Shown here: one piece after another, positions 1 to 64,000 of the stretch
Numbering within the stretch: position 1 is the first letter of the stretch
Layout: the number at the start of each line of letters is the position of its first letter
Virus record (IMG/VR): IMGVR_UViG_3300002026_000020
Direction: 5' to 3' (one strand)
Length of the DNA stretch: 64,000 nt
Origin: a virus
Notes under the pieces: generated by a model
The model's database searches: none
What the model saw: only the letters and a program-made list of their open reading frames with translations
What the model was told of the DNA's origin: nothing
Program-made: the position numbers and the translations under genes

Positions 1-579
1 GATAAGTGGTTTGAATACGGTGGTGATAACAATCTGAGAATAAACTACAATCTAAACGCCGATAGCGTTGTAATCGACGGTGGGGCATATCACGGCGATT
101 GGTTTAGTAAAATATACAGCAAGTATGCGTGTAATATAATAGCATACGAGCCTACTGCAAGTGGATACAATATATGCAACCAAAAGGTGAATGACAAGAT
201 AAAGCTGCATAAGTCTGGTCTATATGACAAGAATGCAAAGATAAGGATATCAAGCGAGGATGATGGCAGCAGTATATTCAATAATGGTGGTTCGGAATCC
301 ATTGATTTGGTGGATACTGGTGTCGAGTTGGCTTCATGGGGGCAGACAATAGACCTGTTTAAGCTTAACGTTGAAGGCGCTGAATACGAAATACTTGAGA
401 AAATCATACAAATGAACGCTCAGACAAAGTTTAAGAACTTCCAGATACAGTTTCACCGTGGTAAGTATCTTCCAAATGCTGAACATCGAAGAGATGCTAT
501 AAGATCGGTTCTTAGCAAGACTCATCACTTGACATATGACTTCACGTTCGTTTGGGAGAATTGGGAGATAAATCAATGA
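1..579 (+). CDS. FkbM-family SAM-dependent methyltransferase (5' end outside window)
   Basis: Frame open from base 1; VIDGGAYHG SAM motif, AYEP, and LFKLNVEGAEY motif typical of FkbM. Confidence 0.85.
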   Translation, partial: DKWFEYGGDNNLRINYNLNADSVVIDGGAYHGDWFSKIYSKYACNIIAYEPTASGYNICNQKVNDKIKLHKSGLYDKNAKIRISSEDDGSSIFNNGGSESIDLVDTGVELASWGQTIDLFKLNVEGAEYEILEKIIQMNAQTKFKNFQIQFHRGKYLPNAEHRRDAIRSVLSKTHHLTYDFTFVWENWEINQ

Positions 580-1298
580 TAGATAAGAGTTATATAAATT
601 GGGCTGACTTCATCTCAGTTGCAAACGGGTTCAACTTTACTAACAGTGGATGTCACCCTGACCATTATGGGCTTACAGTTGGTGGAAGGCTACCACACTC
701 CATAAACGAGTATGAGTTCAACTACATGCGTGATTACATTGTCAAAAACAATTTGAAGTGTGGTTACGAGTTGGCAACTGGTATAGGTGTTTCAACCGTT
801 GGAATTGGTCTTGGCTTCAAGAAAACTGGCGGAAAGGTCATCACATTGGATTCATATGTGGAAGAGCAAAACCAAGAAGTAGTTGATAACCGATATGATG
901 TAAACTCCAACATACAAAACGCTGGAAAGAGTCGCAATAAGAGCTTGATGCAGCGGTTCTCTTTGGATGATACTGTTATTCTGGAACAGGGCTGGAGTCC
1001 GACTGACTCTATAAAGTTCATAGATAAACACTTCCAGGGCAAGAAGCTTGACTTCGTGTTTCTTGACTGCCCTAAGTATCCAGACGAGTACGAACGTGAC
1101 GCATCATATCTAATAAATTACGTCGCTAAGGATAAGTTTTGTATATTCGTTCATGATACCCATACAATGCGTGGGGAGTTCACTCAACTCTCCGAAAAGT
1201 ATTTTGGAATAACTCCGAAGTTTATAAACAAGTATAACTTCGGCGGAAGAGACATTGAAGTGAGATTCCCAATAGCCCTTATTACAAACATTCCATGA
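576..1298 (+). CDS. Class I SAM-dependent methyltransferase (Methyltransf_24-like)
   Basis: YELATGIGVST, LDFVFLD and VHDT motifs; ATGA overlap with the previous gene. Confidence 0.75.
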   Translation: MIDKSYINWADFISVANGFNFTNSGCHPDHYGLTVGGRLPHSINEYEFNYMRDYIVKNNLKCGYELATGIGVSTVGIGLGFKKTGGKVITLDSYVEEQNQEVVDNRYDVNSNIQNAGKSRNKSLMQRFSLDDTVILEQGWSPTDSIKFIDKHFQGKKLDFVFLDCPKYPDEYERDASYLINYVAKDKFCIFVHDTHTMRGEFTQLSEKYFGITPKFINKYNFGGRDIEVRFPIALITNIP

Positions 1299-1924
1299 TA
1301 CACTGCATAGGCAACAGCCACGCTAACATGTTTACGGGAAGCCCACCTGGGCAGATGTTTATAACAACATGTGGAAGTCGCTTCTCATCGACCAGCATTG
1401 GTCCCGTTATAGCATACAACTTCACAGAGCATCACGAATCTAAGTGTATGGAACAGTTATCAAAGATTCCTGTAAATCCTGGCGACAGGGTTATGCTGAT
1501 AGTTGGAGAAGTGGATTGCCGACTACATCTTCCAAAGAGAATAGCTACAAACAATGAGAGCATAGAATCGGTCGTATTTGAATGTACCAATAGATTCTTT
1601 AGATCCGTATTGAACCTAAAGAAGCGTGGATACAACATGGTGACTTGGTGTGGGCATCCATCAACCACCGATGGTCATAGAGATAATTATGACTCTCCGG
1701 TTTGGGGAGACTGTTTGACTCGTAATAAAATAAGTATAGAATGGAAGAAATCTCTTGAAGCTCTCTCCTTGGCAAACGATATTCCATGTGTAAGTATAAT
1801 AGATGACATGATAAAGGAAGATGGTTTGACTGATATGAGTTACTTTATAGACTACTGTCACCTAAATAGCCAGAAAGCTCTTCCGCTCGTTATCAATAAG
1901 TTTATTGAAAAAGGTCTGTTATAG
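1295..1924 (+). CDS. SGNH/GDSL-like hydrolase
   Basis: N-terminal IGNSH, GEVDCR, C-terminal DYCHL (DxxH). Confidence 0.65.
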   Translation: MIHCIGNSHANMFTGSPPGQMFITTCGSRFSSTSIGPVIAYNFTEHHESKCMEQLSKIPVNPGDRVMLIVGEVDCRLHLPKRIATNNESIESVVFECTNRFFRSVLNLKKRGYNMVTWCGHPSTTDGHRDNYDSPVWGDCLTRNKISIEWKKSLEALSLANDIPCVSIIDDMIKEDGLTDMSYFIDYCHLNSQKALPLVINKFIEKGLL

Positions 1925-1937
1925 GTATAATGTATGT

Positions 1938-2258
1938 ATGAAAACGTTCAACATCAAAGATATGGTAAAGGGATGGTTTGTCGGTGACATTACTCCGGTA
2001 GCCTTTAGCACCCCTTCAGTGGAGGTAGCCTACAAGGAGTATAAGAAGGGTGATTACGACAAGGCACATTATCACAAAATAGCAACCGAAGTTACTCTTA
2101 TATCCAGCGGTTCTGTGAAGATGAACGGTGTCGTGTATTCTAAAGGCGAGATAATCATCATAAATCCTATGGATGTAACAGACTTTGAGGCTTTGGAAGA
2201 CTCGTCAACTGTTGTTGTCAAGGTTCCTGGGGCTAAAAACGATAAATACGAGTCATGA
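1938..2258 (+). CDS. Cupin-fold protein
   Basis: KGWFVGD and HYHKIATEVT cupin motif. Confidence 0.7.
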   Translation: MKTFNIKDMVKGWFVGDITPVAFSTPSVEVAYKEYKKGDYDKAHYHKIATEVTLISSGSVKMNGVVYSKGEIIIINPMDVTDFEALEDSSTVVVKVPGAKNDKYES

Positions 2259-2695
2259 TACTTATAGCACATAGAGGTAATACAGACGGCTCAAACCCTA
2301 CGTTGGAGAACTATCCAGGGTATGTAAACACTGCTTTTGAGATGGGATTCCATGTTGAAATAGATGTGTGGTTGGTCGATGGTAAGTTCTTTCTCGGGCA
2401 TGACAACCCCAAGTTCCCCATTAGTATAGACTATCTGAAAAACGAGAAGCTTCTATGTCACGCTAAGAACAAAGAGGCATTCGAAGCGATGTTGGAGCAT
2501 CCAAGTATTCATTCATTTTGGCATCAAGAAGACGAATATACATTATCATCCAAGAGAATACCAATAGTATATCCCGGCAAGCCCCTAATGACTAACTGTA
2601 TAGCAATGGTTAGAGACTACTATACCGAGTCAGACTTTAGTAAATGTTATGCAATATGTTCTGACTATGTTGGTATGGAAAAGGTTTACCGATAA
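2255..2695 (+). CDS. Glycerophosphodiester phosphodiesterase-like protein
   Basis: IAHRG, EN, VEIDVW, LGHD motifs. Confidence 0.75.
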   Translation: MILIAHRGNTDGSNPTLENYPGYVNTAFEMGFHVEIDVWLVDGKFFLGHDNPKFPISIDYLKNEKLLCHAKNKEAFEAMLEHPSIHSFWHQEDEYTLSSKRIPIVYPGKPLMTNCIAMVRDYYTESDFSKCYAICSDYVGMEKVYR

Positions 2696-3363
2696 TGAAT
2701 TTTACATTTGGGATAATAACCGATGGTAATAATGAGGGATATATAAACACCGTCATTGCATCAATTCACCGTCAGGAAATACCTACAGACAAGTATGAAA
2801 TACTAATAGTTGGTAATAGTAGAGCGAGTGGCGCTAATGTCAGAGTTATACCATTTGATGACAGTGTGAAGCATGCATGGATAACCAGAAAAAAGAATAT
2901 AGTCACTGAACAAGCAAAGTTTGATAACGTTGTTTACACCCATGACTACATATCCTTTAGCGATGGATGGTATAGTGGATTCTGCAACTATGGAAACGAC
3001 TTCTTAGCGTGTATGACCCCTATGATAAACACCGATGGAACCCGCTTCCGAGACTGGACCACCTATCCAAATTGGGTAAGACCGCTTGGGGTCAATACCT
3101 ATATGCTCCCATATAACGTGACCAATCTCTCGAAATACCAATACTTCTCGGGTGCCTATTTTATATGTAAGAGACATGTAATGCAGGAAATCCCACTCAA
3201 TGAGAAGCTGAGTTGGGGCGAGGGTGAGGATGTTGAGTGGAGCAAAGCCTATAACTCCAAGTATGAATTCAAAATAAATACACAGTCAACTGTAAAGCTG
3301 ATAAAATATAAGCCAGCATACTTTGACCATATAACCCCCGAAGACCTTTGTAAGCTACAGTAA
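2695..3363 (+). CDS. Glycosyltransferase, GT2-like
   Basis: FTFGIIT start, THDY, WGEGEDVEW. Confidence 0.7.
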   Translation: MNFTFGIITDGNNEGYINTVIASIHRQEIPTDKYEILIVGNSRASGANVRVIPFDDSVKHAWITRKKNIVTEQAKFDNVVYTHDYISFSDGWYSGFCNYGNDFLACMTPMINTDGTRFRDWTTYPNWVRPLGVNTYMLPYNVTNLSKYQYFSGAYFICKRHVMQEIPLNEKLSWGEGEDVEWSKAYNSKYEFKINTQSTVKLIKYKPAYFDHITPEDLCKLQ

Positions 3364-3372
3364 GGAGACTAC

Positions 3373-4023
3373 ATGTTATTTGACTTTCTAAAAGATGGAG
3401 ACTTGGTATTTGATGTTGGATGTAACGTCGGTAAGAAAGCTGACCTATTCCTTTCCAAGAATTGTAAAGTTGTTGGGTTTGAACCGCAGAAGACATGTTA
3501 TGATACATTGGTTCAGAAGTATTCAAACAACTCCAATATAAAATTAGAATCTCTTGGCTTAGGATCTGAAGATAAGGAAGTGGAATTCTACATAGCTTCC
3601 GCCGACACCATAAGCTCCATGTCTCCTGAGTTTATTGTTGAGACTAAGAAGAACCGCTTCAGCACATACTCCTGGCACCGCAAGGAGATTGTAAAGGTTA
3701 CAACTCTTGACGCCATGATAGATAAGCATGGTCAGCCTGCATTCTGCAAGATAGACGTTGAAGGTTATGAGAGCGAAGTTCTCAAGGGGTTGAATAGGTA
3801 TACCATACCAATGCTGAGTATGGAGTTTACTCCGGAGATAAAGAAGAATACTCTTGAGTGTGTTGATAAGCTTCTCAGCCTGAATAGCAACTACCGATTC
3901 AATATCGTAAATGGTGAGAATGAACACTTCAGGTTCAACGAGTGGCTTGACGAAGGCTACATCAAGAAAGCCATCTCCGAAATAAACTTCCCCGAATGGG
4001 GTGACTTGTATGCCAAGCTCTAA
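3373..4023 (+). CDS. FkbM-family methyltransferase
   Basis: VFDVGCNVG, GFEP, KIDVEGYE. Confidence 0.9.
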   Translation: MLFDFLKDGDLVFDVGCNVGKKADLFLSKNCKVVGFEPQKTCYDTLVQKYSNNSNIKLESLGLGSEDKEVEFYIASADTISSMSPEFIVETKKNRFSTYSWHRKEIVKVTTLDAMIDKHGQPAFCKIDVEGYESEVLKGLNRYTIPMLSMEFTPEIKKNTLECVDKLLSLNSNYRFNIVNGENEHFRFNEWLDEGYIKKAISEINFPEWGDLYAKL

Positions 4024-4843
4024 GGTTGGTATATTCTTCAATGGCGACCCAAACGAACTGCGTGGACCGTCTAAGGTTTATAAGAACCTTGTAAACGGTC
4101 TTAGCAAGCTCGGAATAGAATACTCCCTAAATCAAGGGGAAGTGTTCAACGGTTCTTTGAATAATATGGATCATCACCTTCCTAAGAACACGGTCATCGG
4201 TCCTAACACTGTCATACTTCCAACCGACAATCCAGCACTATACCAGAAATACAAGAGCTTCATTGTGAACTCGCAGTGGACGTATGACAAGCATTCTTCC
4301 ACGGGGCTTCTCCATGGCAAGAATCTGTATATATGGGCTGTTGGCATAGATACTGATTTGTTCAACGATTCCAACAGAAACCCCGACACAGATTGCTTCA
4401 TTTACTTCAAAGGAAGAGAAGACGGAGAGTTGGAAATAGTAAAGCAGAAACTAACTTCTCTGAACATGACATATAGAGTTATAACATATGGCTCATATCG
4501 TGAGGAAGAACTTATTGATGCTACGAAGAAGTGCAAGTTCTGCATCTTGCTAACTGGAACTGAAAGCCAGGGAATCGGATACATGGAGATTCTATCTGCT
4601 AACGTCCCGTGTTATGTTTTGAATATGGGCGCTTGGCGTAACAGCAGCTATCCAAGAGTCTATCCAGCTTCATCGGTTCCATACTTTGATAGCAACTGTG
4701 GAATTATTGATGATATGAACATGGGAAAGTTTGTCGAGTTCTTGAACTCATATGACTCATTCAACCCAAGGCAATACATTGTTGAGAATCACACTCTCGC
4801 AATATCGGCTGGCAAGTATTATGATATACTAAGTCACCAGTGA
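4010..4843 (+). CDS. GT-B fold glycosyltransferase (GT4-like)
   Basis: GPSKV, VGIDT, ESQGIGYMEILSANVP (ExxGxxxxE motif). Confidence 0.7.
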   Translation: MPSSKVGIFFNGDPNELRGPSKVYKNLVNGLSKLGIEYSLNQGEVFNGSLNNMDHHLPKNTVIGPNTVILPTDNPALYQKYKSFIVNSQWTYDKHSSTGLLHGKNLYIWAVGIDTDLFNDSNRNPDTDCFIYFKGREDGELEIVKQKLTSLNMTYRVITYGSYREEELIDATKKCKFCILLTGTESQGIGYMEILSANVPCYVLNMGAWRNSSYPRVYPASSVPYFDSNCGIIDDMNMGKFVEFLNSYDSFNPRQYIVENHTLAISAGKYYDILSHQ

Positions 4844-5412
4844 GTTAGATTACAAACTCCGGTTCCAAATATATTAGCCTTTACATGCAGTCTATCAAAC
4901 TTATATACAGATAGCTTGTTATCTGATATATACTTTGCTGTCAACCATTCAAAGTTCTGCATGTTGTTTTCCATTCCATCATAGTCTATGGTTTCGAGGA
5001 ACCTGACAAGATGTGAATACTTCATGGCAAACATTCCTGTGAACACCTGACCATGATTATCATATCTAACATATGCATCATAGTTAGTGCTATCAATCAT
5101 ATCAAATGTGTTTCTACTCTCAACAAGATAGCGACCAGTTAGCTTTGCCACTTTCTCTCCTTCTGGAGCCTTTATTTGTCTCAGGGCTGTTAGGAGAGCC
5201 TTAGCCTCGTTTACTCCTTTATTTCGCAAGCCAGGGTTGTTTACGCCTGGGTAGATGACATCCTCCCCGTCGATGGGGAATGAACTGGCAACACACTCCA
5301 CTATCTTTGGGCGTATACCATATTCTTTTAGTTGCTGAAGACTATCGGAATATTCTTTCATTCTCATATCATATTTTTCTGTTATAATAGCCGATGTAAA
5401 GAGTAAAATCAT
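4834..5412 (-). CDS. Hypothetical glycan-related protein
   Basis: 192 aa ORF with NKGVNE and KLTGRY, in glycosyltransferase context. Confidence 0.55.
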   Translation of the reverse strand: MILLFTSAIITEKYDMRMKEYSDSLQQLKEYGIRPKIVECVASSFPIDGEDVIYPGVNNPGLRNKGVNEAKALLTALRQIKAPEGEKVAKLTGRYLVESRNTFDMIDSTNYDAYVRYDNHGQVFTGMFAMKYSHLVRFLETIDYDGMENNMQNFEWLTAKYISDNKLSVYKFDRLHVKANIFGTGVCNLTHW

Positions 5413-5449
5413 ATATACTTTTTATTTATAAATATGCCAGGAGAAGATT

Positions 5450-6214
5450 ATGCAGTATATAAAATCTCGTGAAACTCTCATACGCATAATAGACCGTATA
5501 GAGCAGCGCAAGCCTGGAATATATTTGAGGTTTGGCGCCGGCGATGTAAACTTAGCCAACAATACCAGAGAGTTGATGCAGCAGGCAAATGATAAGTTGG
5601 GCGCTGAGATGCGTGAAGCATTTTCCTTGACTGGTGAAGGTGTTATGAAATGCTTACCTGTATACTGCCACAAATATGGAGCGGTTGAGCCTGGAATGTG
5701 CCCAGGAAACCACGAAGCTCCTAATGAGTGGGTGGATGACATCATGCGACGGGCAGCCCCCCATTGGGGTGGAGAGTTTGGTGAAGTATATCCCCACGTT
5801 GCGTTATGCTATATGGCAACGGTAGATGCTCCTGTAGCAAAGAACTTCCTAAACCGTATGAGAGACGCTAACTGCAAGAAGATATTCATCGGCAATAGAA
5901 CATGCCCTGAGAGTGTCATAGAGAGAATGTTTGGGAAGTGTCATATCATAAAGACACCAGAAGCTAACTCTTATGACGGTGCTGACGCAGCATGGGAAGA
6001 GTTTCAACGAGTCAAAACCGACGAATACACGCTCGTCATATTTGCCATGGGATGTTCTGGAAGAGCAGTTCAGAAGAGGATATGGAAGAAGTATTCCGAC
6101 TGCTTTGTATTTGACGTTGGTAGCATCATGGATACCGTTTATGGGAACAGCCCAACAAGAGCGTGGATGGAGATAACCAAATTCAACGGAAAGAAGTTTC
6201 TGGAGACATTATGA
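5450..6214 (+). CDS. GT-D fold (DUF1792-like) glycosyltransferase
   Basis: YLRFGAGD and DVGSIMD resemble GT-D motifs; TATAAATA late promoter at 5427. Confidence 0.6.
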   Translation: MQYIKSRETLIRIIDRIEQRKPGIYLRFGAGDVNLANNTRELMQQANDKLGAEMREAFSLTGEGVMKCLPVYCHKYGAVEPGMCPGNHEAPNEWVDDIMRRAAPHWGGEFGEVYPHVALCYMATVDAPVAKNFLNRMRDANCKKIFIGNRTCPESVIERMFGKCHIIKTPEANSYDGADAAWEEFQRVKTDEYTLVIFAMGCSGRAVQKRIWKKYSDCFVFDVGSIMDTVYGNSPTRAWMEITKFNGKKFLETL

Positions 6215-6975
6215 TAAGTTGTGAGCTTATGGGTGGCATCGGCAACCTTCTATTTCAAGTATCGGCTACATATGCTCACTCAAAGCGTATGGGTGAAGAA
6301 TGCTACTTTGACCTCGGTAGAGATATAATATCCTGCACAAGACACTATGATAATCTATCAGTGTATAAAGACAATATATTTAGGAACTTCAAAAACAGCA
6401 CAAGAGTTCACAACCACCACAGACACGAAGAACCTTCACATAGGTTCTCACCAATACCAAGAGTTCCTAATCTATTCTTGTTTGGTTACTTCCAATCAGA
6501 TAAGTATTTCTCAGAATATGCCGATGAGATACGAACAATGGTTTCACCAAAGCAGGAAGAAATGACTTACATAATAGAGAAATACAAAGAAGTGTTGGAT
6601 AAAGATACTGTCAGCGTTCACGTTAGACGAGGCGACTATTTGAGGGTCAACTCCGCAGCAGTTCTGCCAATAGATTACTACAAGAGAGCATTGGCTCTCT
6701 TCCCAGGAAAGCAGGTTGTAGTATTCAGCGACGATGTTCCATACTGCAAGAATGAGTTCGGAAACGATGCTGTTTACATAACTGGAGAGAAGGATTATAT
6801 TGACATGTATATCATGTCAAGGTGTAAGAACAATATAATAGCAAACTCGTCATTCAGTTGGTGGGGTTCGTATCTGAATAACCATCACGATAAGAAGATA
6901 GTAGCTCCTAAACTATGGAATGGCAACTACACCGACAATCCAGACATTTACTGTAACAACTGGATAACCATATGA
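6211..6975 (+). CDS. Alpha-1,2-fucosyltransferase (GT11)
   Basis: GGIGNLLFQ, GYFQS, HVRRGDY, NSSFSWW. Confidence 0.92.
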   Translation: MISCELMGGIGNLLFQVSATYAHSKRMGEECYFDLGRDIISCTRHYDNLSVYKDNIFRNFKNSTRVHNHHRHEEPSHRFSPIPRVPNLFLFGYFQSDKYFSEYADEIRTMVSPKQEEMTYIIEKYKEVLDKDTVSVHVRRGDYLRVNSAAVLPIDYYKRALALFPGKQVVVFSDDVPYCKNEFGNDAVYITGEKDYIDMYIMSRCKNNIIANSSFSWWGSYLNNHHDKKIVAPKLWNGNYTDNPDIYCNNWITI

Positions 6976-7619
6976 AAATATCCATTCTCATGCCCATATA
7001 TAATGGCATAAACTTTTTGGAAGAGAGCTTGGGATCCATTCGCAATCAGACATATAACGATTGGCAGCTTATCATAGGGGTAAATGGTCATCCACGAGGC
7101 TCTGATATATTCAACATAGCCAACAAACACGCATCCGATAAGGTAAAGGTTTTAGATTTACATACCATAAAGGGAAAGCCCAGCGCCCTGAACGAAATGG
7201 TAAAGCAATGTTCAGATATATGCTGCCTGCTTGACGTTGACGATAAATGGCATCCTGAGAAATTGAGCAAACAGATAGAGCATATATCCTCATACGATGT
7301 GGTCGGAACCTGCTGCCAGTATTTTGGGGATAGGAATGACCACCCGCACGTCCCAACCGGTCATATTGACAGAATTACGTTCATGTCGTTCAATCCGATT
7401 ATAAATTCTTCGTCTATGTTCAAGAAGACCGACGCTTATTGGGATCCGTCACTTTCAGTAGAAGACTATGATATGTGGCTGAGACTGAACAAGCAAGGAA
7501 AGCGGTTCTTCAACCATTCCGACATATTGACTTATCATAGAATTCACAATAATAGTTACTTCAACACTCGCAATCATGACGAAGAGATAAACACAACCAG
7601 AAACCGCTGGAGAATATAA
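6972..7619 (+). CDS. GT2 glycosyltransferase
   Basis: ISILMPIYN, LDVDD, EDYDMWLR. Confidence 0.9.
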   Translation: MKISILMPIYNGINFLEESLGSIRNQTYNDWQLIIGVNGHPRGSDIFNIANKHASDKVKVLDLHTIKGKPSALNEMVKQCSDICCLLDVDDKWHPEKLSKQIEHISSYDVVGTCCQYFGDRNDHPHVPTGHIDRITFMSFNPIINSSSMFKKTDAYWDPSLSVEDYDMWLRLNKQGKRFFNHSDILTYHRIHNNSYFNTRNHDEEINTTRNRWRI

Positions 7620-7628
7620 AGGAGCTTT

Positions 7629-8327
7629 ATGAAGATAGGATTTCTTATAGTTGCAACCCACAAATATATACGCTTTGTTCAGCCTTTGCTGGATTCGATG
7701 AAGCGTCATCTAAGAATACCTAATGGTGAAATAACCATGTTCGTATTCACCGACCAGCCAAACGTTCCAGAAGGATGTGTGAGAATACAACAGGAACACA
7801 AGCCGTTCCCATATCCTACTCTTATGCGCTATCACATGTTCCATAAGAACAAGAGTCTCTATGAGAACTTTGACTTCCTTTATTATCTCGACGCTGATAT
7901 GTTGTTCCTCGGTCCAGTCGGTGATGAAATACTCGCAACTCGCTTGGGCGTATTGCACCCCGGCTTCTTCCGCAAGTCAAGACCAGACTTCACATACGAG
8001 CATCGCCAGGAGTGCTTGGCATACGTTGCTCCACATGAAGGAACCAACTACTTCTGCGGCGGATTCAACGGTGGAAGAACTGCTCCATACCTTGAAATGT
8101 GTAAGGTAATCTCGGAGAGAGTTGACAAGGATCATGAGAAGGGCATAGAAGCCATATGGCACGACGAAAGCCATCTCAATAGATACTATATTGACAATCC
8201 GCCTACTGTTATATTGAATCCATCATACTGCTACCCAGGTGACGGATTGGCTCATGTTCTCGGTCTTGCTGGTCTTCCAAAAAAGATTCACGCAATAGAC
8301 AAGAACCATGACGAAGTTAGAAACTAA
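7629..8327 (+). CDS. GT6 (ABO-type) alpha-1,3-Gal/GalNAc transferase
   Basis: IVATHKY, DADM, HPGF, YFCGGFNGG, WHDESHLNRY. Confidence 0.9.
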   Translation: MKIGFLIVATHKYIRFVQPLLDSMKRHLRIPNGEITMFVFTDQPNVPEGCVRIQQEHKPFPYPTLMRYHMFHKNKSLYENFDFLYYLDADMLFLGPVGDEILATRLGVLHPGFFRKSRPDFTYEHRQECLAYVAPHEGTNYFCGGFNGGRTAPYLEMCKVISERVDKDHEKGIEAIWHDESHLNRYYIDNPPTVILNPSYCYPGDGLAHVLGLAGLPKKIHAIDKNHDEVRN

Positions 8328-9070
8328 ATAACGTTCCAATTGGGCGGGTATATATCGTTGTTCTTGACGCCGAAGCTAGGTGCAAACCAAAGCTTCGGCG
8401 CAATTACTTTATTGCCTGGGCGTTGATTCAAGTGCGCTGCCCACCAAGAGAACGTAGAATTGCATATGATGTTGTGATTGCATAGCATCATACATGCGAA
8501 GTCATCAATCATTCTGCCCTGGTGGAAGTGCATATTTGGTAATCCACCAAGATATCTTCTCGCCAAGTTTATATCATCTGAGAATACTATGAACTTATTA
8601 TTACCAGACAAAGCCATAGCTCTTCTGTAGAAATCCATGTCAGGTCTTGGATACTGGTGTCGAATACCCTCGTAGTCACCGAAGCGAGTATGGATAGTGG
8701 TATACTCGTGAATGTTCTGAATGATATTGACAGGAACCTTTATTCTAAACCAATTGAGAGCATCCTGTCTATCAAAATACTTATAGGTTTGGAAATACCC
8801 CCAACCGGCAATATCTGTATTGTCTTGGATATTCTCAGTCTCGGGGTTATATCCTATATTGTGGTATGGCTCTTGGTAAGAATGAGCCATCTGTCCTTCA
8901 GGGTCAAAGCGCCGGTTAGGATCACTCAAATCAAATATATCATCCCCATCCCACTTCCTCAGACAATATGTAGTGTTGAGCTTCTTGGCTTTTGCTCTCA
9001 TGAATGCATACTGGAACATCTTGTTTCCAAACCGTGCATCCCATAATCCAAATTGACTGAATGTAAGCAT
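8324..9070 (-). CDS. Alpha-1,2-fucosyltransferase (GT11), second copy
   Basis: RFGNKMFQYA, GYFQ, HTRFGDY, NSTFSWW. Confidence 0.9.
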   Translation of the reverse strand: MLTFSQFGLWDARFGNKMFQYAFMRAKAKKLNTTYCLRKWDGDDIFDLSDPNRRFDPEGQMAHSYQEPYHNIGYNPETENIQDNTDIAGWGYFQTYKYFDRQDALNWFRIKVPVNIIQNIHEYTTIHTRFGDYEGIRHQYPRPDMDFYRRAMALSGNNKFIVFSDDINLARRYLGGLPNMHFHQGRMIDDFACMMLCNHNIICNSTFSWWAAHLNQRPGNKVIAPKLWFAPSFGVKNNDIYPPNWNVI

Positions 9071-9071
9071 A

Positions 9072-9752
9072 TTACTTTATATCCGTTGGAAATTCATTTC
9101 TTTTTTGTGTTGCTAACTCAAACCCTGTGACAGTATATATCTTCTTGAACTGAACACAGAACATGAGAAGGTTGTCTATGGCAAACTCAAACGCCTTGTG
9201 GCGCTGTTTGACAATCTCTCCAAGGCGACAGTTGAAGTGGTTATACATGTTTATAGTATCACAGTTTACTATATAGGCGTGCGTCTCAAAGGGGGTTCCA
9301 TCTCTTCTGGCTAAACCACTGGCATGTTTCTCAACCAGTCTTGCTCTCTCAATACTTGAGTCTGTGAAGTTCCTAAGCCAGAATAGCTCAAACTTGGAAT
9401 TGGATAGTTCCTGCTGAATGCGGGAGAAATGACCGTAGAAGTTCTTATCAAACTCCACATCATCTTCAAGTATCAACACATTTCCACTACTCTTCCCGCT
9501 GATATCTTCCCATATCTTCATATGAGACTGAATGCATCCCCACTGCCCTTTATTACCGTCAAATCTCACCCCATGAACTTCTTTTGGAACCTCATGATCT
9601 TTTGGATAAACAGCTTCGACACGAATGATACGGGTATCTTTTATATCTACGCCAATCTTAGCCAACTCGGTTTCAAGCGACTTTTGGCGCTCTGGACGAG
9701 TAGAAGAGTTTATATAATAGATAACATCAACAAACTCAAATATATTATTCAT
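9072..9752 (-). CDS. GT25 glycosyltransferase
   Basis: YYIN..RPER, GCIQSH, LILEDD, THAYIV. Confidence 0.85.
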   Translation of the reverse strand: MNNIFEFVDVIYYINSSTRPERQKSLETELAKIGVDIKDTRIIRVEAVYPKDHEVPKEVHGVRFDGNKGQWGCIQSHMKIWEDISGKSSGNVLILEDDVEFDKNFYGHFSRIQQELSNSKFELFWLRNFTDSSIERARLVEKHASGLARRDGTPFETHAYIVNCDTINMYNHFNCRLGEIVKQRHKAFEFAIDNLLMFCVQFKKIYTVTGFELATQKRNEFPTDIK

Positions 9753-10489
9753 ACATACTTTCGTATTTCGTTGAACGGAATAAGAATGCGCCTCACGCCT
9801 TTCCCGTAAACTTTTCCGTTGTGGTCAATCTGTGGCTTTCTATCCTCGTCGCTTGTAGTATTTGGAACGTCGAGCATTGCTGTGCAATCCCAAGTTTCCT
9901 TGATGAACGGGAATCCCTGCCGTGGGAACTTACCGCCTATGATACACCTACGAGTATAATCACAGTGTTCATACCCGTAGCCTATGTAGTCAGGGTCCAG
10001 AGCGCCAACAGTTGCCAGCGTATCCTTAGTAATTGACATTATCTGCGCAACGTGCGTATACTCGTATATGACGGTTCCAGAAGGATATTGAACAACCTTC
10101 TTAGGATTCTTCTCGTTATCCGATACCCACTTTGGGCAGTAATTGAACAGACCTATTCCAGACTCTTTGTGAACATTGATGTATAGAGAATCCCAGCCCT
10201 TTTTAGTAGGCTTGAAGTCATCCTCAAACAAGAATACATGGTCACACTCCTGAAGGTTCATGAGTGCTATGCTCTTGTTGATTGATATACCGACATTCTT
10301 ATGAGCTATGAGGTTCATCAACTGACCTACACGCTCATAACCAGCGGTGTTTGGCTGGTCAAGTGAACATACGAGCTTATAGTCATACTTGTCTTTATCA
10401 AGTGTTGCTGCGATAGCTTCAGCAACTTCGGTAGCGGCTGCCGCTCTATTGTATGTTATCAGACCTATGCCGATAAGTGGCTTACCCAT
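9749..10489 (-). CDS. GT2 glycosyltransferase
   Basis: ITYNR, FEDD, GYGYEHCDYTRR. Confidence 0.8.
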   Translation of the reverse strand: MGKPLIGIGLITYNRAAAATEVAEAIAATLDKDKYDYKLVCSLDQPNTAGYERVGQLMNLIAHKNVGISINKSIALMNLQECDHVFLFEDDFKPTKKGWDSLYINVHKESGIGLFNYCPKWVSDNEKNPKKVVQYPSGTVIYEYTHVAQIMSITKDTLATVGALDPDYIGYGYEHCDYTRRCIIGGKFPRQGFPFIKETWDCTAMLDVPNTTSDEDRKPQIDHNGKVYGKGVRRILIPFNEIRKYV

Positions 10490-10664
10490 TCTTCACTTCC
10501 TCCAATTCAGTCTCTTCAGCCTGAAGTGATACTTCGACGTTTTGAGTCAACGCCAAGCTCACATCCACAACCTTCTTGCCTGTCTTCTTCTCAATAAAGC
10601 GAACAAGAAGCTTCTTCAAATCTTCTTCAGTTACAACTACTTTTGGGTTGTTGATGATCTTCAT
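10482..10664 (-). CDS. Hypothetical protein
   Basis: 60 aa ORF tightly coupled between two GT genes. Confidence 0.6.
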   Translation of the reverse strand: MKIINNPKVVVTEEDLKKLLVRFIEKKTGKKVVDVSLALTQNVEVSLQAEETELEEVKNG

Positions 10665-11392
10665 TAGTAATCTCCTTCGGGAAATGGTACGAATATCTTA
10701 TTAGGATTGAAGTCAAGATAGACTTTATTAGCCTCGTCAGAGTATTGCTTTCTTAGAGTGTTATTATAACATGGTTCCACATTCATTTCTTCGATGAAGA
10801 TATCCATGTCAAATATATGTGGGTGGATGTTGTGGTGTGCGGGTTGACACAAGCCAGCACCCTTGCAGCGTCTTGTATAATCCGCATGCTCAAATCCAAA
10901 CTTACCATAACGCATATCAAATGCACCAACCTTCTCAATAACTTCATTCGTCATCACCATCAACTGAGCGGTATTCTTCTTATAGAAGCCAATCGTAAGA
11001 TTTTGCGTTCTCGCTATTTTATAAAGGTCTGTTCTATGGTCAAGTCTGATATAGTTGAAATGCTTCATTCCCGTCTCTTGAATAGCAGTCAAAAACAACT
11101 CTATCCAGCCACTCCTACGGATAAGAATGTCATCCTCAAATATAAATACTAGATTGTTGTCTTTCAACTTGCTCAAAACACGGTTCTTATTAGCGGCTAC
11201 GCCACCGTTCGCATGGAAGATTGGCACGAAACCGGAAGGAATTTTACCAGCATAACTACCATCGGCTTCGTGGTCAACTGAACACACCAAGCTATAGTTA
11301 TGCCCCACCGTCAAAGATTTTAATATACTTGCGCAAACCTGTTGACACTCGTTTGGTCGCTTATAACTTGTTACTCCTATGCCTATATCCAT
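10664..11392 (-). CDS. GT2 glycosyltransferase (paralog of 9749-10489)
   Basis: TSYKR, FEDD, FGFEHADYTRR. Confidence 0.8.
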   Translation of the reverse strand: MDIGIGVTSYKRPNECQQVCASILKSLTVGHNYSLVCSVDHEADGSYAGKIPSGFVPIFHANGGVAANKNRVLSKLKDNNLVFIFEDDILIRRSGWIELFLTAIQETGMKHFNYIRLDHRTDLYKIARTQNLTIGFYKKNTAQLMVMTNEVIEKVGAFDMRYGKFGFEHADYTRRCKGAGLCQPAHHNIHPHIFDMDIFIEEMNVEPCYNNTLRKQYSDEANKVYLDFNPNKIFVPFPEGDY

Positions 11393-11445
11393 AATACCCC
11401 TTGACTTTGTAAAAATGTGGCTAAACTGTTACCATTGGAGGCAAC

Positions 11446-12033
11446 ATGCGAATCGTTAGGTCTTCCCTTCTTATTATAGCATCTTCTTTGTTTAGTTTAC
11501 CGCTTGCGGCACCTGAACCGGGATACACTGTTTACGGGGTCGCACCGAGGTATGAGATGATGACCACCAAGTTCATCCCGAAGAATGAACCCATAGTTGC
11601 AGCCCCCATAGAACCGGTGGTTGAAGAGCCAAAGGGTCGCTGGGTTTGGGCTAAGGTGACAGCATATAGCCCTCATGTTCGTTCATGCGGTAAGTGGTCA
11701 AAGCTTGGTCTGACTTCAACTGGTGTTCAAGTGCGCAGCCCGGATCCCGATGACGCTTATGGAATTGCAGCAAACCCAAAAGTTATACCATATGGAAGCT
11801 TCATATACGTTGAAGAATATCATTCAATGTTACAAAACAATAATAAGTTTATACCAACAACAGTGGAGAGCGTTGATGATACTGGCGGCGGCATGCGGCA
11901 ATTTACCCCATATTGGAAAATTGTAAATGGTAATAGGGTCTTTATAACATGTCATATAGATGTTAGATTTAGAAACCAATCAACTGCTCAGAAATGGGGA
12001 GTAAAGTATTTACAAATTTTCATTTACGAGTGA
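11446..12033 (+). CDS. 3D-domain (MltA-like) cell wall hydrolase with signal peptide
   Basis: VTAYS, TSTG, IAANPKVIPYGS, DTGG, HIDV. Confidence 0.8.
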   Translation: MRIVRSSLLIIASSLFSLPLAAPEPGYTVYGVAPRYEMMTTKFIPKNEPIVAAPIEPVVEEPKGRWVWAKVTAYSPHVRSCGKWSKLGLTSTGVQVRSPDPDDAYGIAANPKVIPYGSFIYVEEYHSMLQNNNKFIPTTVESVDDTGGGMRQFTPYWKIVNGNRVFITCHIDVRFRNQSTAQKWGVKYLQIFIYE

Positions 12034-12732
12034 GTCACCTTTGGATAAATTATCAAACTGCCAAAGTGGCTGGAGATTTGTATAGTGAAAACATAATTTT
12101 TGATGCTCGGTGTTAGTCATATCAAAAGACGCACATGGTATTACATGGTCTATATGCCACTTATCATTACCAATCCCGTGGTTTTCCCAAGTCATACCTT
12201 CCACAAACTTTGACTCAAGATAAGTTTTTAGGAACTCTACACTGCACCCCAACAACGATAACATAGTTTTAGACCTATAATTACGAGATACCACTTCATT
12301 CAGTCTGCTTCTGAGGCGCATTCGTATACGAAAATTTATATCGGTTTTATATCTTTCTCTTCTTTTTTCGTTTATTTTATTCTTATTTTGCCGAACCCAT
12401 ACTTTTTTACTATGTTGAATGTTTACATTATTATTTCTGTAAGAAGTGTTACATAATTTACAATAATTATTTTTGCCATGCTTGTGTTTTGCATTATTAC
12501 CAAAGCATTCAAGTGACTTTAGCTCACCACATCTTCCACATTTCTTCTTCAATTCGCCGTTTACAACTTCATCATATACTATATTTTTATTTAGACAATT
12601 CTTACAAGTTCCCCTAAGACCATCCCATTTGGTATTCTGCTTTGAATAATTGTTTAGAGATTTCCACGCTTGACAATGACTACATAGTTTACACTCTACA
12701 TCGTTTATGATAGTATGCTCGATTTTCTTCAT
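12010..12732 (-). CDS. HNH homing endonuclease
   Basis: CxxC repeats; WHIDHVIPCASF...CFHYTNLQPLW..NLSK. Confidence 0.85.
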   Translation of the reverse strand: MKKIEHTIINDVECKLCSHCQAWKSLNNYSKQNTKWDGLRGTCKNCLNKNIVYDEVVNGELKKKCGRCGELKSLECFGNNAKHKHGKNNYCKLCNTSYRNNNVNIQHSKKVWVRQNKNKINEKRRERYKTDINFRIRMRLRSRLNEVVSRNYRSKTMLSLLGCSVEFLKTYLESKFVEGMTWENHGIGNDKWHIDHVIPCASFDMTNTEHQKLCFHYTNLQPLWQFDNLSKGDSLVNENL

Positions 12733-12825
12733 AGTTGCTCCTTATTATAGCACATTTATTTATATACCATACGAAAAACAAATAATTACTGTATAATATA
12801 AATAATGAAGAATGATGGAGTAACA

Positions 12826-14307
12826 ATGCAGACTAAGAAATACCTCACTGAAGTATTTAGAACTTATTACGATGGGTCTAACCTTATTGAGTTGGCGCAC
12901 CTTATAGAAGCCTGGGCAGCTTCTACAACCGCTCTTTATGAGCGTTGGAAGCGTCCTGACCGTGGCAACATGAAGGAACTCAAGGTTCGTAATCGTCGCT
13001 ACCACTACGAGAAGGCAACCGAGAACTCGAAGTTCGGACCCGAGTGGATACTTCACGGGGGTCGTGGCGCTCGTTATGGTTTATTCCGTGGTGTCAACGA
13101 CGAATTCATACCGCTCAACCTCAAGACCCGCAAGGTTGTCGCTAAGGCAGGCACCTTCAAGGCTACTGAGGGCGGCTTGGTCTGGTCAAGAGAGTTGTCA
13201 TACCTTGATAAGATAATAACAAGCATCAACGAAACAGAAAACCTCGTAGAAGGTGGAAACGCCGCTGAAGCCCTTCTCCCAAAGCTTCAGGCAACAACTG
13301 GAAACGCCAATCTGAAGTATTCTAAGATACCTCAGTCAGAACTCGGAGCCGTGTTCCGTGAAATAGTAGAACCTATAATTCTCGAACTTGCCGATGCTGG
13401 TCTTATTGACAAGAACTACAAGACCGAGTTTGGTCTTGGTTCAACCCGCCTCGCAGCGAAGATAGTTGGATATGATGTCAAGGTATACAAGTCAGAAACT
13501 CCAGAGTCAATCGCCAAAGCAACCATGATGAAGAAGAATTTTGGCGACCTTGATATTGACGTTGTTCTCACACAGGGCACAAAGATAGCTGACGTTGGAA
13601 AGTTCCTCGAAAGCAAGCACCCTGAGAAGTATGCCTTCAAGCTTGGAAACAAAGAGATAAACGTGGCAGCAGTTCTCGACGGAAATAATGTCGTTCAGAT
13701 CGACATTGTTGACGTATCCAGTGAGAAGGAAGATATGATGTTCATGCAGAGCAGCAGCATCGTTGATATCTCCGCAGGAGTCAAGGGAGCCATTCAGAAG
13801 TGGCTCATCCGTGCCGTTCTCTCTGTCAAGGATATAACACCAGCACATCAGAAGCTTATCGCCCAGGCACTCAAAAAGAATCCAGAGTATCTGAAGTGGG
13901 CAAAGCAGGGCTACACACCAAACAAAGAAGGTGAGCCAGATAAACAGATTGGGCGTTACTCGCTCTCTACAGCAGGCGGTATATATCTCGTATTCGACAT
14001 ATACAAGCCAGGAGTCAAAAACAAGAAGCTCATCAAGGTTCAGGAAGAGCCTGTTGCACGCTTCTCAAACCTTCCAGAACTCATCAACTTCATTTTGCCA
14101 GGAGCAGATGAAGACGTAGCAAACTCGGCTGTCAAGATGGCTGAGTATGTTCGTGAGAACTTCGACGGTGATGATGTTGATAAGATTTGGAACGCATTCG
14201 TAGAATCCATGGCTAATCAAACCGGAGCAATGGATCCAGCAGACTACAACGCTGGTATGGCTAAGATGGCTGAGATGTTCGGTAAACCATGGAAAGCTGG
14301 AGAATAA
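12826..14307 (+). CDS. Pol-beta-like nucleotidyltransferase domain protein
   Basis: GLGS...FGDLDIDV...VQIDIV (GS, DxD and third D); late promoter at 12797. Confidence 0.6.
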   Translation: MQTKKYLTEVFRTYYDGSNLIELAHLIEAWAASTTALYERWKRPDRGNMKELKVRNRRYHYEKATENSKFGPEWILHGGRGARYGLFRGVNDEFIPLNLKTRKVVAKAGTFKATEGGLVWSRELSYLDKIITSINETENLVEGGNAAEALLPKLQATTGNANLKYSKIPQSELGAVFREIVEPIILELADAGLIDKNYKTEFGLGSTRLAAKIVGYDVKVYKSETPESIAKATMMKKNFGDLDIDVVLTQGTKIADVGKFLESKHPEKYAFKLGNKEINVAAVLDGNNVVQIDIVDVSSEKEDMMFMQSSSIVDISAGVKGAIQKWLIRAVLSVKDITPAHQKLIAQALKKNPEYLKWAKQGYTPNKEGEPDKQIGRYSLSTAGGIYLVFDIYKPGVKNKKLIKVQEEPVARFSNLPELINFILPGADEDVANSAVKMAEYVRENFDGDDVDKIWNAFVESMANQTGAMDPADYNAGMAKMAEMFGKPWKAGE

Positions 14308-14310
14308 GAT

Positions 14311-17300
14311 ATGCCAAGAGAAGGAATAGGTAGGTTCGCTGGTAAGAACGAATTCTCCGATGTTGAGTTCTTGGAAATATTCAAGGAGCTTCTACCACAC
14401 GTTCAGAGTGGTGAGATTAACCTTGACTCTATAAAGAACATAGACATGGTTGAAAAGATGGATTCATCGTTCATCCACTTCGGTATTAACGCAGCAGGCG
14501 CATTCTTCATGGAGTCATCAAACTCTGGCGAAGTAACCGCAGCCGATTACGAGCAACGCTTCAGTCACACATTCATGTCAGACTACAAGGTTGCCTTCAA
14601 GTCTCTCTTGGAGAACAAACTGTTGCAGTCAACCCTTCAGAAGATATTCAGCAAGGTTGGCGCAATTCGTTACGACTCCGAATTGTTTCCGGTTCTCACC
14701 CATACTGGTGACGAGTCTGGTTACATAACCTTCGTAGCAACCAAGTATGACAAGTCAAAGTTCGGCTCTAAGGGCGCACTTGTTGTATTCAAGTCATGGA
14801 TAAAAGACGAAAACGCTCAGTGGACCAGACCAGAGCCAACCGCAAACCTCAAGCTCATTGGAGCTATTGAACATGCGGATTCTTCTGAATGGAGAATCTA
14901 CACCAACGAAAAGCACGCAAAGCTCTCGGGAGTTGTTCAGCTAAAGGCTCTCAACGTTGATAAGATGTTATCATCGCCAGAAGCCATTGACGAAGCCATT
15001 CAGGTTCTCTCTGCCAGAGGCAGCAGCACTATCAAGGCACACTTGAAGAATGTTATCAGTGACCTGAAAGAGAAGCTACAGGGTGTTCTCGACAAGTATG
15101 CAGAAGAAACATCATCCATATTCAGCAAGCACGATTCACCATCGTCAATCGAAGGTGTCGTTCTTCGCATCAAGAAGGCTAATGGAGATATCTTCGAAGT
15201 CAAGGGAACCTCAAACGCATTCGACACTCTCAAGAAGCAGACCTGGGCTACCCGTAGCGGTCTTGCCGAGCTTGAATCTGTAACCGAAGGATCGTTCCTC
15301 AAGGATGCACTTGGATTGAAGACATCACAGGCTGCCGCTCTCAACCGTGCCATCAAGGATTTCGGTGCGAAGTTTACCAGTAAGGAAAAGAATCCAGAGA
15401 AGCGTGAGAACCAGTTCCTCATGCAGTTGTTCGATGAAATGAAGAATACTGAAGCTATGGTTCCTCCTGAAGAAACCAAGAAGCGTGTTGAGCAGATATT
15501 CGACGTTGCCAAGACGCAGCTTGAGAATATCATTGACGAGTTTAAGTCGCAGAAGCTTGACCCTGACAGCAAGCGCAAGTCGCTTGAAGCCATCAAGAGC
15601 ATCATCGACAAGTTTGATACCATTGAGAAGACCATTCATATGGATATGCCAGATGATGCCTTCCAGTTGTATATGTTCAAGTTCTTGCTTGACCGTAGAC
15701 TGAAGATGTATGCTGGTAAGCATATGAACGTTGCTGAGAGAGACTACAGCAGCTTCTACCAGGGTGCTACACCCGTTATTATCTGGAACGGAAGAGCGCA
15801 GCCTTGGCACGTTGGTCATGACGCTATGATTCAGTTGGCTAAGACCAAGATGGAATCGTTGGGCGCTCAAAAGATACTTATCATGGTTGTCAAGGGTGGC
15901 AAGTCTTCGCTCAACAAGGAAGAGAATCCATTGACAGAGAAAGACCAGAAGGCACTTATAGAAGCTGTCTACGCTGGTGATTCTGACGTTGTGGTATCGG
16001 ATACTCCGCTGCCAAATGGAAGCGTATTCGCAATCATTCAGAAGCTTGGTGAGCAGAACATGTATATGGTCGGCTGGCTTGCTGGTGATGACCGTATTGA
16101 AGATTACCGTAAGGAGCTTACTCGCTTCAACGCATCGGTATGGTTGAATGACCACGCTGGATTGCCAATCAAGGTTGACAGCAAGGGTGTAGCTCAAGTC
16201 GAAATGATTGAGACACCACGAGTCATGAGTGGAACCAAAGCAAGAGAATCGGCTAAGACTCTCGACTTCAAGGCATGGGGTCAGCTTGTCATTCCTAAGC
16301 ACGCTCAGAAGAACAAGGCTGCTATTGGAATCTATAAGCAGGTTTACGAGTTGCTGAACTCTGCCAAGCAGGAATCGGTTGTCTATGGGATGGTCAAGAG
16401 AATGTTTTTGACTGAGTTGACAGCCGACAATCCAGAGATGCACTTGAAGAGACTTGAGAAATACATAACAGACTATGAGAATGCTCCAGCCGATAAGAAA
16501 GAGCAGATCATGGGTCGTATAAAGCAGATGTCGGGACCGCTCGACACTATCGACGCTGAAGATATGAAGAAGTTTACTCCTGAGATGCAGGCTAAAGTAA
16601 CTGATTTGAAGGCTAAAGTCAAGGAGTTGGAATCACCAGCATCGGCAAACGCTGGGGATAAGATATCCGGTCCTGAAGCTGCTAAGAATATCGGAACTGA
16701 CCAGAAGCCTTTGGGGATTGCTGGTCCAGAAGCGGAACCAAAGGCAGATCCGAAGGATGAACCTAAGCCAGAAGCGGTAGATAAGAAGAAAGAATTTGAA
16801 GCATATGTAAAGAAGATACCAAAATATGCGGCTGCTTCGGATCCTGAGAGACTGAAAAAGTTCCTACACGCATCGCTTGGTGTGTTATCTGGAGCCTTGG
16901 TATGGGCGATGAAGGCTGAGAATGAAAAAGGCGGGTCCGCTGCCGATGTATTCTTCAGTAAGGTTTCCGAAAAATGGACAGCTATATGGGATAAAATAAA
17001 GAAGGGTAGAGTAGCCGCTGATGAAATAAATCAGATGATAAAGTCTGCCGCTGATGATATGGGTGAGAACATGCAATCGTATCTTGAGCTTAAAAAGTCT
17101 GCCATGGATATTATGAATAAGCATAAGCTTGCAGACAAGTTTGAGCAGTATGCAAATCAAAGAAGAATATCTGCTGCTAAACATGACAGCGGCGGTAAGA
17201 TGCAGAAGGGATTAGATGAAACAAAGTATATGTTCTTGTTGAATCACATTAGAATATTTGCTTCTGTAGAAGGTTTGGACGAGAGTATAAAAGGTGGATT

Positions 17301-17535
17301 GAAGAACATTATGGCTAAATATAAAGGAAAGCCATCGGATGCTAAAAAAGCTACCACCGAGATAATTGACTCTCTCGGAAAAATGGATTTGCCATATGAT
17401 GTTATTAGACAAGCCTTGGATAATAACCCAGGCATGGCTCCAAAGGAACTAAAGAGCATAATAGAAAAGGCGATTGCCAATAGTAAGAATACTAAGACAC
17501 AACCTCAAAACACCAATACCAAACCAACCCCCTAA
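14311..17535 (+). CDS. Large fusion: ATP-dependent ligase-like domain plus HIGH-type cytidylyltransferase-like domain plus C-terminal extension
   Basis: EKMDS (motif I-like), IEGVVLR (IV), FEVKG (V); then GRAQPWHVGH and MSGTKARE. Confidence 0.65.
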   Translation: MPREGIGRFAGKNEFSDVEFLEIFKELLPHVQSGEINLDSIKNIDMVEKMDSSFIHFGINAAGAFFMESSNSGEVTAADYEQRFSHTFMSDYKVAFKSLLENKLLQSTLQKIFSKVGAIRYDSELFPVLTHTGDESGYITFVATKYDKSKFGSKGALVVFKSWIKDENAQWTRPEPTANLKLIGAIEHADSSEWRIYTNEKHAKLSGVVQLKALNVDKMLSSPEAIDEAIQVLSARGSSTIKAHLKNVISDLKEKLQGVLDKYAEETSSIFSKHDSPSSIEGVVLRIKKANGDIFEVKGTSNAFDTLKKQTWATRSGLAELESVTEGSFLKDALGLKTSQAAALNRAIKDFGAKFTSKEKNPEKRENQFLMQLFDEMKNTEAMVPPEETKKRVEQIFDVAKTQLENIIDEFKSQKLDPDSKRKSLEAIKSIIDKFDTIEKTIHMDMPDDAFQLYMFKFLLDRRLKMYAGKHMNVAERDYSSFYQGATPVIIWNGRAQPWHVGHDAMIQLAKTKMESLGAQKILIMVVKGGKSSLNKEENPLTEKDQKALIEAVYAGDSDVVVSDTPLPNGSVFAIIQKLGEQNMYMVGWLAGDDRIEDYRKELTRFNASVWLNDHAGLPIKVDSKGVAQVEMIETPRVMSGTKARESAKTLDFKAWGQLVIPKHAQKNKAAIGIYKQVYELLNSAKQESVVYGMVKRMFLTELTADNPEMHLKRLEKYITDYENAPADKKEQIMGRIKQMSGPLDTIDAEDMKKFTPEMQAKVTDLKAKVKELESPASANAGDKISGPEAAKNIGTDQKPLGIAGPEAEPKADPKDEPKPEAVDKKKEFEAYVKKIPKYAAASDPERLKKFLHASLGVLSGALVWAMKAENEKGGSAADVFFSKVSEKWTAIWDKIKKGRVAADEINQMIKSAADDMGENMQSYLELKKSAMDIMNKHKLADKFEQYANQRRISAAKHDSGGKMQKGLDETKYMFLLNHIRIFASVEGLDESIKGGLKNIMAKYKGKPSDAKKATTEIIDSLGKMDLPYDVIRQALDNNPGMAPKELKSIIEKAIANSKNTKTQPQNTNTKPTP

Positions 17536-17550
17536 AATACTGGAGAATAT

Positions 17551-17919
17551 ATGGCTGATAGATTAGAGAAACTTCCGGAGGATGCTGATGATGCTTTGAA
17601 CGCTTTTATAGCGCAAGAAGCTCAATTTTTTAGTGAGTTGGCAAAGTGTGTAGAAAAAGCCAATGGTATTTTGAAAGGGGTTGCTGGCGATGCTGCTCGT
17701 GATAAAAATGTAACGTATGTTTCACGTCAAGATTACAAGGATTTCTTCAATCTAAACGATGAAGTTATAGACGCTTGGATAAAGTATGCAACTGATGTTC
17801 TTGGTAGAGAAGAATTGGTGAGGGGAATAGAAAAGATAAAAGGATCCTGGCTAAAGAAGGGTAAGAGTGGAAACGCTACAACCAACGATGCTGTGTCAAA
17901 CGCAAACAAAACAAACTAA
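17551..17919 (+). CDS. Hypothetical protein
   Basis: 122 aa ORF with GGAG RBS. Confidence 0.65.
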   Translation: MADRLEKLPEDADDALNAFIAQEAQFFSELAKCVEKANGILKGVAGDAARDKNVTYVSRQDYKDFFNLNDEVIDAWIKYATDVLGREELVRGIEKIKGSWLKKGKSGNATTNDAVSNANKTN

Positions 17920-17931
17920 GAGTTTATCTAA

Positions 17932-18105
17932 ATGATAATCAAACGCTTTATAAATGGCAAGCCTGTAGAAGAGACGGTGGAGAAAAACCAGCCGTTACCT
18001 TCTGTTATTCCAAAGAAAGCAAAGACCACTCAAACTCCGCCAAAGCCACGCCCAATTCCACCATCAGCCCCACAGAAACGTGGCGGCTGCGGGTGTGGGA
18101 GATAA
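17932..18105 (+). CDS. Small Pro/Lys-rich protein ending GGCGCGR (not in ORF track)
   Basis: 57 codons, MIIKRFINGKPVEE...KRGGCGCGR, stop immediately before the next ATG. Confidence 0.55.
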   Translation: MIIKRFINGKPVEETVEKNQPLPSVIPKKAKTTQTPPKPRPIPPSAPQKRGGCGCGR

Positions 18106-18106
18106 T

Positions 18107-19366
18107 ATGAAGTTCAGCAATTTTATTTCCAGACCATTGACAGAAGAGAAGAACGTCGGAGAAACGATGGAGGGTATATTCGCCATCGCTGTAGCTCTTC
18201 ATATGGCTTATGGAAGAATAGACAAGAACCAGCTTCACCAGATTCGCAAGTCTCTGGATTTGAGCAGCGGCAAAGCTTCATACGTTATAGACCCAAACAT
18301 TGCCAACGATAATATCTACGGTGTAGACGCTGATAGCAATGATAAGGTATCTGTAAGGGTTGAGGTATACCTTCGCCCAAACAAGGTTGATGGAATGTTC
18401 GGTCCCAAAATGGTAGCATATCCAGCAGTTGACTCAAAGATAGAGACTCTGGTCAACAAGATCCCAAACCTCAAGATACTGCGCAAGATACATGAGTTCA
18501 TGATTGGTGTTCTTACCAATCACAAGAAAGATGACATTGACTTCACCGTTGTTGCCGATGGTGCTGGTGGAATCTCTTCGGGTGGAACCATCAAGGGTGA
18601 CATCAAGCTAAAGATTTCAGCCAAGTCAAAGACAGACATTCCAAAAGACCTGTCGGAGCCTATCGTATTCTCCTTGAAGACCGATGAGACTACCGTATCC
18701 AACATGGGAATATTCGACGGTATGCTCAAGCTTGGGCAGTTGTTCAACTTGAGTTTCATCGAAGGTCTTGAGAAGCTTGATAAGTTCCCCGACAAGTATT
18801 CAAAGATTCAGGATGTCATTTACCAACACCCCGACAAGATGGATGACGAAAACCACTTCTTATCGTATGTCAGAAAGTATTTGACCATACAGGATAAGCA
18901 CTACGCCGGTGGTGGAGAGTATGAAAGCGATGCTGACCGTAAGGTAGGTCAGGCTGGTCAGGAGCTAAACCAGTTGAAGGTGACTCTCAACCGCTTCATT
19001 CAAGCCATGTCTGAAGAGATACAGGCTAAAGACTCTGAGGTATTCACAGCCGACCCTCGTGCCCGCGTATTTACCATGAAGTGCTTCGAGTTCCTTCGTA
19101 GTGCCATATTCGGCTCAGATACACCAAGAGTTGTCAGTATTCGTGGAAACGATATCAAAGAGATAGAAGATGCCGATTTCGACCAACTCAAGAACGAATA
19201 TGTTGTAAACCTGAAGACGGAGCCAAACGGAACCATGAAGTTCTACGGCATAAACATAAATAATGAAAGTAAGCTCTTGTTTCAGATAAGACCAAGGTTA
19301 GAATATAATCTCAAGAGCGGCAAGAAGACACAGAAACTCATTGTGGAGGTTGGAGAACTGATATGA
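18107..19366 (+). CDS. Hypothetical protein, possible PD-(D/E)XK-like fold
   Basis: EG...KGDIKL...FSLK pattern. Confidence 0.5.
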   Translation: MKFSNFISRPLTEEKNVGETMEGIFAIAVALHMAYGRIDKNQLHQIRKSLDLSSGKASYVIDPNIANDNIYGVDADSNDKVSVRVEVYLRPNKVDGMFGPKMVAYPAVDSKIETLVNKIPNLKILRKIHEFMIGVLTNHKKDDIDFTVVADGAGGISSGGTIKGDIKLKISAKSKTDIPKDLSEPIVFSLKTDETTVSNMGIFDGMLKLGQLFNLSFIEGLEKLDKFPDKYSKIQDVIYQHPDKMDDENHFLSYVRKYLTIQDKHYAGGGEYESDADRKVGQAGQELNQLKVTLNRFIQAMSEEIQAKDSEVFTADPRARVFTMKCFEFLRSAIFGSDTPRVVSIRGNDIKEIEDADFDQLKNEYVVNLKTEPNGTMKFYGININNESKLLFQIRPRLEYNLKSGKKTQKLIVEVGELI

Positions 19367-20802
19367 ACCAGATAAAGATACTTATGGAGAATGTATTGGG
19401 ACTCAATGAGGGTCGTGGCGTTGCTGCGAGAACCAAGGGTGACACATACATCAACGCCAAGGGGCATGTTCTCTCGTTTGAGAAGGTTATATTTGTTCCA
19501 GATAAGACCGATGGTATGGAAACTGAAGAACTCGTCAAGACCATAAACAACTGGAAGATGTCTAACAGCGACATAGCAACCAAGGACGCGAATGAAGTAA
19601 AAGATTCCACTTGCGCAGTCATCGTGGTATTCAAAGACAAAGAGAAAAATTCTTTCGTAGCCTTTATAAAGTATCTCAAGAGATTCAAGACAAATAGATT
19701 GGCAGCTTGGGCAAATGATGATTTCCGTAAGTTGACTGGCTATGAGTATACCAGTAAGCTCACTAAGAAAGAGAAGTCTGGTATAAAGGCTTCCGACCTT
19801 CTTACCGGCGGGAAAAAAGATGCCAAGGTGGAAGTTCTATCCGCTGATACTCTTATCGAAAAGGTAAAAGCAAATGTTGCCAGTTCGACCATGCTGGCTG
19901 ATGAATCTAAGACTGATATAAACAATCTCATAGATAACTTCATTATGGGGAGTGCCAATTTGGTTCCTCTGGCTAATGAATCCATGGCTTCGGCGTATGA
20001 GGATTACCTCGGAGAAATTCTCGCACCGTATGCTGTTGTAAAAGGAATAAAGGTCACTGGTGACATACAGACATCGGAGAGTAAGCTACTAGCTCCTTTT
20101 GCTCTGAAATACTCGGACATGCTCATACGTTTCAACACCACTGCCACCGAAAAGCTCATAGACTCTACTCTCGTATCACCTGACGGCAACACCAAAGTAG
20201 GAATAAGCTCAAAGGCTGACTCCGATGGTGGAGCGGCTGCGGCTATAACAAACCTATATCACGCTCTTTCAGAAGTTGATGACGCATGGAAGGCAAATAA
20301 TAAGTATGCAGTTGATATAATCAATTCGGTTACAAAGACAAAATCTGTTGAAAATCCAGTCGAATTGGCTCGTATTGCGGAATTACTTCCGGGTGACGAG
20401 TATCAGATATATAAAAAATACATAGCCACTCAGATGAAGTCAAGCACTCCAATTCCAATTCCTGACGTTCCGAGTGCCAGCGTATTTTTACATGCAATCA
20501 AAGTCAAGGATTCTTCAGCATCGTCAGAGTTCTATACTCTTTTGGCTGGTATGGCTAAGTTGTCGGCTGCGGTAATAAACAGGAACGCCAAATACAATAT
20601 AACTGGATCATTCTTAGAACTTCTCAACAAATCCAGCATACTTCAGGTTTACACTAGAGTAAAAACAAGTAAGAAGGGTATGCGATTTGATGGGTTTGAA
20701 GTCAAATACCCACCGCAGTTTAAGGGAAAGATTGAGCTATGGACTTCCACTCGCTTCAAGTCAACCGGTATCAGCGGTAGAGTTGGATTCAAGCTTATAT
20801 AA
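19363..20802 (+). CDS. Hypothetical protein, possible PD-(D/E)XK-like fold
   Basis: GEILAP...LIDS...GISSK pattern. Confidence 0.5.
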   Translation: MNQIKILMENVLGLNEGRGVAARTKGDTYINAKGHVLSFEKVIFVPDKTDGMETEELVKTINNWKMSNSDIATKDANEVKDSTCAVIVVFKDKEKNSFVAFIKYLKRFKTNRLAAWANDDFRKLTGYEYTSKLTKKEKSGIKASDLLTGGKKDAKVEVLSADTLIEKVKANVASSTMLADESKTDINNLIDNFIMGSANLVPLANESMASAYEDYLGEILAPYAVVKGIKVTGDIQTSESKLLAPFALKYSDMLIRFNTTATEKLIDSTLVSPDGNTKVGISSKADSDGGAAAAITNLYHALSEVDDAWKANNKYAVDIINSVTKTKSVENPVELARIAELLPGDEYQIYKKYIATQMKSSTPIPIPDVPSASVFLHAIKVKDSSASSEFYTLLAGMAKLSAAVINRNAKYNITGSFLELLNKSSILQVYTRVKTSKKGMRFDGFEVKYPPQFKGKIELWTSTRFKSTGISGRVGFKLI

Positions 20803-20841
20803 GCCATATTGATTTCCTGGCGAGTATGGTAGAATAGGTGC

Positions 20842-21477
20842 ATGAAGCACCCAGCCAAGTTTACAAAAACATTGATGCCTATATTCACAGAGCTACTGTC
20901 AACTCTTCCAAAGACATCAAAGGTTCTTGACCCGTTTGCAGGAACAGGTAAGATACATGAGCTTCCGTTTGACACATATGGCATAGAGATAGAACCCGAA
21001 TGGGCGGCTATGCATCCAAAGACAATCTGCGGCGATTCAACAAAGATGAAGTTCTCTTCAGGCTTCTTTGATGCTATTTGCACTTCACCAACCTACGGCA
21101 ACCGTATGGCAGACCACCATGAAGCCAAAGACACATCAAAGAGAAATACATACACCCATGTTCTTGGTAGGAAACTCACCGAAAACAATACGGGCGCTAT
21201 GCAGTGGGGCGATGACTACAAGCGTTTACATGAAGATGTTTACGCTGAATGTTTTAGAGTGTTGAAGCCAAACGGTATAATAATCATCAATATGAAAAAC
21301 CATATACGCAGTGGCGTTGAAATTGATGTCAACAAGTGGCATATTGAAAGTCTTGTAAAGCTCGGGTTCGACCTTGAGAAGATGGTCACGGTTCCGCTCA
21401 AGGGCAATGGATTTGGTGCCAACGGAAAAGTGAGAACGGGTGTAGAATACATCAACATGTTTAGGAAGCCAATATGA
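20842..21477 (+). CDS. DNA amino-methyltransferase (N4C/N6A)
   Basis: LDPFAGTG (motif I), TSPTY (motif IV), RVLKPNG. Confidence 0.8.
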   Translation: MKHPAKFTKTLMPIFTELLSTLPKTSKVLDPFAGTGKIHELPFDTYGIEIEPEWAAMHPKTICGDSTKMKFSSGFFDAICTSPTYGNRMADHHEAKDTSKRNTYTHVLGRKLTENNTGAMQWGDDYKRLHEDVYAECFRVLKPNGIIIINMKNHIRSGVEIDVNKWHIESLVKLGFDLEKMVTVPLKGNGFGANGKVRTGVEYINMFRKPI

Positions 21478-22052
21478 TAAAATCTCTCTCCGACTCTCAA
21501 CTCCAGATAATCAAAGACATTCAGAGTCTCTACACTGGCAACATCCAATGCGATGTCACCTTCTCAAAGGGAGCCTTCTGGAAGGGCTTAGAAGAGCCTA
21601 CAATCAAGTTTGATGTCTGCCCCCACCCAAAGCGTCCAGATGTCCTCCAAGCCGATTGTAGGCACCTTCCTATGCCAGAGAACACCCTTGAGTCGATGAT
21701 GTACGATCCACCTTTCATCGTAGCTCACGGAAAGGGTTCCGTTATAGGGAATCGTTTCTCGTCATATAAAAGTATGAAGGAGCTTTGGAAGTTCTATGAT
21801 GACTCGCTCAAGGAGTTTGGCAGAGTCATCAAGAAGAAGGGCTACCTTATCGTCAAGTGTCAAGATATTGTCTCGGGCGGAAAGAACCACCTGTCGCATG
21901 TTTTTATCTGCAACAAGGCAGCGGAATGCGGCTTTGAGAACATTGATTTGTTCATTCTCACCGCTAAACACCGCATGACAACACATAATACAACCATACA
22001 GAAACACGCAAGAAAATACCACTCATATTTCCTTGTATTCCAGAAAAAGTGA
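21474..22052 (+). CDS. DNA adenine methyltransferase-like protein
   Basis: DVTFSKG, YDPPF, RVIKKKG, KCQD. Confidence 0.75.
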   Translation: MIKSLSDSQLQIIKDIQSLYTGNIQCDVTFSKGAFWKGLEEPTIKFDVCPHPKRPDVLQADCRHLPMPENTLESMMYDPPFIVAHGKGSVIGNRFSSYKSMKELWKFYDDSLKEFGRVIKKKGYLIVKCQDIVSGGKNHLSHVFICNKAAECGFENIDLFILTAKHRMTTHNTTIQKHARKYHSYFLVFQKK

Positions 22053-22235
22053 GAACCTATTTATAACAACATATAGCGTATGGCGTAGTATTTATACGCT
22101 ATACATTGTGGTGTTTGACAGATTACCCATTGATAAATACCACTACCAACTAAAATAAGATGATATGAAAAACTCTATGTCAATAAATATGTTACAACAA
22201 TATTTTTCTCGTATAAATACATATAGGAGAATAGT

Positions 22236-22988
22236 ATGAGAAAAATAGAAATAGGCGAAAGATACAATAACTTTACTGTACTAAAACAAGTAGAAAGTAA
22301 GAATAATAGAAAGATGTGGTTATGCAAATGTGTCTGTGGAAATGAACATCCGGTAAGCGGAACCTATTTGATAAATGGGCAAACGAAGTCGTGCGGATGT
22401 GTCAATAAAAATATTGGATCTAATAAAAGTAAGAATATATCGGGAGAGCGGTTTGGTAAGTTGGTGGCTGTCTCGCAAATGGGGGCTAAGTCGTTCGGCA
22501 AAAAAGGAAGACAGATGATGTGGTTGTGTAAGTGTGATTGTGGTGGAGAAAAGGTATGCCCAACATCAAAACTCATCAACGGAACTTATAAAGATTGTGG
22601 ATGTTTTTATAAAAGTTCGGCAAACAATCACCACAATTGGAAGGGGTATGGCGAAATTTCTCTTTCTCTGTGGAACTCTATAAAAAGTGGAGCAAAAAGT
22701 CGCGGCTTTGATTTTAGTATAGATATAGAGTATGTTTGGAATTTATACATAGAGCAGAGTAAAAAATGTGCTTATTCCGGCGTAGATATATACTTCTCAA
22801 ACAATATAAACCATCATAGGGGAAATGCATCCCTTGATAGAATAGATAGTAGTAAAGGATATATAAAAGGAAATGTTCAGTGGATTCATAAAGACATCAA
22901 TAAGATGAAAAATGATTTTACTGAGGATATATTTTTGATGTATTGTAAAAAAATAACAGAGACTAAAATAACAGCAGGAGAACAATAA
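22236..22988 (+). CDS. HNH-type homing endonuclease
   Basis: Repeated WLCKCxCG...SCGC modules; SLDRIDSSKGYIKGNVQW. Confidence 0.85.
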   Translation: MRKIEIGERYNNFTVLKQVESKNNRKMWLCKCVCGNEHPVSGTYLINGQTKSCGCVNKNIGSNKSKNISGERFGKLVAVSQMGAKSFGKKGRQMMWLCKCDCGGEKVCPTSKLINGTYKDCGCFYKSSANNHHNWKGYGEISLSLWNSIKSGAKSRGFDFSIDIEYVWNLYIEQSKKCAYSGVDIYFSNNINHHRGNASLDRIDSSKGYIKGNVQWIHKDINKMKNDFTEDIFLMYCKKITETKITAGEQ

Positions 22989-22989
22989 G

Positions 22990-25236
22990 ATGTCTATACG
23001 CGCCCTCATGGAATACACACGTTACGCTAAATACAGCCGTTTCGTACCGGAACTCAAAAGAAGAGAAACGTGGGACGAACAGGTTGACAGAGTATTCGAG
23101 ATGCATGAAAAGAAGTATGCGGATAAGATTGAATCCATAAGAGAAGATTTTGAGTTTGCAAAGCAGATGGTAAAGCGTAAGCGTGTTCTCGGCTCGCAGA
23201 GAGCCTTGCAGTTTGGTGGTAAGCCAATCCTTGACAAGAATGCGAAGCTCTATAACTGTACCGTAAGTTATGTTGATCGCCCTCGTTTCTTCCAAGAGTG
23301 CATGTATCTACTTCTTTGTGGTTGTGGAACCGGCTTTTCCGTCCAGACGCACCATGTAGCCAAGTTGAGCGACATTGCAACCAGAACCAAGGCTGAGAAG
23401 ACATATGTTGTTCCTGACTCCATTGAGGGCTGGGCTGACGCTATTGGTGTTCTCGTCTCTTCATACTTCACAGGCGAAGTTCCTTTCCCCGACTATCAAG
23501 GGCATAAGGTAAAGTTCGACTTCAGCAAGATTCGTCCAGCAGGCGCTCCCCTTTCATGGGGTGGCAAGGCTCCAGGCGCTAAGGGCTTGACACAATCCAT
23601 TGAGAAGATGGCAAGTGTTTTTGATGTAACCCTTGCAACCGGATCGAAGCGTCTTCGCTCCATCGACGCATACGATCTTATCATGCACGCATCCGATGCG
23701 GTGCTTAGTGGTGGTATTCGCCGCAGCGCAACCATTTGCATATTCTCGGCTAATGACACCGAAATGGTAAATGCTAAGACTGGTGACTGGTTCATCAAGA
23801 ACCCGCAGCGTGGACGCTCCAACAACTCGGCTCTGCTCATTCGTGAGAAGACTTCCCGTGAAGACTTCGAGAAGCTGATGAAGTCGGTGCGTGAATTCGG
23901 TGAGCCTGGATTTATTTGGAGTGACAACGAAGAAGCTCTGTATAATCCATGCGTAGAAATCGGCATGCGTGCCTATGACGAGAAGGGCAACTCTGGCTGG
24001 CAGTTCTGCAACCTCTGTGAAATCAACATGAAGAAGTGCAAGACGGAAGAGGAATTCCTCAATGTCTGCCGTGCAGCCGCTATTCTCGGAACCATGCAGG
24101 CTGGTTACGATAAGTTTGATTATCTTGGTCCAGTCACCGAAGCCATCGTTCGTCGTGAAGCCCTTCTCGGCTGCTCTATGACAGGCATGATGGATTCGCC
24201 AGAAATAGCTTTCGATCCAGCCATTCAGAAGAAGGGCGCAAAGCTTATTCTCAAGGTGAACGAAGAGATAGCCGCCAAGCTCGGTGTCAACAAGTGTGCA
24301 AGAGCTACCTGTGTCAAGCCTGCTGGAAGCACAAGCTGCTTGCTCGGCTCGGCAAGTGGAATCCACCCACACCACGCTCGTCGCTACTTCCGCCGTGTTC
24401 AGGCTAATGTCAATGAAACTCCACTCAAGTATTTCCAGGCTCACAATCCAAGAGCCGTTGAGAAGTCTGTGTGGAGCGCAACTGGAACTGACATGTCAAT
24501 CGTATTCCTATGCGAAGTTCCCGAAGGAGCCAAGCTCAAGAATCAGATGAACGCTGTCGAGCTTCTTGAGCATGTGCGTCTCACCCAGCAGAATTGGGTT
24601 GAGTATGGCACCCGTGATGATGCGGTAGTCGCTTCATGGCTCCGTCACAATGTTTCCAACACCATCACCGTTCGTGATGATGAATGGGATGATGTAACCA
24701 AGTTCATTTACAACAACCGCAAGTGGTTCGCAGGAATCTCCTTGCTGCCTATGTCGGGCGACTTGGATTACCCGCAGGCTCCGTTCTGCTGCGTCTTGGA
24801 GCCAAAAGAAATAATGGCTCAGTATGGCGAGGGGGCTTTGTTTGCTTCGGGGCTTATCGTTGACGGCTTGAAGGCTTTCGATGATAACCTATGGGCAGCG
24901 TGTGACTCGGCTCTCGGCATAGGTGAGAAGCTTGAGTTGACAGACGAGCAAAAGAAGCTAACCAACGGCAAGCTGAAGGCAGTTGTTGACAAGCTCACCA
25001 TCAAGGAAGATTGGGTACGCCGCTTCCAGCAGTTCGCAGATAGATACTGCGGTGGGGATAAGCGTAGATGCTCACACCTTCTCAAGCATGTCACCAACTA
25101 TAAGCTGTGGGTTGACTTGAAGCGTGAGTACCAAGAGGTTGATTGGAGTCTATGCATGGAAGATGACTTCAAGATTGATGTAACTACAATAGCTGGAGCA
25201 GCTTGCAGCGGTCCAAACGGCTGCGAGATGAAGTGA
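22990..25236 (+). CDS. nrdJ: Class II (adenosylcobalamin-dependent) ribonucleotide reductase
   Basis: RRETW, YNC, GIRRSA, NPCVEI, FCNLCE, VKPAGS, C-terminal CSGPNGC. Confidence 0.9.
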   Translation: MSIRALMEYTRYAKYSRFVPELKRRETWDEQVDRVFEMHEKKYADKIESIREDFEFAKQMVKRKRVLGSQRALQFGGKPILDKNAKLYNCTVSYVDRPRFFQECMYLLLCGCGTGFSVQTHHVAKLSDIATRTKAEKTYVVPDSIEGWADAIGVLVSSYFTGEVPFPDYQGHKVKFDFSKIRPAGAPLSWGGKAPGAKGLTQSIEKMASVFDVTLATGSKRLRSIDAYDLIMHASDAVLSGGIRRSATICIFSANDTEMVNAKTGDWFIKNPQRGRSNNSALLIREKTSREDFEKLMKSVREFGEPGFIWSDNEEALYNPCVEIGMRAYDEKGNSGWQFCNLCEINMKKCKTEEEFLNVCRAAAILGTMQAGYDKFDYLGPVTEAIVRREALLGCSMTGMMDSPEIAFDPAIQKKGAKLILKVNEEIAAKLGVNKCARATCVKPAGSTSCLLGSASGIHPHHARRYFRRVQANVNETPLKYFQAHNPRAVEKSVWSATGTDMSIVFLCEVPEGAKLKNQMNAVELLEHVRLTQQNWVEYGTRDDAVVASWLRHNVSNTITVRDDEWDDVTKFIYNNRKWFAGISLLPMSGDLDYPQAPFCCVLEPKEIMAQYGEGALFASGLIVDGLKAFDDNLWAACDSALGIGEKLELTDEQKKLTNGKLKAVVDKLTIKEDWVRRFQQFADRYCGGDKRRCSHLLKHVTNYKLWVDLKREYQEVDWSLCMEDDFKIDVTTIAGAACSGPNGCEMK

Positions 25237-25270
25237 GTGATACAGTGGGGTGGGCTACCAACTCACCCCA

Positions 25271-25348
25271 TTGACATTACTAAAAAGCTGTTATACTAAA
25301 CCTCAGAAGAAAGAAAAAGTAAGTGGTCGTGTGAACCGCTTATAAATA
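25271..25348 (+). promoter_or_regulatory. Promoters for tRNA array 1: TTGACA-N15-TATACT and late TATAAATA
   Basis: TTGACA 25271, TATACT 25292, TATAAATA 25341. Confidence 0.65.
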
Positions 25349-25372
25349 CCTATAACAAGGATTCAGATTTCA

Positions 25373-25447
25373 ATGACTACATGCACCTATAATAAGATAG
25401 CAAATAAAGGATGTGCCGAAGGTACAATCCTCGGGGGTGCGGTGTAA
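25373..25447 (+). CDS. Attenuator leader peptide 1 (MTTCTYNKIANKGCAEGTILGGAV)
   Basis: AAGGA RBS at 25357; 24 codons; 3' end complementary to the terminator 5' arm. Confidence 0.75.
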   Translation: MTTCTYNKIANKGCAEGTILGGAV

Positions 25448-25474
25448 CAAAGGTTCTCAAACCTAAGATTCACC

Positions 25475-25510
25475 GAAACCCCTGGCTAAAACCAGGGGTT
25501 TCTTCTTTTA
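25475..25510 (+). terminator. Intrinsic terminator (attenuator) upstream of tRNA array 1
   Basis: GAAACCCCTGG-ctaaaa-CCAGGGGTTTC followed by TTCTTTT. Confidence 0.9.
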
Positions 25511-25569
25511 CAACTTTATATAAGTAGTTTGATGTTTCTTCTTTTACAACTTTATATAAGTAGTTTGAT
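25498..25569 (+). repeat. Perfect 36-nt tandem duplication
   Basis: gtttcttcttttacaactttatataagtagtttgat twice. Confidence 0.95.
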
Positions 25570-25572
25570 TAT

Positions 25573-25646
25573 GCCGGTGTCGTATAACGGAAATACGAAA
25601 CATTGCCAATGTTTAGATAGGGTTTCGACTACCCTCACTGGCTCCA
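25573..25646 (+). tRNA. tRNA-Gly(GCC)
   Basis: Cloverleaf, AAACA-TTGCCAA-TGTTT, U73, CCA. Confidence 0.9.
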
Positions 25647-25649
25647 TAT

Positions 25650-25725
25650 GTTCCTATCGTCTAACGGTTTAGGACAGTAGACCCTCAATCTACTAATAGC
25701 GGTTCGAATCCGCTTAGGAACACCA
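25650..25725 (+). tRNA. tRNA-Glu(CTC)
   Basis: GTAGA-CCCTCAA-TCTAC, CCA. Confidence 0.88.
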
Positions 25726-25906
25726 AACGGTGACTCACACACCATAAACGCTAAGGCGAAGTGAGGGATTGAAAGATAGAAAATGGGATTATACTTATCC
25801 CTGTCAGCAACGATGAGCGAGCCATAAGACTCCGTGAAAGACACGGCAGGCAGACCTAAGTAGTAGTTGACACGATTGACAACTTTATATAAGTAGCTTG
25901 AATTAT

Positions 25907-25992
25907 GGGTGGTTCGGGTAGCGGCAATCTCAAAGCACTGTAAATGCTTCGCTCAAAAGGCTTCGCTGGTTCGAGTCCAGCACCACCCACCA
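25907..25992 (+). tRNA. tRNA-Tyr(GTA)
   Basis: AAGCA-CTGTAAA-TGCTT, long variable arm, CCA. Confidence 0.9.
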
Positions 25993-26028
25993 ATTATGGT
26001 TCCGTCAGTAATGACATAAAACTCACGA

Positions 26029-26114
26029 ACGAGGATAGGTCGCTCTTATCAGATTCGGGAGGAATCCTTCGACGAGGATAGGTCGCTCTTATCAGATTCG
26101 GGAGGAATCCTTCG
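26029..26114 (+). repeat. Perfect 43-nt tandem duplication
   Basis: acgaggataggtcgctcttatcagattcgggaggaatccttcg twice. Confidence 0.95.
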
Positions 26115-26186
26115 CCTAAAGCGGAGGGGAATCGCCATGCGTAGGTTTGTAGGCACGCTTCCAATAAAGAAAGCAACCTTCACCAT

Positions 26187-26277
26187 GCGTCCGTGCGTTG
26201 AGTGGCTGAAAACCTCCGACTCTTAATCGGAATGAGTTTATCTCACATCGTAGGTTCGAATCCTACCGGACGCACCA
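26187..26277 (+). tRNA. tRNA-Lys(CTT) with long variable arm
   Basis: TCCGA-CTCTTAA-TCGGA, 18-nt variable region, CCA. Confidence 0.85.
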
Positions 26278-26314
26278 TCAAAGGTTTTTCAAGTTTACCT
26301 ATAAACTTGTGCAT

Positions 26315-26405
26315 GCATCCGTGCGTTGAGTGGCTGAAAACCCCCGCCTTTTAAGCGGACGAGACTTGTTCTCCATCGTAGGTTCGAATCCTACCGGATG
26401 CACCA
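26315..26405 (+). tRNA. tRNA-Lys(TTT) with long variable arm
   Basis: CCGC-CTTTTAA-GCGG; paralog of the previous tRNA. Confidence 0.85.
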
Positions 26406-26641
26406 GACGCAGTTGACGGTACAACAAGAGGAAATAAACCGTATTGGCATTTCACTGGCTTCGGTCTGCCCAGCGGAGTGTCACGCTACCATAGGTAGAA
26501 ACTAATAAAGACCGATAGGTAAGGATGTAGTCAGCATAGACTACTGCGAAAGCGGTTCATCCGATGCCGAAATTTCATGCTGATAAGGTGCTGCAAGCGT
26601 TCGTCCTTTGCGCCAGCATACCCGACAATAAAGGACTTTAT

Positions 26642-26733
26642 GGGAACAGGACAGTAAGGAATCCACGGGGATTCACCGGATTGTAAACCCGGACCCTTCG
26701 GGGCACAAGGTTCGACTCCTTCCGTTCCCACCA
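26642..26733 (+). tRNA. tRNA-Tyr(GTA), atypical 8/4-like
   Basis: CCGGA-TTGTAAA-CCCGG, 4-bp T stem, extended D region. Confidence 0.65.
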
Positions 26734-26734
26734 A

Positions 26735-26820
26735 AATGCGTGTCTCGTACATCAGAGGGTTTCTGGTGGGTGTCTGCAAAACACATAGAGTTTGGGGTTC
26801 GACTCCCCCACGCATTTCCA
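26735..26820 (+). tRNA. tRNA-Cys(GCA), atypical 8/4
   Basis: AATGCGTG/CACGCATT acceptor, GTGT-CTGCAAA-ACAC, U73, CCA. Confidence 0.7.
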
Positions 26821-26823
26821 TAT

Positions 26824-26897
26824 GCCTGCGTAGTATAGTGTTATTACAACGCCTTTGTATCGCGAAAACGGGGGTTAGATTCCCTCCGTAGGCTCCA
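26824..26897 (+). tRNA. tRNA-Thr(TGT), weak anticodon stem
   Basis: GCCTGCG/CGTAGGC acceptor, loop TTTGTAT, CCA. Confidence 0.65.
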
Positions 26898-26951
26898 AAT
26901 ATTTCTGTCTCCCAACCACTTGTTAGTATAAATACTGGTAGGGAGATACAT

Positions 26952-27371
26952 ATGACTACATGCTTACATTGTGGAAAAGAACTTGTAATACATAAAGACA
27001 AAAATAAAAAGTTTTGTAACAATAAATGTCAGCAAGATTATCAATATGAACAAAAAGTAAAGTTATGGAAAGATGGAAGGCTAAAGGAAACCAGCGGTGA
27101 TTATCAAATAGCAAGAACTATTCGCCGGTATCTTTTTGAAAAACATGGTAATAAATGTTGTGAATGTGGTTGGGATAAAATAAACCCGATAACTGGTAAA
27201 TGCCCGTTAGAAGTTGAACATATAGATGGAAACCATGAAAATAATAAAGAAGAAAACTTAACTCTTCTTTGTCCAAATTGTCATTCATTGACTCCTACCT
27301 ATAAAGCATTGAATAGAGGAAAGGGTAGAAATCAAAGGATGAAAAGGTATAAAGAAGGAAAAACATTTTAG
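26952..27371 (+). CDS. HNH homing endonuclease
   Basis: LEVEHIDGNHENN..ENL.LLCPNCH. Confidence 0.9.
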   Translation: MTTCLHCGKELVIHKDKNKKFCNNKCQQDYQYEQKVKLWKDGRLKETSGDYQIARTIRRYLFEKHGNKCCECGWDKINPITGKCPLEVEHIDGNHENNKEENLTLLCPNCHSLTPTYKALNRGKGRNQRMKRYKEGKTF

Positions 27372-27374
27372 AAT

Positions 27375-27472
27375 GCTGCTTTAGCTCAGTTGGTAGAGCA
27401 ATAGTTTTGGTTGACTGAAATCAACTTCCAGTAAACTATAGGTCGTCTGTTCAAGTCAGACAAGCAGCACCA
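27375..27472 (+). tRNA. tRNA-Thr(TGT) with 22-nt insertion (27409-27430) in the anticodon
   Basis: Canonical D and T arms; ATAGT-TTT[GGTTGACTGAAATCAACTTCCA]GTAA-ACTAT. Confidence 0.8.
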
Positions 27473-27573
27473 GTGTCTCTTTGTTTCTCACCTTGCATAC
27501 AGGAGCATCCCTCAAGATGACTCAAACATGGTGTTGTTTCCTTTCGACATTATCAAAGAAAAGAAACAGGTAT

Positions 27574-27649
27574 AGGCGGTTAGTATACTAGGTGTTTACA
27601 TTCGTCTGTTAAACGAAAGAAGGTGGTTCGAATCCACCGCTGCCTGCCA
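27574..27649 (+). tRNA. tRNA-Asn(GTT)
   Basis: TTCGT-CTGTTAA-ACGAA, G73, CCA. Confidence 0.85.
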
Positions 27650-27654
27650 AGCAT

Positions 27655-27743
27655 TGAAGAGTACCCGAGTGGTAGCAGGGGTCTGACTGTTAATCAGAAA
27701 GCAGAAATGCTCGCCGTAGGTTCGAATCCTACCTCTTCAGCCA
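27655..27743 (+). tRNA. tRNA-Asn(GTT) with long variable arm
   Basis: TCTGA-CTGTTAA-TCAGA; AGCA-GAAA-TGCT variable arm. Confidence 0.85.
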
Positions 27744-28110
27744 AAACAAAGCTGGATAAACAATCCGCCCTGCCAACCTTCACCTGTCCTCGTAGGGGAT
27801 AGTAAACTTCTCTCCAGCATCCGAAAGGATTTGAGGGGTTAGTAAAGGTAAAAGACCTTCCGTAGTAGCCGAGCGTGTCGGCGGCGGAGCACCATTTCAA
27901 CGGATACGATGAATCCGACAGCCGCAATGGGCTGTGAAAATTAGTTGCTGGGTATAGAAGTATCTACTCAGCGGCAACCAACGAGCCATCACCGAGAACT
28001 TTAGCTGAGAGGCAAAGCGTTTCACTCATAAAAAGAAACCAGCTTCACCATTTTTGGATTACTGTGATATAATGGGTATAAATACTTTGTAGCAAAGGAG
28101 ATTTACCCAC

Positions 28111-28644
28111 ATGACAGAAAATCATAGAAAGCTAGTTGAAGCAAATTGTATTCATTGTAATAAAATAATACTAACCAGACCGGATAGAGTAAAAAAGTTT
28201 TGCTCAAAACTATGTAAAAAAATACATAGAAATGTTGAAGTGAAATGCACCAATTGTGGTAAATTAACTCTAAAGAAAAAATCGGCTCTTGCCAATTCAA
28301 AACATGAAATATATTTTTGTAGTAGAGAGTGTAAAGATTTCGCTCAAAGTATCAAGGGTGGTTGTGAGATAATAAGACCTTCTCACTATGGAAATGGTGG
28401 TTTACATTTTTACAAAAGCCTAATAAATAAAACTGACAATCCTAAATGTTGCGATTGTGGTGAAACAAAAAGATATACATTATGTGTTCATCATATAGAT
28501 AGTGATCGTGAAAATAATTCAGTAGATAATTTAGAAATAGTTTGTGCAAATTGTCACATGAAAAGACATCTAAAACTTATAGATGGTGAGTGGCAATATG
28601 GCGCAAAGTATCTTACACCAAGAGAAGATTTAAAAATCATATAA
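28111..28644 (+). CDS. HNH homing endonuclease
   Basis: VHHIDSDRENNSVDNLEIVCANCH. Confidence 0.9.
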   Translation: MTENHRKLVEANCIHCNKIILTRPDRVKKFCSKLCKKIHRNVEVKCTNCGKLTLKKKSALANSKHEIYFCSRECKDFAQSIKGGCEIIRPSHYGNGGLHFYKSLINKTDNPKCCDCGETKRYTLCVHHIDSDRENNSVDNLEIVCANCHMKRHLKLIDGEWQYGAKYLTPREDLKII

Positions 28645-28645
28645 T

Positions 28646-28721
28646 GGGGGCACATGTACCTCGCAGGCGAACCGCACTTGCAATGCAGTTGTGATGGGTT
28701 GAATCCCCATTGTCTCCACCA
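28646..28721 (+). tRNA. tRNA-Ala(TGC), atypical D arm
   Basis: G3:U70 pair, GCA-CTTGCAA-TGC, CCA. Confidence 0.7.
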
Positions 28722-29040
28722 TTTTTCAGTAGAAGCAAATCGTAAGGTACGGCATACATAAACAAATAAGGGTATGCTGGGAGCGGCGACACCAAGCCAG
28801 GGTCTATGCAATAGGCAACACTACATTCAATATAGTAGTTGTGTAAATAAAAACACTAAAGTCACTTTACGGTGGGAAGCCTTAGTGGGTGTGGAGAAAA
28901 TCTCCTTTATTGAGCCTAAAAACTCTAAGCCCTATGGTTGTACTTTGTCGTGACGAGGGTAATCCCATAGGGGAATATCCCAAGTTTAGGCTTCGAACAG
29001 CGGTGTCCACGCGACCAACCCGGCTGACTGAAAACCATTT

Positions 29041-29465
29041 AGGTGTGTAGTATGTGTCGTATAAATGTGTTTGGCGATGCTCAGTCGTTTCATCCTGCTT
29101 GTTTGGATGGGCGGCACCACAATGGACACAGCGATGTAAACCAAACACTGCGCCAGTAAGTACGCAGGGCTACCAGCCCTCGAAGAGTAGAGTATGTGCG
29201 CCTCTATCGCTTACGCTTCGGGGTTTGTTCCCGAAAGTCACACCCAAACCCATTTTTGTTTACCATGTGTGTCGTATAATGTTCTGTGCGAAGTCCGGCG
29301 AAATGACCATCACGGCTCCTGTGAGTCGATAAAGGGTGGTCATCTACCCTCAAAATGTAATAAAGACACAGTAAGCATAGAACAGCGCAGCCAGTACAGC
29401 GGTACTTTTAATTCCGTAGGAGTAGAGTATGTGCGCCTCTATCACAAGGCATGGTAAACAAAAAC
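29041..29465 (+). ncRNA. Two tandem copies of an unknown pseudoknotted RNA motif
   Basis: Shared TGTGTCGTATAA, GACACAG, GCCAGTA and GAGTAGAGTATGTGCGCCTCTATC, with covarying stems. Confidence 0.65.
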
Positions 29466-29471
29466 ATTCAT

Positions 29472-29603
29472 GTGGTGGTCGTAATAATGAAACGAAGTAA
29501 AGACTGTTATCTAAGTAAGTCTTGAAGAAACCGTTTCGTGGAAGTTACAATACGCGGCAATGCAATCGCTGAGATGCTGGTTCGAGTCCAGCCCACCACT
29601 CCA
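29472..29603 (+). ncRNA. tRNA-like RNA (acceptor and T arm with large insert)
   Basis: GTGGTGG/CCACCAC-T-CCA and GCTGG-TTCGAGT-CCAGC. Confidence 0.6.
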
Positions 29604-29742
29604 TTACAGTGTATCACACGCCTGTCAACTTGACTGGCATGGTGGGAAAAATAAGTATTGATAAATAAAAATACCCTCTACAATAGAGGCATGAGCAACG
29701 AAAGAAGCTCGGTTGACAAATATATATGAGTAGCTTGAATAT

Positions 29743-29817
29743 GGGTTGCAAGCATTAGGGCTGATGCAATGGTCTTTTAAACCATGGAAGTAGGATCGAC
29801 CCCTACGCGACTCACCA
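29743..29817 (+). tRNA. tRNA-Lys(TTT)
   Basis: ATGGT-CTTTTAA-ACCAT, CCA. Confidence 0.85.
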
Positions 29818-29922
29818 TAAGAGATTACAGGACAACTCTCTATAAACACTGTACCATTTAGCGAATACAGAAATCAGTTTCGGGTACTAGACATAAATCC
29901 GTCAACAAAAACAACCAATCAC

Positions 29923-29999
29923 GCGCCTAGTGTTCGCCGGTTGTGGACGGTGGTCTTATAAACCATTCTGAGGGTGTTCAACTCACCATAGGCGTACCA
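29923..29999 (+). tRNA. tRNA-Ile(TAT)
   Basis: GTGGT-CTTATAA-ACCAT, CCA. Confidence 0.8.
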
Positions 30000-30147
30000 T
30001 TTTGTAATCGTTGAAGAAGAGGATAGCGCAACTCATAGAACCTTCGGGGGAGAGTTGCCGTATCAATGCGATTCCTTCATTCAACCGTGTTCTCCAGCGG
30101 AACCCGATAACATTGATACGAGTTGCATCTGGATATACAACTCACAT

Positions 30148-30225
30148 GCACCCATCGTCTAACCCGGCTCAGGACAGGAGACTTTCATTCTCCCGATTGG
30201 GGTTCAAATCCCCATGGGTGTACCA
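30148..30225 (+). tRNA. tRNA-Glu(TTC)
   Basis: GGAGA-CTTTCAT-TCTCC, CCA. Confidence 0.9.
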
Positions 30226-30284
30226 TATGACGAAGTTTGTTGGTTTGATACTCAGAGCTAATTAGATAGCGAAACCAACATCAT

Positions 30285-30359
30285 GCTCTATTAGAACAGT
30301 GGCTAGTTCATTCGGCTTTCAACCGAAAGAAGAGGGATCGAAACCCTTATAGAGTACCA
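30285..30359 (+). tRNA. tRNA-Glu(TTC)
   Basis: TTCGG-CTTTCAA-CCGAA, CCA. Confidence 0.85.
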
Positions 30360-30402
30360 AGTGTAAACGCATAAACCCTATCTGGCGGTAGGTGGCACGC
30401 AT

Positions 30403-30477
30403 CGCGGGGTGGAGAAGTGGTAACTCGCTTGGCTCATAACCAAGAGAACGCAGGTTCAAATCCTGCCCCCGCAACCA
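30403..30477 (+). tRNA. tRNA-fMet(CAT), initiator-like
   Basis: CGCGGGG start with C1:A72 mismatch, CTCATAA loop. Confidence 0.9.
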
Positions 30478-30506
30478 TACAAGTCGAGACACATGTCTCG
30501 CAAATT

Positions 30507-30580
30507 TGCGCGGTGGTGTAACGGTAGCATAATAGCCTCATAAGCTTTTGATCAGGGTTCAAATCCTTGCTGCGCTCCCA
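30507..30580 (+). tRNA. tRNA-Met(CAT)
   Basis: AGC-CTCATAA-GCT, CCA. Confidence 0.8.
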
Positions 30581-30803
30581 TTGAGTCTTCTTTCATAACG
30601 AGGGTAGTAGTCTCGTTGTAGTTTCTTTGACTGAAAAAGAAACGCTATACTAACATCTGGTGCCGGGAAAGTGAATGTGGCGTGAGCCAACCTTTGCCGA
30701 GATTCACCACCTTTTATCCCTCCAGCCTCTTCACAATGCAGAAACGGAGACTTGAAAAAACAAGTATCGCTCATAGGGAACGATGAGTGTGGGAGCCTTT
30801 TAT

Positions 30804-30879
30804 GCGTCAATAGCTCAGTTGGTAGAGCGGAACTTTTCCAAAGTTCGGGTCGCAGGTTCAAATCCTGTTTGACGCTCCA
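30804..30879 (+). tRNA. tRNA-Gly(TCC)
   Basis: GAACT-TTTCCAA-AGTTC, U73, CCA. Confidence 0.92.
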
Positions 30880-30938
30880 TTTAAAATAGTTCAATAGTCA
30901 AGTATCGAACTAATATAAATATATGGTATAATATATTT

Positions 30939-31589
30939 ATGTTCTATACCATCTACAAGATAACAAACCGAGTAAACAACAAGATTTATGTCGGCAAACA
31001 TCAAACCGAAACCCTTGACGATTGTTATATGGGTTCTGGAACTCTTTTACTTAGAGCGATAGAGAAGTATGGTATTGATAAGTTTGATAAAGAAATACTA
31101 TATGTATTTGACAATGAAGAACAAATGAATAATATGGAAAAAGAAATTGTCAACGAAGAGTTTTTACTAAGGGAAGATGTTTATAACTTGAAGGTTGGTG
31201 GTGACGGTGGGTTTGGATATATAAACTCAAAAGATACCACCGAGACTACGAAAAAAGGGAGAATAGAATGTGATAAAATAATGTTGAGTAAGTATGGAGA
31301 TGATTGGAGACAAATCTTAGGGAAAAAAGCTGGCAATGCTTCGTGGGATAAACGAAAAAAGACTGGCAATATCCTTATAGGAAATCCATACTCATTCTTA
31401 GGTAAAAGACACACTGATGGAGCTAAAAAAATAATAGGGCAAAAAAATTCTATACATCAATCCGGAAATAAAAATTCTATGTACGGAATGATGTGGATTT
31501 ATAATTTAGAAACTTTAGAAAGTAAAAGGATTGGTAATAGAGAAGAAATACCTATTGGTTGGGTTAAAGGAAGAAAAATAAAAAAATAA
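30939..31589 (+). CDS. GIY-YIG (Seg-like) homing endonuclease
   Basis: TIYKITN..NNKIYVGKH..YMGSG, YNL..GG.GG. Confidence 0.9.
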   Translation: MFYTIYKITNRVNNKIYVGKHQTETLDDCYMGSGTLLLRAIEKYGIDKFDKEILYVFDNEEQMNNMEKEIVNEEFLLREDVYNLKVGGDGGFGYINSKDTTETTKKGRIECDKIMLSKYGDDWRQILGKKAGNASWDKRKKTGNILIGNPYSFLGKRHTDGAKKIIGQKNSIHQSGNKNSMYGMMWIYNLETLESKRIGNREEIPIGWVKGRKIKK

Positions 31590-31592
31590 GAT

Positions 31593-31668
31593 GCAGCAGT
31601 AACTCAGAGGCTAGAGTGCGACTTTTCCAAAGTCGATGTCGAGATTTCGAAATTCTCCTGCTGCACCA
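31593..31668 (+). tRNA. tRNA-Gly(TCC)
   Basis: CGACT-TTTCCAA-AGTCG, CCA. Confidence 0.85.
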
Positions 31669-31799
31669 GTTTCGGTTGAATATGTGGATGGGTGCCACCC
31701 TAAAAAGTCGCTTTCAACCAACCCCCTAGAAATAGGAAGTATTCACATTATTCATTGTGCTATTAGGTTCTCTTTATCCTAAGAAACAAAAAAGAATAT

Positions 31800-31875
31800 G
31801 TAGAGCAGTAGCATTAAGTAATGCACCCGTTGTTTATACGGGACTAAGTTGGTTCAATCCCAACCCTCTGCACCA
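31800..31875 (+). tRNA. Atypical tRNA, anticodon TTT (Lys?)
   Basis: CCCGT-TGTTTAT-ACGGG with G33; T arm and CCA present. Confidence 0.5.
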
Positions 31876-32381
31876 GCCAGCCCCTTGAAAAAGGGCTACT
31901 TGTGATACTACAAGGAACAGTAAGGGGATTCTGCACAGGGTTATGAGGTATCGCCAGCACCTATAGCTGGTACGAGCCGAGTAATGTTCTGTGAGTGAAA
32001 ACGCAAGGGCAGAACAGCCTGACCAGTCATTCATCTGGCAAACGGACCCAAAGTATCAAAACCATCGACGCACGATGATGAGAACAAACCTACGAGTTTT
32101 TCAGTAGTCACGAAGGATACAGATCGTATCAACTGAGTGATGAAAGGGCAGAGAAAAACTAAGCGACCTTCAAAGTAGAGTCTCCCGAGTTTCGTGCGGG
32201 TCGGATCAAACGGGATTCGGTTGAGGCTCCGCTTCTTTTTCCAACCGTGGAGGATCCCGAAGTATCGGAAATTCGAGACATGAATACACGGATACCATGT
32301 CATCTTATGTCAACCACAGCACAGAGAGTGCCACACTTCTTATAAAGAACTAAGAAAGTGTCGTAAAGGGGGTTGACACAT

Positions 32382-32458
32382 GCTCCCCTAGCTCATCTGG
32401 ATAGAGCAAATGTTTTCTAAACATTAGGTAGAAGGTTCGAGTCCTTCGGGGAGCGCCA
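32382..32458 (+). tRNA. tRNA-Arg(TCT)
   Basis: AATGT-TTTCTAA-ACATT, CCA. Confidence 0.92.
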
Positions 32459-32465
32459 TTTACAT

Positions 32466-32540
32466 TGCCTCTTAGCTCAGTGGTAGAGCGATTGACTGTT
32501 AATCAATTGGTCCGGGGTTCGAATCCCTGAGAGGCAGCCA
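32466..32540 (+). tRNA. tRNA-Asn(GTT)
   Basis: ATTGA-CTGTTAA-TCAAT, CCA. Confidence 0.93.
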
Positions 32541-32839
32541 ACCAAAAACCCTATGATGACGAGTTGTAAGTCATAGGTCGTTTATTACCATTCGCTTTAA
32601 GTAGCAGCGGCTCGCAAGAGTGGTGATGGTAATAGGTGTTATTGCCGCGAGCATCCCGCGAACAACTCTTAGGGAAGCTCCAAGTAGAAATGAACCGAGT
32701 CCAGTTGCATTCTACTTGACCTATACTGTGTATAGACGGAAATACGATTGGACCGCGAAAAGTTGGATGAAGAACGGGGACTTCACCAACCGCATAGATT
32801 TCTCCCTACCGTGGGGAGTCTAAAACATTCCCCACACAT

Positions 32840-32914
32840 GCCCGAGTAAGCTAATGAATAGACTGACTCTTTCCTAAAGAGTATATCTTGGTTTGATTCC
32901 AAGCTTGGGTGCCA
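32840..32914 (+). tRNA. tRNA-Arg(CCT)
   Basis: ACTCT-TTCCTAA-AGAGT, CCA. Confidence 0.8.
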
Positions 32915-33124
32915 TATGCCGTGTATACCACATTGGCAGAAATAGAGCAGATATCCGAATGCTGCTCAGAAGTGGGTAGCCTGTCCCAAACGACAAAACA
33001 GGGCATCGTGATTCCAGTTACCTGCGGTACAGCGGGGCATATCATGACTGGTGGATGTTGACTAATACTATATAAGGCGAAAGACAATATAAAGTCTTAG
33101 TGTGCGTACCAAACACTGCATTAT

Positions 33125-33199
33125 GCTGGATATGAACAATGGCTGTTCGGCGCTCTCATAAGGCGCTTCCAGAAGGTTCGATTCCTTCATCCAGCACCA
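33125..33199 (+). tRNA. tRNA(CAT), elongator Met or Ile2
   Basis: GCGCT-CTCATAA-GGCGC, CCA. Confidence 0.85.
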
Positions 33200-33382
33200 T
33201 TTACTGTAGGGTAGTTCAGCGGCAGATCAAATCTGAGAGGAAGCGAGAAATTGCTTCTAGGTCGCAAATAGTGACCGTTCGAGGATTGCGCGGGTAAAAC
33301 GGGCTTTGCTCGGGTTCGACTCCCCCTCTTATAGTAATCCTCTTGTGGAGTTAGTATTCTCCTACAGATAAAAATACATTAT

Positions 33383-33457
33383 GGGGGTTTGGTGATAATG
33401 GTAGCACTCGTGCTTTGCAAGCATGAAGCAAGAGTTCGATTCTCTTAACCTCCACCA
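33383..33457 (+). tRNA. tRNA-Ala(TGC)
   Basis: G3:U70, CGTGC-TTTGCAA-GCATG, CCA. Confidence 0.9.
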
Positions 33458-33628
33458 TTCAATTACGGGTTTGTGGGTTTAGATTTCCAGGCAGGCAAAG
33501 AAAACCCTCATGTTGCTTATGTCCAAGGGCGGCTCCTTGGGAGGGGCGGAATCCCCGAATGTTGGTTCGACTCCAACCGTAAGCCCGGAGCCTCGTACTC
33601 GTCACTCTGGCAACGACGAGCCTTTTAT

Positions 33629-33702
33629 GCTGTCATCGGATAATGGTATTCCGTCTGTTTCGTAATCAGAATATAGAGGTTCGATTCCTCTTGACAGCAC
33701 CA
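33629..33702 (+). tRNA. tRNA-Thr(CGT)
   Basis: TCTG(T)-TTCGTAA-(T)CAGA, CCA. Confidence 0.85.
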
Positions 33703-33717
33703 AACTAATCAAGCTAC

Positions 33718-34056
33718 TTATGTCAAACCACCAACGGTTCCTATACTTTTCTTCTTTTGTTTCTTTATTTCTTTTACTTGATACCCGTATAAGAAATGAC
33801 CATTCTTGAGATATATTATAGCTCTATCACTTTGAATAACATCAAGAGTCAGTTTATCAACAGGTTCCCCGTCTCTGTCACCCCTCTTGATCTTCTCCAT
33901 ACCAACTATTTTTTGAGCGCCGAAGTTATCACTTATAACAGTGTCACCAATTTCAACTGTTTGTGAGTTATCAAACATATAATCACCAACGGTATCAAAC
34001 ACATCTCCCAAACCTTCGTTCATTTTACTCTTCAGATAGTAAGATTTGAAACCCAT
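33718..34056 (-). CDS. Hypothetical late protein
   Basis: AGGAGG RBS and TATAAATA on the minus strand near 34070-34079. Confidence 0.7.
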   Translation of the reverse strand: MGFKSYYLKSKMNEGLGDVFDTVGDYMFDNSQTVEIGDTVISDNFGAQKIVGMEKIKRGDRDGEPVDKLTLDVIQSDRAIIYLKNGHFLYGYQVKEIKKQKKKSIGTVGGLT

Positions 34057-34145
34057 AGACGCCTCCTACCATATTTATAAAAAACACCCCTATTGCATAA
34101 TTCAGAAAACTGACATAATAGAAACATAACCAAAAGGAAAACATC

Positions 34146-34598
34146 ATGGCTCAAGTTCGCATTCGTAAGGCACTCCAGATCAAGAACCGTCTCGCTGGGG
34201 AAATCGCCAATCTCAACAAGCTCATTCAGAACAACAACTCTCATCGTGAGGGTGTGACTCAGTTCGATGTGAAGAAGCTGCTTGTTGACCGCTCCAACAC
34301 AGTTGCAAAGCTGGTTGCCGTGAAGTCATCTCTCGCTACTGCTAATGTTGCAATTTATGGGAAGCTTACTGTTCTTGCAGAACTCAAGGATGAGATTAAG
34401 TTCCTTCGTGGATTGAACACCAACTCGGGTGAGGATGAAGTTGGCTACGGCGAGCGTGCTAAGACCGTCAAGGTTGTTGCTGAAGTAACGGCAGCCGATG
34501 TTGAACTTGCAGTCACCCACTTGACACTTGAGATTGAAAAGCTCCAAGATGAAGTTGACTACTTCAACTCCACTGTCGAAATCACCATTCCAGATTGA
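34146..34598 (+). CDS. Coiled-coil hypothetical protein
   Basis: 150 aa ORF with AAGGA RBS and upstream promoter. Confidence 0.75.
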   Translation: MAQVRIRKALQIKNRLAGEIANLNKLIQNNNSHREGVTQFDVKKLLVDRSNTVAKLVAVKSSLATANVAIYGKLTVLAELKDEIKFLRGLNTNSGEDEVGYGERAKTVKVVAEVTAADVELAVTHLTLEIEKLQDEVDYFNSTVEITIPD

Positions 34599-34906
34599 AA
34601 GGGGAGTACCAGGGTAGAGGATCAGAGAAGCTTCGGTAACGCGCCCTAAAAAGGCAATTATGGCGGCTGGGAAACTAGCCACTTATACCGGTAAAGATAA
34701 TGAACGATTCTTCGGAATCAGAAAACTAAACATTCTGTTCATAAAGATTCACAAGTCATTACTCTTATATCAAAGCTCTTCAAACCGATTCTTCAAAGAA
34801 CCTCTACCCTGCGAAACCCGCTCTGTCTCACACACTTCCAACCCCTCCAAAAAAAGATTATTGAGATAATCAAAAAACCTGTTATAAATAACATTAGAGA
34901 AAAACA

Positions 34907-35008
34907 ATGAACACCTTATCCACCCAATCATGGCATCAGTCACAGCCCAGCGTATCGCGCTTGGATAGACTCGTTCCATTTATTGACAACGGGGGTTCAG
35001 GTTTCTAA
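34907..35008 (+). CDS. Attenuator leader peptide 2 (MNTLSTQSWHQSQPSVSRLDRLVPFIDNGGSGF)
   Basis: Follows TATAAATA at 34883; 33 codons; 3' end complementary to the terminator 5' arm. Confidence 0.78.
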   Translation: MNTLSTQSWHQSQPSVSRLDRLVPFIDNGGSGF

Positions 35009-35032
35009 AAGGATAAAATCCTAAAAGACACC

Positions 35033-35067
35033 GAAACCCCCTGGCGAAAACCAGGGGGTTTCTTTTT
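35033..35067 (+). terminator. Intrinsic terminator (attenuator) upstream of tRNA array 2
   Basis: GAAACCCCCTGG-cgaaaa-CCAGGGGGTTTC-TTTTT, near-identical to 25475. Confidence 0.92.
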
Positions 35068-35116
35068 GACAAGTTTATATTGTAGATTATGTTTGGGGCG
35101 GCTTCCGCCCCATCAT

Positions 35117-35207
35117 GGAAGGTAGAACCGATGTGGTATCGGAATTCTTTGCTAAAGAAATTGTTCCCTTTATTGGGAATGGAGTTCGATTCTCCCACTT
35201 TCCGCCA
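35117..35207 (+). tRNA. tRNA-Ser(GCT)
   Basis: TTCT-TTGCTAA-AGAA, long variable arm, G73, CCA. Confidence 0.85.
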
Positions 35208-35252
35208 CAAAAAGCTTGAGGATTGCTATAAACCTATTGGAATCTTCGTCAT

Positions 35253-35326
35253 GCTGCTTTCGGATAGTGGTATTCCGCTTGCTTGGTATGCAAGATACGC
35301 TAGTTCGATTCTAGCAAGCAGCACCA
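35253..35326 (+). tRNA. tRNA-Thr(GGT)
   Basis: CTTGC-TTGGTAT-GCAAG, CCA. Confidence 0.88.
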
Positions 35327-35330
35327 TTTT

Positions 35331-35404
35331 GGGTGATTAGTACAATGGTAGAACATCTCTTTGACGTAGAGAAAACGGGGGTTCGATTCCCTCATTACCC
35401 ACCA
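35331..35404 (+). tRNA. tRNA-Val(GAC)
   Basis: TCTCT-TTGACGT-AGAGA, CCA. Confidence 0.88.
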
Positions 35405-35553
35405 AAACGATATGCGAAACTGCGCTGGTGCAAGACCTGGGCTTGAGCTATAAACGCTCACGGAGTATGCCGCCTAAAACGGATGTTACGAGGAAGGCTG
35501 CCTTGGTTATTCAGAGGGGTTCGATTCCCGGGGATGACATACATATCGTGTAT

Positions 35554-35643
35554 GGAACAGAGAAGCATAGGGGATATGCGTTCGCCTGGAAAGCGAAAGG
35601 TCGCCTCACGGTGGCAGAGTTTCGATTACTCCTTGTTCCGCCA
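35554..35643 (+). tRNA. tRNA-Ser(GGA)
   Basis: TTCGC-CTGGAAA-GCGAA, long variable arm, G73. Confidence 0.85.
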
Positions 35644-35678
35644 TATTGACAATGAAAAATACGAGTTATAATACTTGT

Positions 35679-36059
35679 ATGAGCGATTATGAGAAACAAC
35701 TTGAAGAAGCTAACGAGAAGCTGAAAGGCGAGATAGAAGCTCTTCAAAAAGAAAAAGATGAGGTTGAAGAGAAGTGGAGAACCCACGAAATCTTCGATGA
35801 CAGTGAGTTGTGGTCGCTCGACTATACGATGTCTTGCTTCATCTTGCCAAGACTCAAGAAACTCAAAGACACTAAGAGTGGATATCCAAGTGAATTGGAA
35901 TCTCATGAAGAGTGGGCAGCTATCATGCAGAAGATGATAGATGGGTTTCAAGCGATAGTTGACGATGAAAGATACCCCGCAGGAAGCATGAAACAGAAAG
36001 AAACAATAGAGGCTGGGCTGAAGTTGTTTGCCGAGTATTTCCAAAACCTGTGGGATTGA
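35679..36059 (+). CDS. Conserved phage hypothetical protein
   Basis: WSLDYT..FILPRL..GYP..GL.LF..YF..LWD pattern. Confidence 0.75.
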   Translation: MSDYEKQLEEANEKLKGEIEALQKEKDEVEEKWRTHEIFDDSELWSLDYTMSCFILPRLKKLKDTKSGYPSELESHEEWAAIMQKMIDGFQAIVDDERYPAGSMKQKETIEAGLKLFAEYFQNLWD

Positions 36060-36066
36060 TGGTTAT

Positions 36067-36156
36067 GGATAGGTGGCAGAGTGGTCTATTGCGCTGGTCT
36101 TGAAAACCAGAGGGGGCGAAAGTCCTCCGGGGGTTCGAATCCCTCCTTATCCGCCA
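36067..36156 (+). tRNA. tRNA-Ser(TGA)
   Basis: CTGGT-CTTGAAA-ACCAG, canonical. Confidence 0.95.
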
Positions 36157-36267
36157 GATTTATGTTGACATGTCTTCGGAAGATAGTACCAGTCTCTTCC
36201 CCGCTTTTGCCAGTGGCTTGCGAGTTGATACGAAAAAATCAACGGACCTTACTGGATGTCAATGTAT

Positions 36268-36354
36268 GGAAGCACGGGAACATGGTGTTCAAGCTGCCTC
36301 GAAAGCAGTCCTGGGGGCTTGCTCCCAACCGTTCGATTCGGTGTGCTTCCGCCA
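36268..36354 (+). tRNA. tRNA-Ser(CGA), 8/4 structure
   Basis: GGAAGCAC/GTGCTTCC 8-bp acceptor, ACCG/CGGT T stem. Confidence 0.85.
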
Positions 36355-36533
36355 AGTCTTAGTGAGTGATACACCTTTCCTTATAAGGTGTTCGCCCTCT
36401 TGTATCCTACAGGAAGGCGCTATGATATGCGTATGAGAAAGAGATACGAGCCATAAGACTCCGTGCTAAAGACACGGCAGGCAGACCATCGAAGCCTCAT
36501 ACTTTGAAAACTATATACTGTAGATATGTTCAT

Positions 36534-36607
36534 GGGCGATTAGTACATTGGTAGTACATCGGTTTTACATTCCGAAGAAAAAAGTTCGATTCTTTTATTG
36601 CCTACCA
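36534..36607 (+). tRNA. tRNA-Val(TAC)
   Basis: TCGG(T)-TTTACAT-(T)CCGA, CCA. Confidence 0.85.
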
Positions 36608-36656
36608 TACACGGTCTTAAAATAAACTTGAGGATAGTTGACCGAAACCTCTACAT

Positions 36657-36731
36657 GCCCCGATCATCTAACGGAAGGATACTTCGCTACGAACGAAGCA
36701 ATCGCAGGTTCAAATCCTCGTTGGGGTGCCA
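36657..36731 (+). tRNA. tRNA-Arg(ACG)
   Basis: CTTCG-CTACGAA-CGAAG, CCA. Confidence 0.88.
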
Positions 36732-36801
36732 AAGAGTTAGTTGCTTGTAAAATACTCAAATCCCCCGCATGCAGGGGACAGCCGATGAACAAGCGTTTCA
36801 T

Positions 36802-36880
36802 GCCCGCGTATGCCGCCTGCCTTCTAAGCAGGAGAAAGCTAACTGGACACATGTAGGTTCAACTCCTACCGCGGGTGCCA
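36802..36880 (+). tRNA. D-armless tRNA-Arg(TCT)-like
   Basis: 7-nt linker replaces the D arm; CCTGC-CTTCTAA-GCAGG; T arm and CCA. Confidence 0.65.
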
Positions 36881-36886
36881 TTTTAT

Positions 36887-36966
36887 GCGGGTGTATAACC
36901 TCCGTCTGATAAGCGGTAGAAAGTTTAATTGGTAGCATGTAGGTTCAACTCCTATCACCCGCACCA
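36887..36966 (+). tRNA. D-armless tRNA-Ile(GAT)-like
   Basis: Same architecture; CCGT-CTGATAA-GCGG. Confidence 0.65.
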
Positions 36967-37021
36967 TTTTAAATCGAACCAAATATAAATACTATGATAT
37001 AATATATCATGGAGGTTCGAT

Positions 37022-37648
37022 ATGAGTTACGAAGACATAAAGAAGTATAGGAGAAGGTTCAAGGAAAAGATTGTAATGTTAATGGGTGGAAAATGTATGT
37101 GTTGTGGATATAGCAAGTGTATAAAGGCTATGGATTTACATCATGTTGATCCAACAAAGAAAGAATTTACTATCAGTCAAATGATCATCCTTAACTGGAA
37201 GCGTATCTTTAAAGAATGTCAAAAATGTGTTTTAGTATGTTCTAACTGTCATCGGGAGATACATGATAATGTAACACAATGCCCAGAAATGGTTGATATT
37301 AAATACGAATCACTGGCTCCAGATAGAAGAATAGATTGGGAATCACTTAACTTAGATAAAGACGCCATGACACTTAATGTTAAAGAACTCTCTAAAAAAT
37401 ACGGAATCAGTAGAACGGCAATACATAAAAAGTGTAAAGAAAGTAATATAAAACTTAAGGAAATTATACGCCCGTCAAAGTTTATAGTAGATTATGAGAA
37501 GTTGAAAAAACTTGTTACCGAAATGCCGTTTACAAAAATAGGTGATATGTATGGAGTTTCTGATAACGCAATTCGTAAAAGGTGTAAAGTTTTGGGAATA
37601 AAAATACCTAGATTTGGAAGAGGGTATTGGACTAAGAATAAACAATGA
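37022..37648 (+). CDS. HNH homing endonuclease
   Basis: DLHHVDP..KCVLVCSNCHREIH plus HTH tail (GVSDNAIRKRC). Confidence 0.88.
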   Translation: MSYEDIKKYRRRFKEKIVMLMGGKCMCCGYSKCIKAMDLHHVDPTKKEFTISQMIILNWKRIFKECQKCVLVCSNCHREIHDNVTQCPEMVDIKYESLAPDRRIDWESLNLDKDAMTLNVKELSKKYGISRTAIHKKCKESNIKLKEIIRPSKFIVDYEKLKKLVTEMPFTKIGDMYGVSDNAIRKRCKVLGIKIPRFGRGYWTKNKQ

Positions 37649-37664
37649 TATAATGAAATCATAA

Positions 37665-37760
37665 CGGCGCATAGGTCAGTCTGGTAGACCGCTTGCTTGG
37701 TGAACTAATATTCACTTCCATGGGAGCAAGAAGTCGCAAGTTCGAATCTTGCTGCGCCGA
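37665..37760 (+). tRNA. tRNA-Pro(TGG) with 22-nt insertion (37699-37720)
   Basis: CTTGC-TT[GGTGAACTAATATTCACTTCCA]TGGGA-GCAAG; C1-G72, A73; no encoded CCA. Confidence 0.8.
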
Positions 37761-37842
37761 CTCTCACCTAGAAATAGGTTGTTATTACCGTCGTTTAGTA
37801 ACTGTAAAAAACCTTCCGAAATGAAGGTAAACGGCATTTCAT

Positions 37843-37914
37843 CAGGCTGTGGGATAATGGTAGTCCACTCGTTTTGGAAGCGAGGAAAAGTTGGTTCGAT
37901 TCCAACCAGTCTGA
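37843..37914 (+). tRNA. tRNA-Pro(TGG)
   Basis: CTCGT-TTTGGAA-GCGAG; no encoded CCA. Confidence 0.8.
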
Positions 37915-37984
37915 TTCTTTCAATGGGGATGAAACGCCCCAGCCCATCACAAGCCTCTTTACAATGCTCAACCCGTGATGTCGT

Positions 37985-38060
37985 GGTCCTTTCGTATAGT
38001 GGTTTATTACATCTCCCTGTCACGGAGGAAATGCGAGTTCGATTCTCGCAAGGATCGCCA
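37985..38060 (+). tRNA. tRNA-Asp(GTC)
   Basis: TCTCC-CTGTCAC-GGAGG, G73, CCA. Confidence 0.92.
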
Positions 38061-38077
38061 TTCAGTTTCAAGGTTAT

Positions 38078-38152
38078 ACCCCCATCATATAAAGGCTATT
38101 ATGATAGATTGTCGATCTATTCATGCGGTTTCGAAATCCGCTGGGGGTGCCA
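38078..38152 (+). tRNA. tRNA-Asp(GTC)
   Basis: ATAGA-TTGTCGA-TCTAT, G73, CCA. Confidence 0.8.
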
Positions 38153-38179
38153 AAAATAAATAGTCATGGAGGTATTCAT

Positions 38180-38332
38180 ATGGAATCATTCATGATGATA
38201 TGTTCAATAGCAGCAAGCGTAACTGCTATTATCGTAAACGCTTACACAATCTTCACGATTCGTAAGCACCTTGGTAAGTTAGCCAAGGAAGGATATGAGA
38301 AGGTTGAGGATAAGATAAAAAAGATTCTATAA
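38180..38332 (+). CDS. Small single-pass membrane protein
   Basis: GGAGGT RBS; hydrophobic N-terminus and basic tail. Confidence 0.6.
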   Translation: MESFMMICSIAASVTAIIVNAYTIFTIRKHLGKLAKEGYEKVEDKIKKIL

Positions 38333-38335
38333 CAT

Positions 38336-38411
38336 GGGTTGTTGGTGTAAGTGGTCTACACGCTCGCCTGAAGAGCAAGAGAATACGGTTCGATTCCGTG
38401 ACAACCCACCA
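38336..38411 (+). tRNA. tRNA-Phe(GAA)
   Basis: Loop CTGAAGA, T arm, CCA. Confidence 0.85.
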
Positions 38412-38649
38412 TGCAAAGGAAGTATGTCTTGCTAAAAACCCCAATGGGGGTATTAGTGTAAAGGTTAGCACGCCCCCATCAAAGGGGCAGTTCGGGTTCG
38501 ATTCCCGTTTTGAGGTTTACCTCACAAGGCAAAATGAGTAGGGAGGCGACGGCTGAACGAATACTTCCGTAAGTGGATGATTGCTCGCCACTATAAAAGA
38601 CTAAGAAGCTTTGGTTCTCAGATTGCCGAATACCTTAAAGTCGGCGCAT

Positions 38650-38768
38650 TGGGGGTTCGTCTAATGGTAGGACGAGAGACTTTGCAAGACAAAGGAATCA
38701 TATGGTTCAACTCCATAGTCTTGCGCCAGGATCTCTCTGTGGGGGTTCGAATCCCTCACCCCCAACCA
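38650..38768 (+). tRNA. tRNA-Gln(TTG) with nested 45-nt mini-tRNA (38684-38728)
   Basis: AGAGA-CTTT[GCAAGAC...TATGG-TTCAACT-CCATA-GTCTTGC-G-CCA]GGA-TCTCT. Confidence 0.8.
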
Positions 38769-38825
38769 TTTTCGGTTACATATAAATAATAGTGTATAAT
38801 ATATGTAACAGATAAGGAATAGAAT

Positions 38826-39536
38826 ATGTCACAAAGAGCAAAACGAAGCATAATATGGAAAATAACAAAAGAAAATCTTATAAATGTTGTAAAGACATCT
38901 AAATCTTTTAGTGAAATACTAAAACACTTCGGTATGATAAACAAAGGTGGAAACTGTATAACTCTCAAAAAAAGATGCGGGGAGGAAAATATAGATATAT
39001 CACATATACCAATTGGTAATTCTTCTAATAGGGGGAGAAAGTTTATAAAAGACAAGACGCCATTAGAAAAAATATTAGTAGTCGATAGTAACTTTTCAAG
39101 AGTTCATCTAAAAAAGAGAATTATTGAAGAAAATATTATAGATTATAAATGTAAAAAATGTGGCAATACTGGAGAATGGCTTGGTGAGAAAATATCCTTA
39201 CATTTAGAACACATAAATGGAGTTTCTAATGATAATAGATTAGAAAATATATGTTTCTTATGCCCTAACTGTCACAGTCAAACTGAAACTTATGCTGGAA
39301 AAAACTTGCCGAGAGTAAAATATAATTGTTCTGAATGTGGAAAAGTAATAACGAAGTGCTGTAAGAGTGGGAAATGTCTCTCATGTTTGGGAAAGAATAA
39401 AAGGGTTTTCGATGCTACGAAAGAAACTTTAGAATCTCTAATAGAAACAAAACCTATGACTAAAATTGGCGAGATGTTTGGTGTTTCTGACAATGCTATA
39501 CGAAAAAGATGCAAAAAATTAGGAATATCTTTATAA
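38826..39536 (+). CDS. HNH homing endonuclease
   Basis: LHLEHINGVSNDNRLENICFLCPNCHSQT. Confidence 0.9.
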   Translation: MSQRAKRSIIWKITKENLINVVKTSKSFSEILKHFGMINKGGNCITLKKRCGEENIDISHIPIGNSSNRGRKFIKDKTPLEKILVVDSNFSRVHLKKRIIEENIIDYKCKKCGNTGEWLGEKISLHLEHINGVSNDNRLENICFLCPNCHSQTETYAGKNLPRVKYNCSECGKVITKCCKSGKCLSCLGKNKRVFDATKETLESLIETKPMTKIGEMFGVSDNAIRKRCKKLGISL

Positions 39537-39541
39537 AACAA

Positions 39542-39966
39542 TTTTTGTTGATTAGACCGAAACGTAGGCTTAGAAGCAGCCATGGAGAAATCCACATAGG
39601 GAAACTTATGCATCTAAGGAGTCCGCACACTATATGGGTTATGAGCGAGCAACCGACTGTGAGTGTTTCGAAATGTTCGCAAGAGCATATTCGAGTGAAC
39701 CGATAAAAAGGAAGACCAAGAAACGCATTCAGCCAGCGGATTGAACAACTCGTCACATTGTCGCAAGTAAGCGAACCCAACTATGAGGAAAAAGATGCTA
39801 ACAAAGGCTCGTGGCGTCGAAAGAACCAAAGCATGTTAGAACAAATCCTCTCTTGAAACCGGGAGCAAACTTTACAAAGCGTTATTACCGGCTCAAGTGG
39901 GTGTATGGTAAAGAGTAGTCAAACCAGCGGTTTAGCGTAACAGCACATCGGATAAGTCAACAAAAA
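39542..39966 (+). ncRNA. Large ncRNA containing a mimic of 23S rRNA helices 42-44 (L11/L10 binding site)
   Basis: GTAGGCTTAGAAGCAGCCAT...CTAAGGAG...AGCGTAACAGCACA; terminal helix tttttgttgatt/agtcaacaaaaa. Confidence 0.75.
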
Positions 39967-39975
39967 CAATTTCAT

Positions 39976-40053
39976 ACAGGTGCGGACTGTGGCGTAAGTC
40001 GAGAACCCTCCAAAAGTTCTGCTATTCAGGTTCGATTCCTGACACCTGTGCCA
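39976..40053 (+). tRNA. tRNA-Trp(CCA)
   Basis: GAAC(C)-CTCCAAA-(A)GTTC, G73, CCA. Confidence 0.75.
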
Positions 40054-40181
40054 AAGTAAACGTATAACTGGCGTTCTTGAGGGTTCGATTCCCTTCGCAG
40101 CCTTAGCGGGTTGTCCTCGGTGGAGGGCTGCATGCACCCAATGATGCAAGGTTCGATTCCGTGATACATTTACCCTTTTAT

Positions 40182-40306
40182 GAGAGAGTGGAGGAAATTA
40201 GTATACTCACCGCTATAAACGGCGGCGTCTCTTTGGGTGTACAACCACTGACGGAGTGATATGCTCCGTAGCAGACATGTAGGTTCGAACCCTACCTCTC
40301 TCACCA
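40182..40306 (+). ncRNA. Leu-like tRNA derivative with very large variable region
   Basis: GAGAGAG/CTCTCTC-A-CCA, T arm, abnormal anticodon loop. Confidence 0.55.
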
Positions 40307-40361
40307 TTTTTATTAGAGAAAAGTGCGATACTCGTATAAATACTAATAGGAGTATCGCACA

Positions 40362-40946
40362 ATGACAATATATCTTCTATACAAGATAATCAACAAAGTA
40401 AATGGAAAAATTTATATTGGCGCTCATCAAACTGAAAATGTTGACGATGGGTATATGGGATCCGTGAATCTCATACAAAAGGCAATAAAAAAATATGGAT
40501 TGGAAAACTTTGAGAAGCATATCATAATGTTATTTGATAATCAAAAAGATATGTACGATATGGAATCAATAATAGTAAATGAGGATTTCGTAAAGAGAGA
40601 TGATGTGTATAATATAAAAGAAGGTGGTATTGGAGGGTGGAAGCATATCCAAATGGATCCAGAGGCAAGTGAATCTCGTAAAAAAAGAGCAGGAGATTTA
40701 TTCAGAAGGTTACATGTAGAAGGTAAAATAAAGTATGACACTTTTACTGGTAGAAACCATTCGGAGGAATCTAAAATAAAAATAGGAATGGCAAATGCTA
40801 TAAAACAGAGTGGGGATAAAAATTCTAACTATGGTAAATGCTGGATATACAACGATACAGAGAAGAAGAGTATAAGTGTTCCAAAGAATGAAGTTGATGT
40901 GTGGATTACAAAAGGCTGGAAAGTTGGAAGAAAAATAAAGTGGTAA
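40362..40946 (+). CDS. GIY-YIG homing endonuclease
   Basis: LYKIINKVNGKIYIGAH..YMGS; paralog of 30939. Confidence 0.9.
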   Translation: MTIYLLYKIINKVNGKIYIGAHQTENVDDGYMGSVNLIQKAIKKYGLENFEKHIIMLFDNQKDMYDMESIIVNEDFVKRDDVYNIKEGGIGGWKHIQMDPEASESRKKRAGDLFRRLHVEGKIKYDTFTGRNHSEESKIKIGMANAIKQSGDKNSNYGKCWIYNDTEKKSISVPKNEVDVWITKGWKVGRKIKW

Positions 40947-40949
40947 CAT

Positions 40950-41025
40950 GGTGGTGTTCGTATAATGGTAGTATTATCGGTCTGTGAATCCGAGGGAGGC
41001 GGTTCGATTCCGCTACACCACCCCA
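40950..41025 (+). tRNA. tRNA-His(GTG)
   Basis: G-1:C73, loop CTGTGAA, CCA. Confidence 0.88.
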
Positions 41026-41030
41026 ATCAT

Positions 41031-41195
41031 GTTGTTTGTATGCTAAGTGGCAAAGCAGGAGGAATAAAACCGGGATGAAAGGTTGAAAACCGCCGAGAAT
41101 GAATAGTCAACTGGAAACGGGGTAGGAGAATGGCAGTATGCGCTCCTACTGACAAAAATCATTCAGTGAAGGTTCGAGTCCTTCCAACAACACCA
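41031..41195 (+). ncRNA. tRNA-like RNA with large central insert
   Basis: GTTGTT/AACAAC-A-CCA, D-like CTAAGTGGCAAAGC, GAAGG-TTCGAGT-CCTTC. Confidence 0.55.
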
Positions 41196-41270
41196 CTTTC
41201 GGATAGAGGCAGAAAAACTCCAGGGTATAAGAATGACACTGATCGTCAAACCCAAACCAAAGGAGGATGT

Positions 41271-41657
41271 ATGCTGATAGAAGAAATAAAGGATCGTAAT
41301 GACCTTCAAAACATTACCATCGCACAAGACGATGACAACGATTACGAAGAGAGTGGCTACATCGCCGTATGGGATGGGAAGAGAGCCGCAATCGCAAGGT
41401 ATTCTCACTGCTCTTGTTACGGAACGTGGACATCTTTGAACGGCGGGGACTATAGTAAGACTGGAAACGGTATTACTTGGGACTGGTTCGGATCAAAGCG
41501 TCAACTCCTAAGACTGGCTAGAGAGAAGCTTGATCCTCATGCTCCATTCGGAACCCGCAAGGCAGACGAAAAGGATTATGATTATGACCACTTGCTGAAT
41601 GTGTACCAGCAGATTCTTGAGTGGCATGAAAAGACAAAGAGGGGAAAGAAGTCGTAA
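41271..41657 (+). CDS. Hypothetical protein
   Basis: AGGAGG RBS; HCSCYG motif. Confidence 0.75.
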   Translation: MLIEEIKDRNDLQNITIAQDDDNDYEESGYIAVWDGKRAAIARYSHCSCYGTWTSLNGGDYSKTGNGITWDWFGSKRQLLRLAREKLDPHAPFGTRKADEKDYDYDHLLNVYQQILEWHEKTKRGKKS

Positions 41658-41705
41658 CTGGTAAGGTGCTTCTGAATCCGTTACACCGAAAACAACGGGC
41701 TTTAC

Positions 41706-41789
41706 GGGCAAGTGACGTTATAACGAATGGCACAGTTTGCCGTCTCAAACACGGTCGTTTTGTGGGTTCGAGTCCCACCTTGCCTACCA
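41706..41789 (+). tRNA. tRNA-Leu(CAA)
   Basis: GCCGT-CTCAAAC-ACGGT, enlarged D loop, CCA. Confidence 0.75.
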
Positions 41790-41792
41790 TAT

Positions 41793-41869
41793 GGTGAATA
41801 GTAGCATATACATGCGCTCCCTATTTGTGGGAGAATAAATATCGGTAATCAACCCGATCTTCACCGCCA
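41793..41869 (+). pseudogene. Degenerate tRNA-like cloverleaf
   Basis: GGTGAA/TTCACC-G-CCA with non-canonical loops. Confidence 0.4.
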
Positions 41870-41969
41870 GTGTCTATCACATCATCCTAACCGTGTGTGG
41901 GCGAAATAGACTCTAAACAATGCCGTTGCTATTCGCAGCGTAAGTCGGCATAGCGGTGGGACCATTTAC

Positions 41970-42062
41970 GGGGATGTGGCGAAACGGCTGAAACGCGGCG
42001 GATTTAAAATCCTCTACAGACTAATGATCACGGTGCAGGTTCGAATCCTGTCATCCCTACCA
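41970..42062 (+). tRNA. tRNA-Leu(TAA)
   Basis: GGA-TTTAAAA-TCC, long variable arm, CCA. Confidence 0.88.
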
Positions 42063-42083
42063 CTTTCACAGAAAGGAAACCAT

Positions 42084-42344
42084 ATGAAAAGAGATAGAGC
42101 GTTTCGTATAGACCAGAAGGAGAGAGTCATCAAGAACCGTAAGCGGTTGATGAAAGATACAGATTTACAACATCGTAATGAACATCAAGACAATAGGTAT
42201 AACAAGCGTCATCCATATGACTGCGGTAATCCACAGTGTCTTGTATGTCACAGTGAAAAGGTTTTCGATGAAAAGACTGTTGAAGATTTGAGAGTTGAAG
42301 ATTCATATAGGGATCAAGTAAGAGATGAGTTCGAGGGCGATTAG
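42084..42344 (+). CDS. Small basic zinc-binding protein
   Basis: AAGGA RBS; HPYDCGNPQCLVCH. Confidence 0.7.
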   Translation: MKRDRAFRIDQKERVIKNRKRLMKDTDLQHRNEHQDNRYNKRHPYDCGNPQCLVCHSEKVFDEKTVEDLRVEDSYRDQVRDEFEGD

Positions 42345-42353
42345 CCCTCATAT

Positions 42354-42443
42354 GGAAGGTTGGCTGAGTGGTCGATAGCAGCGAATTACTAATTCGACAT
42401 GCGGTAAAACGCATCGGGGGTTCGAATCCCTCACCTTCCGCCA
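42354..42443 (+). tRNA. tRNA-Ser(ACT)
   Basis: CGAA-TTACTAA-TTCG, Ser-type body, G73, CCA. Confidence 0.85.
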
Positions 42444-42551
42444 AAATAACATAACCCTAACATGGGGTATGTTAGAATGATGTTACATCACTCCAAAAAG
42501 ATAGTTTGCCATATTGTTAGTTTGCCGTATAAATAACAGTAGGAGATTATT

Positions 42552-43166
42552 ATGGCATTAGGATATACAGACGAAACTTTCGTTATTATTGTTAAAGAAT
42601 CCTTTTCTATTAGGGAATGTTTGAAAAAGTTAGGATTGAAACATACGGGTGGTAACTATAAAACATTTTACAATAAAGTAAACAATCTAAAGTTAGATAC
42701 ATCGCATTTTACGGGGCAGGCGTATATGACTGGAAAGCCTAACATAAGGTCTAAAAAGAGATTGTTGGTTGATATATTGAAAGATGGTGTGGAATATAAG
42801 AGTCACGAATTGAAACTTAGATTGATAAAGGAAGGAATGAGGGATCATAAGTGTGAAGTATGTGGGAATACTGAATGGATGGGTAAAAGCATACCATTAG
42901 AATTGGATCATATAAATGGTGTTCATACTGACAACCGTATAGAAAATCTTCGCATACTATGTCCGAATTGTCACGCTCAAACGGAAACATACTGTTCAAA
43001 AAATATAAAGAAAGAAAAAATGACGAGTGAGCAGAAAAAAATAAATGATAGTAAAAGAAGAATGAAATTTGTTTGTGTGGATTGTGGTGGACCGTGTACT
43101 AAGACTAAACATGGTATATGTAAAAAGTGTACTCTAAAAAAATACAAAAAGGTTACGGGGGTGTGA
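42552..43166 (+). CDS. HNH homing endonuclease
   Basis: LELDHINGVHTDNRIENLRILCPNCHAQT. Confidence 0.9.
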   Translation: MALGYTDETFVIIVKESFSIRECLKKLGLKHTGGNYKTFYNKVNNLKLDTSHFTGQAYMTGKPNIRSKKRLLVDILKDGVEYKSHELKLRLIKEGMRDHKCEVCGNTEWMGKSIPLELDHINGVHTDNRIENLRILCPNCHAQTETYCSKNIKKEKMTSEQKKINDSKRRMKFVCVDCGGPCTKTKHGICKKCTLKKYKKVTGV

Positions 43167-43242
43167 TGTAATGGCAGCCATGCAACGCTTAGAACGTTGT
43201 GAGAGAAATCTCGTGCAGGTTCAAGTCCTGTCGCCCCTACCA
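43157..43242 (+). tRNA. tRNA-Leu(TAG)
   Basis: CAACG-CTTAGAA-CGTTG; overlaps the HNH stop codon. Confidence 0.92.
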
Positions 43243-43457
43243 GTTTCTTGTTGAGTTACCATCTGCGCCAAAATCGCGGGTGTAAGTTATCCTGGCTAAA
43301 CTATGACGCCATTGTGCGATCAAAACGCGGGTTCGATTCCCGAAAAAATAGCCAACAAGAAAAACCGCAGAGTTGTTGCGGGATATAAGTGAATCAATCG
43401 CAGTTGGGAGTAATTACCCCATCGTAATAGTTGCCGTGCGTGAATCGGCAACATCAT

Positions 43458-43545
43458 GTGTGAGTGGCGTAACTGGCAGCCGCGCTAGATTGAGGTTCTA
43501 GTGGAATAACATTCCGTGGGGGTTCAACTCCCCCCTCGCACACCA
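43458..43545 (+). tRNA. tRNA-Leu(GAG)
   Basis: CTAGA-TTGAGGT-TCTAG, CCA. Confidence 0.92.
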
Positions 43546-43548
43546 TTT

Positions 43549-43867
43549 TTGTATATCAGACAATCGCAAGAGGACTCCAAACTCTTGAGGAAAGTCGGGG
43601 CACCATAAAAAAGTATACCAGCTAACGGCTGGCACATCTTTCGGTAGGTGTGAGGAAAGGGCAGTAAGAAATATACCGCCGATGACTCCGCAAGGAGAAC
43701 AGGTAAGGGTTGAAAACACGACGTAAGAAACCGTGCTTTGTATAGTAATATACATCGAATGTAACCCCTATACGGTGCAAGGCAGTAATTGCCGCTTGAG
43801 GGTGTCAGTGATGACACTCCTAGACAAATGATTGTCCAACGACAGAACCCCGCTTACCGATATACAA
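43549..43867 (+). ncRNA. rnpB: RNase P RNA
   Basis: CR-I GAGGAAAGTC, AGACAAATGATTGTC, CR-V ACAGAACCCCGCTTA; P1 gtatatc/gatatac. Confidence 0.92.
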
Positions 43868-43931
43868 TACCGATTTTTATGATATAATGTAATCAAACCA
43901 TTATAAATACATTATGGAGGGTTTGATTACA

Positions 43932-44660
43932 ATGAGAAATAAAAGTATAATATGGACAATATCTAAAGACAAGTTGCAGGAAATGTGCAATACATGCTCT
44001 TCATATAAAGACATCCTACTGTTACTAGGATATAGTAGTTGTACTGGCGTCGGGGAGATGCTAAAAAAGCGTATAGAAAAAGATTGTATTGACACTAAAA
44101 CATTAGAACTTAATAGGATAAATAATAGACATTGTATTCTAAGAAAAGTTAGATATCAGTATGACAACAAAGATGTTTTTATCTCCGATAGTAAATGTTG
44201 CAGAGGTTCTGTTAAAAGACATATTATAAAAAATAATCTAATGGATTACAAATGTGAAAAATGTGGTATTGGTGATATGTGGGAAGGTGAAAAAATATCA
44301 CTTCAACTTGATCATAAAAATGGGGTGAACAATGATAATAGATTAGAGAATCTAAGATTCCTATGTCCAAACTGTCACAGTCAAACACATACTTTTAGTG
44401 GAAGAAATACTAGAAAAGAAAAAGCAATAAAGGTAAAAGAGTCTGCGGACGAAAAAGAAAATAGATATAAAACCCTTATGAGATTTCAAGTATCATTCGA
44501 AGAACTAAAAAATGATGTAGAAAATATGCCTCTTACCGATATTGCAAAAAAATATAAAGTAAGCGACACCGCTATTAGAAAAAGATGTAAAGCATATGGT
44601 ATAGAATTGAAGGGTCGTGGATATTGGTCTAAAAATATAAAACACTCACCGATGGTGTAA
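43932..44660 (+). CDS. HNH homing endonuclease
   Basis: LQLDHKNGVNNDNRLENLRFLCPNCHSQT. Confidence 0.9.
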   Translation: MRNKSIIWTISKDKLQEMCNTCSSYKDILLLLGYSSCTGVGEMLKKRIEKDCIDTKTLELNRINNRHCILRKVRYQYDNKDVFISDSKCCRGSVKRHIIKNNLMDYKCEKCGIGDMWEGEKISLQLDHKNGVNNDNRLENLRFLCPNCHSQTHTFSGRNTRKEKAIKVKESADEKENRYKTLMRFQVSFEELKNDVENMPLTDIAKKYKVSDTAIRKRCKAYGIELKGRGYWSKNIKHSPMV

Positions 44661-44720
44661 TGGTAACATTTTTGTTTCTGACACAAAAGACTAGAGGTTC
44701 GAGTCCTCTTCGGTGAACCA
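44646..44720 (+). tRNA. tRNA-Gln(CTG)
   Basis: TTTGT-TTCTGAC-ACAAA, U1-A72, CCA. Confidence 0.88.
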
Positions 44721-44794
44721 GATGTTGCGGTAGCACCCAACTGATTTGAGAGTATTACGGGTAAACTCAAAAAGAAAAACAAATACCCGACCAC

Positions 44795-44870
44795 GGTGGC
44801 TATCGTCCAATGGTTAGGACATCGGATTGTGGCTCTGAGAATGGCGGTTCGAATCCGCTTAGTCACCCCA
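44795..44870 (+). tRNA. tRNA-His(GTG)
   Basis: G-1:C73, TCGGA-TTGTGGC-TCTGA. Confidence 0.92.
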
Positions 44871-44871
44871 C

Positions 44872-45186
44872 TTATTTACGCCTAGTATAAACCTCTGTAG
44901 TCTTTTCATGACTCGGTTTATCAACTTTAACAGTAGGCTCAAGCGCATCTGCTAAGTTCCTGTGATAATCCTTGATGGTCATCATTTCAGGAACTCCAAG
45001 CCTACGAAGGGCTGTTACAACGCATTTAGGGCATAAATCTTCGTAGAGGCTATCGTCTAGCGAAAGCTCAAGATGACCGCATGCTGGGCAAATAAACCCC
45101 TTTCCGTTGCGACTAAACGCCGGGAGAGTGTGTGAGGGGGTGGCGTTATACTCGCCGCTTCCATATTGTGGTGATTTGCTTGACAT
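44872..45186 (-). CDS. Zinc-ribbon hypothetical protein
   Basis: CPACG and CPKC motifs. Confidence 0.6.
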   Translation of the reverse strand: MSSKSPQYGSGEYNATPSHTLPAFSRNGKGFICPACGHLELSLDDSLYEDLCPKCVVTALRRLGVPEMMTIKDYHRNLADALEPTVKVDKPSHEKTTEVYTRRK

Positions 45187-45504
45187 GGCAGATTTATTTA
45201 TAACCTTCTAAACATAGGTCATGCGGTGTCTTTTGGCGACATGCGGCATCCTGTGGTGTGTGGTATATGAGAGTTTACGAGTAGCGGCAAAATATCCTCC
45301 AGGGTAAACTAAGCAAAAATTGGTGTATATGTTTTTACAGTATGGTATGTGATATACAGACGTATGTCATAAACCGCCTTATTGAACGGGCAACCGGACT
45401 ATAACCGAGGAAAACAAAAAGCACCGCTGACCAAAAAGCAGTATAACACACATATGAGTCTTGAAAAAACATAATCTACAGTATAATAAACCTACTACCC
45501 GAGT

Positions 45505-45577
45505 GGTTCCATAGCTCAGTTGGCAGAGCAAGGCACTCTAAACGCCCAGGTCGGGGGTCCGACTCCCCCTGGAACCT
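45505..45577 (+). tRNA. Amber suppressor-type tRNA (CTA)
   Basis: GGTTCCA/TGGAACC, loop CTCTAAA, U73; own promoter at 45461-45487. Confidence 0.7.
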
Positions 45578-45621
45578 CAATAAGTCTCCTGACATGTATA
45601 AATAATGTCAGGAGATTTTTT

Positions 45622-46956
45622 ATGCGTGACATTCAGCTTAATGCCCTTAGAGAAACTTTCGCCCGTATAAACATGCCAACTCTTGTGGAGTCACATGTTC
45701 CACTGAGAGAAAACAAGGTTTATCTTCCAGAGGCTAAAAAGCGTTTCCCACATCTCGCAGAGAGCTTCCTACTTGAGAACAAGGTTCTCATGGAGAACAT
45801 CAACTTCTTCAAGGTTACTGTTAAAGAAATACAGAATAGTTTCCAAGGATTGAAATTTGCCGAAGCGAGAGCAGTTCAGAAGGCTATGATGCAGTTTGCC
45901 ATCATGGAACACCACGCTCGCAATACTCCAGACGATGCTGAGATGGCTGTCAAGATAGAAGAGTCTTCGAAGCTTATTCTTGAGTTGCAAGACGAAACTA
46001 CGTTCGATCCAGAACAGACATTGGGTGGAATGGATTTTGATTCCGGTGAAGCGGCTCCGGAACCAGAAAAGAAGCCTGGATTAATGGGAAGAATAGGTGG
46101 AGCCATAAAGGGCGCAGCAGCCAAAGTCATTCCAAAGAAAATTAGAGAGTTCCTTGCTAAAGCTGGTGAGCTTATAAAGAACATCATACAGAGTAAGGAA
46201 TTCTGGAAAGCCGTTGCAATTGGCGCAGCTATGGTTATGCTTGGATTTATAGCTGCTGCTTTTGGAGGATGGATCGCCGTAGGATTTGCAGCCTTTAAGA
46301 CTATATTAGCAGGTATATCCGTATTCAAGGGCGCTCAAGGATTGGTAAAAACAGCAGATTTTGCACAGGGTAAAAAGGGTGTAGAAGGTGTTAAGCAGTG
46401 GATACAGTCAGCCAAACAGCCAGCAAATGCTGCCAAAGTTATTATTTCTTTGGCTCAGATAGCAATGGGTCTTTGGGGAATCAAAACAGCCGTTGGGCAG
46501 GCTTGTGATGAAGTCAAGAAGATGGCTGAAGCCGCTGGTAGAGCCGCTGGCGAAGCTACTGCTGGTGCCCCTGGACCTAAGCCAGATGCTCCCGCTCCTA
46601 AGCCAACTGCCCCAGCACCAGCCGAAGCACCTAAGCCAACCGAAGCTCCGGCTCCAGCCGAAGCTCCAGTAGCCCCAGCCCCCGATTTGTCAAGATACTC
46701 TGCATGGGGTGCCAGTAAAGCCGAAGAACTCCAATCAGCTATTCAGCAAGCTGCAACGGGCGGCGGCGGAAGCATGAAAGAAATACTAAATCCCCTCGCT
46801 GAAAAAATAGCGAAGGGCGTTGCAAGTGGGGCAATAACAAGAGAACAGGGTATTGCTGCTCTTGAAGGGCTTGCTAAAGGTATAGTTAATAACAACGGCG
46901 GATTACCTTACAAGGGTATCCTTGGCATGTTGTTAAAGGTTGCCAATCTAAACTAG
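45622..46956 (+). CDS. Late protein with transmembrane segments and Pro/Ala linker
   Basis: Hydrophobic stretch, PAPAEAP repeats, late promoter at 45597. Confidence 0.75.
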   Translation: MRDIQLNALRETFARINMPTLVESHVPLRENKVYLPEAKKRFPHLAESFLLENKVLMENINFFKVTVKEIQNSFQGLKFAEARAVQKAMMQFAIMEHHARNTPDDAEMAVKIEESSKLILELQDETTFDPEQTLGGMDFDSGEAAPEPEKKPGLMGRIGGAIKGAAAKVIPKKIREFLAKAGELIKNIIQSKEFWKAVAIGAAMVMLGFIAAAFGGWIAVGFAAFKTILAGISVFKGAQGLVKTADFAQGKKGVEGVKQWIQSAKQPANAAKVIISLAQIAMGLWGIKTAVGQACDEVKKMAEAAGRAAGEATAGAPGPKPDAPAPKPTAPAPAEAPKPTEAPAPAEAPVAPAPDLSRYSAWGASKAEELQSAIQQAATGGGGSMKEILNPLAEKIAKGVASGAITREQGIAALEGLAKGIVNNNGGLPYKGILGMLLKVANLN

Positions 46957-47186
46957 GGAGTAGAATACTCCATTAGAGCCTTAGCTACAGCAAGCTGTGA
47001 CTTCAGCTTTTTAATCTCGACGCTACTTTCGGCGTTTTCCGCCCGAAGCGTCTCAATAACATCGTCACGTTGCTTGAGAGAATTTCGACTATCAATAGAG
47101 TCGAAGATGAGAAAAATGTTGAAAAGCGTGATCACAATAAGCGTAATGAGAAGGTCAAGCCTTGGGGGCGCTTCATTGTCAGACAT
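46953..47186 (-). CDS. Small membrane-anchored coiled-coil protein
   Basis: AAGGAG RBS; TM segment followed by coiled coil. Confidence 0.6.
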   Translation of the reverse strand: MSDNEAPPRLDLLITLIVITLFNIFLIFDSIDSRNSLKQRDDVIETLRAENAESSVEIKKLKSQLAVAKALMEYSTP

Positions 47187-47336
47187 GGGGAATCTCCTTT
47201 ATACTCATAGATTACATGGTATTACCCCTTTAGCAACCTATGAGTTTTTATTTGACACCAAGCGTGTGACACACTCTCCAGTCACCGTTTTGACAAATTT
47301 CGCCCAGCCGTATAATATGCTTATCAAGGAGATTAC

Positions 47337-47618
47337 ATGAAGAACTATATCTGCGTGAAGAACGGCGAAACCATCAAGCGTGTGCTTCGTAAGGAAGCCG
47401 ACAAGCTTGTGGCAACTGCTGGGTGGAGCTACTGCCCCCGTAGTGAGTGGAAAGAGAAGGTTAGAGACGGGAACAGAGCTGTTATAGCTGAGAATGTTCG
47501 TGAGGCTGTCGCAGCCGCTCCTAAGCCAAGAAACGATGCCAGAAGGGCTAAGAACCTCAAGGGCAAGGCTCGTAAGGTTGCGGAACAGGCTGAAGAGCCG
47601 AAGGCTGAAACCGTATGA
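47337..47618 (+). CDS. Hypothetical protein
   Basis: AAGGAG RBS; promoter at 47290-47316. Confidence 0.75.
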   Translation: MKNYICVKNGETIKRVLRKEADKLVATAGWSYCPRSEWKEKVRDGNRAVIAENVREAVAAAPKPRNDARRAKNLKGKARKVAEQAEEPKAETV

Positions 47619-47893
47619 TAGAATCCTTCGTGAAGTGGACCATGGCGGCTATTGGCATTGCTGTTATAGTGGTAGTTCTTACCGCTGTGGCGACAATGTT
47701 TGGAATGTATATGGCAACCAAAGAAGGAAGCTTCGTTATCATACCCGAATCGGGTCAGCCTTTCAATGTCAGAAGAGTCACATTCATAAGCAACAACACC
47801 GTAGCTTATGAAAAGGCGGATGGAACTGGCGGTCGTATCTCTGGTAACTTCAGAGTTGAAGACCTCATTTCATCCATACTGGAAAAGAAATAA
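47615..47893 (+). CDS. Membrane-anchored hypothetical protein
   Basis: N-terminal TM segment; ATGA overlap. Confidence 0.7.
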   Translation: MIESFVKWTMAAIGIAVIVVVLTAVATMFGMYMATKEGSFVIIPESGQPFNVRRVTFISNNTVAYEKADGTGGRISGNFRVEDLISSILEKK

Positions 47894-48007
47894 AGGATAT
47901 AATACAAACATGCTTTAGAAGAAACTTGACTATGGGTAGCTAATTCGTGGACCACCTTGTAAGGTTGTTGTCGATTCAATCACACCAACCAAAACAAGGA
48001 ATATAAC

Positions 48008-48613
48008 ATGAACAACATGACAAACGAAGAACAAATCAGATTCAAGATCCGCTACCTCAAGAGCTACCTCAAGCATGCATCGTGTGTGCTTAGGGAAAAC
48101 AAAACCATAGCCAAAGTTCAGGCTCGCCTGTCAACCGAATGGCAAAAGGTTATACGAAACCTAAACGAGCGTCACAGTGACCGTCAAGTAGCTCATAAGA
48201 AGCTGAATGACATAGAAGCGGAGATGAAGTCGCTTTACAAGTCATCGGATATAGATATACGGTTTGACTGGAATGGAATCCTCCTGAAGCAGTTTCCGCA
48301 TTATATCTACTGGAAAGACGGCGATAAGCATAGAAGTCATACGATTAGCAGCGATTCGAAGGTAACGGGCGCACACATCCTATACAACAGGCTCCGTGGT
48401 CGCCCCTCACACATAAGGGATATAGAAAAAGAACATGAGTATAATCACGAGCTTACTTACTGGTCTGAGAGATTGGCGTTCCTCCAAGAAGAGGAATGTT
48501 CTCGTAACCTTAGCCCGAAAGACTTCATTAGCCCGAGAGATGGAGTTGGGGAATGTGGAGATGGGGTCGTTGGGACCAGTCTTCACGGAGAAGGGACGGA
48601 AAGCCATGGATAA
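48008..48613 (+). CDS. Hypothetical protein
   Basis: AAGGA RBS; HILYNRLRGRPSH. Confidence 0.7.
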   Translation: MNNMTNEEQIRFKIRYLKSYLKHASCVLRENKTIAKVQARLSTEWQKVIRNLNERHSDRQVAHKKLNDIEAEMKSLYKSSDIDIRFDWNGILLKQFPHYIYWKDGDKHRSHTISSDSKVTGAHILYNRLRGRPSHIRDIEKEHEYNHELTYWSERLAFLQEEECSRNLSPKDFISPRDGVGECGDGVVGTSLHGEGTESHG

Positions 48614-48944
48614 AGCTCTCCGCATGTATGTCATTGTCAACCGAGAAGTTCTGCCCCTGGTTCACGCCGGGGTGCAGGGCGCTCACGCTACACATACCTA
48701 TGTGTGGGAACATCGTGACCATCCAGCTACCAAGCAGTGGTGCGAAGTTGACAAGACGTTGCTGTTCCTGAATGGCAACAAGAATGATATGGCAGCTATG
48801 ATGAGCTACTTCGACCTCAAGGGGATGAAGTATGCCAAGTTTATCGAACCTGACATGAACGATGAACTGACTGCCGTTGCATTCCAGCCGATGACCAAGG
48901 CTGAAGGGGCTGTTCTCTTCGGCAAGTATAAGCTGATCGCATAA
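48606..48944 (+). CDS. Peptidyl-tRNA hydrolase type 2 (PTH2)-like protein
   Basis: MYVIVN..VQGAHA..FIEPDMNDELTAVAFQP. Confidence 0.7.
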   Translation: MDKALRMYVIVNREVLPLVHAGVQGAHATHTYVWEHRDHPATKQWCEVDKTLLFLNGNKNDMAAMMSYFDLKGMKYAKFIEPDMNDELTAVAFQPMTKAEGAVLFGKYKLIA

Positions 48945-49018
48945 ATACTATCACGACATCTATCGCGTCACCATGTAGCGATTCGTGTCGTGGTAGGCTC
49001 TTTATAAATCTATAATGT

Positions 49019-49385
49019 GGGGATGAACCGATTTCGACTGGATTATGAAAATAATACCGGCATGTGGTAGAGCATTAGGCTACCTAAAATAAATGCAAAC
49101 GCATAACTGACGATTCAGTTACATATGCAATGGCTGCGTAAGCCTTGCCTAACGCCCTAAACTCCGTTATAGGGAAACGTTAGCAGCAACGGATGCTGTC
49201 TGGAAATGTCAATGGGAGTTATCCAGAAGTAAGTCAACACCTGTTCGTGGCACGACGAAACAACCTAGCCCGTCTTCGGGGCGATACAAAATGGAGAATG
49301 GTGTCAATGACATTCATTGACTAAACATGTAGAAGGGTTATAGAAGTTATTCAGGACGCGGGTTTGACTCCCGCCATCTCCACCA
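49019..49385 (+). ncRNA. ssrA: tmRNA; tag (A)DDSVTYAMAA at 49109-49141
   Basis: 5' GGGGATG..TTTCGAC; 3' GACGCGGGTTTGACTCCCGCCATCTCCACCA; G3:U pair; tag ending AA-stop. Confidence 0.92.
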
Positions 49386-49435
49386 CTTTCTTTTTTGACA
49401 AAACATTGTATAATGTTTACATACAGGAGACATTC

Positions 49436-49741
49436 ATGGCTATCAAAGGCACAGCAGTAGGAAACACCAACATCATTATCTACGTCAAGGAAACCTTGAC
49501 CGAATCTGATAAGCAGCAAATCAAGGGGTCAAAGCTCATTGATGTTGTCAAGCAACTTGGAATACCTGTTGGCAGACCAGTAGCCATTGATGACCAAGCC
49601 GTAGCAATATACGAGACTGACAACTTCGTTATGGCTTCGTTGAAGGTGACTCTTGCTAAGTGGTGTAAAGTAGAATCGTTCACCGAGGTTCACCCCCGCC
49701 TCACACCGAACCTTGGGGATCTTGCAAAGGGAAGTAACTAA
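49436..49741 (+). CDS. Hypothetical protein
   Basis: AGGAG RBS. Confidence 0.7.
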   Translation: MAIKGTAVGNTNIIIYVKETLTESDKQQIKGSKLIDVVKQLGIPVGRPVAIDDQAVAIYETDNFVMASLKVTLAKWCKVESFTEVHPRLTPNLGDLAKGSN

Positions 49742-50245
49742 ATGGCAGTCATTCGTGAAATCGGAAAGGCACAACTTGCCGAACTCAAGGTTAGATTCCT
49801 TGCAGTTCCTACGTTGGCTATTCCGGTGCTTGAAAAGGTCTACTATCCAAAGTTCCTTTGGTTTACATCTCTTGATGCTCTTGTCAAGGAAGTTTCTACA
49901 CGCAAGCCGCTTATCATTGTTGATATGCCAAGTGACAAGCGTATAACCCCTGAGAAGGTTCCAGCACACTTGCGCTCCGCTCCCGAAGTCTTCTGTATCC
50001 GTGCCTTCGACAGTTTGCCAGAACGTGAATGGAGCATGGTAAGGTCAAACATCATAGAAACTGACAACCATAACTTTACATTCAAGTGGGATACTGATAA
50101 CTACTCTGACCCTGTGCTGGAAGCAGCAAAGACCCGACAGGAAGCCGAAGCAAAGGCAGCCAGAGAATATGACCTGAAAGAGCTTCAAGAGCATACACAG
50201 TCAGTATCCGTAGGCAAAAAGAAACACCCCCTCCTATCCACATAG
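49742..50245 (+). CDS. Hypothetical protein
   Basis: Abuts the previous gene. Confidence 0.7.
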   Translation: MAVIREIGKAQLAELKVRFLAVPTLAIPVLEKVYYPKFLWFTSLDALVKEVSTRKPLIIVDMPSDKRITPEKVPAHLRSAPEVFCIRAFDSLPEREWSMVRSNIIETDNHNFTFKWDTDNYSDPVLEAAKTRQEAEAKAAREYDLKELQEHTQSVSVGKKKHPLLST

Positions 50246-50347
50246 AACAACATATTCGTGTGTGATACAGGCAAAGGGGTGGCTAATAAGCCTCCCCTTT
50301 ACTTTTTTACAAAACTGATAAGATAAATAACACATAAGGAACAACAC

Positions 50348-51016
50348 ATGACCGAAGTAATCCGTGAAAATGAGAACAGGGGAAGCCTGCCCCGTTGTAT
50401 GATCCTCAATGCCAGCAACGAGTTCCTGTGCGTTCGCGACTGGTTCAAGTCTCTCCGTTTGGTCACTGAAACCTACATCCCGCAGCACATCGCTGACGAT
50501 CTGAGCCTGTCAGCCTACTTCAAGAACCTCAAGCGTGAGTTGAAGATGGAAGTTCTGGCTTGGTACGATGATGTCGATGTCAAGTCGGAGAAAGAGTCGT
50601 TCCGTCTGCCTGCTGTTATGCGTCTTCGTTACTTGGTCAAGACGAACAAGGACAAGATGGATGGTCGCCTCAACGCTCCGTCGCTTCGTAACGTTCTGGT
50701 TCGTGACAAGTTCAAGTGTCAGTATTGTGGTAAGGGTGTCAGCCTTCGCAACGCTACCCGTGACCACGTTCACCCACTGTCAAAGGGTGGACCGAACACG
50801 CTTGACAACATCGTTGCAGCATGTAAGTCGTGCAACGGTCTGAAGGATAACATGAGCCTTCGTGCGTTTGAAGACAAGTACAGCATGAAGCTGGCAAATC
50901 ACCCTCGTAAGCTGACCGAGGAAGAGAAGCTTCAGGCTGCTCTCAAGGGATTCAAGTCTCGTGAGCGCCGTGTATGGCTCAAGTGCCTGGACGAAAACGG
51001 CATTGAGTTGTGGTAA
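50348..51016 (+). CDS. HNH endonuclease (McrA-like)
   Basis: RNVLVRDKFKCQYCG..TRDHVHPLSKGG..NIVAACKSCN. Confidence 0.9.
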   Translation: MTEVIRENENRGSLPRCMILNASNEFLCVRDWFKSLRLVTETYIPQHIADDLSLSAYFKNLKRELKMEVLAWYDDVDVKSEKESFRLPAVMRLRYLVKTNKDKMDGRLNAPSLRNVLVRDKFKCQYCGKGVSLRNATRDHVHPLSKGGPNTLDNIVAACKSCNGLKDNMSLRAFEDKYSMKLANHPRKLTEEEKLQAALKGFKSRERRVWLKCLDENGIELW

Positions 51017-51026
51017 GCAAAAGAAT

Positions 51027-51059
51027 ACTCCAAGATACCCTCTTGGAGTTTTTCTTTTT
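51027..51059 (+). terminator. Intrinsic terminator
   Basis: ACTCCAAGA-taccc-TCTTGGAGT followed by a T tract. Confidence 0.75.
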
Positions 51060-51076
51060 GCCGATATAATAAGTTC

Positions 51077-51337
51077 ATGATGCATCTCAACAGGTATTAT
51101 CCTGTCCGTCTAAACGGAAAAACAGAACGAGTCAAAAAGATACTGGCGGCATACAAAGACTGTATGTTGCTCAAGGAGTATGACGAGTTTGGAAGACCCA
51201 TGTGTATCTGCCCAAACGGCATGCAGGGTATCTTTTGCGTTTCTCCAGATGGATTCTGGAACGGATGGTTTATGCTGGAAGAGATAGAGTTTGCAGACGA
51301 GGAAGAACTCAAGAAATTCTCTGAAAGGAACGTATGA
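51077..51337 (+). CDS. Hypothetical protein
   Basis: Coupled ORF. Confidence 0.6.
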   Translation: MMHLNRYYPVRLNGKTERVKKILAAYKDCMLLKEYDEFGRPMCICPNGMQGIFCVSPDGFWNGWFMLEEIEFADEEELKKFSERNV

Positions 51338-51741
51338 GCCATAGAAACTTTCCCATCCGTGTCAACAGAAAGGATGCAGAGAGACAGCGTTTCCCAAGCC
51401 GCAATCCAGACAGCGACCTCAAGGTGTTCGCCCCAGGCGCTCGCCACTACCTTCATCCTAAGCTGTCAATCCTCGACCGTTTAGACTGCGAATTAGCCTA
51501 TTACAGACAACATAAGATACTCGTGGTGTCGTATGCCCCTAAGCAGGAAAACATCGACCATACTGACTATACGCACAAGGTTTACGAGAAGGGTATTTTG
51601 ACCACTGATGTCAATTATGTGGTTGATTTGATTAGAGAGTATCTGGATGACCTGAAAAAAGAACAGGAAGGTTCCTCTGACTCCATAAATAGTGATATTC
51701 GTGGCGACAATCACTATACAACGGAGGAAAGAACTGTATGA
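51334..51741 (+). CDS. Hypothetical protein
   Basis: ATGA-coupled ORF. Confidence 0.6.
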   Translation: MSHRNFPIRVNRKDAERQRFPSRNPDSDLKVFAPGARHYLHPKLSILDRLDCELAYYRQHKILVVSYAPKQENIDHTDYTHKVYEKGILTTDVNYVVDLIREYLDDLKKEQEGSSDSINSDIRGDNHYTTEERTV

Positions 51742-51980
51742 TATACTACACTGACCCTGACGAATCCATTCTCATTGGAATCTCGGCATCCGACCGCAGC
51801 GAAGCATCCATTGCCAAGATTGTTGGCAAGCTGCTGGCTTACGATATGGTAGAGGCTGACTCCAATGCGTTTGATGATGTAAACGAGTTTGCCGCAGACA
51901 CCGTTGTTGTCTCGGTAGCAGACTTTACCGAAGAATTGCTCGACCTACTCGACAAAGATATAAAGGTTTATTTGGTATAA
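51738..51980 (+). CDS. Small acidic protein
   Basis: GGAGG RBS; ATGA overlap. Confidence 0.65.
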   Translation: MIYYTDPDESILIGISASDRSEASIAKIVGKLLAYDMVEADSNAFDDVNEFAADTVVVSVADFTEELLDLLDKDIKVYLV

Positions 51981-51987
51981 TACCCAT

Positions 51988-52854
51988 ATGAGTTCATACT
52001 ACATTGATGAAGGCGCATACAAGCCACAGAAGCCAGGGCTAACACTCTCACCGTCATCCATTGACACGATGGAGAAATGCCCCCGTCAGTATTTCTTACA
52101 GTATATTGAGAAGATAAAGGTAAAGGACGAGAAGCCTGCCAATACCTTTGGCAAGATAATGCATTTGATTGCCGAAAACTACAAGGGTGGGGGCGGTGAG
52201 GAAATCAAGGGTTTGGCTAAGTGCTTCCAGACGAATGAGAAGCTACGGGCTAAGTATTGGGATAAGCTGGATGATGAGTATAAGAGCAAAATTCCACAGG
52301 CATTGAAGAATCTGCATTACTACCTGACCAAGCGGTATCCGCTGGCTGAGAATTTCAAACACGAAGAATGTTTGGATGTGGTTGACTTTGACAAGATTGG
52401 TGAAACGAATATCCACTTGCAGGGTAAGCTTGACGGGCTTTATGAATTAGCGGGTTCTGTTTTCGTGATCGACTTCAAGAGTGGGAAGAAGACAAAAGAC
52501 CACAGTGGGCAGCTTGGATTCTACTTGTTCCTTATTGAGAAGCTTAGGGCTGGGTGGCTGAAGAGCCGACCAGTTATAGGAGAGGTTGTCAATATATGTC
52601 TTGAGAATGGGACAGTTGGTGAAGCTGCCATAGAACATCATAAACTCGAAGAGTATGACAGCAGCGTAGCCGAGAAGCGTGTGAAGAAGGCTATAGCCAC
52701 ATTGAAGGCTAACGGAATAACAGTTGACGATAAAGAGAAGTATGTGAAAAAAACCAGCCCTCTATGTAACTGGTGTAAGTTCAAGTCGGCTGGGCATTGT
52801 GACGGTGTTTCTAAGAAAACCTGCGAACGTGATTTTGACATTTTAGTAGAGTGA
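51988..52854 (+). CDS. PD-(D/E)XK nuclease (RecB/Cas4-like exonuclease)
   Basis: LSPSS..CP, GKLD..IDFKSG, QL..Y, C-terminal CNWC..C. Confidence 0.85.
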   Translation: MSSYYIDEGAYKPQKPGLTLSPSSIDTMEKCPRQYFLQYIEKIKVKDEKPANTFGKIMHLIAENYKGGGGEEIKGLAKCFQTNEKLRAKYWDKLDDEYKSKIPQALKNLHYYLTKRYPLAENFKHEECLDVVDFDKIGETNIHLQGKLDGLYELAGSVFVIDFKSGKKTKDHSGQLGFYLFLIEKLRAGWLKSRPVIGEVVNICLENGTVGEAAIEHHKLEEYDSSVAEKRVKKAIATLKANGITVDDKEKYVKKTSPLCNWCKFKSAGHCDGVSKKTCERDFDILVE

Positions 52855-52996
52855 AATAGTTACGGTTGGTGTTGTTCCGCATATAAATAGATTATGCAGG
52901 AACGATAAACAGCCCCGCAAAAGCAAGTTTATAACTCCTGTCTCCGCAAGGTCGTTCTTTGCGGGGCTGTACCAACCGGAAGACGGGAGTTATTTT

Positions 52997-53920
52997 ATGC
53001 CAGCGAGATTAACACAAGAAAAGTTTATAAAAAAGTGTAAGATTATACACAATGACTGCTATGACTATAGTAAAGTAGAATACAAAAATAATAAAACACC
53101 AATTTGTATAATTTGTAAAACCCATGGGGTATTTTTGCAGATGGCAGGGTCGCATATAACCGGAAAGGGATGTAGAAAATGCGCCAGAGTTACAACCGCA
53201 AGTAAGACAAAGAATACAAAAGAATACTTTATACAAAAGTCAATAGAGAGACATGGTGATAAGTTCACTTACGATAAAGTTGTTTATGTGAATGCCGCCT
53301 CAAAAGTAATAATAACATGCCCTATTCATGGTGACTTTTTACAGAAAGCTGGCATCCACATGTCAGGGTGTGGATGTAAGAGATGTCATTTTGATGGTAA
53401 GTTCAAAGGAGATGAAGAGTTTAAGAGGCAGAGCTATGAAAAGTGGAAAGGTGAAATAATACCAATTGAAGAGTATAAAGGTGATCATGAAAAAATGCTT
53501 TTCAAACATATTAAATGCGGACATATTTTTACATCGGCTCCATACTGTCACTTACAAGGAAGTGGCTGCCCCAAGTGTAGAGAATCCAGAATGGAAAGAG
53601 TTATAGGAGCATGGCTCTATGAGAATAATATAAAGTTTGATAAACAGAAAAGGTTTGACACTTGTAGGCATAAATATCCACTCCCATTTGACTTCTACTT
53701 ACAAGACTTAAAAGTAATTATAGAATACGACGGGGAGTTGCATAATAGACCATGGAATAAGAGTAAAACAAGAGATATTGAAAAATGCGAAGATGTTAAA
53801 TTCAGAGACTCTATAAAAACCAAATGGTGTCAAGATAATGACATAAAATTGATACGCATAAGTTATCTTGAAAAGGATAGGTATAAAGAAATACTTTGTA
53901 GAGAGTTAAATATAAATTGA
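52997..53920 (+). CDS. Homing endonuclease (repeated Zn modules plus C-terminal Vsr-like domain)
   Basis: YDYSKV.Y..IIC..HG.F repeats; FDFYL..IEYDGE.H. Confidence 0.85.
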   Translation: MPARLTQEKFIKKCKIIHNDCYDYSKVEYKNNKTPICIICKTHGVFLQMAGSHITGKGCRKCARVTTASKTKNTKEYFIQKSIERHGDKFTYDKVVYVNAASKVIITCPIHGDFLQKAGIHMSGCGCKRCHFDGKFKGDEEFKRQSYEKWKGEIIPIEEYKGDHEKMLFKHIKCGHIFTSAPYCHLQGSGCPKCRESRMERVIGAWLYENNIKFDKQKRFDTCRHKYPLPFDFYLQDLKVIIEYDGELHNRPWNKSKTRDIEKCEDVKFRDSIKTKWCQDNDIKLIRISYLEKDRYKEILCRELNIN

Positions 53921-53936
53921 TGGTAGAATAAGTATC

Positions 53937-54827
53937 ATGGCATTTAAGATACTTACCGACTCATCATATATACCACCACCAACGGTAGCCGCTACTCTAC
54001 CACCCCGCATACTTAGGAATTTAAACAAGCACCGAAAGCTTGCATATTGGTGCGTTTCAAACGGCGAACACACTAAGATGGCACAGACGCTTGTAAGGTC
54101 AGCCCGCGAAGTTGGCGTTGAAGAAGACTTCCATATATATGCTCCAAACGCTGATAGCATAGAAGGTGCTGAGTTTCACAAGTGCAACAACTTCAATATA
54201 AAGGGTTGCTGGTTCAAGTTAGATTATCTTTTAAATGAAGTTTCTAAGCTTGACTACGAGTATTTCTGCTGGCTTGACGCTGACCACTTCTTCGTTCGTA
54301 AACCAAGAAGCCTAATGGATAATGTTGATGGCGGTGTTTGCATGATACCAATGGAGAATGACATAGCTTCGCCATCCAACAAGAGAGGCGACTGGTGGGG
54401 AGTTGAGAATAAGAAGTGTATAGACGTATTTGAGAAGTGTGGGGTGAAGACGAAGGAGAAGTATAACACCAATGGTGGGTTGTTTGTAGTTCGTAAAGAG
54501 TTTATAAAGACTTTCCACCATATGTGCTACGAGTTCCATGATATCGTATTGAAGGAAACTGGCAAGGATGTTCCTGAAGAATACTGTTTGGCTATAATGG
54601 GTAATCTACTGAATAAAGATACTACAAGATGTGGAACAGAGGCGCTGATAGACATTTGGGCGTGCGATTGGACTTCTCAGTTTACCAATACCGTTCCAGA
54701 AGGAAATCCGTGGCAGTGGGAGAACTACTTGACTGGAGATAAGAAGATGGTTAATCCAGCTATAGTGCATGTGATGAAGGGTAAGAAGGGTCTTATAGAA
54801 AAGAAGTGGGATAGTAAGAATGAGTAA
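53937..54827 (+). CDS. GT-A fold glycosyltransferase
   Basis: FKLDYL, WLDADH, NGGLF. Confidence 0.65.
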   Translation: MAFKILTDSSYIPPPTVAATLPPRILRNLNKHRKLAYWCVSNGEHTKMAQTLVRSAREVGVEEDFHIYAPNADSIEGAEFHKCNNFNIKGCWFKLDYLLNEVSKLDYEYFCWLDADHFFVRKPRSLMDNVDGGVCMIPMENDIASPSNKRGDWWGVENKKCIDVFEKCGVKTKEKYNTNGGLFVVRKEFIKTFHHMCYEFHDIVLKETGKDVPEEYCLAIMGNLLNKDTTRCGTEALIDIWACDWTSQFTNTVPEGNPWQWENYLTGDKKMVNPAIVHVMKGKKGLIEKKWDSKNE

Positions 54828-56472
54828 ACTAACTTTTTACCATCTTTTTCCGAAAAATGATTACATAAGTATTCATAACCGTTTATTTGCAAAGATTATA
54901 TCAAATAGTTTTTTCGATGATTGTATTTTTTATTTTACAGTTGTTGGTGATAAATCGTCAGTAGAGTGGGAACGTTTAATAATGCCAAAAAATGCAAATA
55001 TTAGATATGTTGAAAATACTAAGCATCAAAGCGAATCGCCTGCTTTTATATGGATGCGTGAGAAAGTTACAGACAACACTATAAAAGATGATGATAATAT
55101 ATTTTATTTTCATTGCAAAGGAAGTTCTCAGCCGGGCACGATAAAATGGAAAGAACATATACATAAAAGTTTACATTCCAAATTTGCTATTAACAACTGG
55201 GTTGATGTTATGTGTTATTTTCTTATAGAGAAGATACAAGAGTTTATTCCTAAATTAAATCAGTATGGAACTCTTGGCGCATATCCAATCTACAGATTTG
55301 GTGATAAAACATTACACATAGCTGGTACTACTGGAAATATTTGGTGGGTAACTGGTGACGTTATAAAAAATATTACGAAAATAGAGAATCTTGAAGAACG
55401 TCCTCGTTTATATTATGAGTATGAAATGATTAGGGATATTTTAAGAGTGTCGTGCAGAGAATACAAATATATGTATTATGTTAATGACTCTCATTTATCG
55501 GTATATACGCTATCATCACCCAACGAAATAGAGTGTGTAAATGGATATATTAATAAGGAATTTAACGATTTAATAAACTTTGCTTTACCAAAAAATGAAA
55601 ATAATATTGCAGTTATATGTGAAGTAATTGATGCTGAATCTCGTAAAAATTTAGAGAACACTCCACAGTCTTTTAATAATTATAAAATTTCTGGAAGAGA
55701 TGACGATGATTGCTTAATTAAAATAATATGTTTTGGTAAGAATAGAAAATTTTCTTCTGATTTTATTCATGATTGTGCAAGACGCTACAAAAATTCTAAT
55801 ATTTATGATCCACATATAGATGACTATAAATTTTTAATTTATGATAATAGTACAGTTATTATCCCAGGTAAAAAAACCAAAAAAAATAAATACTTAAATG
55901 TGAGTCTATTTTTAGAACAACAGAATAAGAAATATGAAATTGGTACAATATCAAGGTCAGATTTAGTATCTCGTAATTTTTCATCTGAGTTTATTTTTAA
56001 TAATTATAAAAATTTGAAAACTTACATTTATAACAATGAAGTATTGATGTTACGAGATAATAATGAAAATGTAAAATACATTTTTAGATATGTAGAAAAT
56101 ATAAACATGCTATATGGATATGGTACATATGATGGGTATGGTGATGAGCCATACTATATACAAGAGTTAAACTACGTCAATACACATAAAGTAAAACAAA
56201 AAGAATTGATTTCCAATAAAAATAGTACATGTAGTAATGTCAATACATCTATAATAAGTATAGTTTACGGAAGTGATGAATGTGATATATGGGTTGATGT
56301 TACCGATAAGTTGCTAAACATAATTTCATGTAACAATAATTTTATATTTAATTTAAACGAAGAGTTAGATTCCATATGTGGCGACCCAATACCGGGAAAA
56401 AAGAAGTCTATAAAAATAAATACACTGACCGGCACCAAAATTATAGATGCCGATCAGTGTATTACTTTGTAA
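54820..56472 (+). CDS. AT-rich glycan-related protein with C-terminal lectin-like domain
   Basis: YFHCKG, GNIWW; C-terminal YG..WVDVT..GDPIPGKKK. Confidence 0.55.
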   Translation: MSKLTFYHLFPKNDYISIHNRLFAKIISNSFFDDCIFYFTVVGDKSSVEWERLIMPKNANIRYVENTKHQSESPAFIWMREKVTDNTIKDDDNIFYFHCKGSSQPGTIKWKEHIHKSLHSKFAINNWVDVMCYFLIEKIQEFIPKLNQYGTLGAYPIYRFGDKTLHIAGTTGNIWWVTGDVIKNITKIENLEERPRLYYEYEMIRDILRVSCREYKYMYYVNDSHLSVYTLSSPNEIECVNGYINKEFNDLINFALPKNENNIAVICEVIDAESRKNLENTPQSFNNYKISGRDDDDCLIKIICFGKNRKFSSDFIHDCARRYKNSNIYDPHIDDYKFLIYDNSTVIIPGKKTKKNKYLNVSLFLEQQNKKYEIGTISRSDLVSRNFSSEFIFNNYKNLKTYIYNNEVLMLRDNNENVKYIFRYVENINMLYGYGTYDGYGDEPYYIQELNYVNTHKVKQKELISNKNSTCSNVNTSIISIVYGSDECDIWVDVTDKLLNIISCNNNFIFNLNEELDSICGDPIPGKKKSIKINTLTGTKIIDADQCITL

Positions 56473-56473
56473 C

Positions 56474-57064
56474 TTACTTGCCGCCTATATTGATAAGCTC
56501 ACCTTCATTGACAGTGATATTCTTCTTCATTCCACGAATCGTGTATTCGATACGCATTTCTTTACGGACCTGTGGGGCAGGATCACCCATACCAAAATCT
56601 CCAGCCTTTATTGTAAGTGTCTTACCATCAGAGAACCCCTTCAGCTTCTCGGTAACATCAACCCACTTGTTCGCAGCGCCATAGCTGGCAGAAATAATAA
56701 CCAGATCATCTGTCTTACCACCTAAAAGATCGGAATTCTTTGCATCCCTCTCGTCTATTAGCGCCACTACAGCATCCACAGTCATCGCCTCCTGCTTCGC
56801 CTTGATAGCCATAGCAAGCTCAAGGTTTCCCGCCTTGGTAGCAGCCTGCTTCTCCTTCTCCAGAGCCGCCTGTAGCTTCTTTACCTCGGCTTCCACAGCC
56901 TTGATATAGACGCTGCGAGCCTTGTTCACGGCGTCGTTCATAGTGTCCTCTGCCTTGATGACAGGGGCAGGCAGCGGGACTTCCTTCTTCTCAGGAGGAT
57001 CCGCTGCCCAGCCAGCCGAAGCAGCCAGAGCGATAGCGAGTAGGGTAGAGGTCAGTCGGTTCAT
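56474..57064 (-). CDS. Secreted protein with SUEL/DUF3395-like lectin domain
   Basis: Signal peptide ending AGWA-ADPP; ISASYG..WVDVT..GDPAPQVRK. Confidence 0.7.
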   Translation of the reverse strand: MNRLTSTLLAIALAASAGWAADPPEKKEVPLPAPVIKAEDTMNDAVNKARSVYIKAVEAEVKKLQAALEKEKQAATKAGNLELAMAIKAKQEAMTVDAVVALIDERDAKNSDLLGGKTDDLVIISASYGAANKWVDVTEKLKGFSDGKTLTIKAGDFGMGDPAPQVRKEMRIEYTIRGMKKNITVNEGELINIGGK

Positions 57065-57288
57065 GGTATTGTTCCTTTGTATCTGCCATAAGTATATGAA
57101 CAGGCACCGCAAGTCAATAACCAGTTGACTTATAGGTTTATTAGGTGTGTCACACACTTTTAGATAAAGAACCCCGCAAATCTTCATGTTTATTTCATCC
57201 ACCCCATTTGCATAACTGGAACCCTCGGGTATACTTTATTCATCAACCAGGGGGAAAGAAACCCCCGTATCTCAAAAGGAGAAAACAA

Positions 57289-57555
57289 ATGAGAGTGACC
57301 GCAACCGAATACTTCATCGTCCGTGACCGCATCTCGGGTGGAGAGTATCTTACAACCCGCAAGAGCCGCAGCAACGTCAACCAGCCTGCGTATCGCTGGA
57401 CCAAGGCTCGCCGTAGCCTCGCCACCCGATTCGCAACGTATGATGCCGCTCAGAAGGCAAACCAGCGTTACGGTGGCGAACTCGTCCGCTGCACCAAGGT
57501 CGCTGTTCAGTCCTCGAAGGGCTACAGCAAGGCAACCTTTCAGGAAGTTCTCTGA
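57289..57555 (+). CDS. Small basic hypothetical protein
   Basis: AAGGAG RBS, upstream promoter, downstream terminator. Confidence 0.7.
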   Translation: MRVTATEYFIVRDRISGGEYLTTRKSRSNVNQPAYRWTKARRSLATRFATYDAAQKANQRYGGELVRCTKVAVQSSKGYSKATFQEVL

Positions 57556-57585
57556 GCTAACTGGAGTAGTCTAATAGACGCTGCA

Positions 57586-57620
57586 AGAACCCAGGAGCAA
57601 CCCTCCTGGGTTCTTCGTTT
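57586..57620 (+). terminator. Intrinsic terminator
   Basis: AAGAACCCAGGAG-caacc-CTCCTGGGTTCTT. Confidence 0.75.
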
Positions 57621-57653
57621 AGATAAATACGGAAACAAGAGTATAATAACTCC

Positions 57654-57947
57654 ATGACTCCGCTATTGACACTACTATTCATGCTTCTCGGGTCGTTGTC
57701 TCTTACAAAAATGTGGGCAGACTCCGACATATTCACTCCCGTCCGTAACAAGATGGCAGATTACCCATGGCTTCGTAAGCCATGGCTGTGCGCTAAGTGC
57801 ATGTCATTCTGGTTCGGTGTTCTCTCAGCCGTGCTGATAGGCGACCCGTTCCACCAGTTAGGAGTTACTATAGGAGTGTCAACCGCATTTTGCGGTCTTG
57901 TCACTCATCTCATCGTTTGCATATTATCAGATAAAGAAATATTCTAA
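57654..57947 (+). CDS. Membrane protein (DUF1360-like)
   Basis: D.IF.P.R..C..CMSFW pattern. Confidence 0.65.
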   Translation: MTPLLTLLFMLLGSLSLTKMWADSDIFTPVRNKMADYPWLRKPWLCAKCMSFWFGVLSAVLIGDPFHQLGVTIGVSTAFCGLVTHLIVCILSDKEIF

Positions 57948-57956
57948 GGAGTATCT

Positions 57957-58457
57957 ATGCCAGAAATTCTCAACGTTCCAATTTTCCTCGAAACTATTAG
58001 GGTCAATGATAAATATAGAGAAGAGTTTACCGCAATTGCCCCTGAAGTGAAAGCCGACATTATCTCATTCAAGGATAATCCCAAGTGCAACTGCCGACGT
58101 AAGATACATGAATACTATGAGCAGAATAAAGCCAGAGCCGATATACAGTCGTTCATACAGAAGTGGAAGACTCAGATACCAAATTTAATCATCAATGTAA
58201 CACCAAACACCCAAACCACTACAACCCCCGCAACAACAGTATCGGTTCAAGCGGTCAACGAGGCTCCGGTTGTAAATCCAGCCCAAGCTAAGATAAAGCC
58301 GATGGAAGGTCATGTGGTTGAGATTCCAGCCCTTCCAGCCGAATATAAGACTCTCATAGAACATAGCAGAAAAGACAGATGGGTGTACCGTGGTGTGAGT
58401 GTTATGGAGAAGGTCGGAGATGATGGTCAAAAGACTTGGTTAGTATTTTTCTTCTGA
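57957..58457 (+). CDS. Hypothetical protein
   Basis: AAGGAG RBS; NPKCNC. Confidence 0.7.
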   Translation: MPEILNVPIFLETIRVNDKYREEFTAIAPEVKADIISFKDNPKCNCRRKIHEYYEQNKARADIQSFIQKWKTQIPNLIINVTPNTQTTTTPATTVSVQAVNEAPVVNPAQAKIKPMEGHVVEIPALPAEYKTLIEHSRKDRWVYRGVSVMEKVGDDGQKTWLVFFF

Positions 58458-58469
58458 TAGGAGCAATGG

Positions 58470-60098
58470 ATGACACCGATTGGTGCGGATATAACTGACA
58501 TAGGCAACGATGTATTTACCTTCAACGGCAACTACAGAGCTATTGTTGAGGATAACGAAGACCCCATAGATATTGGGCGTGTTCGTGTTCGCATATTCGG
58601 AATGCACTCACTTGACCCCGCAGAAACACCAGTAGACCATTTGCCGTGGGCAGAGCCTTGTCTCGCACCATATTACTCAGGCGGTAAGAACCTCGAATCT
58701 CGTGAAGAGAAAGACCCAAAGCGTTTCACCCCCGAAGGCAGCGTCTTTACCCCGCCCCCAAAGACAACAACCGAGCTAACTGAGTCGTTTGTTGATACCG
58801 TCATGCAGAAAGAAGGCTCGGGCGGTATGTTCACCGTTCCTCGCAAGGGTACAATGGTTTGGATATTCTTCGAGAATGGCGACCATACCCGCCCTCAGTA
58901 TTGGGCGCTTGCCTCCAAGAAAGACGATTGGGTAGCTCAGAAGAACAAGTTAGTCAGTGAAATCAAGATAAAGCGTGATAACGTTACCTATTGGCGTGAT
59001 GTGTTTCAGAAAGCACTTGACGCCGCTGAACACAAGGGTAAAGACACTCCAACGCAGAATGCCAAGCTCAAACTCATCAATGAGAAGCCTAAGCTTGAGA
59101 TATTCAACGTTGACGATATTGAGAACTACCACATAACCAGCTACACAAGCCCAGGTGGCGTAACTCACATCGTCGTCAATAAGAAGGGTCTTGAGAAGCA
59201 TTACATCATTCACAAAGGAACCATAGAATACGTTGAACACAACGGGCAGCGTAAGCTGATGGTTGGTAACAACGGCTTCAAGGATTCCTCGCAGACAGGT
59301 AAAGCTAATGACCTTGAAGAGCTTGTAGCCAACAACTATGAGCTTCACATCGGAGGCGACTTTGAGGTATTTGTCAAGAAGTCGAAGTCAGTTCAGATTG
59401 ATGGTGACTGTCAAGTAAACGTCAAGAAGAACATCGGTATCGTCTGCCGTGAAGGCAACGTGTCTATCATTGTTGAAAAGGGCGACTGCAACATTGACAC
59501 CAAGGGCAAGACCAACATCCATGCCGCTGACCAGATTCAGGTTCACTCCAACAAAGACATATTCATCAAGAATGATGCTACACTAAACGTTCACTCTGTC
59601 AAGAAGATGTCGGTTACTTGCGATGATGAAATATCATTCAAGGCTGCTAAGGCTATTTCGTTTGAGGCTGGAACCGACTTCAATGTGAAAGCCGGTAAGA
59701 CTGCCAATGTTACTACAGGAACTACAACGTCATTCAAGTGTACACAATACAGCGTTACATGCACTCCTGCCGGATTCCATGTTGACGCTGGAAGTAAGTT
59801 CCGTATAGATCCCGCTGGTTTCGGTGGAGACAAGACCTGTAACGCTCAAGTGGTCAATGCTCGCCACCCAGGATGCTTCCCAGGACCGATTGCAGGCTTT
59901 GCTACGCCATATCCTGGCACACCCCTACCTCCGACACCACCAATAGCTCCAACCCCTCTAAAGTTCGTTGTAGGGGCTTCCACGACACTTGAAGCAGCCA
60001 ACCCCCCCGCATTCACAGATGTTCCAAACGGCACTCCGTTGCCTCCTGTGAACACACCACCCCCATCCAAGTTCCAATTCTTCGGGCTTGAAGCGTAA
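58470..60098 (+). CDS. Baseplate hub/spike, T4 gp5/VgrG-like
   Basis: YRAIVEDNEDP..GRVRVRIFG.H..LPWA, VP..G..VWIFFENGD; beta-helix repeats. Confidence 0.9.
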   Translation: MTPIGADITDIGNDVFTFNGNYRAIVEDNEDPIDIGRVRVRIFGMHSLDPAETPVDHLPWAEPCLAPYYSGGKNLESREEKDPKRFTPEGSVFTPPPKTTTELTESFVDTVMQKEGSGGMFTVPRKGTMVWIFFENGDHTRPQYWALASKKDDWVAQKNKLVSEIKIKRDNVTYWRDVFQKALDAAEHKGKDTPTQNAKLKLINEKPKLEIFNVDDIENYHITSYTSPGGVTHIVVNKKGLEKHYIIHKGTIEYVEHNGQRKLMVGNNGFKDSSQTGKANDLEELVANNYELHIGGDFEVFVKKSKSVQIDGDCQVNVKKNIGIVCREGNVSIIVEKGDCNIDTKGKTNIHAADQIQVHSNKDIFIKNDATLNVHSVKKMSVTCDDEISFKAAKAISFEAGTDFNVKAGKTANVTTGTTTSFKCTQYSVTCTPAGFHVDAGSKFRIDPAGFGGDKTCNAQVVNARHPGCFPGPIAGFATPYPGTPLPPTPPIAPTPLKFVVGASTTLEAANPPAFTDVPNGTPLPPVNTPPPSKFQFFGLEA

Positions 60099-60130
60099 AT
60101 ATATAAATAACCTGTAAAGGGTTTTCATAT

Positions 60131-60523
60131 ATGGCGCGTGCCCTAAAAAGACAATTTCTATACAACGACCTTCCATTCAATATGGAACTCGGGGCAGACG
60201 GTGACGTTCCTATGAAGGGCGACCGTGACGCTATCAGACAGGCTATATTCAATATTCTAAATACTGTCAAGGGAAGTAGACAAATAAACCCTGACTTTGG
60301 ATGTAACTTGAACCTTTATCTCTTTGAGCCGTATAATGAAAATACTGCCATGAAGATAGGTGAAGATATATCAAGGAACATAAATGGGGAGCCGAGAATA
60401 ACCCCGTTGAAGATAGATGTTACGATGGATGATGAAAACGCGGCATATGCGATTGAGGTTGTTTATCAAATCAAATCAACGCAGACACGGGACAGCATAA
60501 ACTTTAGACTACAGGCGCTCTAA
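60131..60523 (+). CDS. Baseplate wedge subunit, T4 gp25-like
   Basis: AIRQAIFNILNT.KG.R..NPDFGC.L..LFEP, EPRI. Confidence 0.92.
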   Translation: MARALKRQFLYNDLPFNMELGADGDVPMKGDRDAIRQAIFNILNTVKGSRQINPDFGCNLNLYLFEPYNENTAMKIGEDISRNINGEPRITPLKIDVTMDDENAAYAIEVVYQIKSTQTRDSINFRLQAL

Positions 60524-60524
60524 T

Positions 60525-63500
60525 ATGGATGAAACAAAAGAAAAGAGAAGTTTAGACTATACAACCTTTGACTTCGCTGAGAAGTTGACGGAGTATGAGG
60601 CTTTCCTCCGCGATACCAACACTTTCAAGGATTTCCAGGCAGAAGGATCTAACATCCGTGTTCTCATGGAACTCATGGCAATGCAGGGTTCGCAGAACTC
60701 GTTTTACACCCATGCCGCTGCTAATGAGATATTCCAGCCAACCGCCAAGCTCTACAAGTCGCTCAACAAGGTTGGAAATACCCTGCGTTACGCCGCTCGT
60801 GGTAAGACCGCATCCAAGGTCGATGTAGTCGGCTCGTTGAACCCTGAATACGTTTACGGCAAGATATCTCAGTATATTGAAATACCAGCATACTCGGTAT
60901 TCCCATCAAACTCACCAACATCAACGGGAGCTTCTTTCTCGTTCACTAACCCATTGCCTATCGTGTATATCGTTCGTGGCTTTGGTATTCGTGAGTTGCA
61001 GGCTGAAGATATTCGCTACAAGGGATACCCACTTCCATACACATCGTCAACTCCGTTCTTCATGTTGAACGCCACAGATGTCGGTATTGACCCTACACAG
61101 ATAACATTGCCTTTGTCGTTGACCAAGCCAATGTCGGTTATAAAGAAGACAACCACAGACAACTACCGTGGCTTTGACACCGACAACTATCCGCTGCTCA
61201 ATCGCTCCGACAACCAGAGCGTCGGTCAGCCGTTCTCAAAGACCATCACAACCCAGGAATACGGCTCGCCGCTTGTTCCAGGCAGCACATATGCTTTGAT
61301 ATTGAACCTCGACCCGGCTACATCAACTCCATACATGACGGTAGCAGAAGCCAATAATGTCATTCAGGATAAGCAGGATGACGTTATCTGCACATTCTCA
61401 TTGCAGCCAACCGATTCCACAAACTCGTTCTACACTCTCCAGATAGATGAGATGCGCTCCTACAGACGCTTCTATGTCGGTGTCACGGGTCTTCAGAACC
61501 TCGAAAGCTGCCGTCTTGAATATGATGCAATCCCAGGACGTGACAATGCCGTTGAGAGAATCAAGCTTATCGTCAACAAAGACGGCAACTCGGCTCCGCT
61601 CTCAGCACTCATCAATGGAAACATATTCACCTTCCAGACAGGAACCATATTCAGTCAGAAGATTCCTATCGACTTTTGGGATACTGGAATCGAAGAATAC
61701 AATGTAAACCTCGTCATAACCGATGAACTCTCGCCAGAGACAAACTATGGTGCGCAGCTTGTCATTACTTCACAGGAGCCAATCTCCAACCAAGTAACCG
61801 TTGCCAAGATAAACACCAAGTATACTGACGCTTCGACCAACACCAAGACTCTCGAATCAACTTCGGGCAAGCGTTTCGGTGACTTGAAGTTCGTTGACAA
61901 GGCTCCTATCAAGACCTCAGAGCAGAAGGCAGGCAGAATATTCTTCCAGAAGGGCGAAACCGTTCAGAAGATAATATTCGATACACCGTTCGTTCCATCG
62001 GGAACTGAAACAAGTGCATCATATATAGCCAATATAACCCCCGAAGGCAACGTTCGCACATGGTACGCAAACAAGACTGACGGAAGCTTTGAGTTGTATG
62101 TTGAGCCTAACTCGCAGTTTGAGGGCTTTATAGCATGGAGCGCCACAAGAACCGTTGAAGGATCCTTCAAGGAGATTTCGGTTCAGTTCACCGAGCCTAT
62201 CCCAACTGCCGTAAACGTCGCCGGTTCAACTTCTAACTACATGGTTCAGTTGACACCAAACGAGAACGTTCAGATTTGGTATGAGAATCCAACACCAGAG
62301 GGCTTCACCATCAGAACCGAAAAGGAGTTCCGTGGAAAGATAAGCTGGTCGGTATTCAACTACTTCAGCGGTGACGTTGTTCCTATTGAACCAGAATCGG
62401 CTTATCGTCAGCGTGGAACTATTCTTATAAACCCATCAGACGCCGAAACCGGCATTCCTGTCGAGTTGACAGTTCCTATCATTGACAAGAACTACGCCAT
62501 TCAGCTTGTTCCTAACAAGAACGTAGTTGTATACTACAACGACAAGCAATCAACTGGATTCACAGTCAAGGCTGAAAAGAACCAAGAGATTCTTACCGTT
62601 GATTGGTACGTTGACTCCAATGACGGATATGTATTCCAGAAGCATGGTGAGATAGACTTCTCGGGTCAATCGACTAATGAGCTTCAGATACCGGGACTCT
62701 ACTTCACAAACATTCCAGAGACATTTGAGATTCCTGGGCTTGTTCAGGGAAGCGTTTCATTCACATATGTCAATGCCAACACGGTTGTTGACTCTGCTAA
62801 TAACGGATTGTCAATATCACTTGACCCAACCCGCCAGTTCGAGACAGACACTCGCTTCCTCGTGGAAGATGACAGTGTTGCCGTAAACTCCATTCGTGTA
62901 TTCGTCAAGAATGAACGTGGAACCTGGGATGAATGGAACCGTGCTGGAACAGGATTCGATCAAGACGTTGCTCCTGGCAACTTCGTATTCTTCGCCAAGG
63001 TCGGACCAGACAAGCGCATCATGATTGAGTTTGGTGATGGGGTTGTTTGGGGAACTTCGATGATGAACAAGGAAACCTTCATCCTCGGTTTGAAGTCAAT
63101 CGGAAGCGAGGGCGATGTAGCTAAGGGAACTCTCTCAGAGAAGGTTGTTCTCTCGCAGTATATCCTCGGAAACGACAACACCAACATATCCTTCGAGAAG
63201 AACTTCGTGTCTCTCGTTGGCTTGAAGTCTGCCGTATACTTTGAGAACGGCAATACATCAACCCGTATCATCGACTCTGAGAGAACCCGCCTCAAGGAAA
63301 CCGACCTTATCATCATCCAGAACCAGAATGCGTTCGGTGGTAATGAAGTTGAAACGGTAGACGAGATTCGCCAGAACCTCACCAATACATTCATTCGTCA
63401 GGATAGAAACGTATCGTTGACTGACTATGAGAAGTATGTAAGAGAAGTATTCAGCAACTACCTACAGGAAGCCATTGTTCTGTCATATGAAGACGCTAAG

Positions 63501-64000
63501 AAGCAGGGTATCATAACAGGAAACCAAAACTACTGGTTCAATCATATCTTTGTCGTTGGCTTGAATAAAGACGGAAGTAACGTCATTCCAAGAAACCTCA
63601 AGGATGCCATGATCGCCAACTTGGATGGAACCTCGTTCCGCATGATGGGTGCCAAGCATGAGATAGTTGAAGCCACCTGGGTTCCCGTTGACGTTGCTAT
63701 AAGATACCGCAAGTCTAAGTTCGGAAGTGCTGAACAGGTTGAGACGCAGATGAGAAAGAACATACAAGACTTCTTCTCGCCTAAGAACCACTCACTCGGC
63801 GGCAAGATAAGCCACTCTGACCTTGTTTCAATACTCAAGGTGGAGTATGTCGAAGCGGTTGAAGTCATGCTCAACAAAGATCCAAACAACGCCTTCAACG
63901 CGAGCGACTACGATGTATCGGTAAGACAGTCTGACACCGATGTAAACGTCTCACGCAGAAACAAGCTTATGACCCTTGTAGCTAAAGACCCATCGCTCGT
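60525..64000 (+). CDS. Baseplate wedge subunit, T4 gp6-like (runs off window; absent from ORF track)
   Basis: MDETKEKRSLDYTTFDF..FKDFQAEGSNIRVLME; later FGDGVVWG and GGNEVETVDEIR. Confidence 0.85.
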   Translation, partial: MDETKEKRSLDYTTFDFAEKLTEYEAFLRDTNTFKDFQAEGSNIRVLMELMAMQGSQNSFYTHAAANEIFQPTAKLYKSLNKVGNTLRYAARGKTASKVDVVGSLNPEYVYGKISQYIEIPAYSVFPSNSPTSTGASFSFTNPLPIVYIVRGFGIRELQAEDIRYKGYPLPYTSSTPFFMLNATDVGIDPTQITLPLSLTKPMSVIKKTTTDNYRGFDTDNYPLLNRSDNQSVGQPFSKTITTQEYGSPLVPGSTYALILNLDPATSTPYMTVAEANNVIQDKQDDVICTFSLQPTDSTNSFYTLQIDEMRSYRRFYVGVTGLQNLESCRLEYDAIPGRDNAVERIKLIVNKDGNSAPLSALINGNIFTFQTGTIFSQKIPIDFWDTGIEEYNVNLVITDELSPETNYGAQLVITSQEPISNQVTVAKINTKYTDASTNTKTLESTSGKRFGDLKFVDKAPIKTSEQKAGRIFFQKGETVQKIIFDTPFVPSGTETSASYIANITPEGNVRTWYANKTDGSFELYVEPNSQFEGFIAWSATRTVEGSFKEISVQFTEPIPTAVNVAGSTSNYMVQLTPNENVQIWYENPTPEGFTIRTEKEFRGKISWSVFNYFSGDVVPIEPESAYRQRGTILINPSDAETGIPVELTVPIIDKNYAIQLVPNKNVVVYYNDKQSTGFTVKAEKNQEILTVDWYVDSNDGYVFQKHGEIDFSGQSTNELQIPGLYFTNIPETFEIPGLVQGSVSFTYVNANTVVDSANNGLSISLDPTRQFETDTRFLVEDDSVAVNSIRVFVKNERGTWDEWNRAGTGFDQDVAPGNFVFFAKVGPDKRIMIEFGDGVVWGTSMMNKETFILGLKSIGSEGDVAKGTLSEKVVLSQYILGNDNTNISFEKNFVSLVGLKSAVYFENGNTSTRIIDSERTRLKETDLIIIQNQNAFGGNEVETVDEIRQNLTNTFIRQDRNVSLTDYEKYVREVFSNYLQEAIVLSYEDAKKQGIITGNQNYWFNHIFVVGLNKDGSNVIPRNLKDAMIANLDGTSFRMMGAKHEIVEATWVPVDVAIRYRKSKFGSAEQVETQMRKNIQDFFSPKNHSLGGKISHSDLVSILKVEYVEAVEVMLNKDPNNAFNASDYDVSVRQSDTDVNVSRRNKLMTLVAKDPSL

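Follow-up and report, generated by a model that had tools for sequence, protein, structure and literature searches.

Candidate leader-peptide attenuators written in the codons of their own tRNA arrays in an uncultured giant phage

Two tRNA arrays headed by one cassette order

What decides whether a phage transcribes a long tRNA array? The question is raised by a stretch of 64,000 nucleotides (IMG/VR record IMGVR_UViG_3300002026_000020; hereafter the window), in which both tRNA arrays are headed by the same order of elements: a TATAAATA box, a short ORF, a small hairpin and an intrinsic terminator, followed by the tRNAs (Table 1). The source is an uncultured giant phage, a T4-type mat phage known solely from metagenomes. 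An earlier note, made from the sequence alone, had described this shared cassette and had read the two ORFs as leader peptides that sample the tRNAs of the arrays behind them. In both cassettes the short ORF, the small hairpin and the T-tract terminator indeed lie ahead of the tRNAs, and every element is found where the note had placed it, apart from a shift of the ORF starts by one base.

The TATAAATA box is overrepresented (23 sites vs 3.6 expected) and is located mostly 12-45 nt upstream of an ATG with a Shine-Dalgarno sequence, that is, shortly upstream of genes, as an element of the T4-type late promoter class should be; late promoters of the TATAAATA type are known from the T4 genome. 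The leader ORFs start 24 nt (cassette 1) and 16 nt (cassette 2) past the box, and their Shine-Dalgarno sequences are weak or badly spaced. Terminators 1 and 2, with GC-rich stems, are the sole strong plus-strand terminators within 24000-43900. The tRNA content of both arrays, obtained with ARAGORN and Rfam, agrees with that listed in the earlier note, with the following qualifications. Cys of array 1 is a tRNA-like gene at 26735-26820 that falls below default thresholds. Arg(ACG) and Gln(UUG) of array 2 are Rfam matches which ARAGORN finds only at a relaxed threshold, and Ile(GAU) (36887-36963) and a second Arg(UCU) (36802-36877), both in array 2, are Rfam matches with anticodon loops read by eye.

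Table 1. Positions of the cassette elements and tRNA arrays in the window.
Feature	Position	Strand	Basis or content
TATAAATA promoter-type box, cassette 1	25341..25348	+	motif overrepresentation; kept in L019 and L020
Leader ORF 1	25373..25447	+	24 codons and TAA
Antiterminator 5' strand, cassette 1 (final five codons and stop)	25430..25447	+	duplex energy, fold
Small 5-bp hairpin, cassette 1, between stop codon and terminator	25451..25464	+	fold; tip of the antiterminator helix
Intrinsic terminator 1	25475..25509 (hairpin 25475-25502)	+	11-bp stem, 6-nt loop, T tract; -19.5 kcal/mol
30-nt conserved box, two tandem copies, promoter-like (predicted)	25507..25572	+	3' end coincides with 5' end of first tRNA
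tRNA array 1 (first tRNA at 25573)	25573..33702	+	Gly, Glu, Tyr, Lys, Thr, Asn, Ile-UAU, Met, Arg-UCU/CCU, Ala; Cys-like; homing-endonuclease ORFs interspersed
TATAAATA promoter-type box, cassette 2	34883..34890	+	motif overrepresentation; kept in L020
Leader ORF 2	34907..35008	+	33 codons and TAA
Antiterminator 5' strand, cassette 2 (final five codons and stop)	34991..35008	+	duplex energy, fold
Small 5-bp hairpin, cassette 2, between stop codon and terminator	35010..35022	+	fold
Intrinsic terminator 2	35033..35067 (hairpin 35033-35062)	+	12-bp stem, 6-nt loop, T tract; -22.8 kcal/mol
Conserved promoter-like box (predicted) behind terminator 2	35066..35095	+	
tRNA array 2 (first tRNA at 35117)	35117..44870	+	Ser, Thr-GGU, Val, Arg-ACG, Ile-GAU-like, Pro, Asp, Phe, Gln, Trp, His, Leu; phage RNase P RNA; homing-endonuclease ORFs

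Alternative RNA states at the leader ends

The end of each ORF, stop codon included, is complementary to the terminator 5' arm, as the earlier note had claimed, and the same complementarity is present in the relative L002 (RNR 79%), despite differing terminator sequences among the three cassettes. The pairing of ORF end and terminator arm reaches -21.8 kcal/mol in cassette 1 (equalled by 0.02% of 12,735 windows), -20.2 kcal/mol in cassette 2 (0.06% of windows) and -15.8 kcal/mol in L002 (0% of control windows); it is weaker in the two cassettes of a second relative, G004 (RNR 60%), where 1.7% (first cassette, G4a) and 0.3% (second cassette, G4b) of control windows are as good. Folding of the alternative states, which the note had suggested, revealed that the antiterminator helix is the minimum-energy fold before the terminator 3' arm is made in cassettes 1, 2, L002 and G4a, and that the terminator alone remains when a ribosome footprint at the stop codon is masked. 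The two states are nearly equal in energy (-20 to -22 kcal/mol for the antiterminator vs -19.5 to -22.8 kcal/mol for the terminator). The distance from stop codon to terminator is 25-31 nt in four independent cassettes, and a hairpin is always present in this interval, with a sequence that differs among cassette 1, cassette 2, L002 and G4a. For a trp-type anti-antiterminator (region 1:2), the best duplexes were no better than those of control segments (fraction 0.06-0.54), so that untranslated transcripts would read through by default. Several elements expected of an attenuator are found together: a short leader ORF with a start codon, a terminator ahead of the genes, and a predicted antiterminator built from the terminator 5' arm and a strand that a ribosome at the stop codon would cover.

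We put the probability that each cassette acts as a ribosome-mediated transcription attenuator, measuring decoding by the tRNA set of its own array, at about 70%. This reading, proposed in the earlier note, is supported by the complementarity of ORF end and terminator, by the constant spacing of stop codon and terminator, and by the synonymous and compensatory changes in a close relative described below. Set between a late-type (TATAAATA) promoter and the tRNA array, the cassette would be transcribed from a few bases past the box, and a ribosome would translate the 24- or 33-codon leader. On reaching the stop codon, the ribosome would cover the antiterminator strand, the terminator hairpin would form and transcription would end ahead of the array. 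If a cognate charged tRNA is scarce, the ribosome would stall at an earlier codon and leave the antiterminator strand free; this strand would then form a helix with the terminator 5' arm around the small hairpin, and RNA polymerase would continue into the array. Readthrough would likewise be expected when no ribosome is loaded on the leader.

The pairing data also have to be weighed against another arrangement, which we consider unlikely, in which the ORFs are translated and mirror the arrays, but a constitutive terminator merely shields the conserved box, as the array's own promoter, against late transcription arriving from upstream, and the roster ORF has some different role, such as a trial translation that signals to another circuit through its product or through stalling. 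Both terminators are strong and immediately followed by a promoter-like box, the 30-nt box of array 1 also stands alone 30-31 nt upstream of the tRNAs at 25907 and 29743 inside that array, and the lack of support for an anti-antiterminator fits this arrangement as well. However, a plain insulator needs neither a complementarity far above chance that is kept in L002 with another terminator sequence, nor a constant spacing between stop codon and terminator. In L019 and L020 there is one copy only of the 30-nt box, compared with the two tandem copies ahead of array 1 here. Since a promoter-like box lies directly behind each terminator and two more lie inside array 1, the leader may control only part of the tRNA output, and array transcription probably does not all pass through it.

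The direction of the switch is itself inferred. A switch with another logic or factor, in which translation promotes readthrough, termination depends on Rho or another protein, or tRNA precursor processing or stability is affected post-transcriptionally, would also draw on the RNase P RNA encoded in array 2 and on the conserved box abutting mature tRNA 5' ends, from which processing is clearly organised around these sites. It is nevertheless quite improbable: a ribosome positioned at the stop codon extends some 12-15 nt past it and would cover the antiterminator strand, not the more distant terminator, and with their T tracts both terminators belong to the canonical intrinsic type.

Leader codons and the tRNAs behind them

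The attenuator reading also has the leaders sampling the tRNAs of their own arrays. The comparison of leader codons with own and other array, which the earlier note had called for, gives the table [[15,5],[5,24]] (Fisher 7e-5), and random gene-window pairs are as good at a frequency of 6e-5, so the match is beyond chance; it is also frame-specific, as five alternative reading frames do not match the arrays (p 0.06-0.99). Of the 20 different anticodons in array 2, leader 2 has codons for 19, a coverage not equalled by any of 100,000 random windows (P<1e-5). Leader 1 alone is marginal at the codon level (11/15 anticodons, P 0.06), and array-2 tRNAs decode three of its codons (ACT, ACC and ATC); its codons 2-19 specify array-1 amino acids exclusively, if Cys is counted via the sub-threshold Cys-like gene. 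Enrichment for codons that report the operon's supply, a property of attenuator leaders, is thus found, with leader 1 alone marginal. At the residue level, single-leader tests give P 0.008-0.04 for leader 1 and for the second leader of G004, and are weak because the amino-acid sets are large. The leader composition given in the earlier note holds, and all 20 amino acids occur across the two leaders combined; leader 1 additionally contains L and V, and leader 2 N and G. Direct reading of the sequence places 6 of the 7 off-set residues within the final five or six codons, where RNA pairing would dictate the sequence.

In related phages, leader content tracks array content, bearing out the covariation that the earlier note had proposed to look for. 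L002 has the same architecture with an unrelated terminator sequence; its leader covers 15/17 anticodons (0/100,000 random windows, P<1e-5) and includes three AAG codons, with Lys(CUU) present in the L002 array. In G004 the tRNAs are partitioned differently, and the leaders follow this partition: the first block consists of Leu, His, Leu, Ser, Leu, Ser, Ser and Trp, and the 21-codon leader of G4a contains a cognate codon for 8/8 anticodons (equalled by 0/200,000 random windows), while that of G4b matches the remaining 29 tRNAs (own vs other 7e-4; alternative frames null). In G4b a second, overlapping 16-codon frame likewise resembles the array. Leader peptides at homologous positions share no sequence, and their replacements are non-conservative yet stay within the amino-acid set of their own array. 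In L022/L038, which is more distantly related, the promoter is plain and the leader is absent.

Closer comparisons point to selection on the reading frame. Leader 2 differs from that of L020, a 97% relative, by 13 bases, of which 9 are synonymous third-position differences; the two amino-acid changes, S to T and S to L, both remain within the array-2 set. These differences indicate that the ORF 2 frame is under purifying selection. In the terminator 2 stem, a double compensatory change from T:A to A:T distinguishes L020. The leader 1 variants in L019, L020 and run X5 (T2I, A10E) introduce residues that belong to the array-1 set; ATT, the Ile codon used, is decoded by an array-2 tRNA. Another reading takes the ORFs for small late genes of an ordinary kind (micropeptides), or for frames that arose by chance next to ordinary terminators, and the match for an effect of composition or of the choice of frames and boundaries. 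It is very improbable, since the TATAAATA boxes ahead of many ordinary genes here, the modest residue-level tests and the overlapping G4b frame are set against five other frames that are null in both this phage and G004, anticodon coverages never equalled in 100,000-200,000 random gene windows, and unrelated peptides that keep to their own array's set.

As each leader uses the codons that the tRNAs of its array decode, the array would act as a supply loop for this tRNA set, OR-gated and self-limiting, and the phage probably tops up such a set only when ribosomes slow at its codons. Most regulatory codons are present once, so that sensitivity to partial shortage would be low. If the attenuator reading is correct, a roster leader peptide gauges codon by codon whether the cell still decodes the codon subset of the array. 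It might be speculated that starvation or anticodon nucleases are the trigger.

Relation to known attenuators and phage tRNA clusters

Attenuation in the style of the trp operon is well known, and its use on tRNA arrays through a roster leader is new as far as a literature search shows: no description was found of such leader control for tRNA genes, nor of a multi-codon attenuator of a tRNA array, in agreement with the earlier note. The closest likeness is to the attenuators of enterobacterial amino-acid operons, which include trpL, hisL, leuL and pheL as well as the ilvGMEDA leader, with Ile, Val and Leu codons, and the thr leader, with Thr and Ile codons. As is proposed for the phage cassettes, a short translated leader there has regulatory codons that name the operon's supply, more than one amino acid can be sensed (ilv, thr), and an intrinsic terminator competes with an antiterminator built on the strand by the leader end, the two excluding each other and ribosome position being decisive. 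However, the genes regulated there are biosynthetic enzymes and here tRNAs; the leader there carries a run of one to three amino acids and here a roster of 10-12 (at most 19 anticodons), mostly with one codon each; and the cassettes described here lack support for region 1 (the anti-antiterminator), are phage-borne and lie behind a late-type promoter. The pheST attenuator of E. coli, whose pheM leader contains a run of Phe codons, is similar in that leader-peptide attenuation acts outside biosynthesis, on a gene for the translation machinery, but it senses one amino acid and controls a synthetase, whereas the phage cassettes front tRNA genes. T-box riboswitches (RF00230) also report the state of a particular tRNA by transcription antitermination, but bind the uncharged tRNA directly, without translation, and each element recognises a single tRNA. 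A search of the window for T-boxes gave no match at the gathering threshold, and the region 25000-46000 gave none at E<=1 either.

Among phages, the T4 tRNA cluster (NC_000866, 70908-72530) likewise belongs to a T4-type myovirus and contains an interrupting homing-endonuclease gene (seg); the 97 nt upstream of its first tRNA contain no short ORF with a strong terminator. Caulobacter phage phiCbK (JX100813), a cultured siphovirus that is unrelated and has a GC-rich genome, has annotated terminators directly ahead of its tRNA blocks, and the short ORFs upstream are enriched in block amino acids. Judged without formal statistics, a 32-codon ORF rich in F, V, I and Q precedes a Phe-Val-Ile-Ile-Val-Gln-Gln block, and gp083 (45 codons), rich in S, L, P and K, precedes a Pro-Pro-Lys-Lys-Leu-Leu-Leu-Ser-Ser block. 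Unlike the cassettes described here, the gp083 stop codon is located 68 nt upstream of the terminator, and the end of gp083 is not complementary to the terminator arm. Taking these phages together, we lean slightly towards the view that tRNA arrays are closed-loop supply units, in which a roster leader would open the terminator when any codon of the array's subset fails, and that unrelated tRNA-rich phages (this T4-type mat phage, its 60-79% relatives and phiCbK) may share this as a general device, one that could also sense the loss of host tRNAs, e.g., by anticodon nucleases or by the shut-off of host tRNA synthesis.

Cassette anatomy and codon match

Both tRNA arrays of the window are headed by the same cassette, as the earlier note had claimed, in which a TATAAATA box, a short leader ORF, a small hairpin and a terminator precede the first tRNA; terminators 1 and 2 are the only strong plus-strand terminators in the tRNA region. 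The TATAAATA octamer occurs 23 times in the window (3.6 expected), usually 12–45 nt 5' of an ATG with a Shine-Dalgarno sequence, an arrangement that we take to be the T4 late-promoter layout, putative as to timing and sigma dependence. The complementarity described for the last leader codons and the terminator 5' arm also holds. The duplex formed by the ORF end and the arm amounts to −21.8 kcal/mol in cassette 1 and −20.2 kcal/mol in cassette 2, values equalled by 0.02% and 0.06%, respectively, of all 27-nt windows in the 64-kb sequence; its stability is close to that of the terminators (−19.5 and −22.8 kcal/mol). Both alternative states were recovered by folding: each leader, folded up to the terminator loop, gives a single long helix, tipped by the small hairpin, in which the last codons and the stop codon (the antiterminator strand) pair with the terminator 5' arm, and masking of a ribosome footprint at the stop codon leaves the terminator alone. 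The stop codon is located 27–30 nt 5' of the terminator stem, so that a ribosome terminating there would mask the antiterminator strand but leave the terminator free. Region 1 of the trp type was left out of the model: even the strongest pairings between the early ORF and the antiterminator strand do not exceed those of controls. An untranslated leader would by default allow readthrough. Leader 1 was also considered as a remnant of a homing-endonuclease gene, but its likeness to the ORF at 26952 ends after the first four codons. The exact terminator sequence has one match elsewhere in IMG/VR, in an unrelated terminator after a metabolic gene (L001), which was judged to be chance.

For the codon match, anticodons were taken from ARAGORN with standard wobble, and codons decodable by array 1 only or by array 2 only were counted. 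Each leader favours its own array, as had been suggested: there are 15 array-1-only versus 5 array-2-only codons in leader 1, and 5 versus 24 in leader 2 (one-sided Fisher 7e-5). The other five frames of the leader DNA (two sense, three antisense) give p values of 0.06–0.99, and a fraction of 6e-5 of random in-frame window pairs from the phage's long ORFs (n=200,000) attain the observed score, so the signal belongs to the reading frame and not to base composition. Leader 2 has cognate codons for 19 of the 20 distinct array-2 anticodons, which none of 100,000 random windows equals; for leader 1 the figure is 11 of 15 anticodons (P 0.06), which makes its codon-level match the weaker of the two. 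The amino-acid lists of the earlier note were correct but incomplete: L and V also occur in leader 1, and N and G in leader 2. Of the seven off-set residues, six fall within the final five or six codons.

Behind each terminator lies a conserved 30-nt box, which also stands alone ahead of the tRNAs at 25907 and 29743; on the plus strand it is found only ahead of tRNAs. It is kept in the relatives L019, L020 and L002 (see below), and its 36-nt tandem duplication in the window is absent from L019 and L020. An IMG/VR scan with this promoter-like box returned only L002's own contig and two contigs without tRNAs. The box may be a dedicated tRNA promoter with a start at or just before the tRNA. If so, the arrays would have transcription of their own, constitutive or differently timed, and only the share of the TATAAATA promoter would be under the control of the leader.

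Leaders and arrays in related phages

DNA and protein searches of GenBank phages did not reveal a close relative of the window. Relatives were retrieved via the reductase gene preceding cassette 1; contigs retrieved via the baseplate gene carried no tRNAs. Both cassettes are kept in the metagenome contigs L019 and L020, whose reductase is 97% identical, and length differences from the window are mostly explained by the presence or absence of homing-endonuclease ORFs. The selection pattern is visible in the leaders. Leader 2 of L020 and that of the window differ at 13 bases, of which nine are synonymous substitutions in the third codon position, and both amino-acid replacements (Ser to Thr, Ser to Leu) stay inside the array-2 set. 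The terminator stem in L020 carries a double compensatory change. In leader 1, L019 and L020 show non-conservative replacements (Thr to Ile, Ala to Glu), but the new residues belong to the array-1 set; the Ile codon, ATT, is decoded by an array-2 tRNA. DNA contigs from four sequencing runs yielded only leader 1 variants already present in L019 and L020.

Covariation of leaders with array content, a check suggested in the earlier note, is seen in L002 and G004. L002, a 214-kb IMG/VR contig (reductase 79%), has the same arrangement, from a box and an ORF of 38 codons through a small hairpin, a terminator and the promoter-like box to the tRNAs. The terminator is unrelated in sequence to that of the window, and its 5' arm is complementary to the ORF end (−15.8 kcal/mol; none of 4,066 windows does better). 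The array is a mixture of the window's two tRNA sets; for example, Lys(CUU) is present in it, and three AAG codons are present in the leader. This leader covers 15 of the 17 anticodons (P<1e-5). In the complete 236-kb genome G004 (reductase 60%), the tRNAs are partitioned differently from the window. The first block (Leu, His, Leu, Ser, Leu, Ser, Ser, Trp) stands behind a 21-codon leader (cassette G4a) in which a stretch of codons for Leu, Ser, Trp and His includes cognates of 8 of 8 anticodons, a coverage reached by 0 of 200,000 random windows. The remaining 29 tRNAs are preceded by a candidate 38-codon leader (cassette G4b), in which 16 of their 17 amino acids are represented. The comparison of own and other block gives 7e-4, with no signal in other frames. 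Of the two overlapping frames before the second block, the 38-codon one was taken as the candidate leader because its stop-to-terminator distance is the usual one, and the 16-codon frame was set aside. The latter begins 4 nt 3' of a CATAAATA box and could be leaderless. A MAFFT alignment of seven cassettes did not bring the pairing strands of L002 and G4a into register, and per-cassette duplex energies were therefore used instead of pair counts.

The cassette is not universal: the more remote relatives L022 and L038 (64%) have a plain promoter ahead of the first tRNA, and the cassette was looked for and not found in T4. In the Caulobacter phage phiCbK (JX100813), depositor-annotated terminators lie immediately 5' of three tRNA blocks. 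Phe-Val-Ile-Ile-Val-Gln-Gln is preceded by an ORF of 32 codons whose core is rich in F, V, I and Q, and the annotated gp083 (45 codons), rich in S, L, P and K, precedes Pro-Pro-Lys-Lys-Leu-Leu-Leu-Ser-Ser, an apparent likeness by composition. The geometry differs from that of the window, with the stop codon 68 nt ahead of the terminator and an ORF end without complementarity.

Genomic setting and unusual RNAs

The window is part of an uncultured large myovirus from microbial-mat and freshwater metagenomes, and encodes a gp5-type baseplate hub, a wedge protein and, before cassette 1, a class II ribonucleotide reductase. ARAGORN finds 43 tRNA genes and one tmRNA, and Rfam adds four further tRNAs and a bacterial-type RNase P RNA, which sits within array 2 immediately 3' of tRNA-Leu(GAG). 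Most of the homing-endonuclease ORFs have their own TATAAATA box ahead. The array-1 Cys is a tRNA-like gene that scores below default thresholds, with the loop GCA and an extended D region. In array 2, Arg(ACG) and Gln(UUG) are Rfam matches detected by ARAGORN only with a relaxed threshold, and Ile(GAU) and a second Arg(UCU) are Rfam matches whose anticodon loops were read by eye; UCU and GAU are the loops of two neighbouring D-arm-poor tRNA-like genes. Two Lys tRNAs (91 nt) have long variable arms. Each tRNA-Thr insert forms a small hairpin, and the tRNA-Thr and tRNA-Gln inserts are too short for group I introns. The CUA-anticodon tRNA, present in the window and in the 79% relative, may be a sign that amber codons are read through or recoded in this phage group. 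The structured RNA upstream of cassette 2 is kept in L020 and has a closing helix of 11 bp, UUCG loops and a folding z-score of −4.4 (0 of 200 shuffles fold equally well); it has no match in Rfam.

Coordinates of cassette elements and other features (window positions unless a contig is named; L013 is the coordinate handle of G004)
Feature	Position	Strand	Remark
Cassette 1 box	25341-25348	+	TATAAATA
Leader ORF 1	25373-25447	+	24 codons
Small hairpin 1	25451-25464	+	
Terminator 1	25475-25502	+	then T tract
Array 1, first tRNA	from 25573	+	
Cassette 2 box	34883-34890	+	TATAAATA
Leader ORF 2	34907-35008	+	33 codons
Small hairpin 2	35010-35022	+	
Terminator 2	35033-35062	+	
Array 2, first tRNA	from 35117	+	
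Conserved 30-nt box	25507-25572, 25876-25906, 29713-29742, 35066-35095	+	ends at or near mature tRNA 5' end
Non-canonical tRNAs	26187-26277, 26315-26405, 26735-26820, 36802-36963		
tRNA genes with inserts	27375-27472, 37665-37761, 38650-38765		22 nt each in the anticodon loop of two tRNA-Thr genes; 45 nt in tRNA-Gln
Nine HNH or GIY-YIG (SegE-like) homing-endonuclease ORFs	26952-44660		among tRNAs
Structured RNA, ~200 nt	34610-34812	+	between 150-codon gene and cassette 2; L020:12150-12340
abiF RNA motif (Rfam)	37945-37981	+	38.7 vs cut-off 37 bits; between tRNA-Pro and tRNA-Asp
Class A RNase P RNA, bacterial	43548-43872	+	Rfam 187 bits vs cut-off 100
Suppressor-type tRNA, anticodon CUA	45505-45578	+	just 3' of array 2; L002 counterpart 16870-16942
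tmRNA	49019-49385	+	10-residue tag with Ala-Ala end; ARAGORN and Rfam (116.7 bits)
Two overlapping frames before G004 second block	L013:560-610	-	16 and 38 codons; both resemble array's amino-acid set

Proposed attenuation, its alternatives and known systems

With a probability of roughly 0.7, the cassette is a ribosome-mediated attenuator whose roster leader, a short ORF listing the codons read by the tRNAs behind it, monitors decoding by the tRNA set of its own array. It is proposed that the leader would be transcribed from the TATAAATA promoter and translated; efficient decoding would result in termination of transcription, and a stall at any sampled codon 5' of the pairing strand would trigger readthrough into the array. 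The anatomy, the statistics, the covariation and the selection pattern are findings of the analysis, and the use of the promoter, translation, stalling, the direction of control and the trigger belong to the proposal. Set beside the complementary ORF ends, a terminator that is constitutive and insulating, with some other use for the roster ORF, appears unlikely. A switch with another logic or factor is more doubtful still. Ordinary small genes or chance are hardly credible beside the frame-specific match and the random-window controls.

The carriage and control of dozens of tRNA genes by phages is an open question. Current explanations include codon-usage compensation, replacement of degraded host tRNAs and escape from anticodon nucleases; to our knowledge, none of them addresses the control of output. 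A leader listing its array's own codons would be a direct control principle, namely demand-driven tRNA synthesis with one loop per tRNA subset. Classical attenuation, which responds to the supply of amino acids and senses one to three of them, would thereby be widened to tRNA supply and to a dozen sensed amino acids. Roster leaders could possibly be used for predicting the tRNAs of one transcription unit, for spotting non-canonical tRNAs such as the Cys-like gene of the window, and as synthetic sensors of decoding capacity.

A T-box was rejected by the Rfam scan of the window. Attenuators before tRNA genes or arrays were not described in the full-text literature searched, an absence that is no proof. 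The cassettes show four of the defining features of the leader-peptide attenuator class that are testable in silico, and in their operation they would resemble the ilv and thr operon attenuators, which are multivalent, and the pheST attenuator. In contrast to these, the cassettes are without a supported region 1, they target tRNA genes, and their leaders are broader, with 10–12 amino acids and up to 19 anticodons.

Follow-up and report, generated by a model that had tools for sequence, protein, structure and literature searches.

Enterobacterial leader attenuators, among them trpL, hisL, leuL and pheL, join a short leader whose codons are linked to the genes behind it with a terminator and an antiterminator that exclude each other, and the position of the ribosome on the leader decides between the two. 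Some of these leaders are multivalent, that of ilvGMEDA carrying Ile, Val and Leu codons and that of thr carrying Thr and Ile codons. Control in the classical trp leader is kinetic, the terminator being the stronger of the two structures in thermodynamic terms. Leader-peptide attenuation also reaches the translation apparatus, the pheM leader attenuator controlling the pheST (phenylalanyl-tRNA synthetase) operon of Escherichia coli. Another route is taken by the T-box (RF00230), in which no ribosome takes part: the specifier codon and the T-box sequence themselves bind the uncharged tRNA.

The locus described here lies in a stretch of 64,000 nucleotides from the IMG/VR virus record IMGVR_UViG_3300002026_000020 (the window), where a short open reading frame and a hairpin precede a large array of tRNA genes. 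Its sequence and predicted folding, together with comparison with other modules, make it likely that the element is a ribosome-sensing (leader-peptide) transcription attenuator of a phage tRNA array. Such an element would share with the enterobacterial attenuators the short leader with gene-linked codons, the exclusive terminator and antiterminator and the decisive role of ribosome position, and the relation between its antiterminator and terminator energies resembles the trp case. Unlike the attenuators of amino-acid operons, it would regulate tRNA genes and not biosynthetic enzymes; the phage leaders draw on 9-13 different amino acids, each present once or a few times, whereas enterobacterial leaders run one to three in tandem, and the module is a phage element, apparently behind a T4-type late promoter. 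By analogy, the closest logic would be that of the multivalent ilv and thr leaders and the closest target that of pheM-pheST. Like pheM, the phage module would attenuate a gene of the translation apparatus through a leader peptide, with feedback on the supply of charged tRNA, but pheM senses one amino acid, controls a synthetase and is cellular, not viral.

Like the T-box, the module would couple tRNA status to terminator/antiterminator readthrough upstream of translation-related genes; unlike in the T-box, the reading frame matters in the phage leader. A reading as a T-box riboswitch, which would have a stem I with a specifier loop and a conserved T-box sequence in the antiterminator bulge, was rejected: no T-box or other regulatory family of Rfam was found in the window, where the matches at gathering thresholds were tRNA, RNase P RNA, tmRNA and abiF. 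A search of the full-text literature found no published description of such attenuation of tRNA genes; we know of no earlier case of attenuation control of tRNA genes, and this would be the first.

The tRNA region of the phage and its candidate modules

The window belongs to the genome of a large uncultured phage, in which PHROG annotation recognises a gp5-like baseplate hub and several HNH endonucleases and identifies no late sigma factor within the window. More than 45 tRNA genes, all on the + strand, lie between 25573 and 45578, and a bacterial-type RNase P RNA and a tmRNA are encoded as well. The DNA runs in which the phage occurs are microbial-mat metagenomes, and relatives come from wetland, soil and freshwater sediment; RNA sequencing runs contained less than 10% of the words sampled. 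The phage collection held no DNA match to the region, nor was there any close cultured relative by the DNA of the tRNA region, and a first pattern scan of IMG/VR gave no match. A scan of metagenomes returned 17 hits, of which one alone, L025, is related, being 82% identical at the second of the two modules. The features of the region are as follows.

22990-25236: class II ribonucleotide reductase, upstream of module 1
25273-25300, + strand: possible sigma-70-like promoter (TTGACA, 15-nt spacer, TATACT) as read from the sequence, after the ribonucleotide reductase gene
25341-25348, + strand: TATAAATA box, T4-type late-promoter-like, putative promoter 25 nt 5' of the leader ATG
25357-25361, + strand: Shine-Dalgarno-like AAGGA, 11 nt 5' of the ATG
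25373-25447, + strand: leader 1, an open reading frame of 24 codons, MTTCTYNKIANKGCAEGTILGGAV, with ATG at 25373 and TAA at 25445-25447; codons 2-17 form the putative sensing span
25432-25444, + strand: segment A, predicted 5' strand of the antiterminator, CGGGGGUG + CGGUG, within the last codons of the leader
25451-25464, + strand: small hairpin B, AGGUU-CUCA-AACCU, enclosed by the antiterminator
25471-25484, + strand: predicted 3' strand of the antiterminator, CACCG-AA-ACCCCUG, overlapping the 5' arm of the terminator
25475-25512, + strand: predicted intrinsic terminator 1, stem 25475-25502 of 11 bp with a 6-nt loop, then a U-rich UUCUUCUUUU tail; -19.5 kcal/mol
25498-25569, + strand: promoter-like motif TTTACAACTTTATATAAGTAG..., in two tandem 36-nt copies, ending 3 nt before the first tRNA
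25573-33702, + strand: tRNA array 1, about 24 tRNA genes with HNH endonuclease reading frames interspersed, comprising Gly, Glu, Tyr, Lys (three), Thr (three), Asn (three), Ala (two), Ile(TAT), Glu (two), Met (three), Gly (two) and Arg (two)
34883-35079, + strand: module 2, with a TATAAATA box, leader (34907-35008), antiterminator, terminator (35033-35062) and promoter-like motif
35117-45578, + strand: tRNA array 2, behind module 2

The two paralogous modules split the tRNA set of the phage, and the genetic code, between two arrays. Terminators of this type number two in the window, one directly ahead of each array.

Several signals surround the leader. The TATAAATA box, which we take to fit the T4 late-promoter consensus, occurs 23 times in the window against 3.6 copies expected, mostly just 5' of the starts of open reading frames; one copy stands at 34883-34890, ahead of leader 2, and the box also lies 5' of the leaders in two other phage genomes discussed below (L001 and G002). 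In those two genomes AAGGA stands 8-9 nt 5' of the leader, the gap of 11 nt in module 1 being rather long. The possible sigma-70-like promoter has a spacer below the range of the scanning tool and is kept in L025, which is weak evidence.

A motif of the form TTKACAAsTwTATA..GTAG follows directly 3' of both terminators. The copy at 35066 lies about 51 nt before a tRNA-Ser (35117), and further copies stand about 30 nt 5' of the tRNAs at 25876, 29713 and 36504. The tandem duplication belongs to module 1 of the window; L025 and run X4 have a single copy. Taking the TTGACA of the motif as a -35 box with a spacer of 16-18 nt was rejected, as transcription would then start inside the tRNA. The main reservation about the attenuator is this repeated promoter-like motif, at 25507-25569 in module 1: if it is a promoter, then from its place 3' of the terminator and 5' of the first tRNA the array tRNAs may also be made independently of the attenuator, which might control only part of array transcription, namely that from the leader promoter and perhaps late in infection.

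Leader codons and the folding of the nascent transcript

The earlier note had claimed that codons 2-18 of leader 1 all specify amino acids with a tRNA in array 1. At the amino-acid level the claim stood for 15 of the 17 codons and failed for the two Cys codons, 4 (TGC) and 14 (TGT), the count dropping from 17/17 because no tRNA-Cys is detectable: none was found in the window by Rfam or by ARAGORN, whether or not introns were allowed in the latter and also when its threshold was lowered. The nearest tRNA-Cys candidate, at 28648-28721, proved to be a tRNA-Ala, with the anticodon loop CUUGCAA (UGC), G3:U70 and A73. Under strict wobble rules array 1 serves 12 of the 17 codons. The finer points of the claim agree with the tRNA genes found. 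Array 1 holds cognate tRNAs for both Lys codons (CTT and TTT tRNAs), for ATA (Ile TAT) and for GGA and GGT (Gly TCC and GCC), together with tRNAs for the Thr, Tyr, Asn, Ala and Glu codons of the leader. The exceptions that had been named are likewise real: the leader has no AGR codon although Arg TCT and Arg CCT tRNAs are in the array, and ATC, CTC and GTG near its end are served by array 2 (Ile GAT, 36887-36963; Leu GAG, 43458-43545; Val TAC, 36534-36607). For the Met tRNAs of array 1 the sole matching codon in the leader is the start codon.

As a null distribution for this match, every same-length stretch of 24 long open reading frames from the same phage was used. The probability of a chance match between leader 1 and array 1 is about 0.004 for the amino acids of codons 2-18, about 0.009 for all 23 codons and 0.003-0.03 at the codon level. 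Among the residues of the leader, 19/23 match array 1 as against 8/23 for array 2, and the match is specific to the frame, the other five frames giving 7-12 of 22-23. Taken on its own, the match of leader 1 to array 1 is of moderate significance and is suggestive, not decisive.

Module 2 repeats the order of parts of module 1 and has recognisable sequence similarity to it from the TATAAATA box to the post-terminator motif. Its leader, MNTLSTQSWHQSQPSVSRLDRLVPFIDNGGSGF, has 33 codons. Several tRNAs of array 2 had been missed or misread by ARAGORN and were resolved here (Arg ACG, Arg TCT, Ile GAT, an intron-bearing Gln TTG and Ser GGA); with these, 27/32 residues (26/32 codons) of leader 2 match array 2, against 10/32 for array 1. 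For codons 2-27, the score was reached by none of about 9,000 same-length stretches of phage genes. Twelve codons of leader 2 differ in L025, ten synonymously and two non-synonymously, and from this synonymous excess it follows that the frame is under purifying selection. In the terminator of module 2, L025 carries a compensatory change from U:A to A:U, and the hairpin is therefore selected as a structure.

Sequence variation in module 1 comes from a natural variant, X5, which has 13 differences in 135 nt (three near the contig end are unlisted). Codons 5-24 contain two changes, both synonymous, and the stop codon is TAG in place of TAA, and the 76 nt following leader 1 contain 11 changes. Two of the 13 differences form a compensatory pair (25441 G>A and 25474 C>T) that turns an antiterminator G-C into A-U, and 25483 U>C turns a G-U into a G-C; 25485 also differs. 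Hairpin B is altered in its loop alone, and the variant folds to the same antiterminator (-24.2 versus -25.7 kcal/mol). In module 2 the counterpart of hairpin B is AGGAU-AAA-AUCCU, with changes on both strands and the pairs kept. The pattern of selection in leaders 1 and 2 is consistent with translation.

The mechanism that we propose runs as follows. Transcription would begin a short way 5' of the leader, the probable promoter being the late-type TATAAATA box, and a ribosome would translate the 24-codon leader as RNA polymerase moves on. If decoding is fast, the ribosome would come to stand at the last codons or the stop codon and cover segment A (25432-44), the terminator at 25475-25502 would form, and transcription would end before the tRNAs. 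A stall at any of codons 2-17 would leave segment A free to pair with the 5' arm of the terminator once this is made. The codons at which such stalls would be sensed are mostly those read by array 1, namely Thr, Tyr, Asn, Lys AAG and AAA, Ile ATA, Ala, Gly GGA and GGT, and Glu. With the antiterminator formed, polymerase would enter the array and more of these tRNAs would be made, the net effect being a negative feedback on decoding capacity for the codons that the array serves.

The pairing of GGGGT-G-CGGTG (25434-25444) with CACCG-AA-ACCCC (25471-25482), proposed from the sequence in the earlier note, is recovered in the minimum-free-energy structure of the nascent transcript, where it is extended by 25432/25433 with 25484/25483; it is also mutually exclusive with the terminator, as had been stated, since the 3' strand overlaps the 5' arm of the terminator. 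Nascent folds were computed on the transcript up to the base before the 3' arm of the terminator, with a 28-nt mask for the ribosome. In these constrained folds the antiterminator of module 1 has a probability of 0.85 without a ribosome and of 0.85-0.86 with the A site at codons 2-16, and it is lost from an A site at about codon 17-18 through the stop codon. The span that permits the antiterminator, to about codon 17, coincides with the span over which the codons of leader 1 match array 1. The antiterminator of module 2 behaves likewise, its probability falling from about 0.9 to 0.1. In predicted folding, then, the antiterminator forms or fails to form by ribosome position.

Folding with the ribosome constrained at each codon, which had been suggested as a check, thus shows the switch in the nascent RNA and not in the equilibrium fold: in the full transcript at equilibrium the terminator has a probability of 1.0 at every ribosome position. 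Because the terminator always wins at equilibrium, the switch must be kinetic. The codons near the leader ends that are unmatched by the own array (ATC, CTC and GTG in leader 1; AAC, GGG and GGT in leader 2) fit the model, since a stall there could not free segment A. The phage module would consist of three interacting segments (segment A, the 5' arm of the terminator and its 3' arm) and the enclosed hairpin, and no anti-antiterminator segment 1 that would sequester the antiterminator was seen in it. It follows that an untranslated leader should read through, unlike in the trp attenuator; as the model predicts readthrough without any ribosome, control would require efficient initiation of translation.

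Modules in other phages

The search for further modules started from the reductase and, separately, from a pattern that combined the tail of the terminator with the motif 3' of it; the composition of the leader was never used. The pattern occurs at 56 loci, where the tRNA-adjacent modules are only L052 (the contig of L001), L057 and L063. At L079 a similar terminator and motif are found in a locus with no tRNA, and this candidate was rejected; the remaining loci with the pattern were set aside as chance matches inside genes. Although unrelated in sequence to those of the window, the modules share one layout, of promoter, short open reading frame, complement of the terminator 5' arm at the stop codon, terminator and tRNA array. 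They are the following.

L001/G001 (214 kb): leader of 38 codons; array Ile Pro Asp Phe Lys Ser Sup Thr Trp Arg Arg Leu Leu Leu Thr Val His Met
G002 (332 kb; 331,849 bp): leader of 40 codons; array Ser Ser Tyr Phe Trp Ser Pro Cys Leu Ala Asn Met His Ile .. Arg Leu
G003a (143 kb, G+C-rich): leader MKFLALSSLSLYCLSSAGMGASM (MKFLALSSLSLYC..); array Leu (five), Ser (four) and Tyr
G003b: leader MQRTIAMSITKGTKRVIWGGVS; array Met, Ile(TAT), Lys(CTT), Lys(TTT), Arg(TCT), Arg(CCT), Val, Thr, Ile, Gly
Caulobacter phage CcrColossus (cultured): leader MMTYRNNVRQIRVRQFN... (YRNNVRQIRVRQFN), at about 68,149-68,244 of JX100810.1; array Val Ile Ile Gln Gln Asn Arg; checked by eye

Each leader mirrors its own array. 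All 13 array amino acids of L001/G001 occur in the leader (13/13), and Ala, Glu, Tyr and Cys are missing from both; in G002 it is Gly, Glu, Thr and Val that are missing from leader and array alike. The leader of G003a uses the codons TTA, CTC, CTG, AGT, TCG, TCT, TCA and TAT ahead of its Leu, Ser and Tyr tRNAs, and that of G003b contains AGA, ATA, ATG, AAA, AAG and AGG. Lys is present in the leader of L001, whose array has a tRNA-Lys, and absent from leader 2 of the window, whose array has none. The rare residues Trp, His, Cys, Met, Tyr and Phe appear in a leader when the tRNA is in its own array. In CcrColossus a near-copy of the 3' arm of the terminator lies inside the leader. No convincing leader of their own was found for the other sub-arrays after HNH genes in G002 and G003 or for arrays 1 and 2 of CcrColossus, and a leader is thus present ahead of some tRNA blocks, not every one.

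Across six modules (the two of the window and four others, CcrColossus not being included), every leader was compared with every array (6 x 6), and the true pairing had the highest summed z score among 720 permutations. Binomial p values for the single matches of a leader to its own array are 0.0002-0.011, and of the array amino acids 57/60 are present in the own leader. Across modules the match is 80% in frame versus 44-62% out of frame; this specificity is strong for leader 1, G003a and G003b, and leader 2 and G002 match fairly well out of frame too.

The RNA parts recur in the same way. A complement, of at least 7 nt, of the terminator 5' arm lies between -18 and +10 nt of the stop codon in 6/6 modules, and comparison with dinucleotide shuffles gives a combined Fisher p of 3e-5 for the six; for single modules p is 0.08-0.24 in the window, 0.001 in L001 and 0.008 in G002. 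The paired sequences are unrelated from module to module (GGGGGU/ACCCC; CCUAGGUU/AACCUAGG; CCCCAGG/CCUGGGG; GGGGGC/GCCCCC; GGGGUCUG/CAGACCCC), and two of the antiterminators, CCUAGGUU in L001 and CCCCAGG in G002, are not runs of G.

Alternative explanations and significance

The leader-peptide attenuator reading, first drawn from the sequence of module 1, is supported by the analysis and held in each computational test run, that is, in folding, in independent modules and in co-variation. It has to be weighed against the view that the region is an ordinary boundary between transcription units, in which the leader would be a small late gene or a chance open reading frame, the hairpin would end late or upstream transcription, the array would be driven only by the post-terminator motif, and the likeness of leader and array would have no function. 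In favour of such a boundary, the TTKACAAsTwTATA motif stands directly 3' of each terminator and recurs some 30 nt 5' of internal tRNAs; TATAAATA boxes precede many ordinary open reading frames of the window, and the match of leader 1 alone reaches p ~0.01, with its Cys codons unmatched. A boundary nevertheless leaves unexplained why six leaders follow their own arrays (best of 720, 57/60) with frame specificity, why the complement of the 5' arm is always at the stop codon despite unrelated sequences, and why 25441 and 25474 changed in a compensatory way. The first tRNA of G003a, moreover, lies 9 nt 3' of its terminator, so that no room is left for a promoter between the two, and we regard the boundary view as unlikely.

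A further possibility, which we consider more doubtful still, is that a translated leader does sense the array tRNAs through its codons, but with a different output, through stability or processing of the transcript or through action of the peptide, with a constitutive terminator. Leader 2 keeps amino-acid and not codon identity, some of its ten synonymous changes switching the isoacceptor, and the dominance of the terminator at equilibrium would suit this proposal too. The alternative pairing with the terminator 5' arm is, however, conserved and co-varying, and this indicates that it is the terminator that is regulated; between modules, the peptides are alike in composition and not in sequence. 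Composition is also at the centre of the explanation that we find very improbable, a coincidence in which the leader is A-rich, array 1 mostly serves purine-initial codons and G-rich runs pair with any C-rich arm. That leader 2 and G002 match fairly well in out-of-frame translation would agree with it, as would the strong duplexes given by dinucleotide shuffles of G-rich regions and the single-module p of 0.08-0.24 in the window. Against such a coincidence stand the strong frame specificity of leader 1, G003a and G003b, the rare residues that accompany their tRNAs, and the antiterminators of L001 and G002, which are not G-runs and reach p = 0.001 and 0.008.

Under the attenuator reading we infer that leader 1 is translated in vivo, that stalling leads to readthrough and that readthrough transcripts give rise to mature tRNAs; the phage probably makes more of the array tRNAs when ribosomes decode the corresponding codons slowly. 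It is likely, moreover, that 'roster' attenuators occur in large phages from several lineages that are not related to one another. In these a short leader would list the tRNAs encoded 3' of a switchable terminator, at roughly one codon per tRNA, and each block of tRNAs would be transcribed the more, the more slowly its own codons are decoded. Because cultured CcrColossus carries the same kind of module, the idea is open to test at the bench.

If true, the attenuator reading would bear on how phage tRNA genes are regulated and on why they are carried in ordered blocks: the grouping of tRNAs into arrays would be explained, and a textbook mechanism would be extended from the supply of amino acids to decoding capacity. 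The modules would then serve as compact, naturally occurring sensors of how fast chosen codons are decoded, and would offer a direct and testable link between phage tRNA expression and the tRNA pool of the host, including the defence systems that target tRNA. For the phage itself, the supply of viral tRNAs would be driven by demand and possibly responsive to host defences that deplete or cleave tRNAs.

Non-tRNA elements around and within the arrays

Immediately 3' of the stop codon of the class II ribonucleotide reductase gene lies a G+C-rich hairpin (GGGGTGGG..CTCACCCC, window 25246-25272), which lacks a T tract and has the same sequence in L025, a metagenomic relative of the window. Among the tRNAs of both arrays, HNH endonuclease genes and small ORFs are dispersed, each preceded at a distance of some tens of bases by its own TATAAATA box, an octamer resembling T4-type late promoters.

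HNH endonuclease and small ORFs with a TATAAATA box (window positions)
26927
28077
30914
36984
38781
40335
42528
43902

Other RNA genes are also found in and beyond array 2. A full-length RNase P RNA gene of bacterial type A (43548-43872, 187 bits) sits within the array, flanked by tRNA-Leu(GAG) and tRNA-Gln, and a tmRNA with the tag peptide DDSVTYAMAA is encoded at 49019-49385. Between tRNA-Pro and tRNA-Asp, positions 37945-37981 match the abiF RNA motif (RF03085) at 38.7 bits, barely above the threshold of 37.

tRNAs with unusual structures or anticodons

Three tRNAs of the window carry insertions of 22-45 nt in the anticodon loop, those of the two Thr tRNAs being similar to each other; at this length they cannot be group I introns.

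tRNAs with an anticodon-loop insertion (window)
27375-27472, tRNA-Thr (TGT)
37665-37761, tRNA-Thr (GGT)
38650-38768, tRNA-Gln (TTG)

Two neighbouring tRNA-like genes with the anticodons TCT (Arg, 36802-36877) and GAT (Ile, 36887-36963) have a D arm reduced to a 4-nt remnant and a long variable arm; at the corresponding place in L025, the Arg TCT and Ile GAT genes are of normal appearance. In array 1, tRNA-Lys (26187-26277 and 26315-26405) and tRNA-Asn (27655-27743) genes span 89-91 nt, which is unusual for these amino acids. The Rfam alignment gives the tRNA-Asn a long, class II-like variable arm, the two tRNA-Lys genes being assessed from their length alone.

Array 2 ends with an amber-suppressor-type tRNA (anticodon CTA, 45505-45578), a type also present in the related 214-kb phage contig L001/G001 (locus L029, 3416-3488); despite this tRNA, the ordinary ORFs of the window are read well by the standard code. 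Three of these phages share a conserved tRNA-Ser whose anticodon, ACT, is unusual.

tRNA-Ser(ACT)
window 42354-42443
locus L029 3188-3279
locus L088 3192-3282

Duplication and possible recombination in array 1

Between tRNA-Tyr and tRNA-Lys, a segment of about 43 nt is repeated in tandem without any difference (26030-26115), and both copies can be aligned to L025. The promoter-like motif repeated between the terminator (25475-25512) and the first tRNA, tRNA-Gly, shows a 36-nt duplication that is absent from L025 and from sequencing run X4. A single contig from another run, X3, which belongs to a related population, fuses window positions 25546-25568 to 25900-25930, so that the motif upstream of tRNA-Gly runs straight into tRNA-Tyr. 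This junction looks like the product of recombination between copies of the motif, with deletion of the Gly and Glu tRNAs.

Follow-up and report, generated by a model that had tools for sequence, protein, structure and literature searches.

Short N-CCA-ended inserts in the anticodon loops of phage tRNA genes look like a new kind of tRNA intron

The window analysed here is a stretch of 64,000 nucleotides from a virus (IMG/VR record IMGVR_UViG_3300002026_000020). Its genes for tRNA-Thr(TGT), tRNA-Pro(TGG) and tRNA-Gln(TTG) are each split by a small insert (Table 1). A first-pass annotation had described 22-nt inserts in the Thr and Pro genes, each with a short stem and loop, a T discriminator and CCA, and this description was confirmed at both places. 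The two inserts share 16 of their 22 bases. Both stems open with a G-U pair, and they differ by double compensatory changes at stem pairs 4:15 and 5:14. With the intron option switched on, ARAGORN predicts an intron of 22 nt in each gene, and the Rfam tRNA model still gives 61 bits (Thr) and 58 bits (Pro) despite the inserts. The Pro insert follows nt 33, which is unambiguous given the Pro-type body of the gene. For the Thr insert the boundary lies after nt 34 or nt 35, a one-base ambiguity that exists because a G flanks each side. ARAGORN also offers Thr(GGT) with an intron at 38/39 for the Pro gene, but this conflicts with the Pro-type acceptor stem and with the orthologues. It had further been claimed that removing the inserts restores exact 7-nt loops. 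This holds, as the loops become TTTGTAA (Thr) and TTTGGGA (Pro) and match those of insert-less genes in sister phages. Both genes are identical in at least six independent assemblies, so assembly error is excluded. No RNA run was found that contains this DNA. Window positions 26000-39000 were also compared with the contigs of four DNA runs, which gave only short noisy matches from the tRNAs of other organisms.

Table 1. Features of the window discussed in the text (all on the + strand).
Feature	Start	End	Strand	Evidence and remarks
Pol-beta-type nucleotidyltransferase-like ORF	12805	14307	+	adjoins ligase; ESM Atlas feature score 0.94
Candidate exon-joining enzyme	14311	17535	+	AlphaFold pLDDT 92; Foldseek; PHROG cytidyltransferase
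tRNA-Thr(TGT) paralogue without insert	26824	26897	+	cloverleaf weaker
HNH endonuclease ORF	26952	27371	+	directly 5' of Thr gene; PHROG E 7e-18
tRNA-Thr(TGT) with insert	27375	27472	+	perfect cloverleaf, encoded ACCA end; ARAGORN intron option
Microhelix insert, 22 nt, in tRNA-Thr(TGT)	27409	27430	+	6-bp stem, 6-nt loop, T discriminator, CCA
HNH endonuclease with HTH ORF	37022	37648	+	directly 5' of Pro gene; PHROG E 2e-25
tRNA-Pro(TGG) with insert	37665	37761	+	C1-G72/A73 body; own 3' end without encoded CCA
Microhelix insert, 22 nt, in tRNA-Pro(TGG)	37699	37720	+	homologous to Thr insert
tRNA-Pro(TGG) paralogue without insert	37842	37915	+	ARAGORN
tRNA-Gln(TTG) with insert	38650	38768	+	ARAGORN; Rfam 50 bits
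Mini-tRNA insert, 45 nt, in tRNA-Gln(TTG)	38684	38728	+	follows nt 35
HNH endonuclease ORF	38826	39536	+	directly 3' of Gln gene; PHROG 7e-48
Bacterial type A RNase P RNA, phage-encoded	43548	43872	+	Rfam 187 bits

The insert of the Gln gene is a mini-tRNA with a 7-bp acceptor stem, a 10-nt connector, a 5-bp T stem, a G discriminator and CCA. The gene that carries it is the sole Gln(TTG) among the called tRNA genes of the window, and the same is true in the tRNA array of the relative L093, whose orthologous Gln insert is 46 nt long. Related metagenomic phages add two more carriers, Gly(TCC) with an insert of 35 nt and Leu(TAA) with a mini-tRNA of 44 nt. The carriers now comprise five tRNA species (Thr, Pro, Gln, Gly and Leu) in three phage lineages, and all have U34. 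Their phages form a group of huge phages in which several tRNA genes are affected. Insert lengths range from 22 to 46 nt and the sites from 33/34 to 36/37. If the three Pro variants are taken as one class there are six distinct inserts: Thr, Pro, two Gln, Gly and Leu. All six begin at a paired base, and in all of them exactly four bases at the 3' end, the N-CCA, are unpaired. In the folds the 5' junction coincides with the start of pairing, and 4 nt separate the last paired base from the 3' junction. Each of them mimics a tRNA acceptor, with a helix at +1 and then a single-stranded discriminator and CCA. The Gln and Leu mini-tRNAs also carry a T stem-loop on the acceptor stem. Its 5-bp stem abuts the acceptor 3' strand, and its loops, TTCAACT in the Gln insert of the window and TTCGACT, are tRNA-like. 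The loop of the 35-nt Gly insert is not T-like, and a T arm is missing from the 22-nt class. Relatives also have variants of the Pro and Gln inserts, which retain the helix, the position of the discriminator and the CCA. The earlier proposal of a family of tRNA-mimic inserts finds strong support here, and the Gly and Leu inserts and the Pro and Gln variants enlarge that family.

Searches beyond these phages gave no further members. IMG/VR was scanned with patterns of the 22-nt class and yielded chance matches in coding DNA only, and BLAST of the Pro gene, the Gln gene and the Thr region against GenBank phages returned no insert-bearing relatives. A donor tRNA for the inserts was searched for and none was found. 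The literature searched does not describe minihelix inserts with an N-CCA end in tRNA genes.

All five tRNA species have insert-less counterparts in sister phages, and their 7-nt loops are the loops predicted for the spliced genes. Alleles without the insert are found for Thr in L044 (4850-4924, the positional counterpart of the window gene), for Gly in L045, and for Gln and Leu in L090. The insert-less Pro(TGG) genes of L081 and L099 have the same loop and are non-allelic. The contig of the sister phage L081 stops 8 nt short of its Gln gene. The insert-less Gln gene of L090 (11563-11636) has a tRNA body identical to that of the insert-bearing L093 gene. L090 also has the Thr gene with its insert (602-699), identical to the window at 98 of 98 positions, and four inserts (Pro, Gln, Gly and Leu) occur in the L093 array. 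The arrays are mosaics at 70-99% identity, and insert-bearing genes persist in lineages that are only 70-90% identical.

The inserts change in a way that preserves their folds. There are five double compensatory pair changes between the Gln inserts of the window and L093, across the three mini-tRNAs 35 of 36 stem cells are paired, and two compensatory pairs are seen in the 22-nt class. The Pro inserts of L090 and L093 have changed in the loop and discriminator and kept the stem and CCA. Judging from this covariation, the insert structure is under selection. The host tRNAs are held together in the same way. The Pro orthologues in L090 and L093 have a compensatory change at pair 2:71, the acceptor and anticodon stems of Gln have compensatory changes, and the split anticodon-loop bases are conserved. 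A tRNA pseudogene is expected to lose its cloverleaf pairing and loop bases, but the carriers have perfect cloverleaves and score 50-61 bits with Rfam despite their inserts. The compensatory changes in both insert helices and host cloverleaves imply that these are not decaying pseudogenes. The first-pass annotation had named pseudogene-like decay of the tRNA bodies as evidence against its reading, and no such decay is seen.

We think there is an even chance that the inserts are intron-like intervening sequences that mimic a tRNA acceptor end and split otherwise functional tRNAs, with removal by RNase P, RNase Z-type cuts and sealing by a ligase. That they are introns was also the earlier claim. 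The conserved split loops, the intact cloverleaves and the covariation of the inserts stand behind it, while excision from RNA, and every RNA-level step of it, is something we infer from sequence. In the pre-tRNA the cloverleaf would form and its anticodon stem would bear one additional helix. As on minihelix-NCCA substrates, RNase P would cleave at the base that opens the insert helix, which is the 5' junction. It prefers a U before the cleavage site, and the base preceding the insert is U in four of the five tRNA species. A 3'-end enzyme of the RNase Z type would cut directly past the insert CCA. The tRNA halves would stay paired, with 3'-OH and 5'-phosphate ends, and an ATP-dependent RNA ligase, such as the Rnl2-like ORF of the phage, could then seal them directly. 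RNase Z cuts directly after an encoded CCA, accepts substrates consisting of an acceptor stem only and prefers a mature 5' end (PMC7479834). It must be noted that several points count against this pathway. The enzyme for the 3' cut would be a putative RNase Z-type one only. CCA inhibits RNase Z in some bacteria. The insert-less Thr and Pro paralogues mean that those two genes could be dispensable.

The N-terminal part of the candidate ligase (residues 1-480) is an ATP-dependent RNA-ligase-like domain, and a cytidylyltransferase-like domain is fused to it. The motifs EKMDS, EGVV and VKG are invariant. Sequence searches of Pfam, PHROGs and the PDB gave the ligase-like domain no name. It was named by fold search only, with T4 Rnl2, REL1, archaeal Rnl, Trl1, Rnl5 and Rnl1 as the top Foldseek matches of the model, and we take the ORF to be a predicted RNA-ligase-fold protein. 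The family also occurs in an insert-free relative and in many marine phages, which makes it permissive for the pathway rather than specific to it. One relative encodes T4 Rnl1. A tblastn search found no T4 Rnl1 in the window, and Rnl1 homologues from the database could not be linked with this phage. The neighbouring nucleotidyltransferase-like ORF is a lead only, with NTP_transf_2 in 33% of one cluster.

The phage also encodes an RNase P RNA, of which the literature searched contains no phage example. It lacks the usual P15-P17 module with its CCA-binding loop, and this counts against the pathway too. Orthologues are present in L090 and L099 and there is none in the L093 array. One can imagine that the inserts depend on the phage's own RNase P RNA, but L099 has the RNA without any insert, and the L093 array has its four inserts without the RNA. 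We regard this RNA as part of the setting and not as something that the inserts need.

It is possible, and we suggest it only tentatively, that these make up a third class of tRNA intron in terms of mechanism, which may be called the 'mini-tRNA intron'. Neither a ribozyme nor a splicing endonuclease would excise such an intron. The enzymes that process tRNA ends (RNase P, and RNase Z after the CCA) would do so, and an ATP-dependent RNA ligase of the phage would join the exons. The intron may have originated by the reverse reaction. A repair ligase would paste a free mini-tRNA (5'-phosphate, CCA-3'-OH) into an anticodon loop that a host anticodon nuclease had cut, and the product would then be copied back into DNA. 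The insert sites, 33/34 to 36/37 in U34 tRNAs, match the cut sites of anticodon nucleases.

Another line of reasoning starts from the HNH genes. The inserts could mainly protect against homing endonucleases by breaking the target of the neighbouring HNH enzyme in their own tRNA gene, and spread by gene conversion that the endonuclease drives, with removal from RNA secondary. We consider this unlikely. The first-pass annotation had tied the inserts to HNH genes, and within the window the tie is real, since an HNH ORF directly precedes the Thr gene and another the Pro gene, and one directly follows the Gln gene. At the Thr site of L044 neither the HNH ORF nor the insert is present, the stems differ as co-conversion predicts, the arrays are mosaic, and L090 retains the pair of HNH ORF (at 65% identity) and Pro insert. 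However, the tie is not conserved among the relatives. L090 has the identical Thr gene and no HNH ORF between Thr1 and Thr2, and in L093 the Pro, Gln, Gly and Leu inserts have no adjacent HNH ORF, the one upstream of Pro being absent there. Linkage is thus not constant, as it should be for a mobile intron linked to a homing endonuclease. With about 10 endonuclease ORFs among about 48 tRNAs, chance adjacency is common, and the two upstream HNH proteins are not closely related to each other. The N-CCA end, the T loop and the covariation are left unexplained by disruption of a target site.

The insert could also be the product itself, a released mini-tRNA or microhelix that serves as a decoy for host toxins or acceptor-end enzymes, or as a source of tRNA halves. 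The host tRNA would then be a mere carrier that is not rejoined. Selection on the insert helix, T loop and CCA is what this predicts. Many further tRNA-like RNAs in the arrays have acceptor and T arms, and together with a conserved abiF-motif RNA they suggest RNA-based counter-defence. We still judge this explanation improbable. A mere carrier has no need of split loop bases and cloverleaves that are conserved with compensatory changes. The same tRNA body occurs with and without the insert, and a scripted motif scan for free-standing copies of the mini-tRNA found none.

Least probable is that neutral or disabling DNA insertions, for example a small palindromic mobile element, sit in redundant tRNA genes and are never removed: the inserts are small inverted repeats, vary in presence between close relatives and have insert-less Thr and Pro paralogues nearby, but no target-site duplication flanks any of them when compared with insert-less alleles, their terminal repeats stop short with N-CCA beyond the repeat at the 3' end, the internal T stem covaries, the carriers score at least as well as their paralogues, Gln(TTG) has no spare copy, and the genes persist across diverged lineages.

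If the inserts are removed as we propose, universal tRNA end-trimming enzymes and a repair ligase can serve as a splicing machine. This would be a new route of intron origin, and the RNA ligases of large phages would gain a housekeeping role beyond the repair of damage. Standard tRNA finders call insert-bearing genes 'undetermined' or give them the wrong isotype, so phage tRNA sets are under-counted. The system is directly testable, with genes of about 100 nt, defined candidate enzymes and alleles of one tRNA that naturally carry or lack the insert.

To our knowledge bacterial-type tRNA genes are interrupted only by self-splicing group I introns. Those of bacterial, cyanobacterial and phage tRNAs, such as tRNA-Leu(UAA), resemble the inserts in sitting in the anticodon loop, in being polymorphic between relatives and in often travelling with homing endonucleases. 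However, they are self-splicing ribozymes of more than 200 nt and the inserts are 22-46 nt long and end in N-CCA. A cmscan of positions 24000-50000 at gathering thresholds matched no group I intron, only tRNA, RNase P, tmRNA and abiF. The protein-spliced introns of Archaea and eukaryotes (EndA and ligase) are also short and lie in or near the anticodon loop, and non-canonical positions are known. Removal by protein and then ligation is what we propose for the inserts as well. However, these introns need a bulge-helix-bulge of two 3-nt bulges and a 4-bp helix. None can be drawn here because both insert junctions flank the base of one hairpin. The inserts differ further in splitting the anticodon itself and in their setting, a bacterial phage with tmRNA and bacterial RNase P RNA. 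In tRNA punctuation of mitochondrial transcripts and in MALAT1-mascRNA, a tRNA-like acceptor helix within a longer RNA marks the cuts of RNase P and RNase Z, and the anatomy of the inserts matches the minihelix or microhelix N-CCA of RNase P minihelix and external-guide substrates. Unlike these, the inserts lie inside another tRNA and the flanks would need to be rejoined, a combination that is not described. The last parallel is the repair system of phage T4, where PrrC cuts the loop, Pnk and Rnl1 heal and seal it, and the ligase acts at positions 33-35. The insert sites coincide with typical cut sites of anticodon nucleases. T4 repair restores damage inflicted by the host and involves no genomic insert, and RNase P and RNase Z would leave ends that can be sealed without prior healing. 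Set beside all of these systems, the sequences of the inserts make them look like a new kind of tRNA intron.

The tRNA-Thr(TGT) and tRNA-Pro(TGG) genes of the window are each split in the anticodon loop by an insert of the same build. Each has a 6-bp stem whose first pair is G-U, a 6-nt loop, a T and a CCA end. The two inserts agree at 16 of 22 bases, and at stem pairs 4:15 and 5:14 both partners differ, with pairing kept by compensation. The first-pass annotation described them correctly from the sequence. It placed them after nt 34 in Thr and nt 33 in Pro, and this is borne out, although in Thr a G on each side makes the boundary ambiguous and nt 35 fits too. ARAGORN with its intron option calls a 22-nt intron in both genes, and both score as tRNA in Rfam. 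ARAGORN also offers Thr(GGT) as a reading of the Pro gene, but this conflicts with the C1-G72/A73 acceptor stem and with the orthologues. In tRNA-Gln(TTG) the insert forms an entire mini-tRNA: a 7-bp acceptor stem and a connector lead to a 5-bp T stem with the T loop TTCAACT, and a G serves as discriminator before the CCA.

Coordinates of the features discussed, in the window unless a related phage sequence is named
Feature	Location	Remarks
tRNA-Thr(TGT) insert	27409-27430	22 nt
tRNA-Pro(TGG) insert	37699-37720	22 nt
tRNA-Gln(TTG) with insert	38650-38768	
Gln mini-tRNA insert	38684-38728	45 nt
Promoter-like box region	37640-37664; L090:10625-10640; L093:13576-13608	TGATATAAT
RNase P RNA	43548-43872; L090:14249-14574; L099:19973-20297	bacterial type A; window copy 187 bits (Rfam)
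tmRNA	49019-49385	just downstream of the tRNA array
abiF motif	37945-37981; L081:14673-14709; L090:10852-10888; L093:13814-13850	conserved in four phages
tRNA with anticodon CTA	45505-45578	
tRNA-Lys(CTT)	26187-26277	91 nt
tRNA-Lys(TTT)	26315-26405	91 nt
tRNA-Thr(TGT), class II-like	L045:5392-5479	88 nt
tRNA-like RNAs	29472-29603; 40182-40306; L099:4416-4546; L099:18230-18393	125-164 nt
Split ribonucleotide reductase gene	L097:17965-22599	325-kb relative
Ligase candidate ORF	14311-17535	
Neighbouring ORF	12805-14307	

Relatives were found by using the ribonucleotide reductase gene that immediately precedes the array as a first anchor, and then genes inside the array. These searches yielded five related arrays. 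A sixth and more distant relative, G001 (L017), has insert-less Pro and Leu genes within its available part.

Inserts in tRNA genes of the window and related phages
Phage	Thr(TGT)	Pro(TGG)	Gln(TTG)	Gly(TCC)	Leu(TAA)
Window	insert	insert	insert	none	none
L090	insert	insert	none	none	none
L044/L093/L094	none	insert	insert	insert	insert
L045/L081	none	none	contig stops before gene	none	beyond contig end
L099 (325-kb NCBI contig)	none	none	none	none	none

The L044 array continues in L093 and L094, and its inserts are 35 nt in Gly, 22 nt in Pro and mini-tRNAs of 46 nt in Gln and 44 nt in Leu. Because L045/L081 has an insert-less Gly gene, the boundaries of the Gly insert are unambiguous. The insert-less Thr gene of L044 lies at the window site and shares the acceptor stem, D arm and 3' flank with the window. 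L090 matches the window Thr gene at 98 of 98 bases and carries a variant of the Pro insert. Its Gln gene is insert-less, and the body is identical to that of the insert-bearing Gln gene of L093. The arrays are mosaics, with identities of 70-99%, and recombination among co-infecting phages can account for the patchy distribution of inserts. Endonucleases probably help this recombination.

Every insert follows one rule. The first base pairs with the base directly before the discriminator, and the final four bases are the discriminator and CCA. Insertion falls at 33/34 (Pro), 34/35 (Thr, Leu), 35/36 (Gln) or 36/37 (Gly), and the preceding base is T in four tRNA species and C in one. All five insert-bearing species have a wobble T, against about 40% of array tRNAs by our own count. 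There were at least three independent insertions, represented by the 22-nt class, by the mini-tRNAs of Gln and Leu and by the Gly insert. The chance that three independent inserts all end exactly in CCA is of the order of 1e-5, with one base of boundary slack allowed. The idea of a family of tRNA-mimic inserts is well supported and extends to relatives, while their removal from RNA is a strong inference from sequence.

Could these be decaying pseudogenes? Such decay, which the first-pass annotation had named as the contrary sign, was not seen, and both the host tRNAs and the inserts keep their pairing by compensation. The Gln inserts of the window and L093 are widely diverged; both partners were replaced in acceptor pairs 3, 4 and 7 and in T-stem pairs 1 and 2, one pair is now a mismatch, and the GCCA end is unchanged. 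The three Pro insert variants differ in loop and discriminator and are constant in stem and CCA. In the host tRNAs there are compensatory changes at Pro pair 2:71, at Gln acceptor pairs 3 and 5 and at Gln anticodon-stem pairs 2 and 3, while the split anticodon-loop bases stay fixed. Folded without constraints, the RNAs form a cloverleaf in which the insert is an additional helix on the anticodon stem. Among the called genes, neither the window nor L093 has a Gln(TTG) gene other than the insert-bearing one. Taken together, these points argue that the genes are not decaying pseudogenes.

We argue that the inserts are probably removed to leave working tRNAs. A specific route through RNase P, RNase Z and a ligase is a tentative proposal. 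The inserts have a helix that begins at +1, end in a 3' N-CCA tail and mostly follow a U at -1, and this anatomy is presumably that of minihelix and microhelix substrates of RNase P. RNase P would cut on the 5' side and an RNase Z-type candidate after the CCA. Cuts by either enzyme give 3'-OH and 5'-phosphate termini. The halves of the tRNA would remain paired, and as direct substrates they could be rejoined by an ATP-dependent RNA ligase. Bacterial and archaeal RNase Z cut directly after an encoded CCA; the enzyme accepts acceptor-stem-only substrates and prefers a mature 5' end (PMC7479834).

These phages also encode an RNase P RNA. We considered whether it tracks the inserts, but L099 has the RNA and no inserts, and the L093 array, with four inserts, lacks the RNA. 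The phage RNA does not follow the inserts, and therefore any RNase P step would be the host's. The phage genes directly follow tRNA-Leu(GAG), share 92% identity and differ in their helices by compensatory changes. In RNase P RNA, CCA is normally bound by the P15-P17 module, and a short hairpin takes its place in the phage RNA. No phage RNase P RNA is mentioned in the literature that we searched.

The ligase candidate has a confident model for its N-terminal 480 residues (pLDDT 92). Structurally it is most similar to T4 Rnl2, trypanosome REL1, an archaeal RNA ligase, fungal Trl1, Naegleria Rnl and T4 Rnl1, and the EKMDS, EGVV and VKG motifs are invariant across 40 homologues. The ligase-fold domain is fused to a cytidylyltransferase-like domain. 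Members of this 1074-aa fusion family are widespread in contigs of marine phages, where they are annotated as NMN adenylyltransferase. The adjoining ORF is Pol-beta nucleotidyltransferase-like (an Atlas lead only), and the pair is a candidate RNA repair module. Pairing of an RNA ligase with a Pol-beta nucleotidyltransferase is reported in phage RNA repair modules (PMC7824862). Because the ligase family is also found in an insert-free relative and in many marine phages, it should be considered a permissive factor and not a marker. The more distant G001 encodes T4 Rnl1.

The window comes from a large phage genome, and no close relative was found among GenBank phages. Its DNA is also present in microbial-mat metagenomes, with partial relatives in freshwater and soil runs; no RNA run is among the sequencing runs that contain it. 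The array spans 20 kb (25.5-45.6 kb) and has 44 tRNA genes by ARAGORN and several further ones by Rfam. The tRNA that reads amber codons (anticodon CTA) is conserved in L017, L090 and L093; despite it, long window ORFs are intact under the standard bacterial code. Both window Lys genes have a class II-like D arm and a long variable arm, and sister phages have ordinary 75-nt Lys tRNAs at these sites. Here, as in the Thr gene of L045, whole tRNA bodies seem to have been exchanged under fixed anticodons. The long tRNA-like RNAs have a perfect acceptor stem and keep the T arm and CCA, with long unrelated hairpins for the D and anticodon arms. Between the tRNA genes for Pro and Asp, a 37-nt stretch matches the Rfam abiF RNA motif with 38.7-40.1 bits (the gathering score is 37), and this RNA could be a decoy against an abortive-infection system. 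The window, L090 and L093 all have an extended -10 promoter-like box 8-11 nt upstream of the insert-bearing Pro gene, which suggests that this gene has its own promoter.

About 10 HNH or GIY-YIG endonuclease ORFs are interspersed with the array tRNAs. The first-pass annotation placed both genes with a 22-nt insert directly downstream of an HNH gene. This is true of the two window genes and of the Pro gene of L090, but the Thr gene of L090 and every insert-bearing gene of L093 lack an adjacent HNH gene. L044 has two Thr genes without an HNH gene between them, and the two HNH proteins upstream of the window Thr and Pro genes are not close relatives of each other. The link between inserts and HNH genes is weak. 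In L097 an intein with a LAGLIDADG endonuclease splits the ribonucleotide reductase gene, which is uninterrupted in the window.

No description of N-CCA inserts in tRNA genes was found in the papers that we searched. They differ from group I introns in being too small, and Rfam gave no match. They differ from bulge-helix-bulge introns in that both junctions flank one hairpin. The closest working likeness may be the tRNA-like punctuation elements that are cut by RNase P and RNase Z, and the rejoining of tRNA halves would resemble the anticodon-loop repair of T4.

Follow-up and report, generated by a model that had tools for sequence, protein, structure and literature searches.

A candidate leader-peptide attenuator ahead of a tRNA array in a T4-like phage, with leader codons that list the tRNAs of the array

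Two tRNA arrays and the leader regions ahead of them

The source virus (IMG/VR record IMGVR_UViG_3300002026_000020) is a large uncultured myovirus of the T4-like kind, and the window, the whole 64,000-nt stretch of DNA that was analysed, is one part of it. The window encodes gp5-like and gp6-like baseplate proteins and a class II ribonucleotide reductase (22990–25236), downstream of which lie two tRNA arrays, both on the plus strand. A contig with a 74% identical reductase carries genes for a T4-type portal, UvsY, UvsW and DNA polymerase B.

Array 1 (25573–33702, plus strand) contains 23 tRNA genes, covering Gly, Glu, Tyr, Lys, Thr, Asn, Ile(TAT), Met, Arg(TCT/CCT) and Ala. Array 2 (35117–45578, plus strand) contains about 27 tRNA genes, specifically five for Ser, four for Leu, two each for Val, Arg, Asp, Gln and His, and genes for Thr, Ile, Pro, Phe, Trp and an amber suppressor, together with an RNase P RNA and homing-endonuclease ORFs; ORFs of the latter kind are scattered through both arrays. 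The RNase P RNA (43548–43872), a complete molecule of bacterial type A (187 bits), lies directly after tRNA-Leu(GAG). Since it sits inside array 2, it would be co-transcribed with the tRNAs whose processing needs it.

Two further RNA features of the window are recorded here. A phage tmRNA (49019–49385; tag DDSVTYAMAA) adjoins a gene for a PTH2-like hydrolase (48435–48944); among the relatives described below, a tmRNA is also found in L017 (13038–13397), and the hydrolase gene, with a weak Pfam PTH2 match, in L016–L018. Between tRNA-Pro and tRNA-Asp of array 2, positions 37945–37981 match the Rfam abiF RNA at 38.7 bits, against a threshold of 37 bits.

Each array is headed by a leader region, which we refer to as attenuator 1 (25272–25509, plus strand) and attenuator 2 (34883–35067, plus strand). 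No close cultured phage was found when phage collections were searched by DNA and by neighbouring proteins. In the DNA search of these collections, attenuator 2 returned matches to single tRNA genes only and attenuator 1 returned nothing, and the exact terminator pattern has no match in IMG/VR. A neighbouring 150-aa gene has no IMG/VR relative, and a neighbouring 444-aa gene is found in IMG/VR only on L001's own contig and has no match among cultured phages. Relatives were reached through a large protein collection and contig look-ups. L016 (a 174-kb JGI contig) and L017 (a 20-kb contig) carry orthologues of attenuator 2, L019 (reductase 92% identical) carries an orthologue of attenuator 1, L001, L020 and L021 (reductase 78–80% identical) carry a third leader type, and a complete 236-kb IMG/VR phage (reductase about 60% identical) carries two further units, L012 and L013, on its minus strand.

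Leader, antiterminator and terminator of attenuator 2

The leader of attenuator 2 is preceded by a sigma-70-like promoter (34861–34890, plus strand), composed of TTGAGA, a 16-nt spacer and TGtTATAAA, which overlaps a T4-late-type box, TATAAATA, at 34883–34890. Behind a weak Shine-Dalgarno sequence, leader ORF 2 runs from an ATG at 34907 to a TAA at 35008 (34907–35008, plus strand) and comprises 33 codons plus TAA (MNTLSTQSWHQSQPSVSRLDRLVPFIDNGGSGF). Codons 3–27 make up a putative sensing stretch (34913–34987, plus strand). The last five codons carry region 2, the 5′ half of the candidate antiterminator (34991–35005, plus strand; GGGGGTTCAGGTTTC), so that region 2 would be covered by a ribosome standing at the stop codon. 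A spacer hairpin, AGGAT-AAA-ATCCT (35010–35022, plus strand), caps the antiterminator, and is followed by region 3 (35027–35041, plus strand; GACACCGAAACCCCC), which is positioned to pair either with region 2 or, via 35033–35044, with the 3′ arm of the terminator. The intrinsic terminator (35033–35067, plus strand) consists of a stem-loop that extends to 35062, with a 12-bp stem (8 G–C pairs) and a 6-nt loop, and a TTTTT tail that extends to 35067. It is the strongest terminator on the plus strand within 24000–43900 and ends 50 nt before the first tRNA of array 2. The coordinates and sequence that an earlier sequence-only reading had assigned to attenuator 2 (34883–35067), including the ORF, TATAAATA and the terminator, were all confirmed.

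The predicted folds are those expected of mutually exclusive structures. Regions 2 and 3 are complementary at 12 of 15 positions, exactly as had been proposed for 34991–35005, and the RNA that lacks the terminator 3′ arm folds as the antiterminator (−24.8 kcal/mol, z −3.5); once the terminator 3′ arm is added, the predicted fold switches to the terminator. Region 2 is also the best complement of the terminator arm, at −21.6 kcal/mol against a median of −4.3 kcal/mol. Before region 3 is made, region 2 is predicted to be able to pair with the first leader codons.

The codons of leader 2 correspond closely to the tRNAs of array 2. Specifically, 23 codons of the stretch from codon 3 to codon 27 are read by array-2 tRNAs only, AGA is read by tRNAs of both arrays, and CCC is matched only by extended wobble, with U34 of Pro(TGG) reading all four codons. 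The proposal that 25 consecutive codons are decoded by array 2 therefore stands if extended wobble is allowed, but under strict wobble the run shortens to 13, and the figure of 25 depends on this one wobble assumption. Mapping every codon bore out the companion statement that the only leader 2 codons without an array-2 tRNA are AAC, at codons 2 and 28, and the Gly codons GGG, GGT and GGT in the pairing region.

Evaluated against the codon usage of the window, the chance of 25 or more consecutive matches within 32 codons is P = 2e-7 with extended wobble, and that of the strict-wobble run of 13 is P = 1e-3. Outside the tail, 24 of 27 codons are matched where the expected fraction is 0.53 (P = 1e-4), and the leader samples 21 of the 23 anticodon species of array 2 (P = 1e-4). 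In a six-frame null comprising the 645 short ORFs of the window, the run of 25 (extended wobble) takes first place, against rank 28 for the strict run and rank 37 for plain composition bias. The codon match is thus significant against controls, on which the sequence-only reading had made its proposal depend. Since about half of codon usage is covered by array 2, the match of attenuator 2 is by itself significant (moderate to strong) without being overwhelming, and the case is carried by attenuator 1, whose leader exceeds every other short ORF of the window in array-1 bias.

A paralogue before array 1 and units in related phages

Attenuator 1 has the same parts in the same order. Promoters TTGACA...TATACT and TATAAATA (at 25341) precede leader 1 (25373–25447, plus strand; MTTCTYNKIANKGCAEGTILGGAV), and a spacer hairpin lies just upstream of the terminator (25475–25502, plus strand). 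The last codons of leader 1 pair with CACCGAAACCCC, at −24.1 kcal/mol and z −4.6. By array-1 bias, leader 1 ranks first among the 645 short ORFs, although at the strict codon level its match is marginal against codon usage (P about 0.04–0.06). The two leaders divide the amino acids as the two arrays do: array-1-only and array-2-only codons distribute over the leaders as [[15,5],[5,25]] (Fisher P = 7e-5), and as [[12,2],[1,23]] when the last six sense codons are left out (Fisher P = 4e-7). For the two Cys codons of leader 1, a search of the arrays with ARAGORN and Rfam found no tRNA-Cys. A weak Rfam hit at 31802–31870 (ARAGORN, 31800–31875) was considered as Cys and rejected, as it folds Lys-like; another candidate, an element at 26735–26820 with a CTGCAAA loop, is odd and is not conserved in L019. 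The box 3′ of the attenuator 1 terminator (25508–25572) is present twice in tandem, each copy being about 35 nt long (TTTCTTCTTTTACAACTTTATATAAGTAGTTTGAT).

The leader ORF is intact in all of L016, L017, L019, L001, L020, L021, L012 and L013. In L016 and L017, relatives with intact arrays, it is intact and in frame, so the frameshift or loss that the sequence-only reading had named as counter-evidence is not seen there. Leader 2 differs from its L016 counterpart at 13 sites, distributed over codon positions as 1, 1 and 11 (11 of 13 at third positions), and 59 of the 60 nt upstream of the leader 2 ATG are identical in L016. The substitution pattern is the signature of a translated sequence and points to coding selection on leader ORF 2. 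None of the amino-acid replacements leaves the set served by the array (array 2, S>T, Q>L and N>T; array 1, N>K). Leader 1 of L019 ends with TAG instead of TAA.

Pairing is maintained together with the reading frame. The terminator stem of attenuator 2 shows a compensatory T–A to A–T change in L016 and L017; compared with L019, attenuator 1 has two double changes in the terminator and a change from CGGTG/CACCG to CAGTG/CACTG in the antiterminator; and L001 and L020 differ by a compensatory A–T to G–C change. These changes were read from orthologous pairs, the MAFFT rows being one column out of register in the stems. Distant units have wholly different stem sequences (CCTAGGG, CCCCGGTC and CCCATCC), with the layout unchanged. 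In all 10 of 10 attenuators (7 contigs), the best upstream complement of the terminator 5′ arm falls on the last codons of the leader, ending −2 to +6 nt from the end of the leader ORF, with energies of −14 to −22 kcal/mol against a median near −4 kcal/mol. The distance from the stop codon to the terminator arm is 22–31 nt in the ten attenuators, their antiterminator segments have z values from −3.1 to −4.6, and a spacer hairpin is found in every one; in the nine other than attenuator 2 it occupies the equivalent place with a different sequence. The second attenuator of the 236-kb phage is weaker, in that its upstream hairpin overlaps the terminator by a few bases only and the two coexist in the predicted fold. 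The promoter, the coding-selected ORF, region 2, the spacer hairpin and region 3 are thus present and conserved, which supports the attenuator reading.

The third tRNA cluster of the 236-kb phage has neither a leader nor a terminator in front of it. Rhizobium phage RHph_I1_18 was considered as a cultured example: its reductase is 47% identical, it has 27 tRNA matches, and a 16-codon ORF and a terminator stand before one of its clusters. We did not count it, because its ORF stops some 75 nt short of the terminator and the predicted structure shows no clear antiterminator.

Across lineages, leader codons are linked to array content. The best case is found in the 236-kb phage, where an array of Leu, His, Leu, Ser, Leu, Ser, Ser and Trp tRNAs is preceded by the leader MRNILESLSSSSLWHLPRRPV, which includes ...LESLSSSSLWHL... 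and the residues SLSSSSLWHL; of its 15 core codons, 11 match this array, whose tRNAs account for 15% of codon usage (P = 7e-7). Another array of the 236-kb phage has 29 tRNAs, Cys among them, and the leader before it contains 17 kinds of amino acid, with two Cys. In the L001 type, Lys(CTT) and Met are among the array tRNAs, and the leader contains three AAG and two ATG codons. When five independent families and 20 amino acids are taken together, presence in the leader core and presence in the array associate as [[33,10],[4,53]], with an odds ratio of 44 and P = 2e-13, and among 120 permutations of leaders over arrays the natural assignment comes first, by amino acids as well as by codons. The link between codons and array proposed for attenuator 2 is thereby reproduced by its paralogue and by independent lineages. 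Matched residues amount to 112 of 124 in the core versus 13 of 25 in the tail (region 2, five codons); the poor match of the tail codons is in keeping with RNA pairing, and not sensing, having shaped the tail.

Several tRNAs of the arrays are atypical. Ser(GGA) and Leu(CAA) are called only at a relaxed ARAGORN threshold, and Arg(ACG) has an additional Rfam score of 39 bits. Arg(TCT) (36802–36877) and Ile(GAT) (36887–36963) are found by Rfam only; both lack a D arm and have 4 nt in its place, and each has a stretch of 17–18 nt after the anticodon arm. L016 keeps this D-arm-less pair (3393–3468 and 3479–3555), with anticodon and T stems that have changed in a compensatory manner, which argues that both are maintained. 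The Gln(TTG) gene of the window has a 45-nt insert, which is absent from the calls for its counterparts in L016 and L017. Gln(TTG), Arg(TCT) and Ile(GAT) in their L017 forms are called by ARAGORN at default settings. The sequence-only reading took the codon match as a hint that the odd Gln(TTG) and Ile(GAT) are functional; the match lends this weak support, because the same codons occur in L017, where the tRNAs are default-called, and what adds to it for Ile(GAT) is the conservation of the D-arm-less form in L016.

Other unusual elements of the arrays are noted as observations in their own right. In three tRNAs, ARAGORN places short inserts of 22, 22 and 45 nt in or beside the anticodon loop (27375–27472, 37665–37761 and 38650–38768, respectively). 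An amber-suppressor-type tRNA(CTA) is present in the window (45505–45578) and in five relatives (L001, 16870–16942; L016, 9893–9968; L017, 9356–9431; L018, 1010–1083; L021, 17092–17164), and is the final tRNA of array 2 in the window, L016, L017 and L018. A tRNA-Ser with the unusual anticodon ACT is kept across relatives (window, 42354–42443; L001, 16642–16733; L016, 7368–7457; L017, 7464–7553; L021, 16861–16955), and the L001 leader has AGT. T-loop-like GGTTCGAnTCC motifs occur outside confident tRNAs at 26710, 26797, 29580, 33314, 33565, 35519, 38496, 40083, 40151, 40283, 41172 and 43331, which suggests further atypical tRNA-like elements; the motif near 26797 goes with the CTGCAAA loop of the Cys candidate mentioned above.

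A proposed feedback on tRNA supply, and its alternatives

The arrangement suggests that attenuator 2 is a ribosome-mediated, leader-peptide transcription attenuator that heads array 2 and is one of two paralogues, a reading to which we assign a probability of about 0.72. At the sequence level, it has a short ORF behind a promoter, an intrinsic terminator before the genes to be controlled, an alternative antiterminator and a leader enriched for array-linked codons, as attenuators of this class do. What is enriched is a roster of array isoacceptors, not a run of one codon.

In the proposed mechanism, transcription would begin at the combined sigma-70/TATAAATA promoter and a ribosome would translate the 33-codon leader. 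If decoding is fast, the ribosome would reach the TAA and cover region 2, region 3 would pair with region 4 to form the terminator, and RNA polymerase would stop 50 nt before the first tRNA. If a cognate charged tRNA is scarce, the ribosome would stall within codons 3 to about 24 and leave region 2 free to pair with region 3, helped by the spacer hairpin; no terminator would form, and array 2 would be transcribed. Since the sensing codons are a roster of the downstream isoacceptors, the circuit would amount to negative feedback on the supply of exactly those tRNAs. We infer the stalling, the direction of the switch and the share of array expression under control from the arrangement of the parts. 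When the codons of one tRNA set decode slowly, the phage probably transcribes more of that set from the promoter at its head.

The attenuator may be only one of several routes into the array. TATAAATA is the T4 late-promoter consensus and is six-fold over-represented in the window, with 23 sites against 3.6 expected. It precedes both leaders, the 444-aa gene and, at 10–45 nt, every homing-endonuclease ORF inside the arrays; examples of its sites are 26927, 28077, 30914, 36984, 38781, 40335, 42528, 43902 and 45597. Transcription likely starts inside the arrays at these boxes as well. In addition, a promoter-like box, TTGACAAsTtTATA...GTAGa (10/12 match), with a G+C hairpin at 35095–35111, occupies 35066–35111 (plus strand) and may be a second promoter that bypasses attenuator 2. 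Transcripts that start at this box or at the internal TATAAATA boxes could cover much of the array and never meet the attenuator, and the putative internal promoters limit how much of the array the attenuator would control.

The alternative that survives best accepts a real attenuator but takes it as a general sensor of amino-acid supply, charging or translation capacity, which would time array expression in infection rather than provide feedback on phage tRNAs. A ribosome cannot distinguish host from phage tRNAs, attenuators of the classical type sense charging, the TATAAATA box points to late expression, and both leaders hold codons without an array tRNA (Asn in leader 2, Cys in leader 1). 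A sensor of this kind, however, would need neither two leaders with the same division of amino acids as the arrays nor a Leu/Ser/His/Trp-only leader before a Leu/Ser/His/Trp-only array, and the sampling of 21 of 23 anticodon species by leader 2 also speaks against it; we regard it as unlikely.

The box after the terminator invites a simpler view, namely that an ordinary terminator ends upstream transcription, the array is driven by the box just behind it, and the ORF and its codons are incidental. Specifically, TTGACA-16-TATGTT lies at 35066–35093, directly 3′ of the terminator, and the hairpin follows the box where the start of a transcript would fall. Box and hairpin are kept in units of the attenuator-1, attenuator-2 and L001 types, with a hairpin sequence that varies among relatives, and array 2 reads so many codons that leader 2 reaches only rank 37 of 645 by composition. 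We nevertheless consider this view improbable, as an incidental ORF is difficult to reconcile with the 1, 1, 11 coding pattern of leader ORF 2 and its intactness in all relatives, with a region 2 that always lies on the last codons of the leader, and with leaders that follow their arrays through differently sorted lineages, leader 1 being the most extreme of the 645 short ORFs. The last alternative, that the short ORFs encode trans-acting small peptides and the nearby RNA structures are unrelated to translation, can point to amino-acid sequences conserved among close relatives but is very improbable, since no motif is common to the peptides of the different lineages, which are alike only in matching their arrays in composition, and the last codons are fixed by RNA pairing, with compensatory changes there that hold the pairing and not the residues.

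The attenuation that we favour belongs to a known class of mechanism. The leader of ilvGMEDA senses Ile, Leu and Val and the thr leader senses Thr and Ile, and trpL, hisL, pheL and leuL are their kin. Attenuator 2 resembles enterobacterial leader-peptide attenuators such as ilvGMEDA and thr in its short leader, which ends by region 2 and contains several kinds of regulatory codon, and in its mutually exclusive antiterminator and U-tract intrinsic terminator; the predicted pairing of region 2 with the first codons may correspond to the 1:2 hairpin of trp. Unlike ilvGMEDA and thr, it would control tRNA genes rather than enzymes, sense the products of its own operon and read about 20 different codons, mostly once or twice each, instead of runs for one to three amino acids. 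In E. coli, the pheM leader attenuates pheST, which encodes phenylalanyl-tRNA synthetase. Like pheM, the phage element would apply leader-peptide attenuation to a gene of the translation apparatus and read the state of tRNA, but pheM has a single codon type (Phe), controls a synthetase and shares no sequence similarity. T-boxes bind uncharged tRNA directly by RNA–RNA pairing, without translation. In T-box riboswitches too, tRNA status selects between terminator and antiterminator before translation-related genes, whereas in the phage element a ribosome would read an ORF.

The Rfam amino-acid leader families (His, Leu, Thr, Trp and Phe) give no match at the gathering score, the best sub-threshold values being 14.7 versus 49 bits for His_leader and 17.1 versus 55 bits for Phe_leader, and the T-box family RF00230 gives no match even at E up to 10. 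A full-text literature search found no published account of such attenuation control for tRNA genes. What is new is the tRNA genes as target, the roster-like leader and the product-sensing logic; the class of mechanism is itself known.

Large phages carry dozens of tRNA genes, and the reason for their presence and the way in which they are controlled are still debated. If our reading is correct, this phage regulates its tRNA supply by direct feedback from decoding speed, and classical attenuation extends from amino-acid biosynthesis to the tRNAs themselves. Starvation for Ser or His would then open attenuator 2 only, and starvation for Lys, Thr or Glu would open attenuator 1 only. More tentatively, the roster leaders might gauge decoding codon by codon, such that a loss of host tRNA, through an anticodon-nuclease defence or post-infection decay, would open the matching array and replacement tRNAs, in array 2 together with the RNase P RNA, would be made; the arrays would in that case be self-tuning, defence-responsive and separately sensed operons. 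The leaders would also predict which tRNAs share a transcription unit and flag tRNAs that standard finders overlook, as the AGA and ATT codons of leader 2 correspond to the two tRNAs that lack a D arm.
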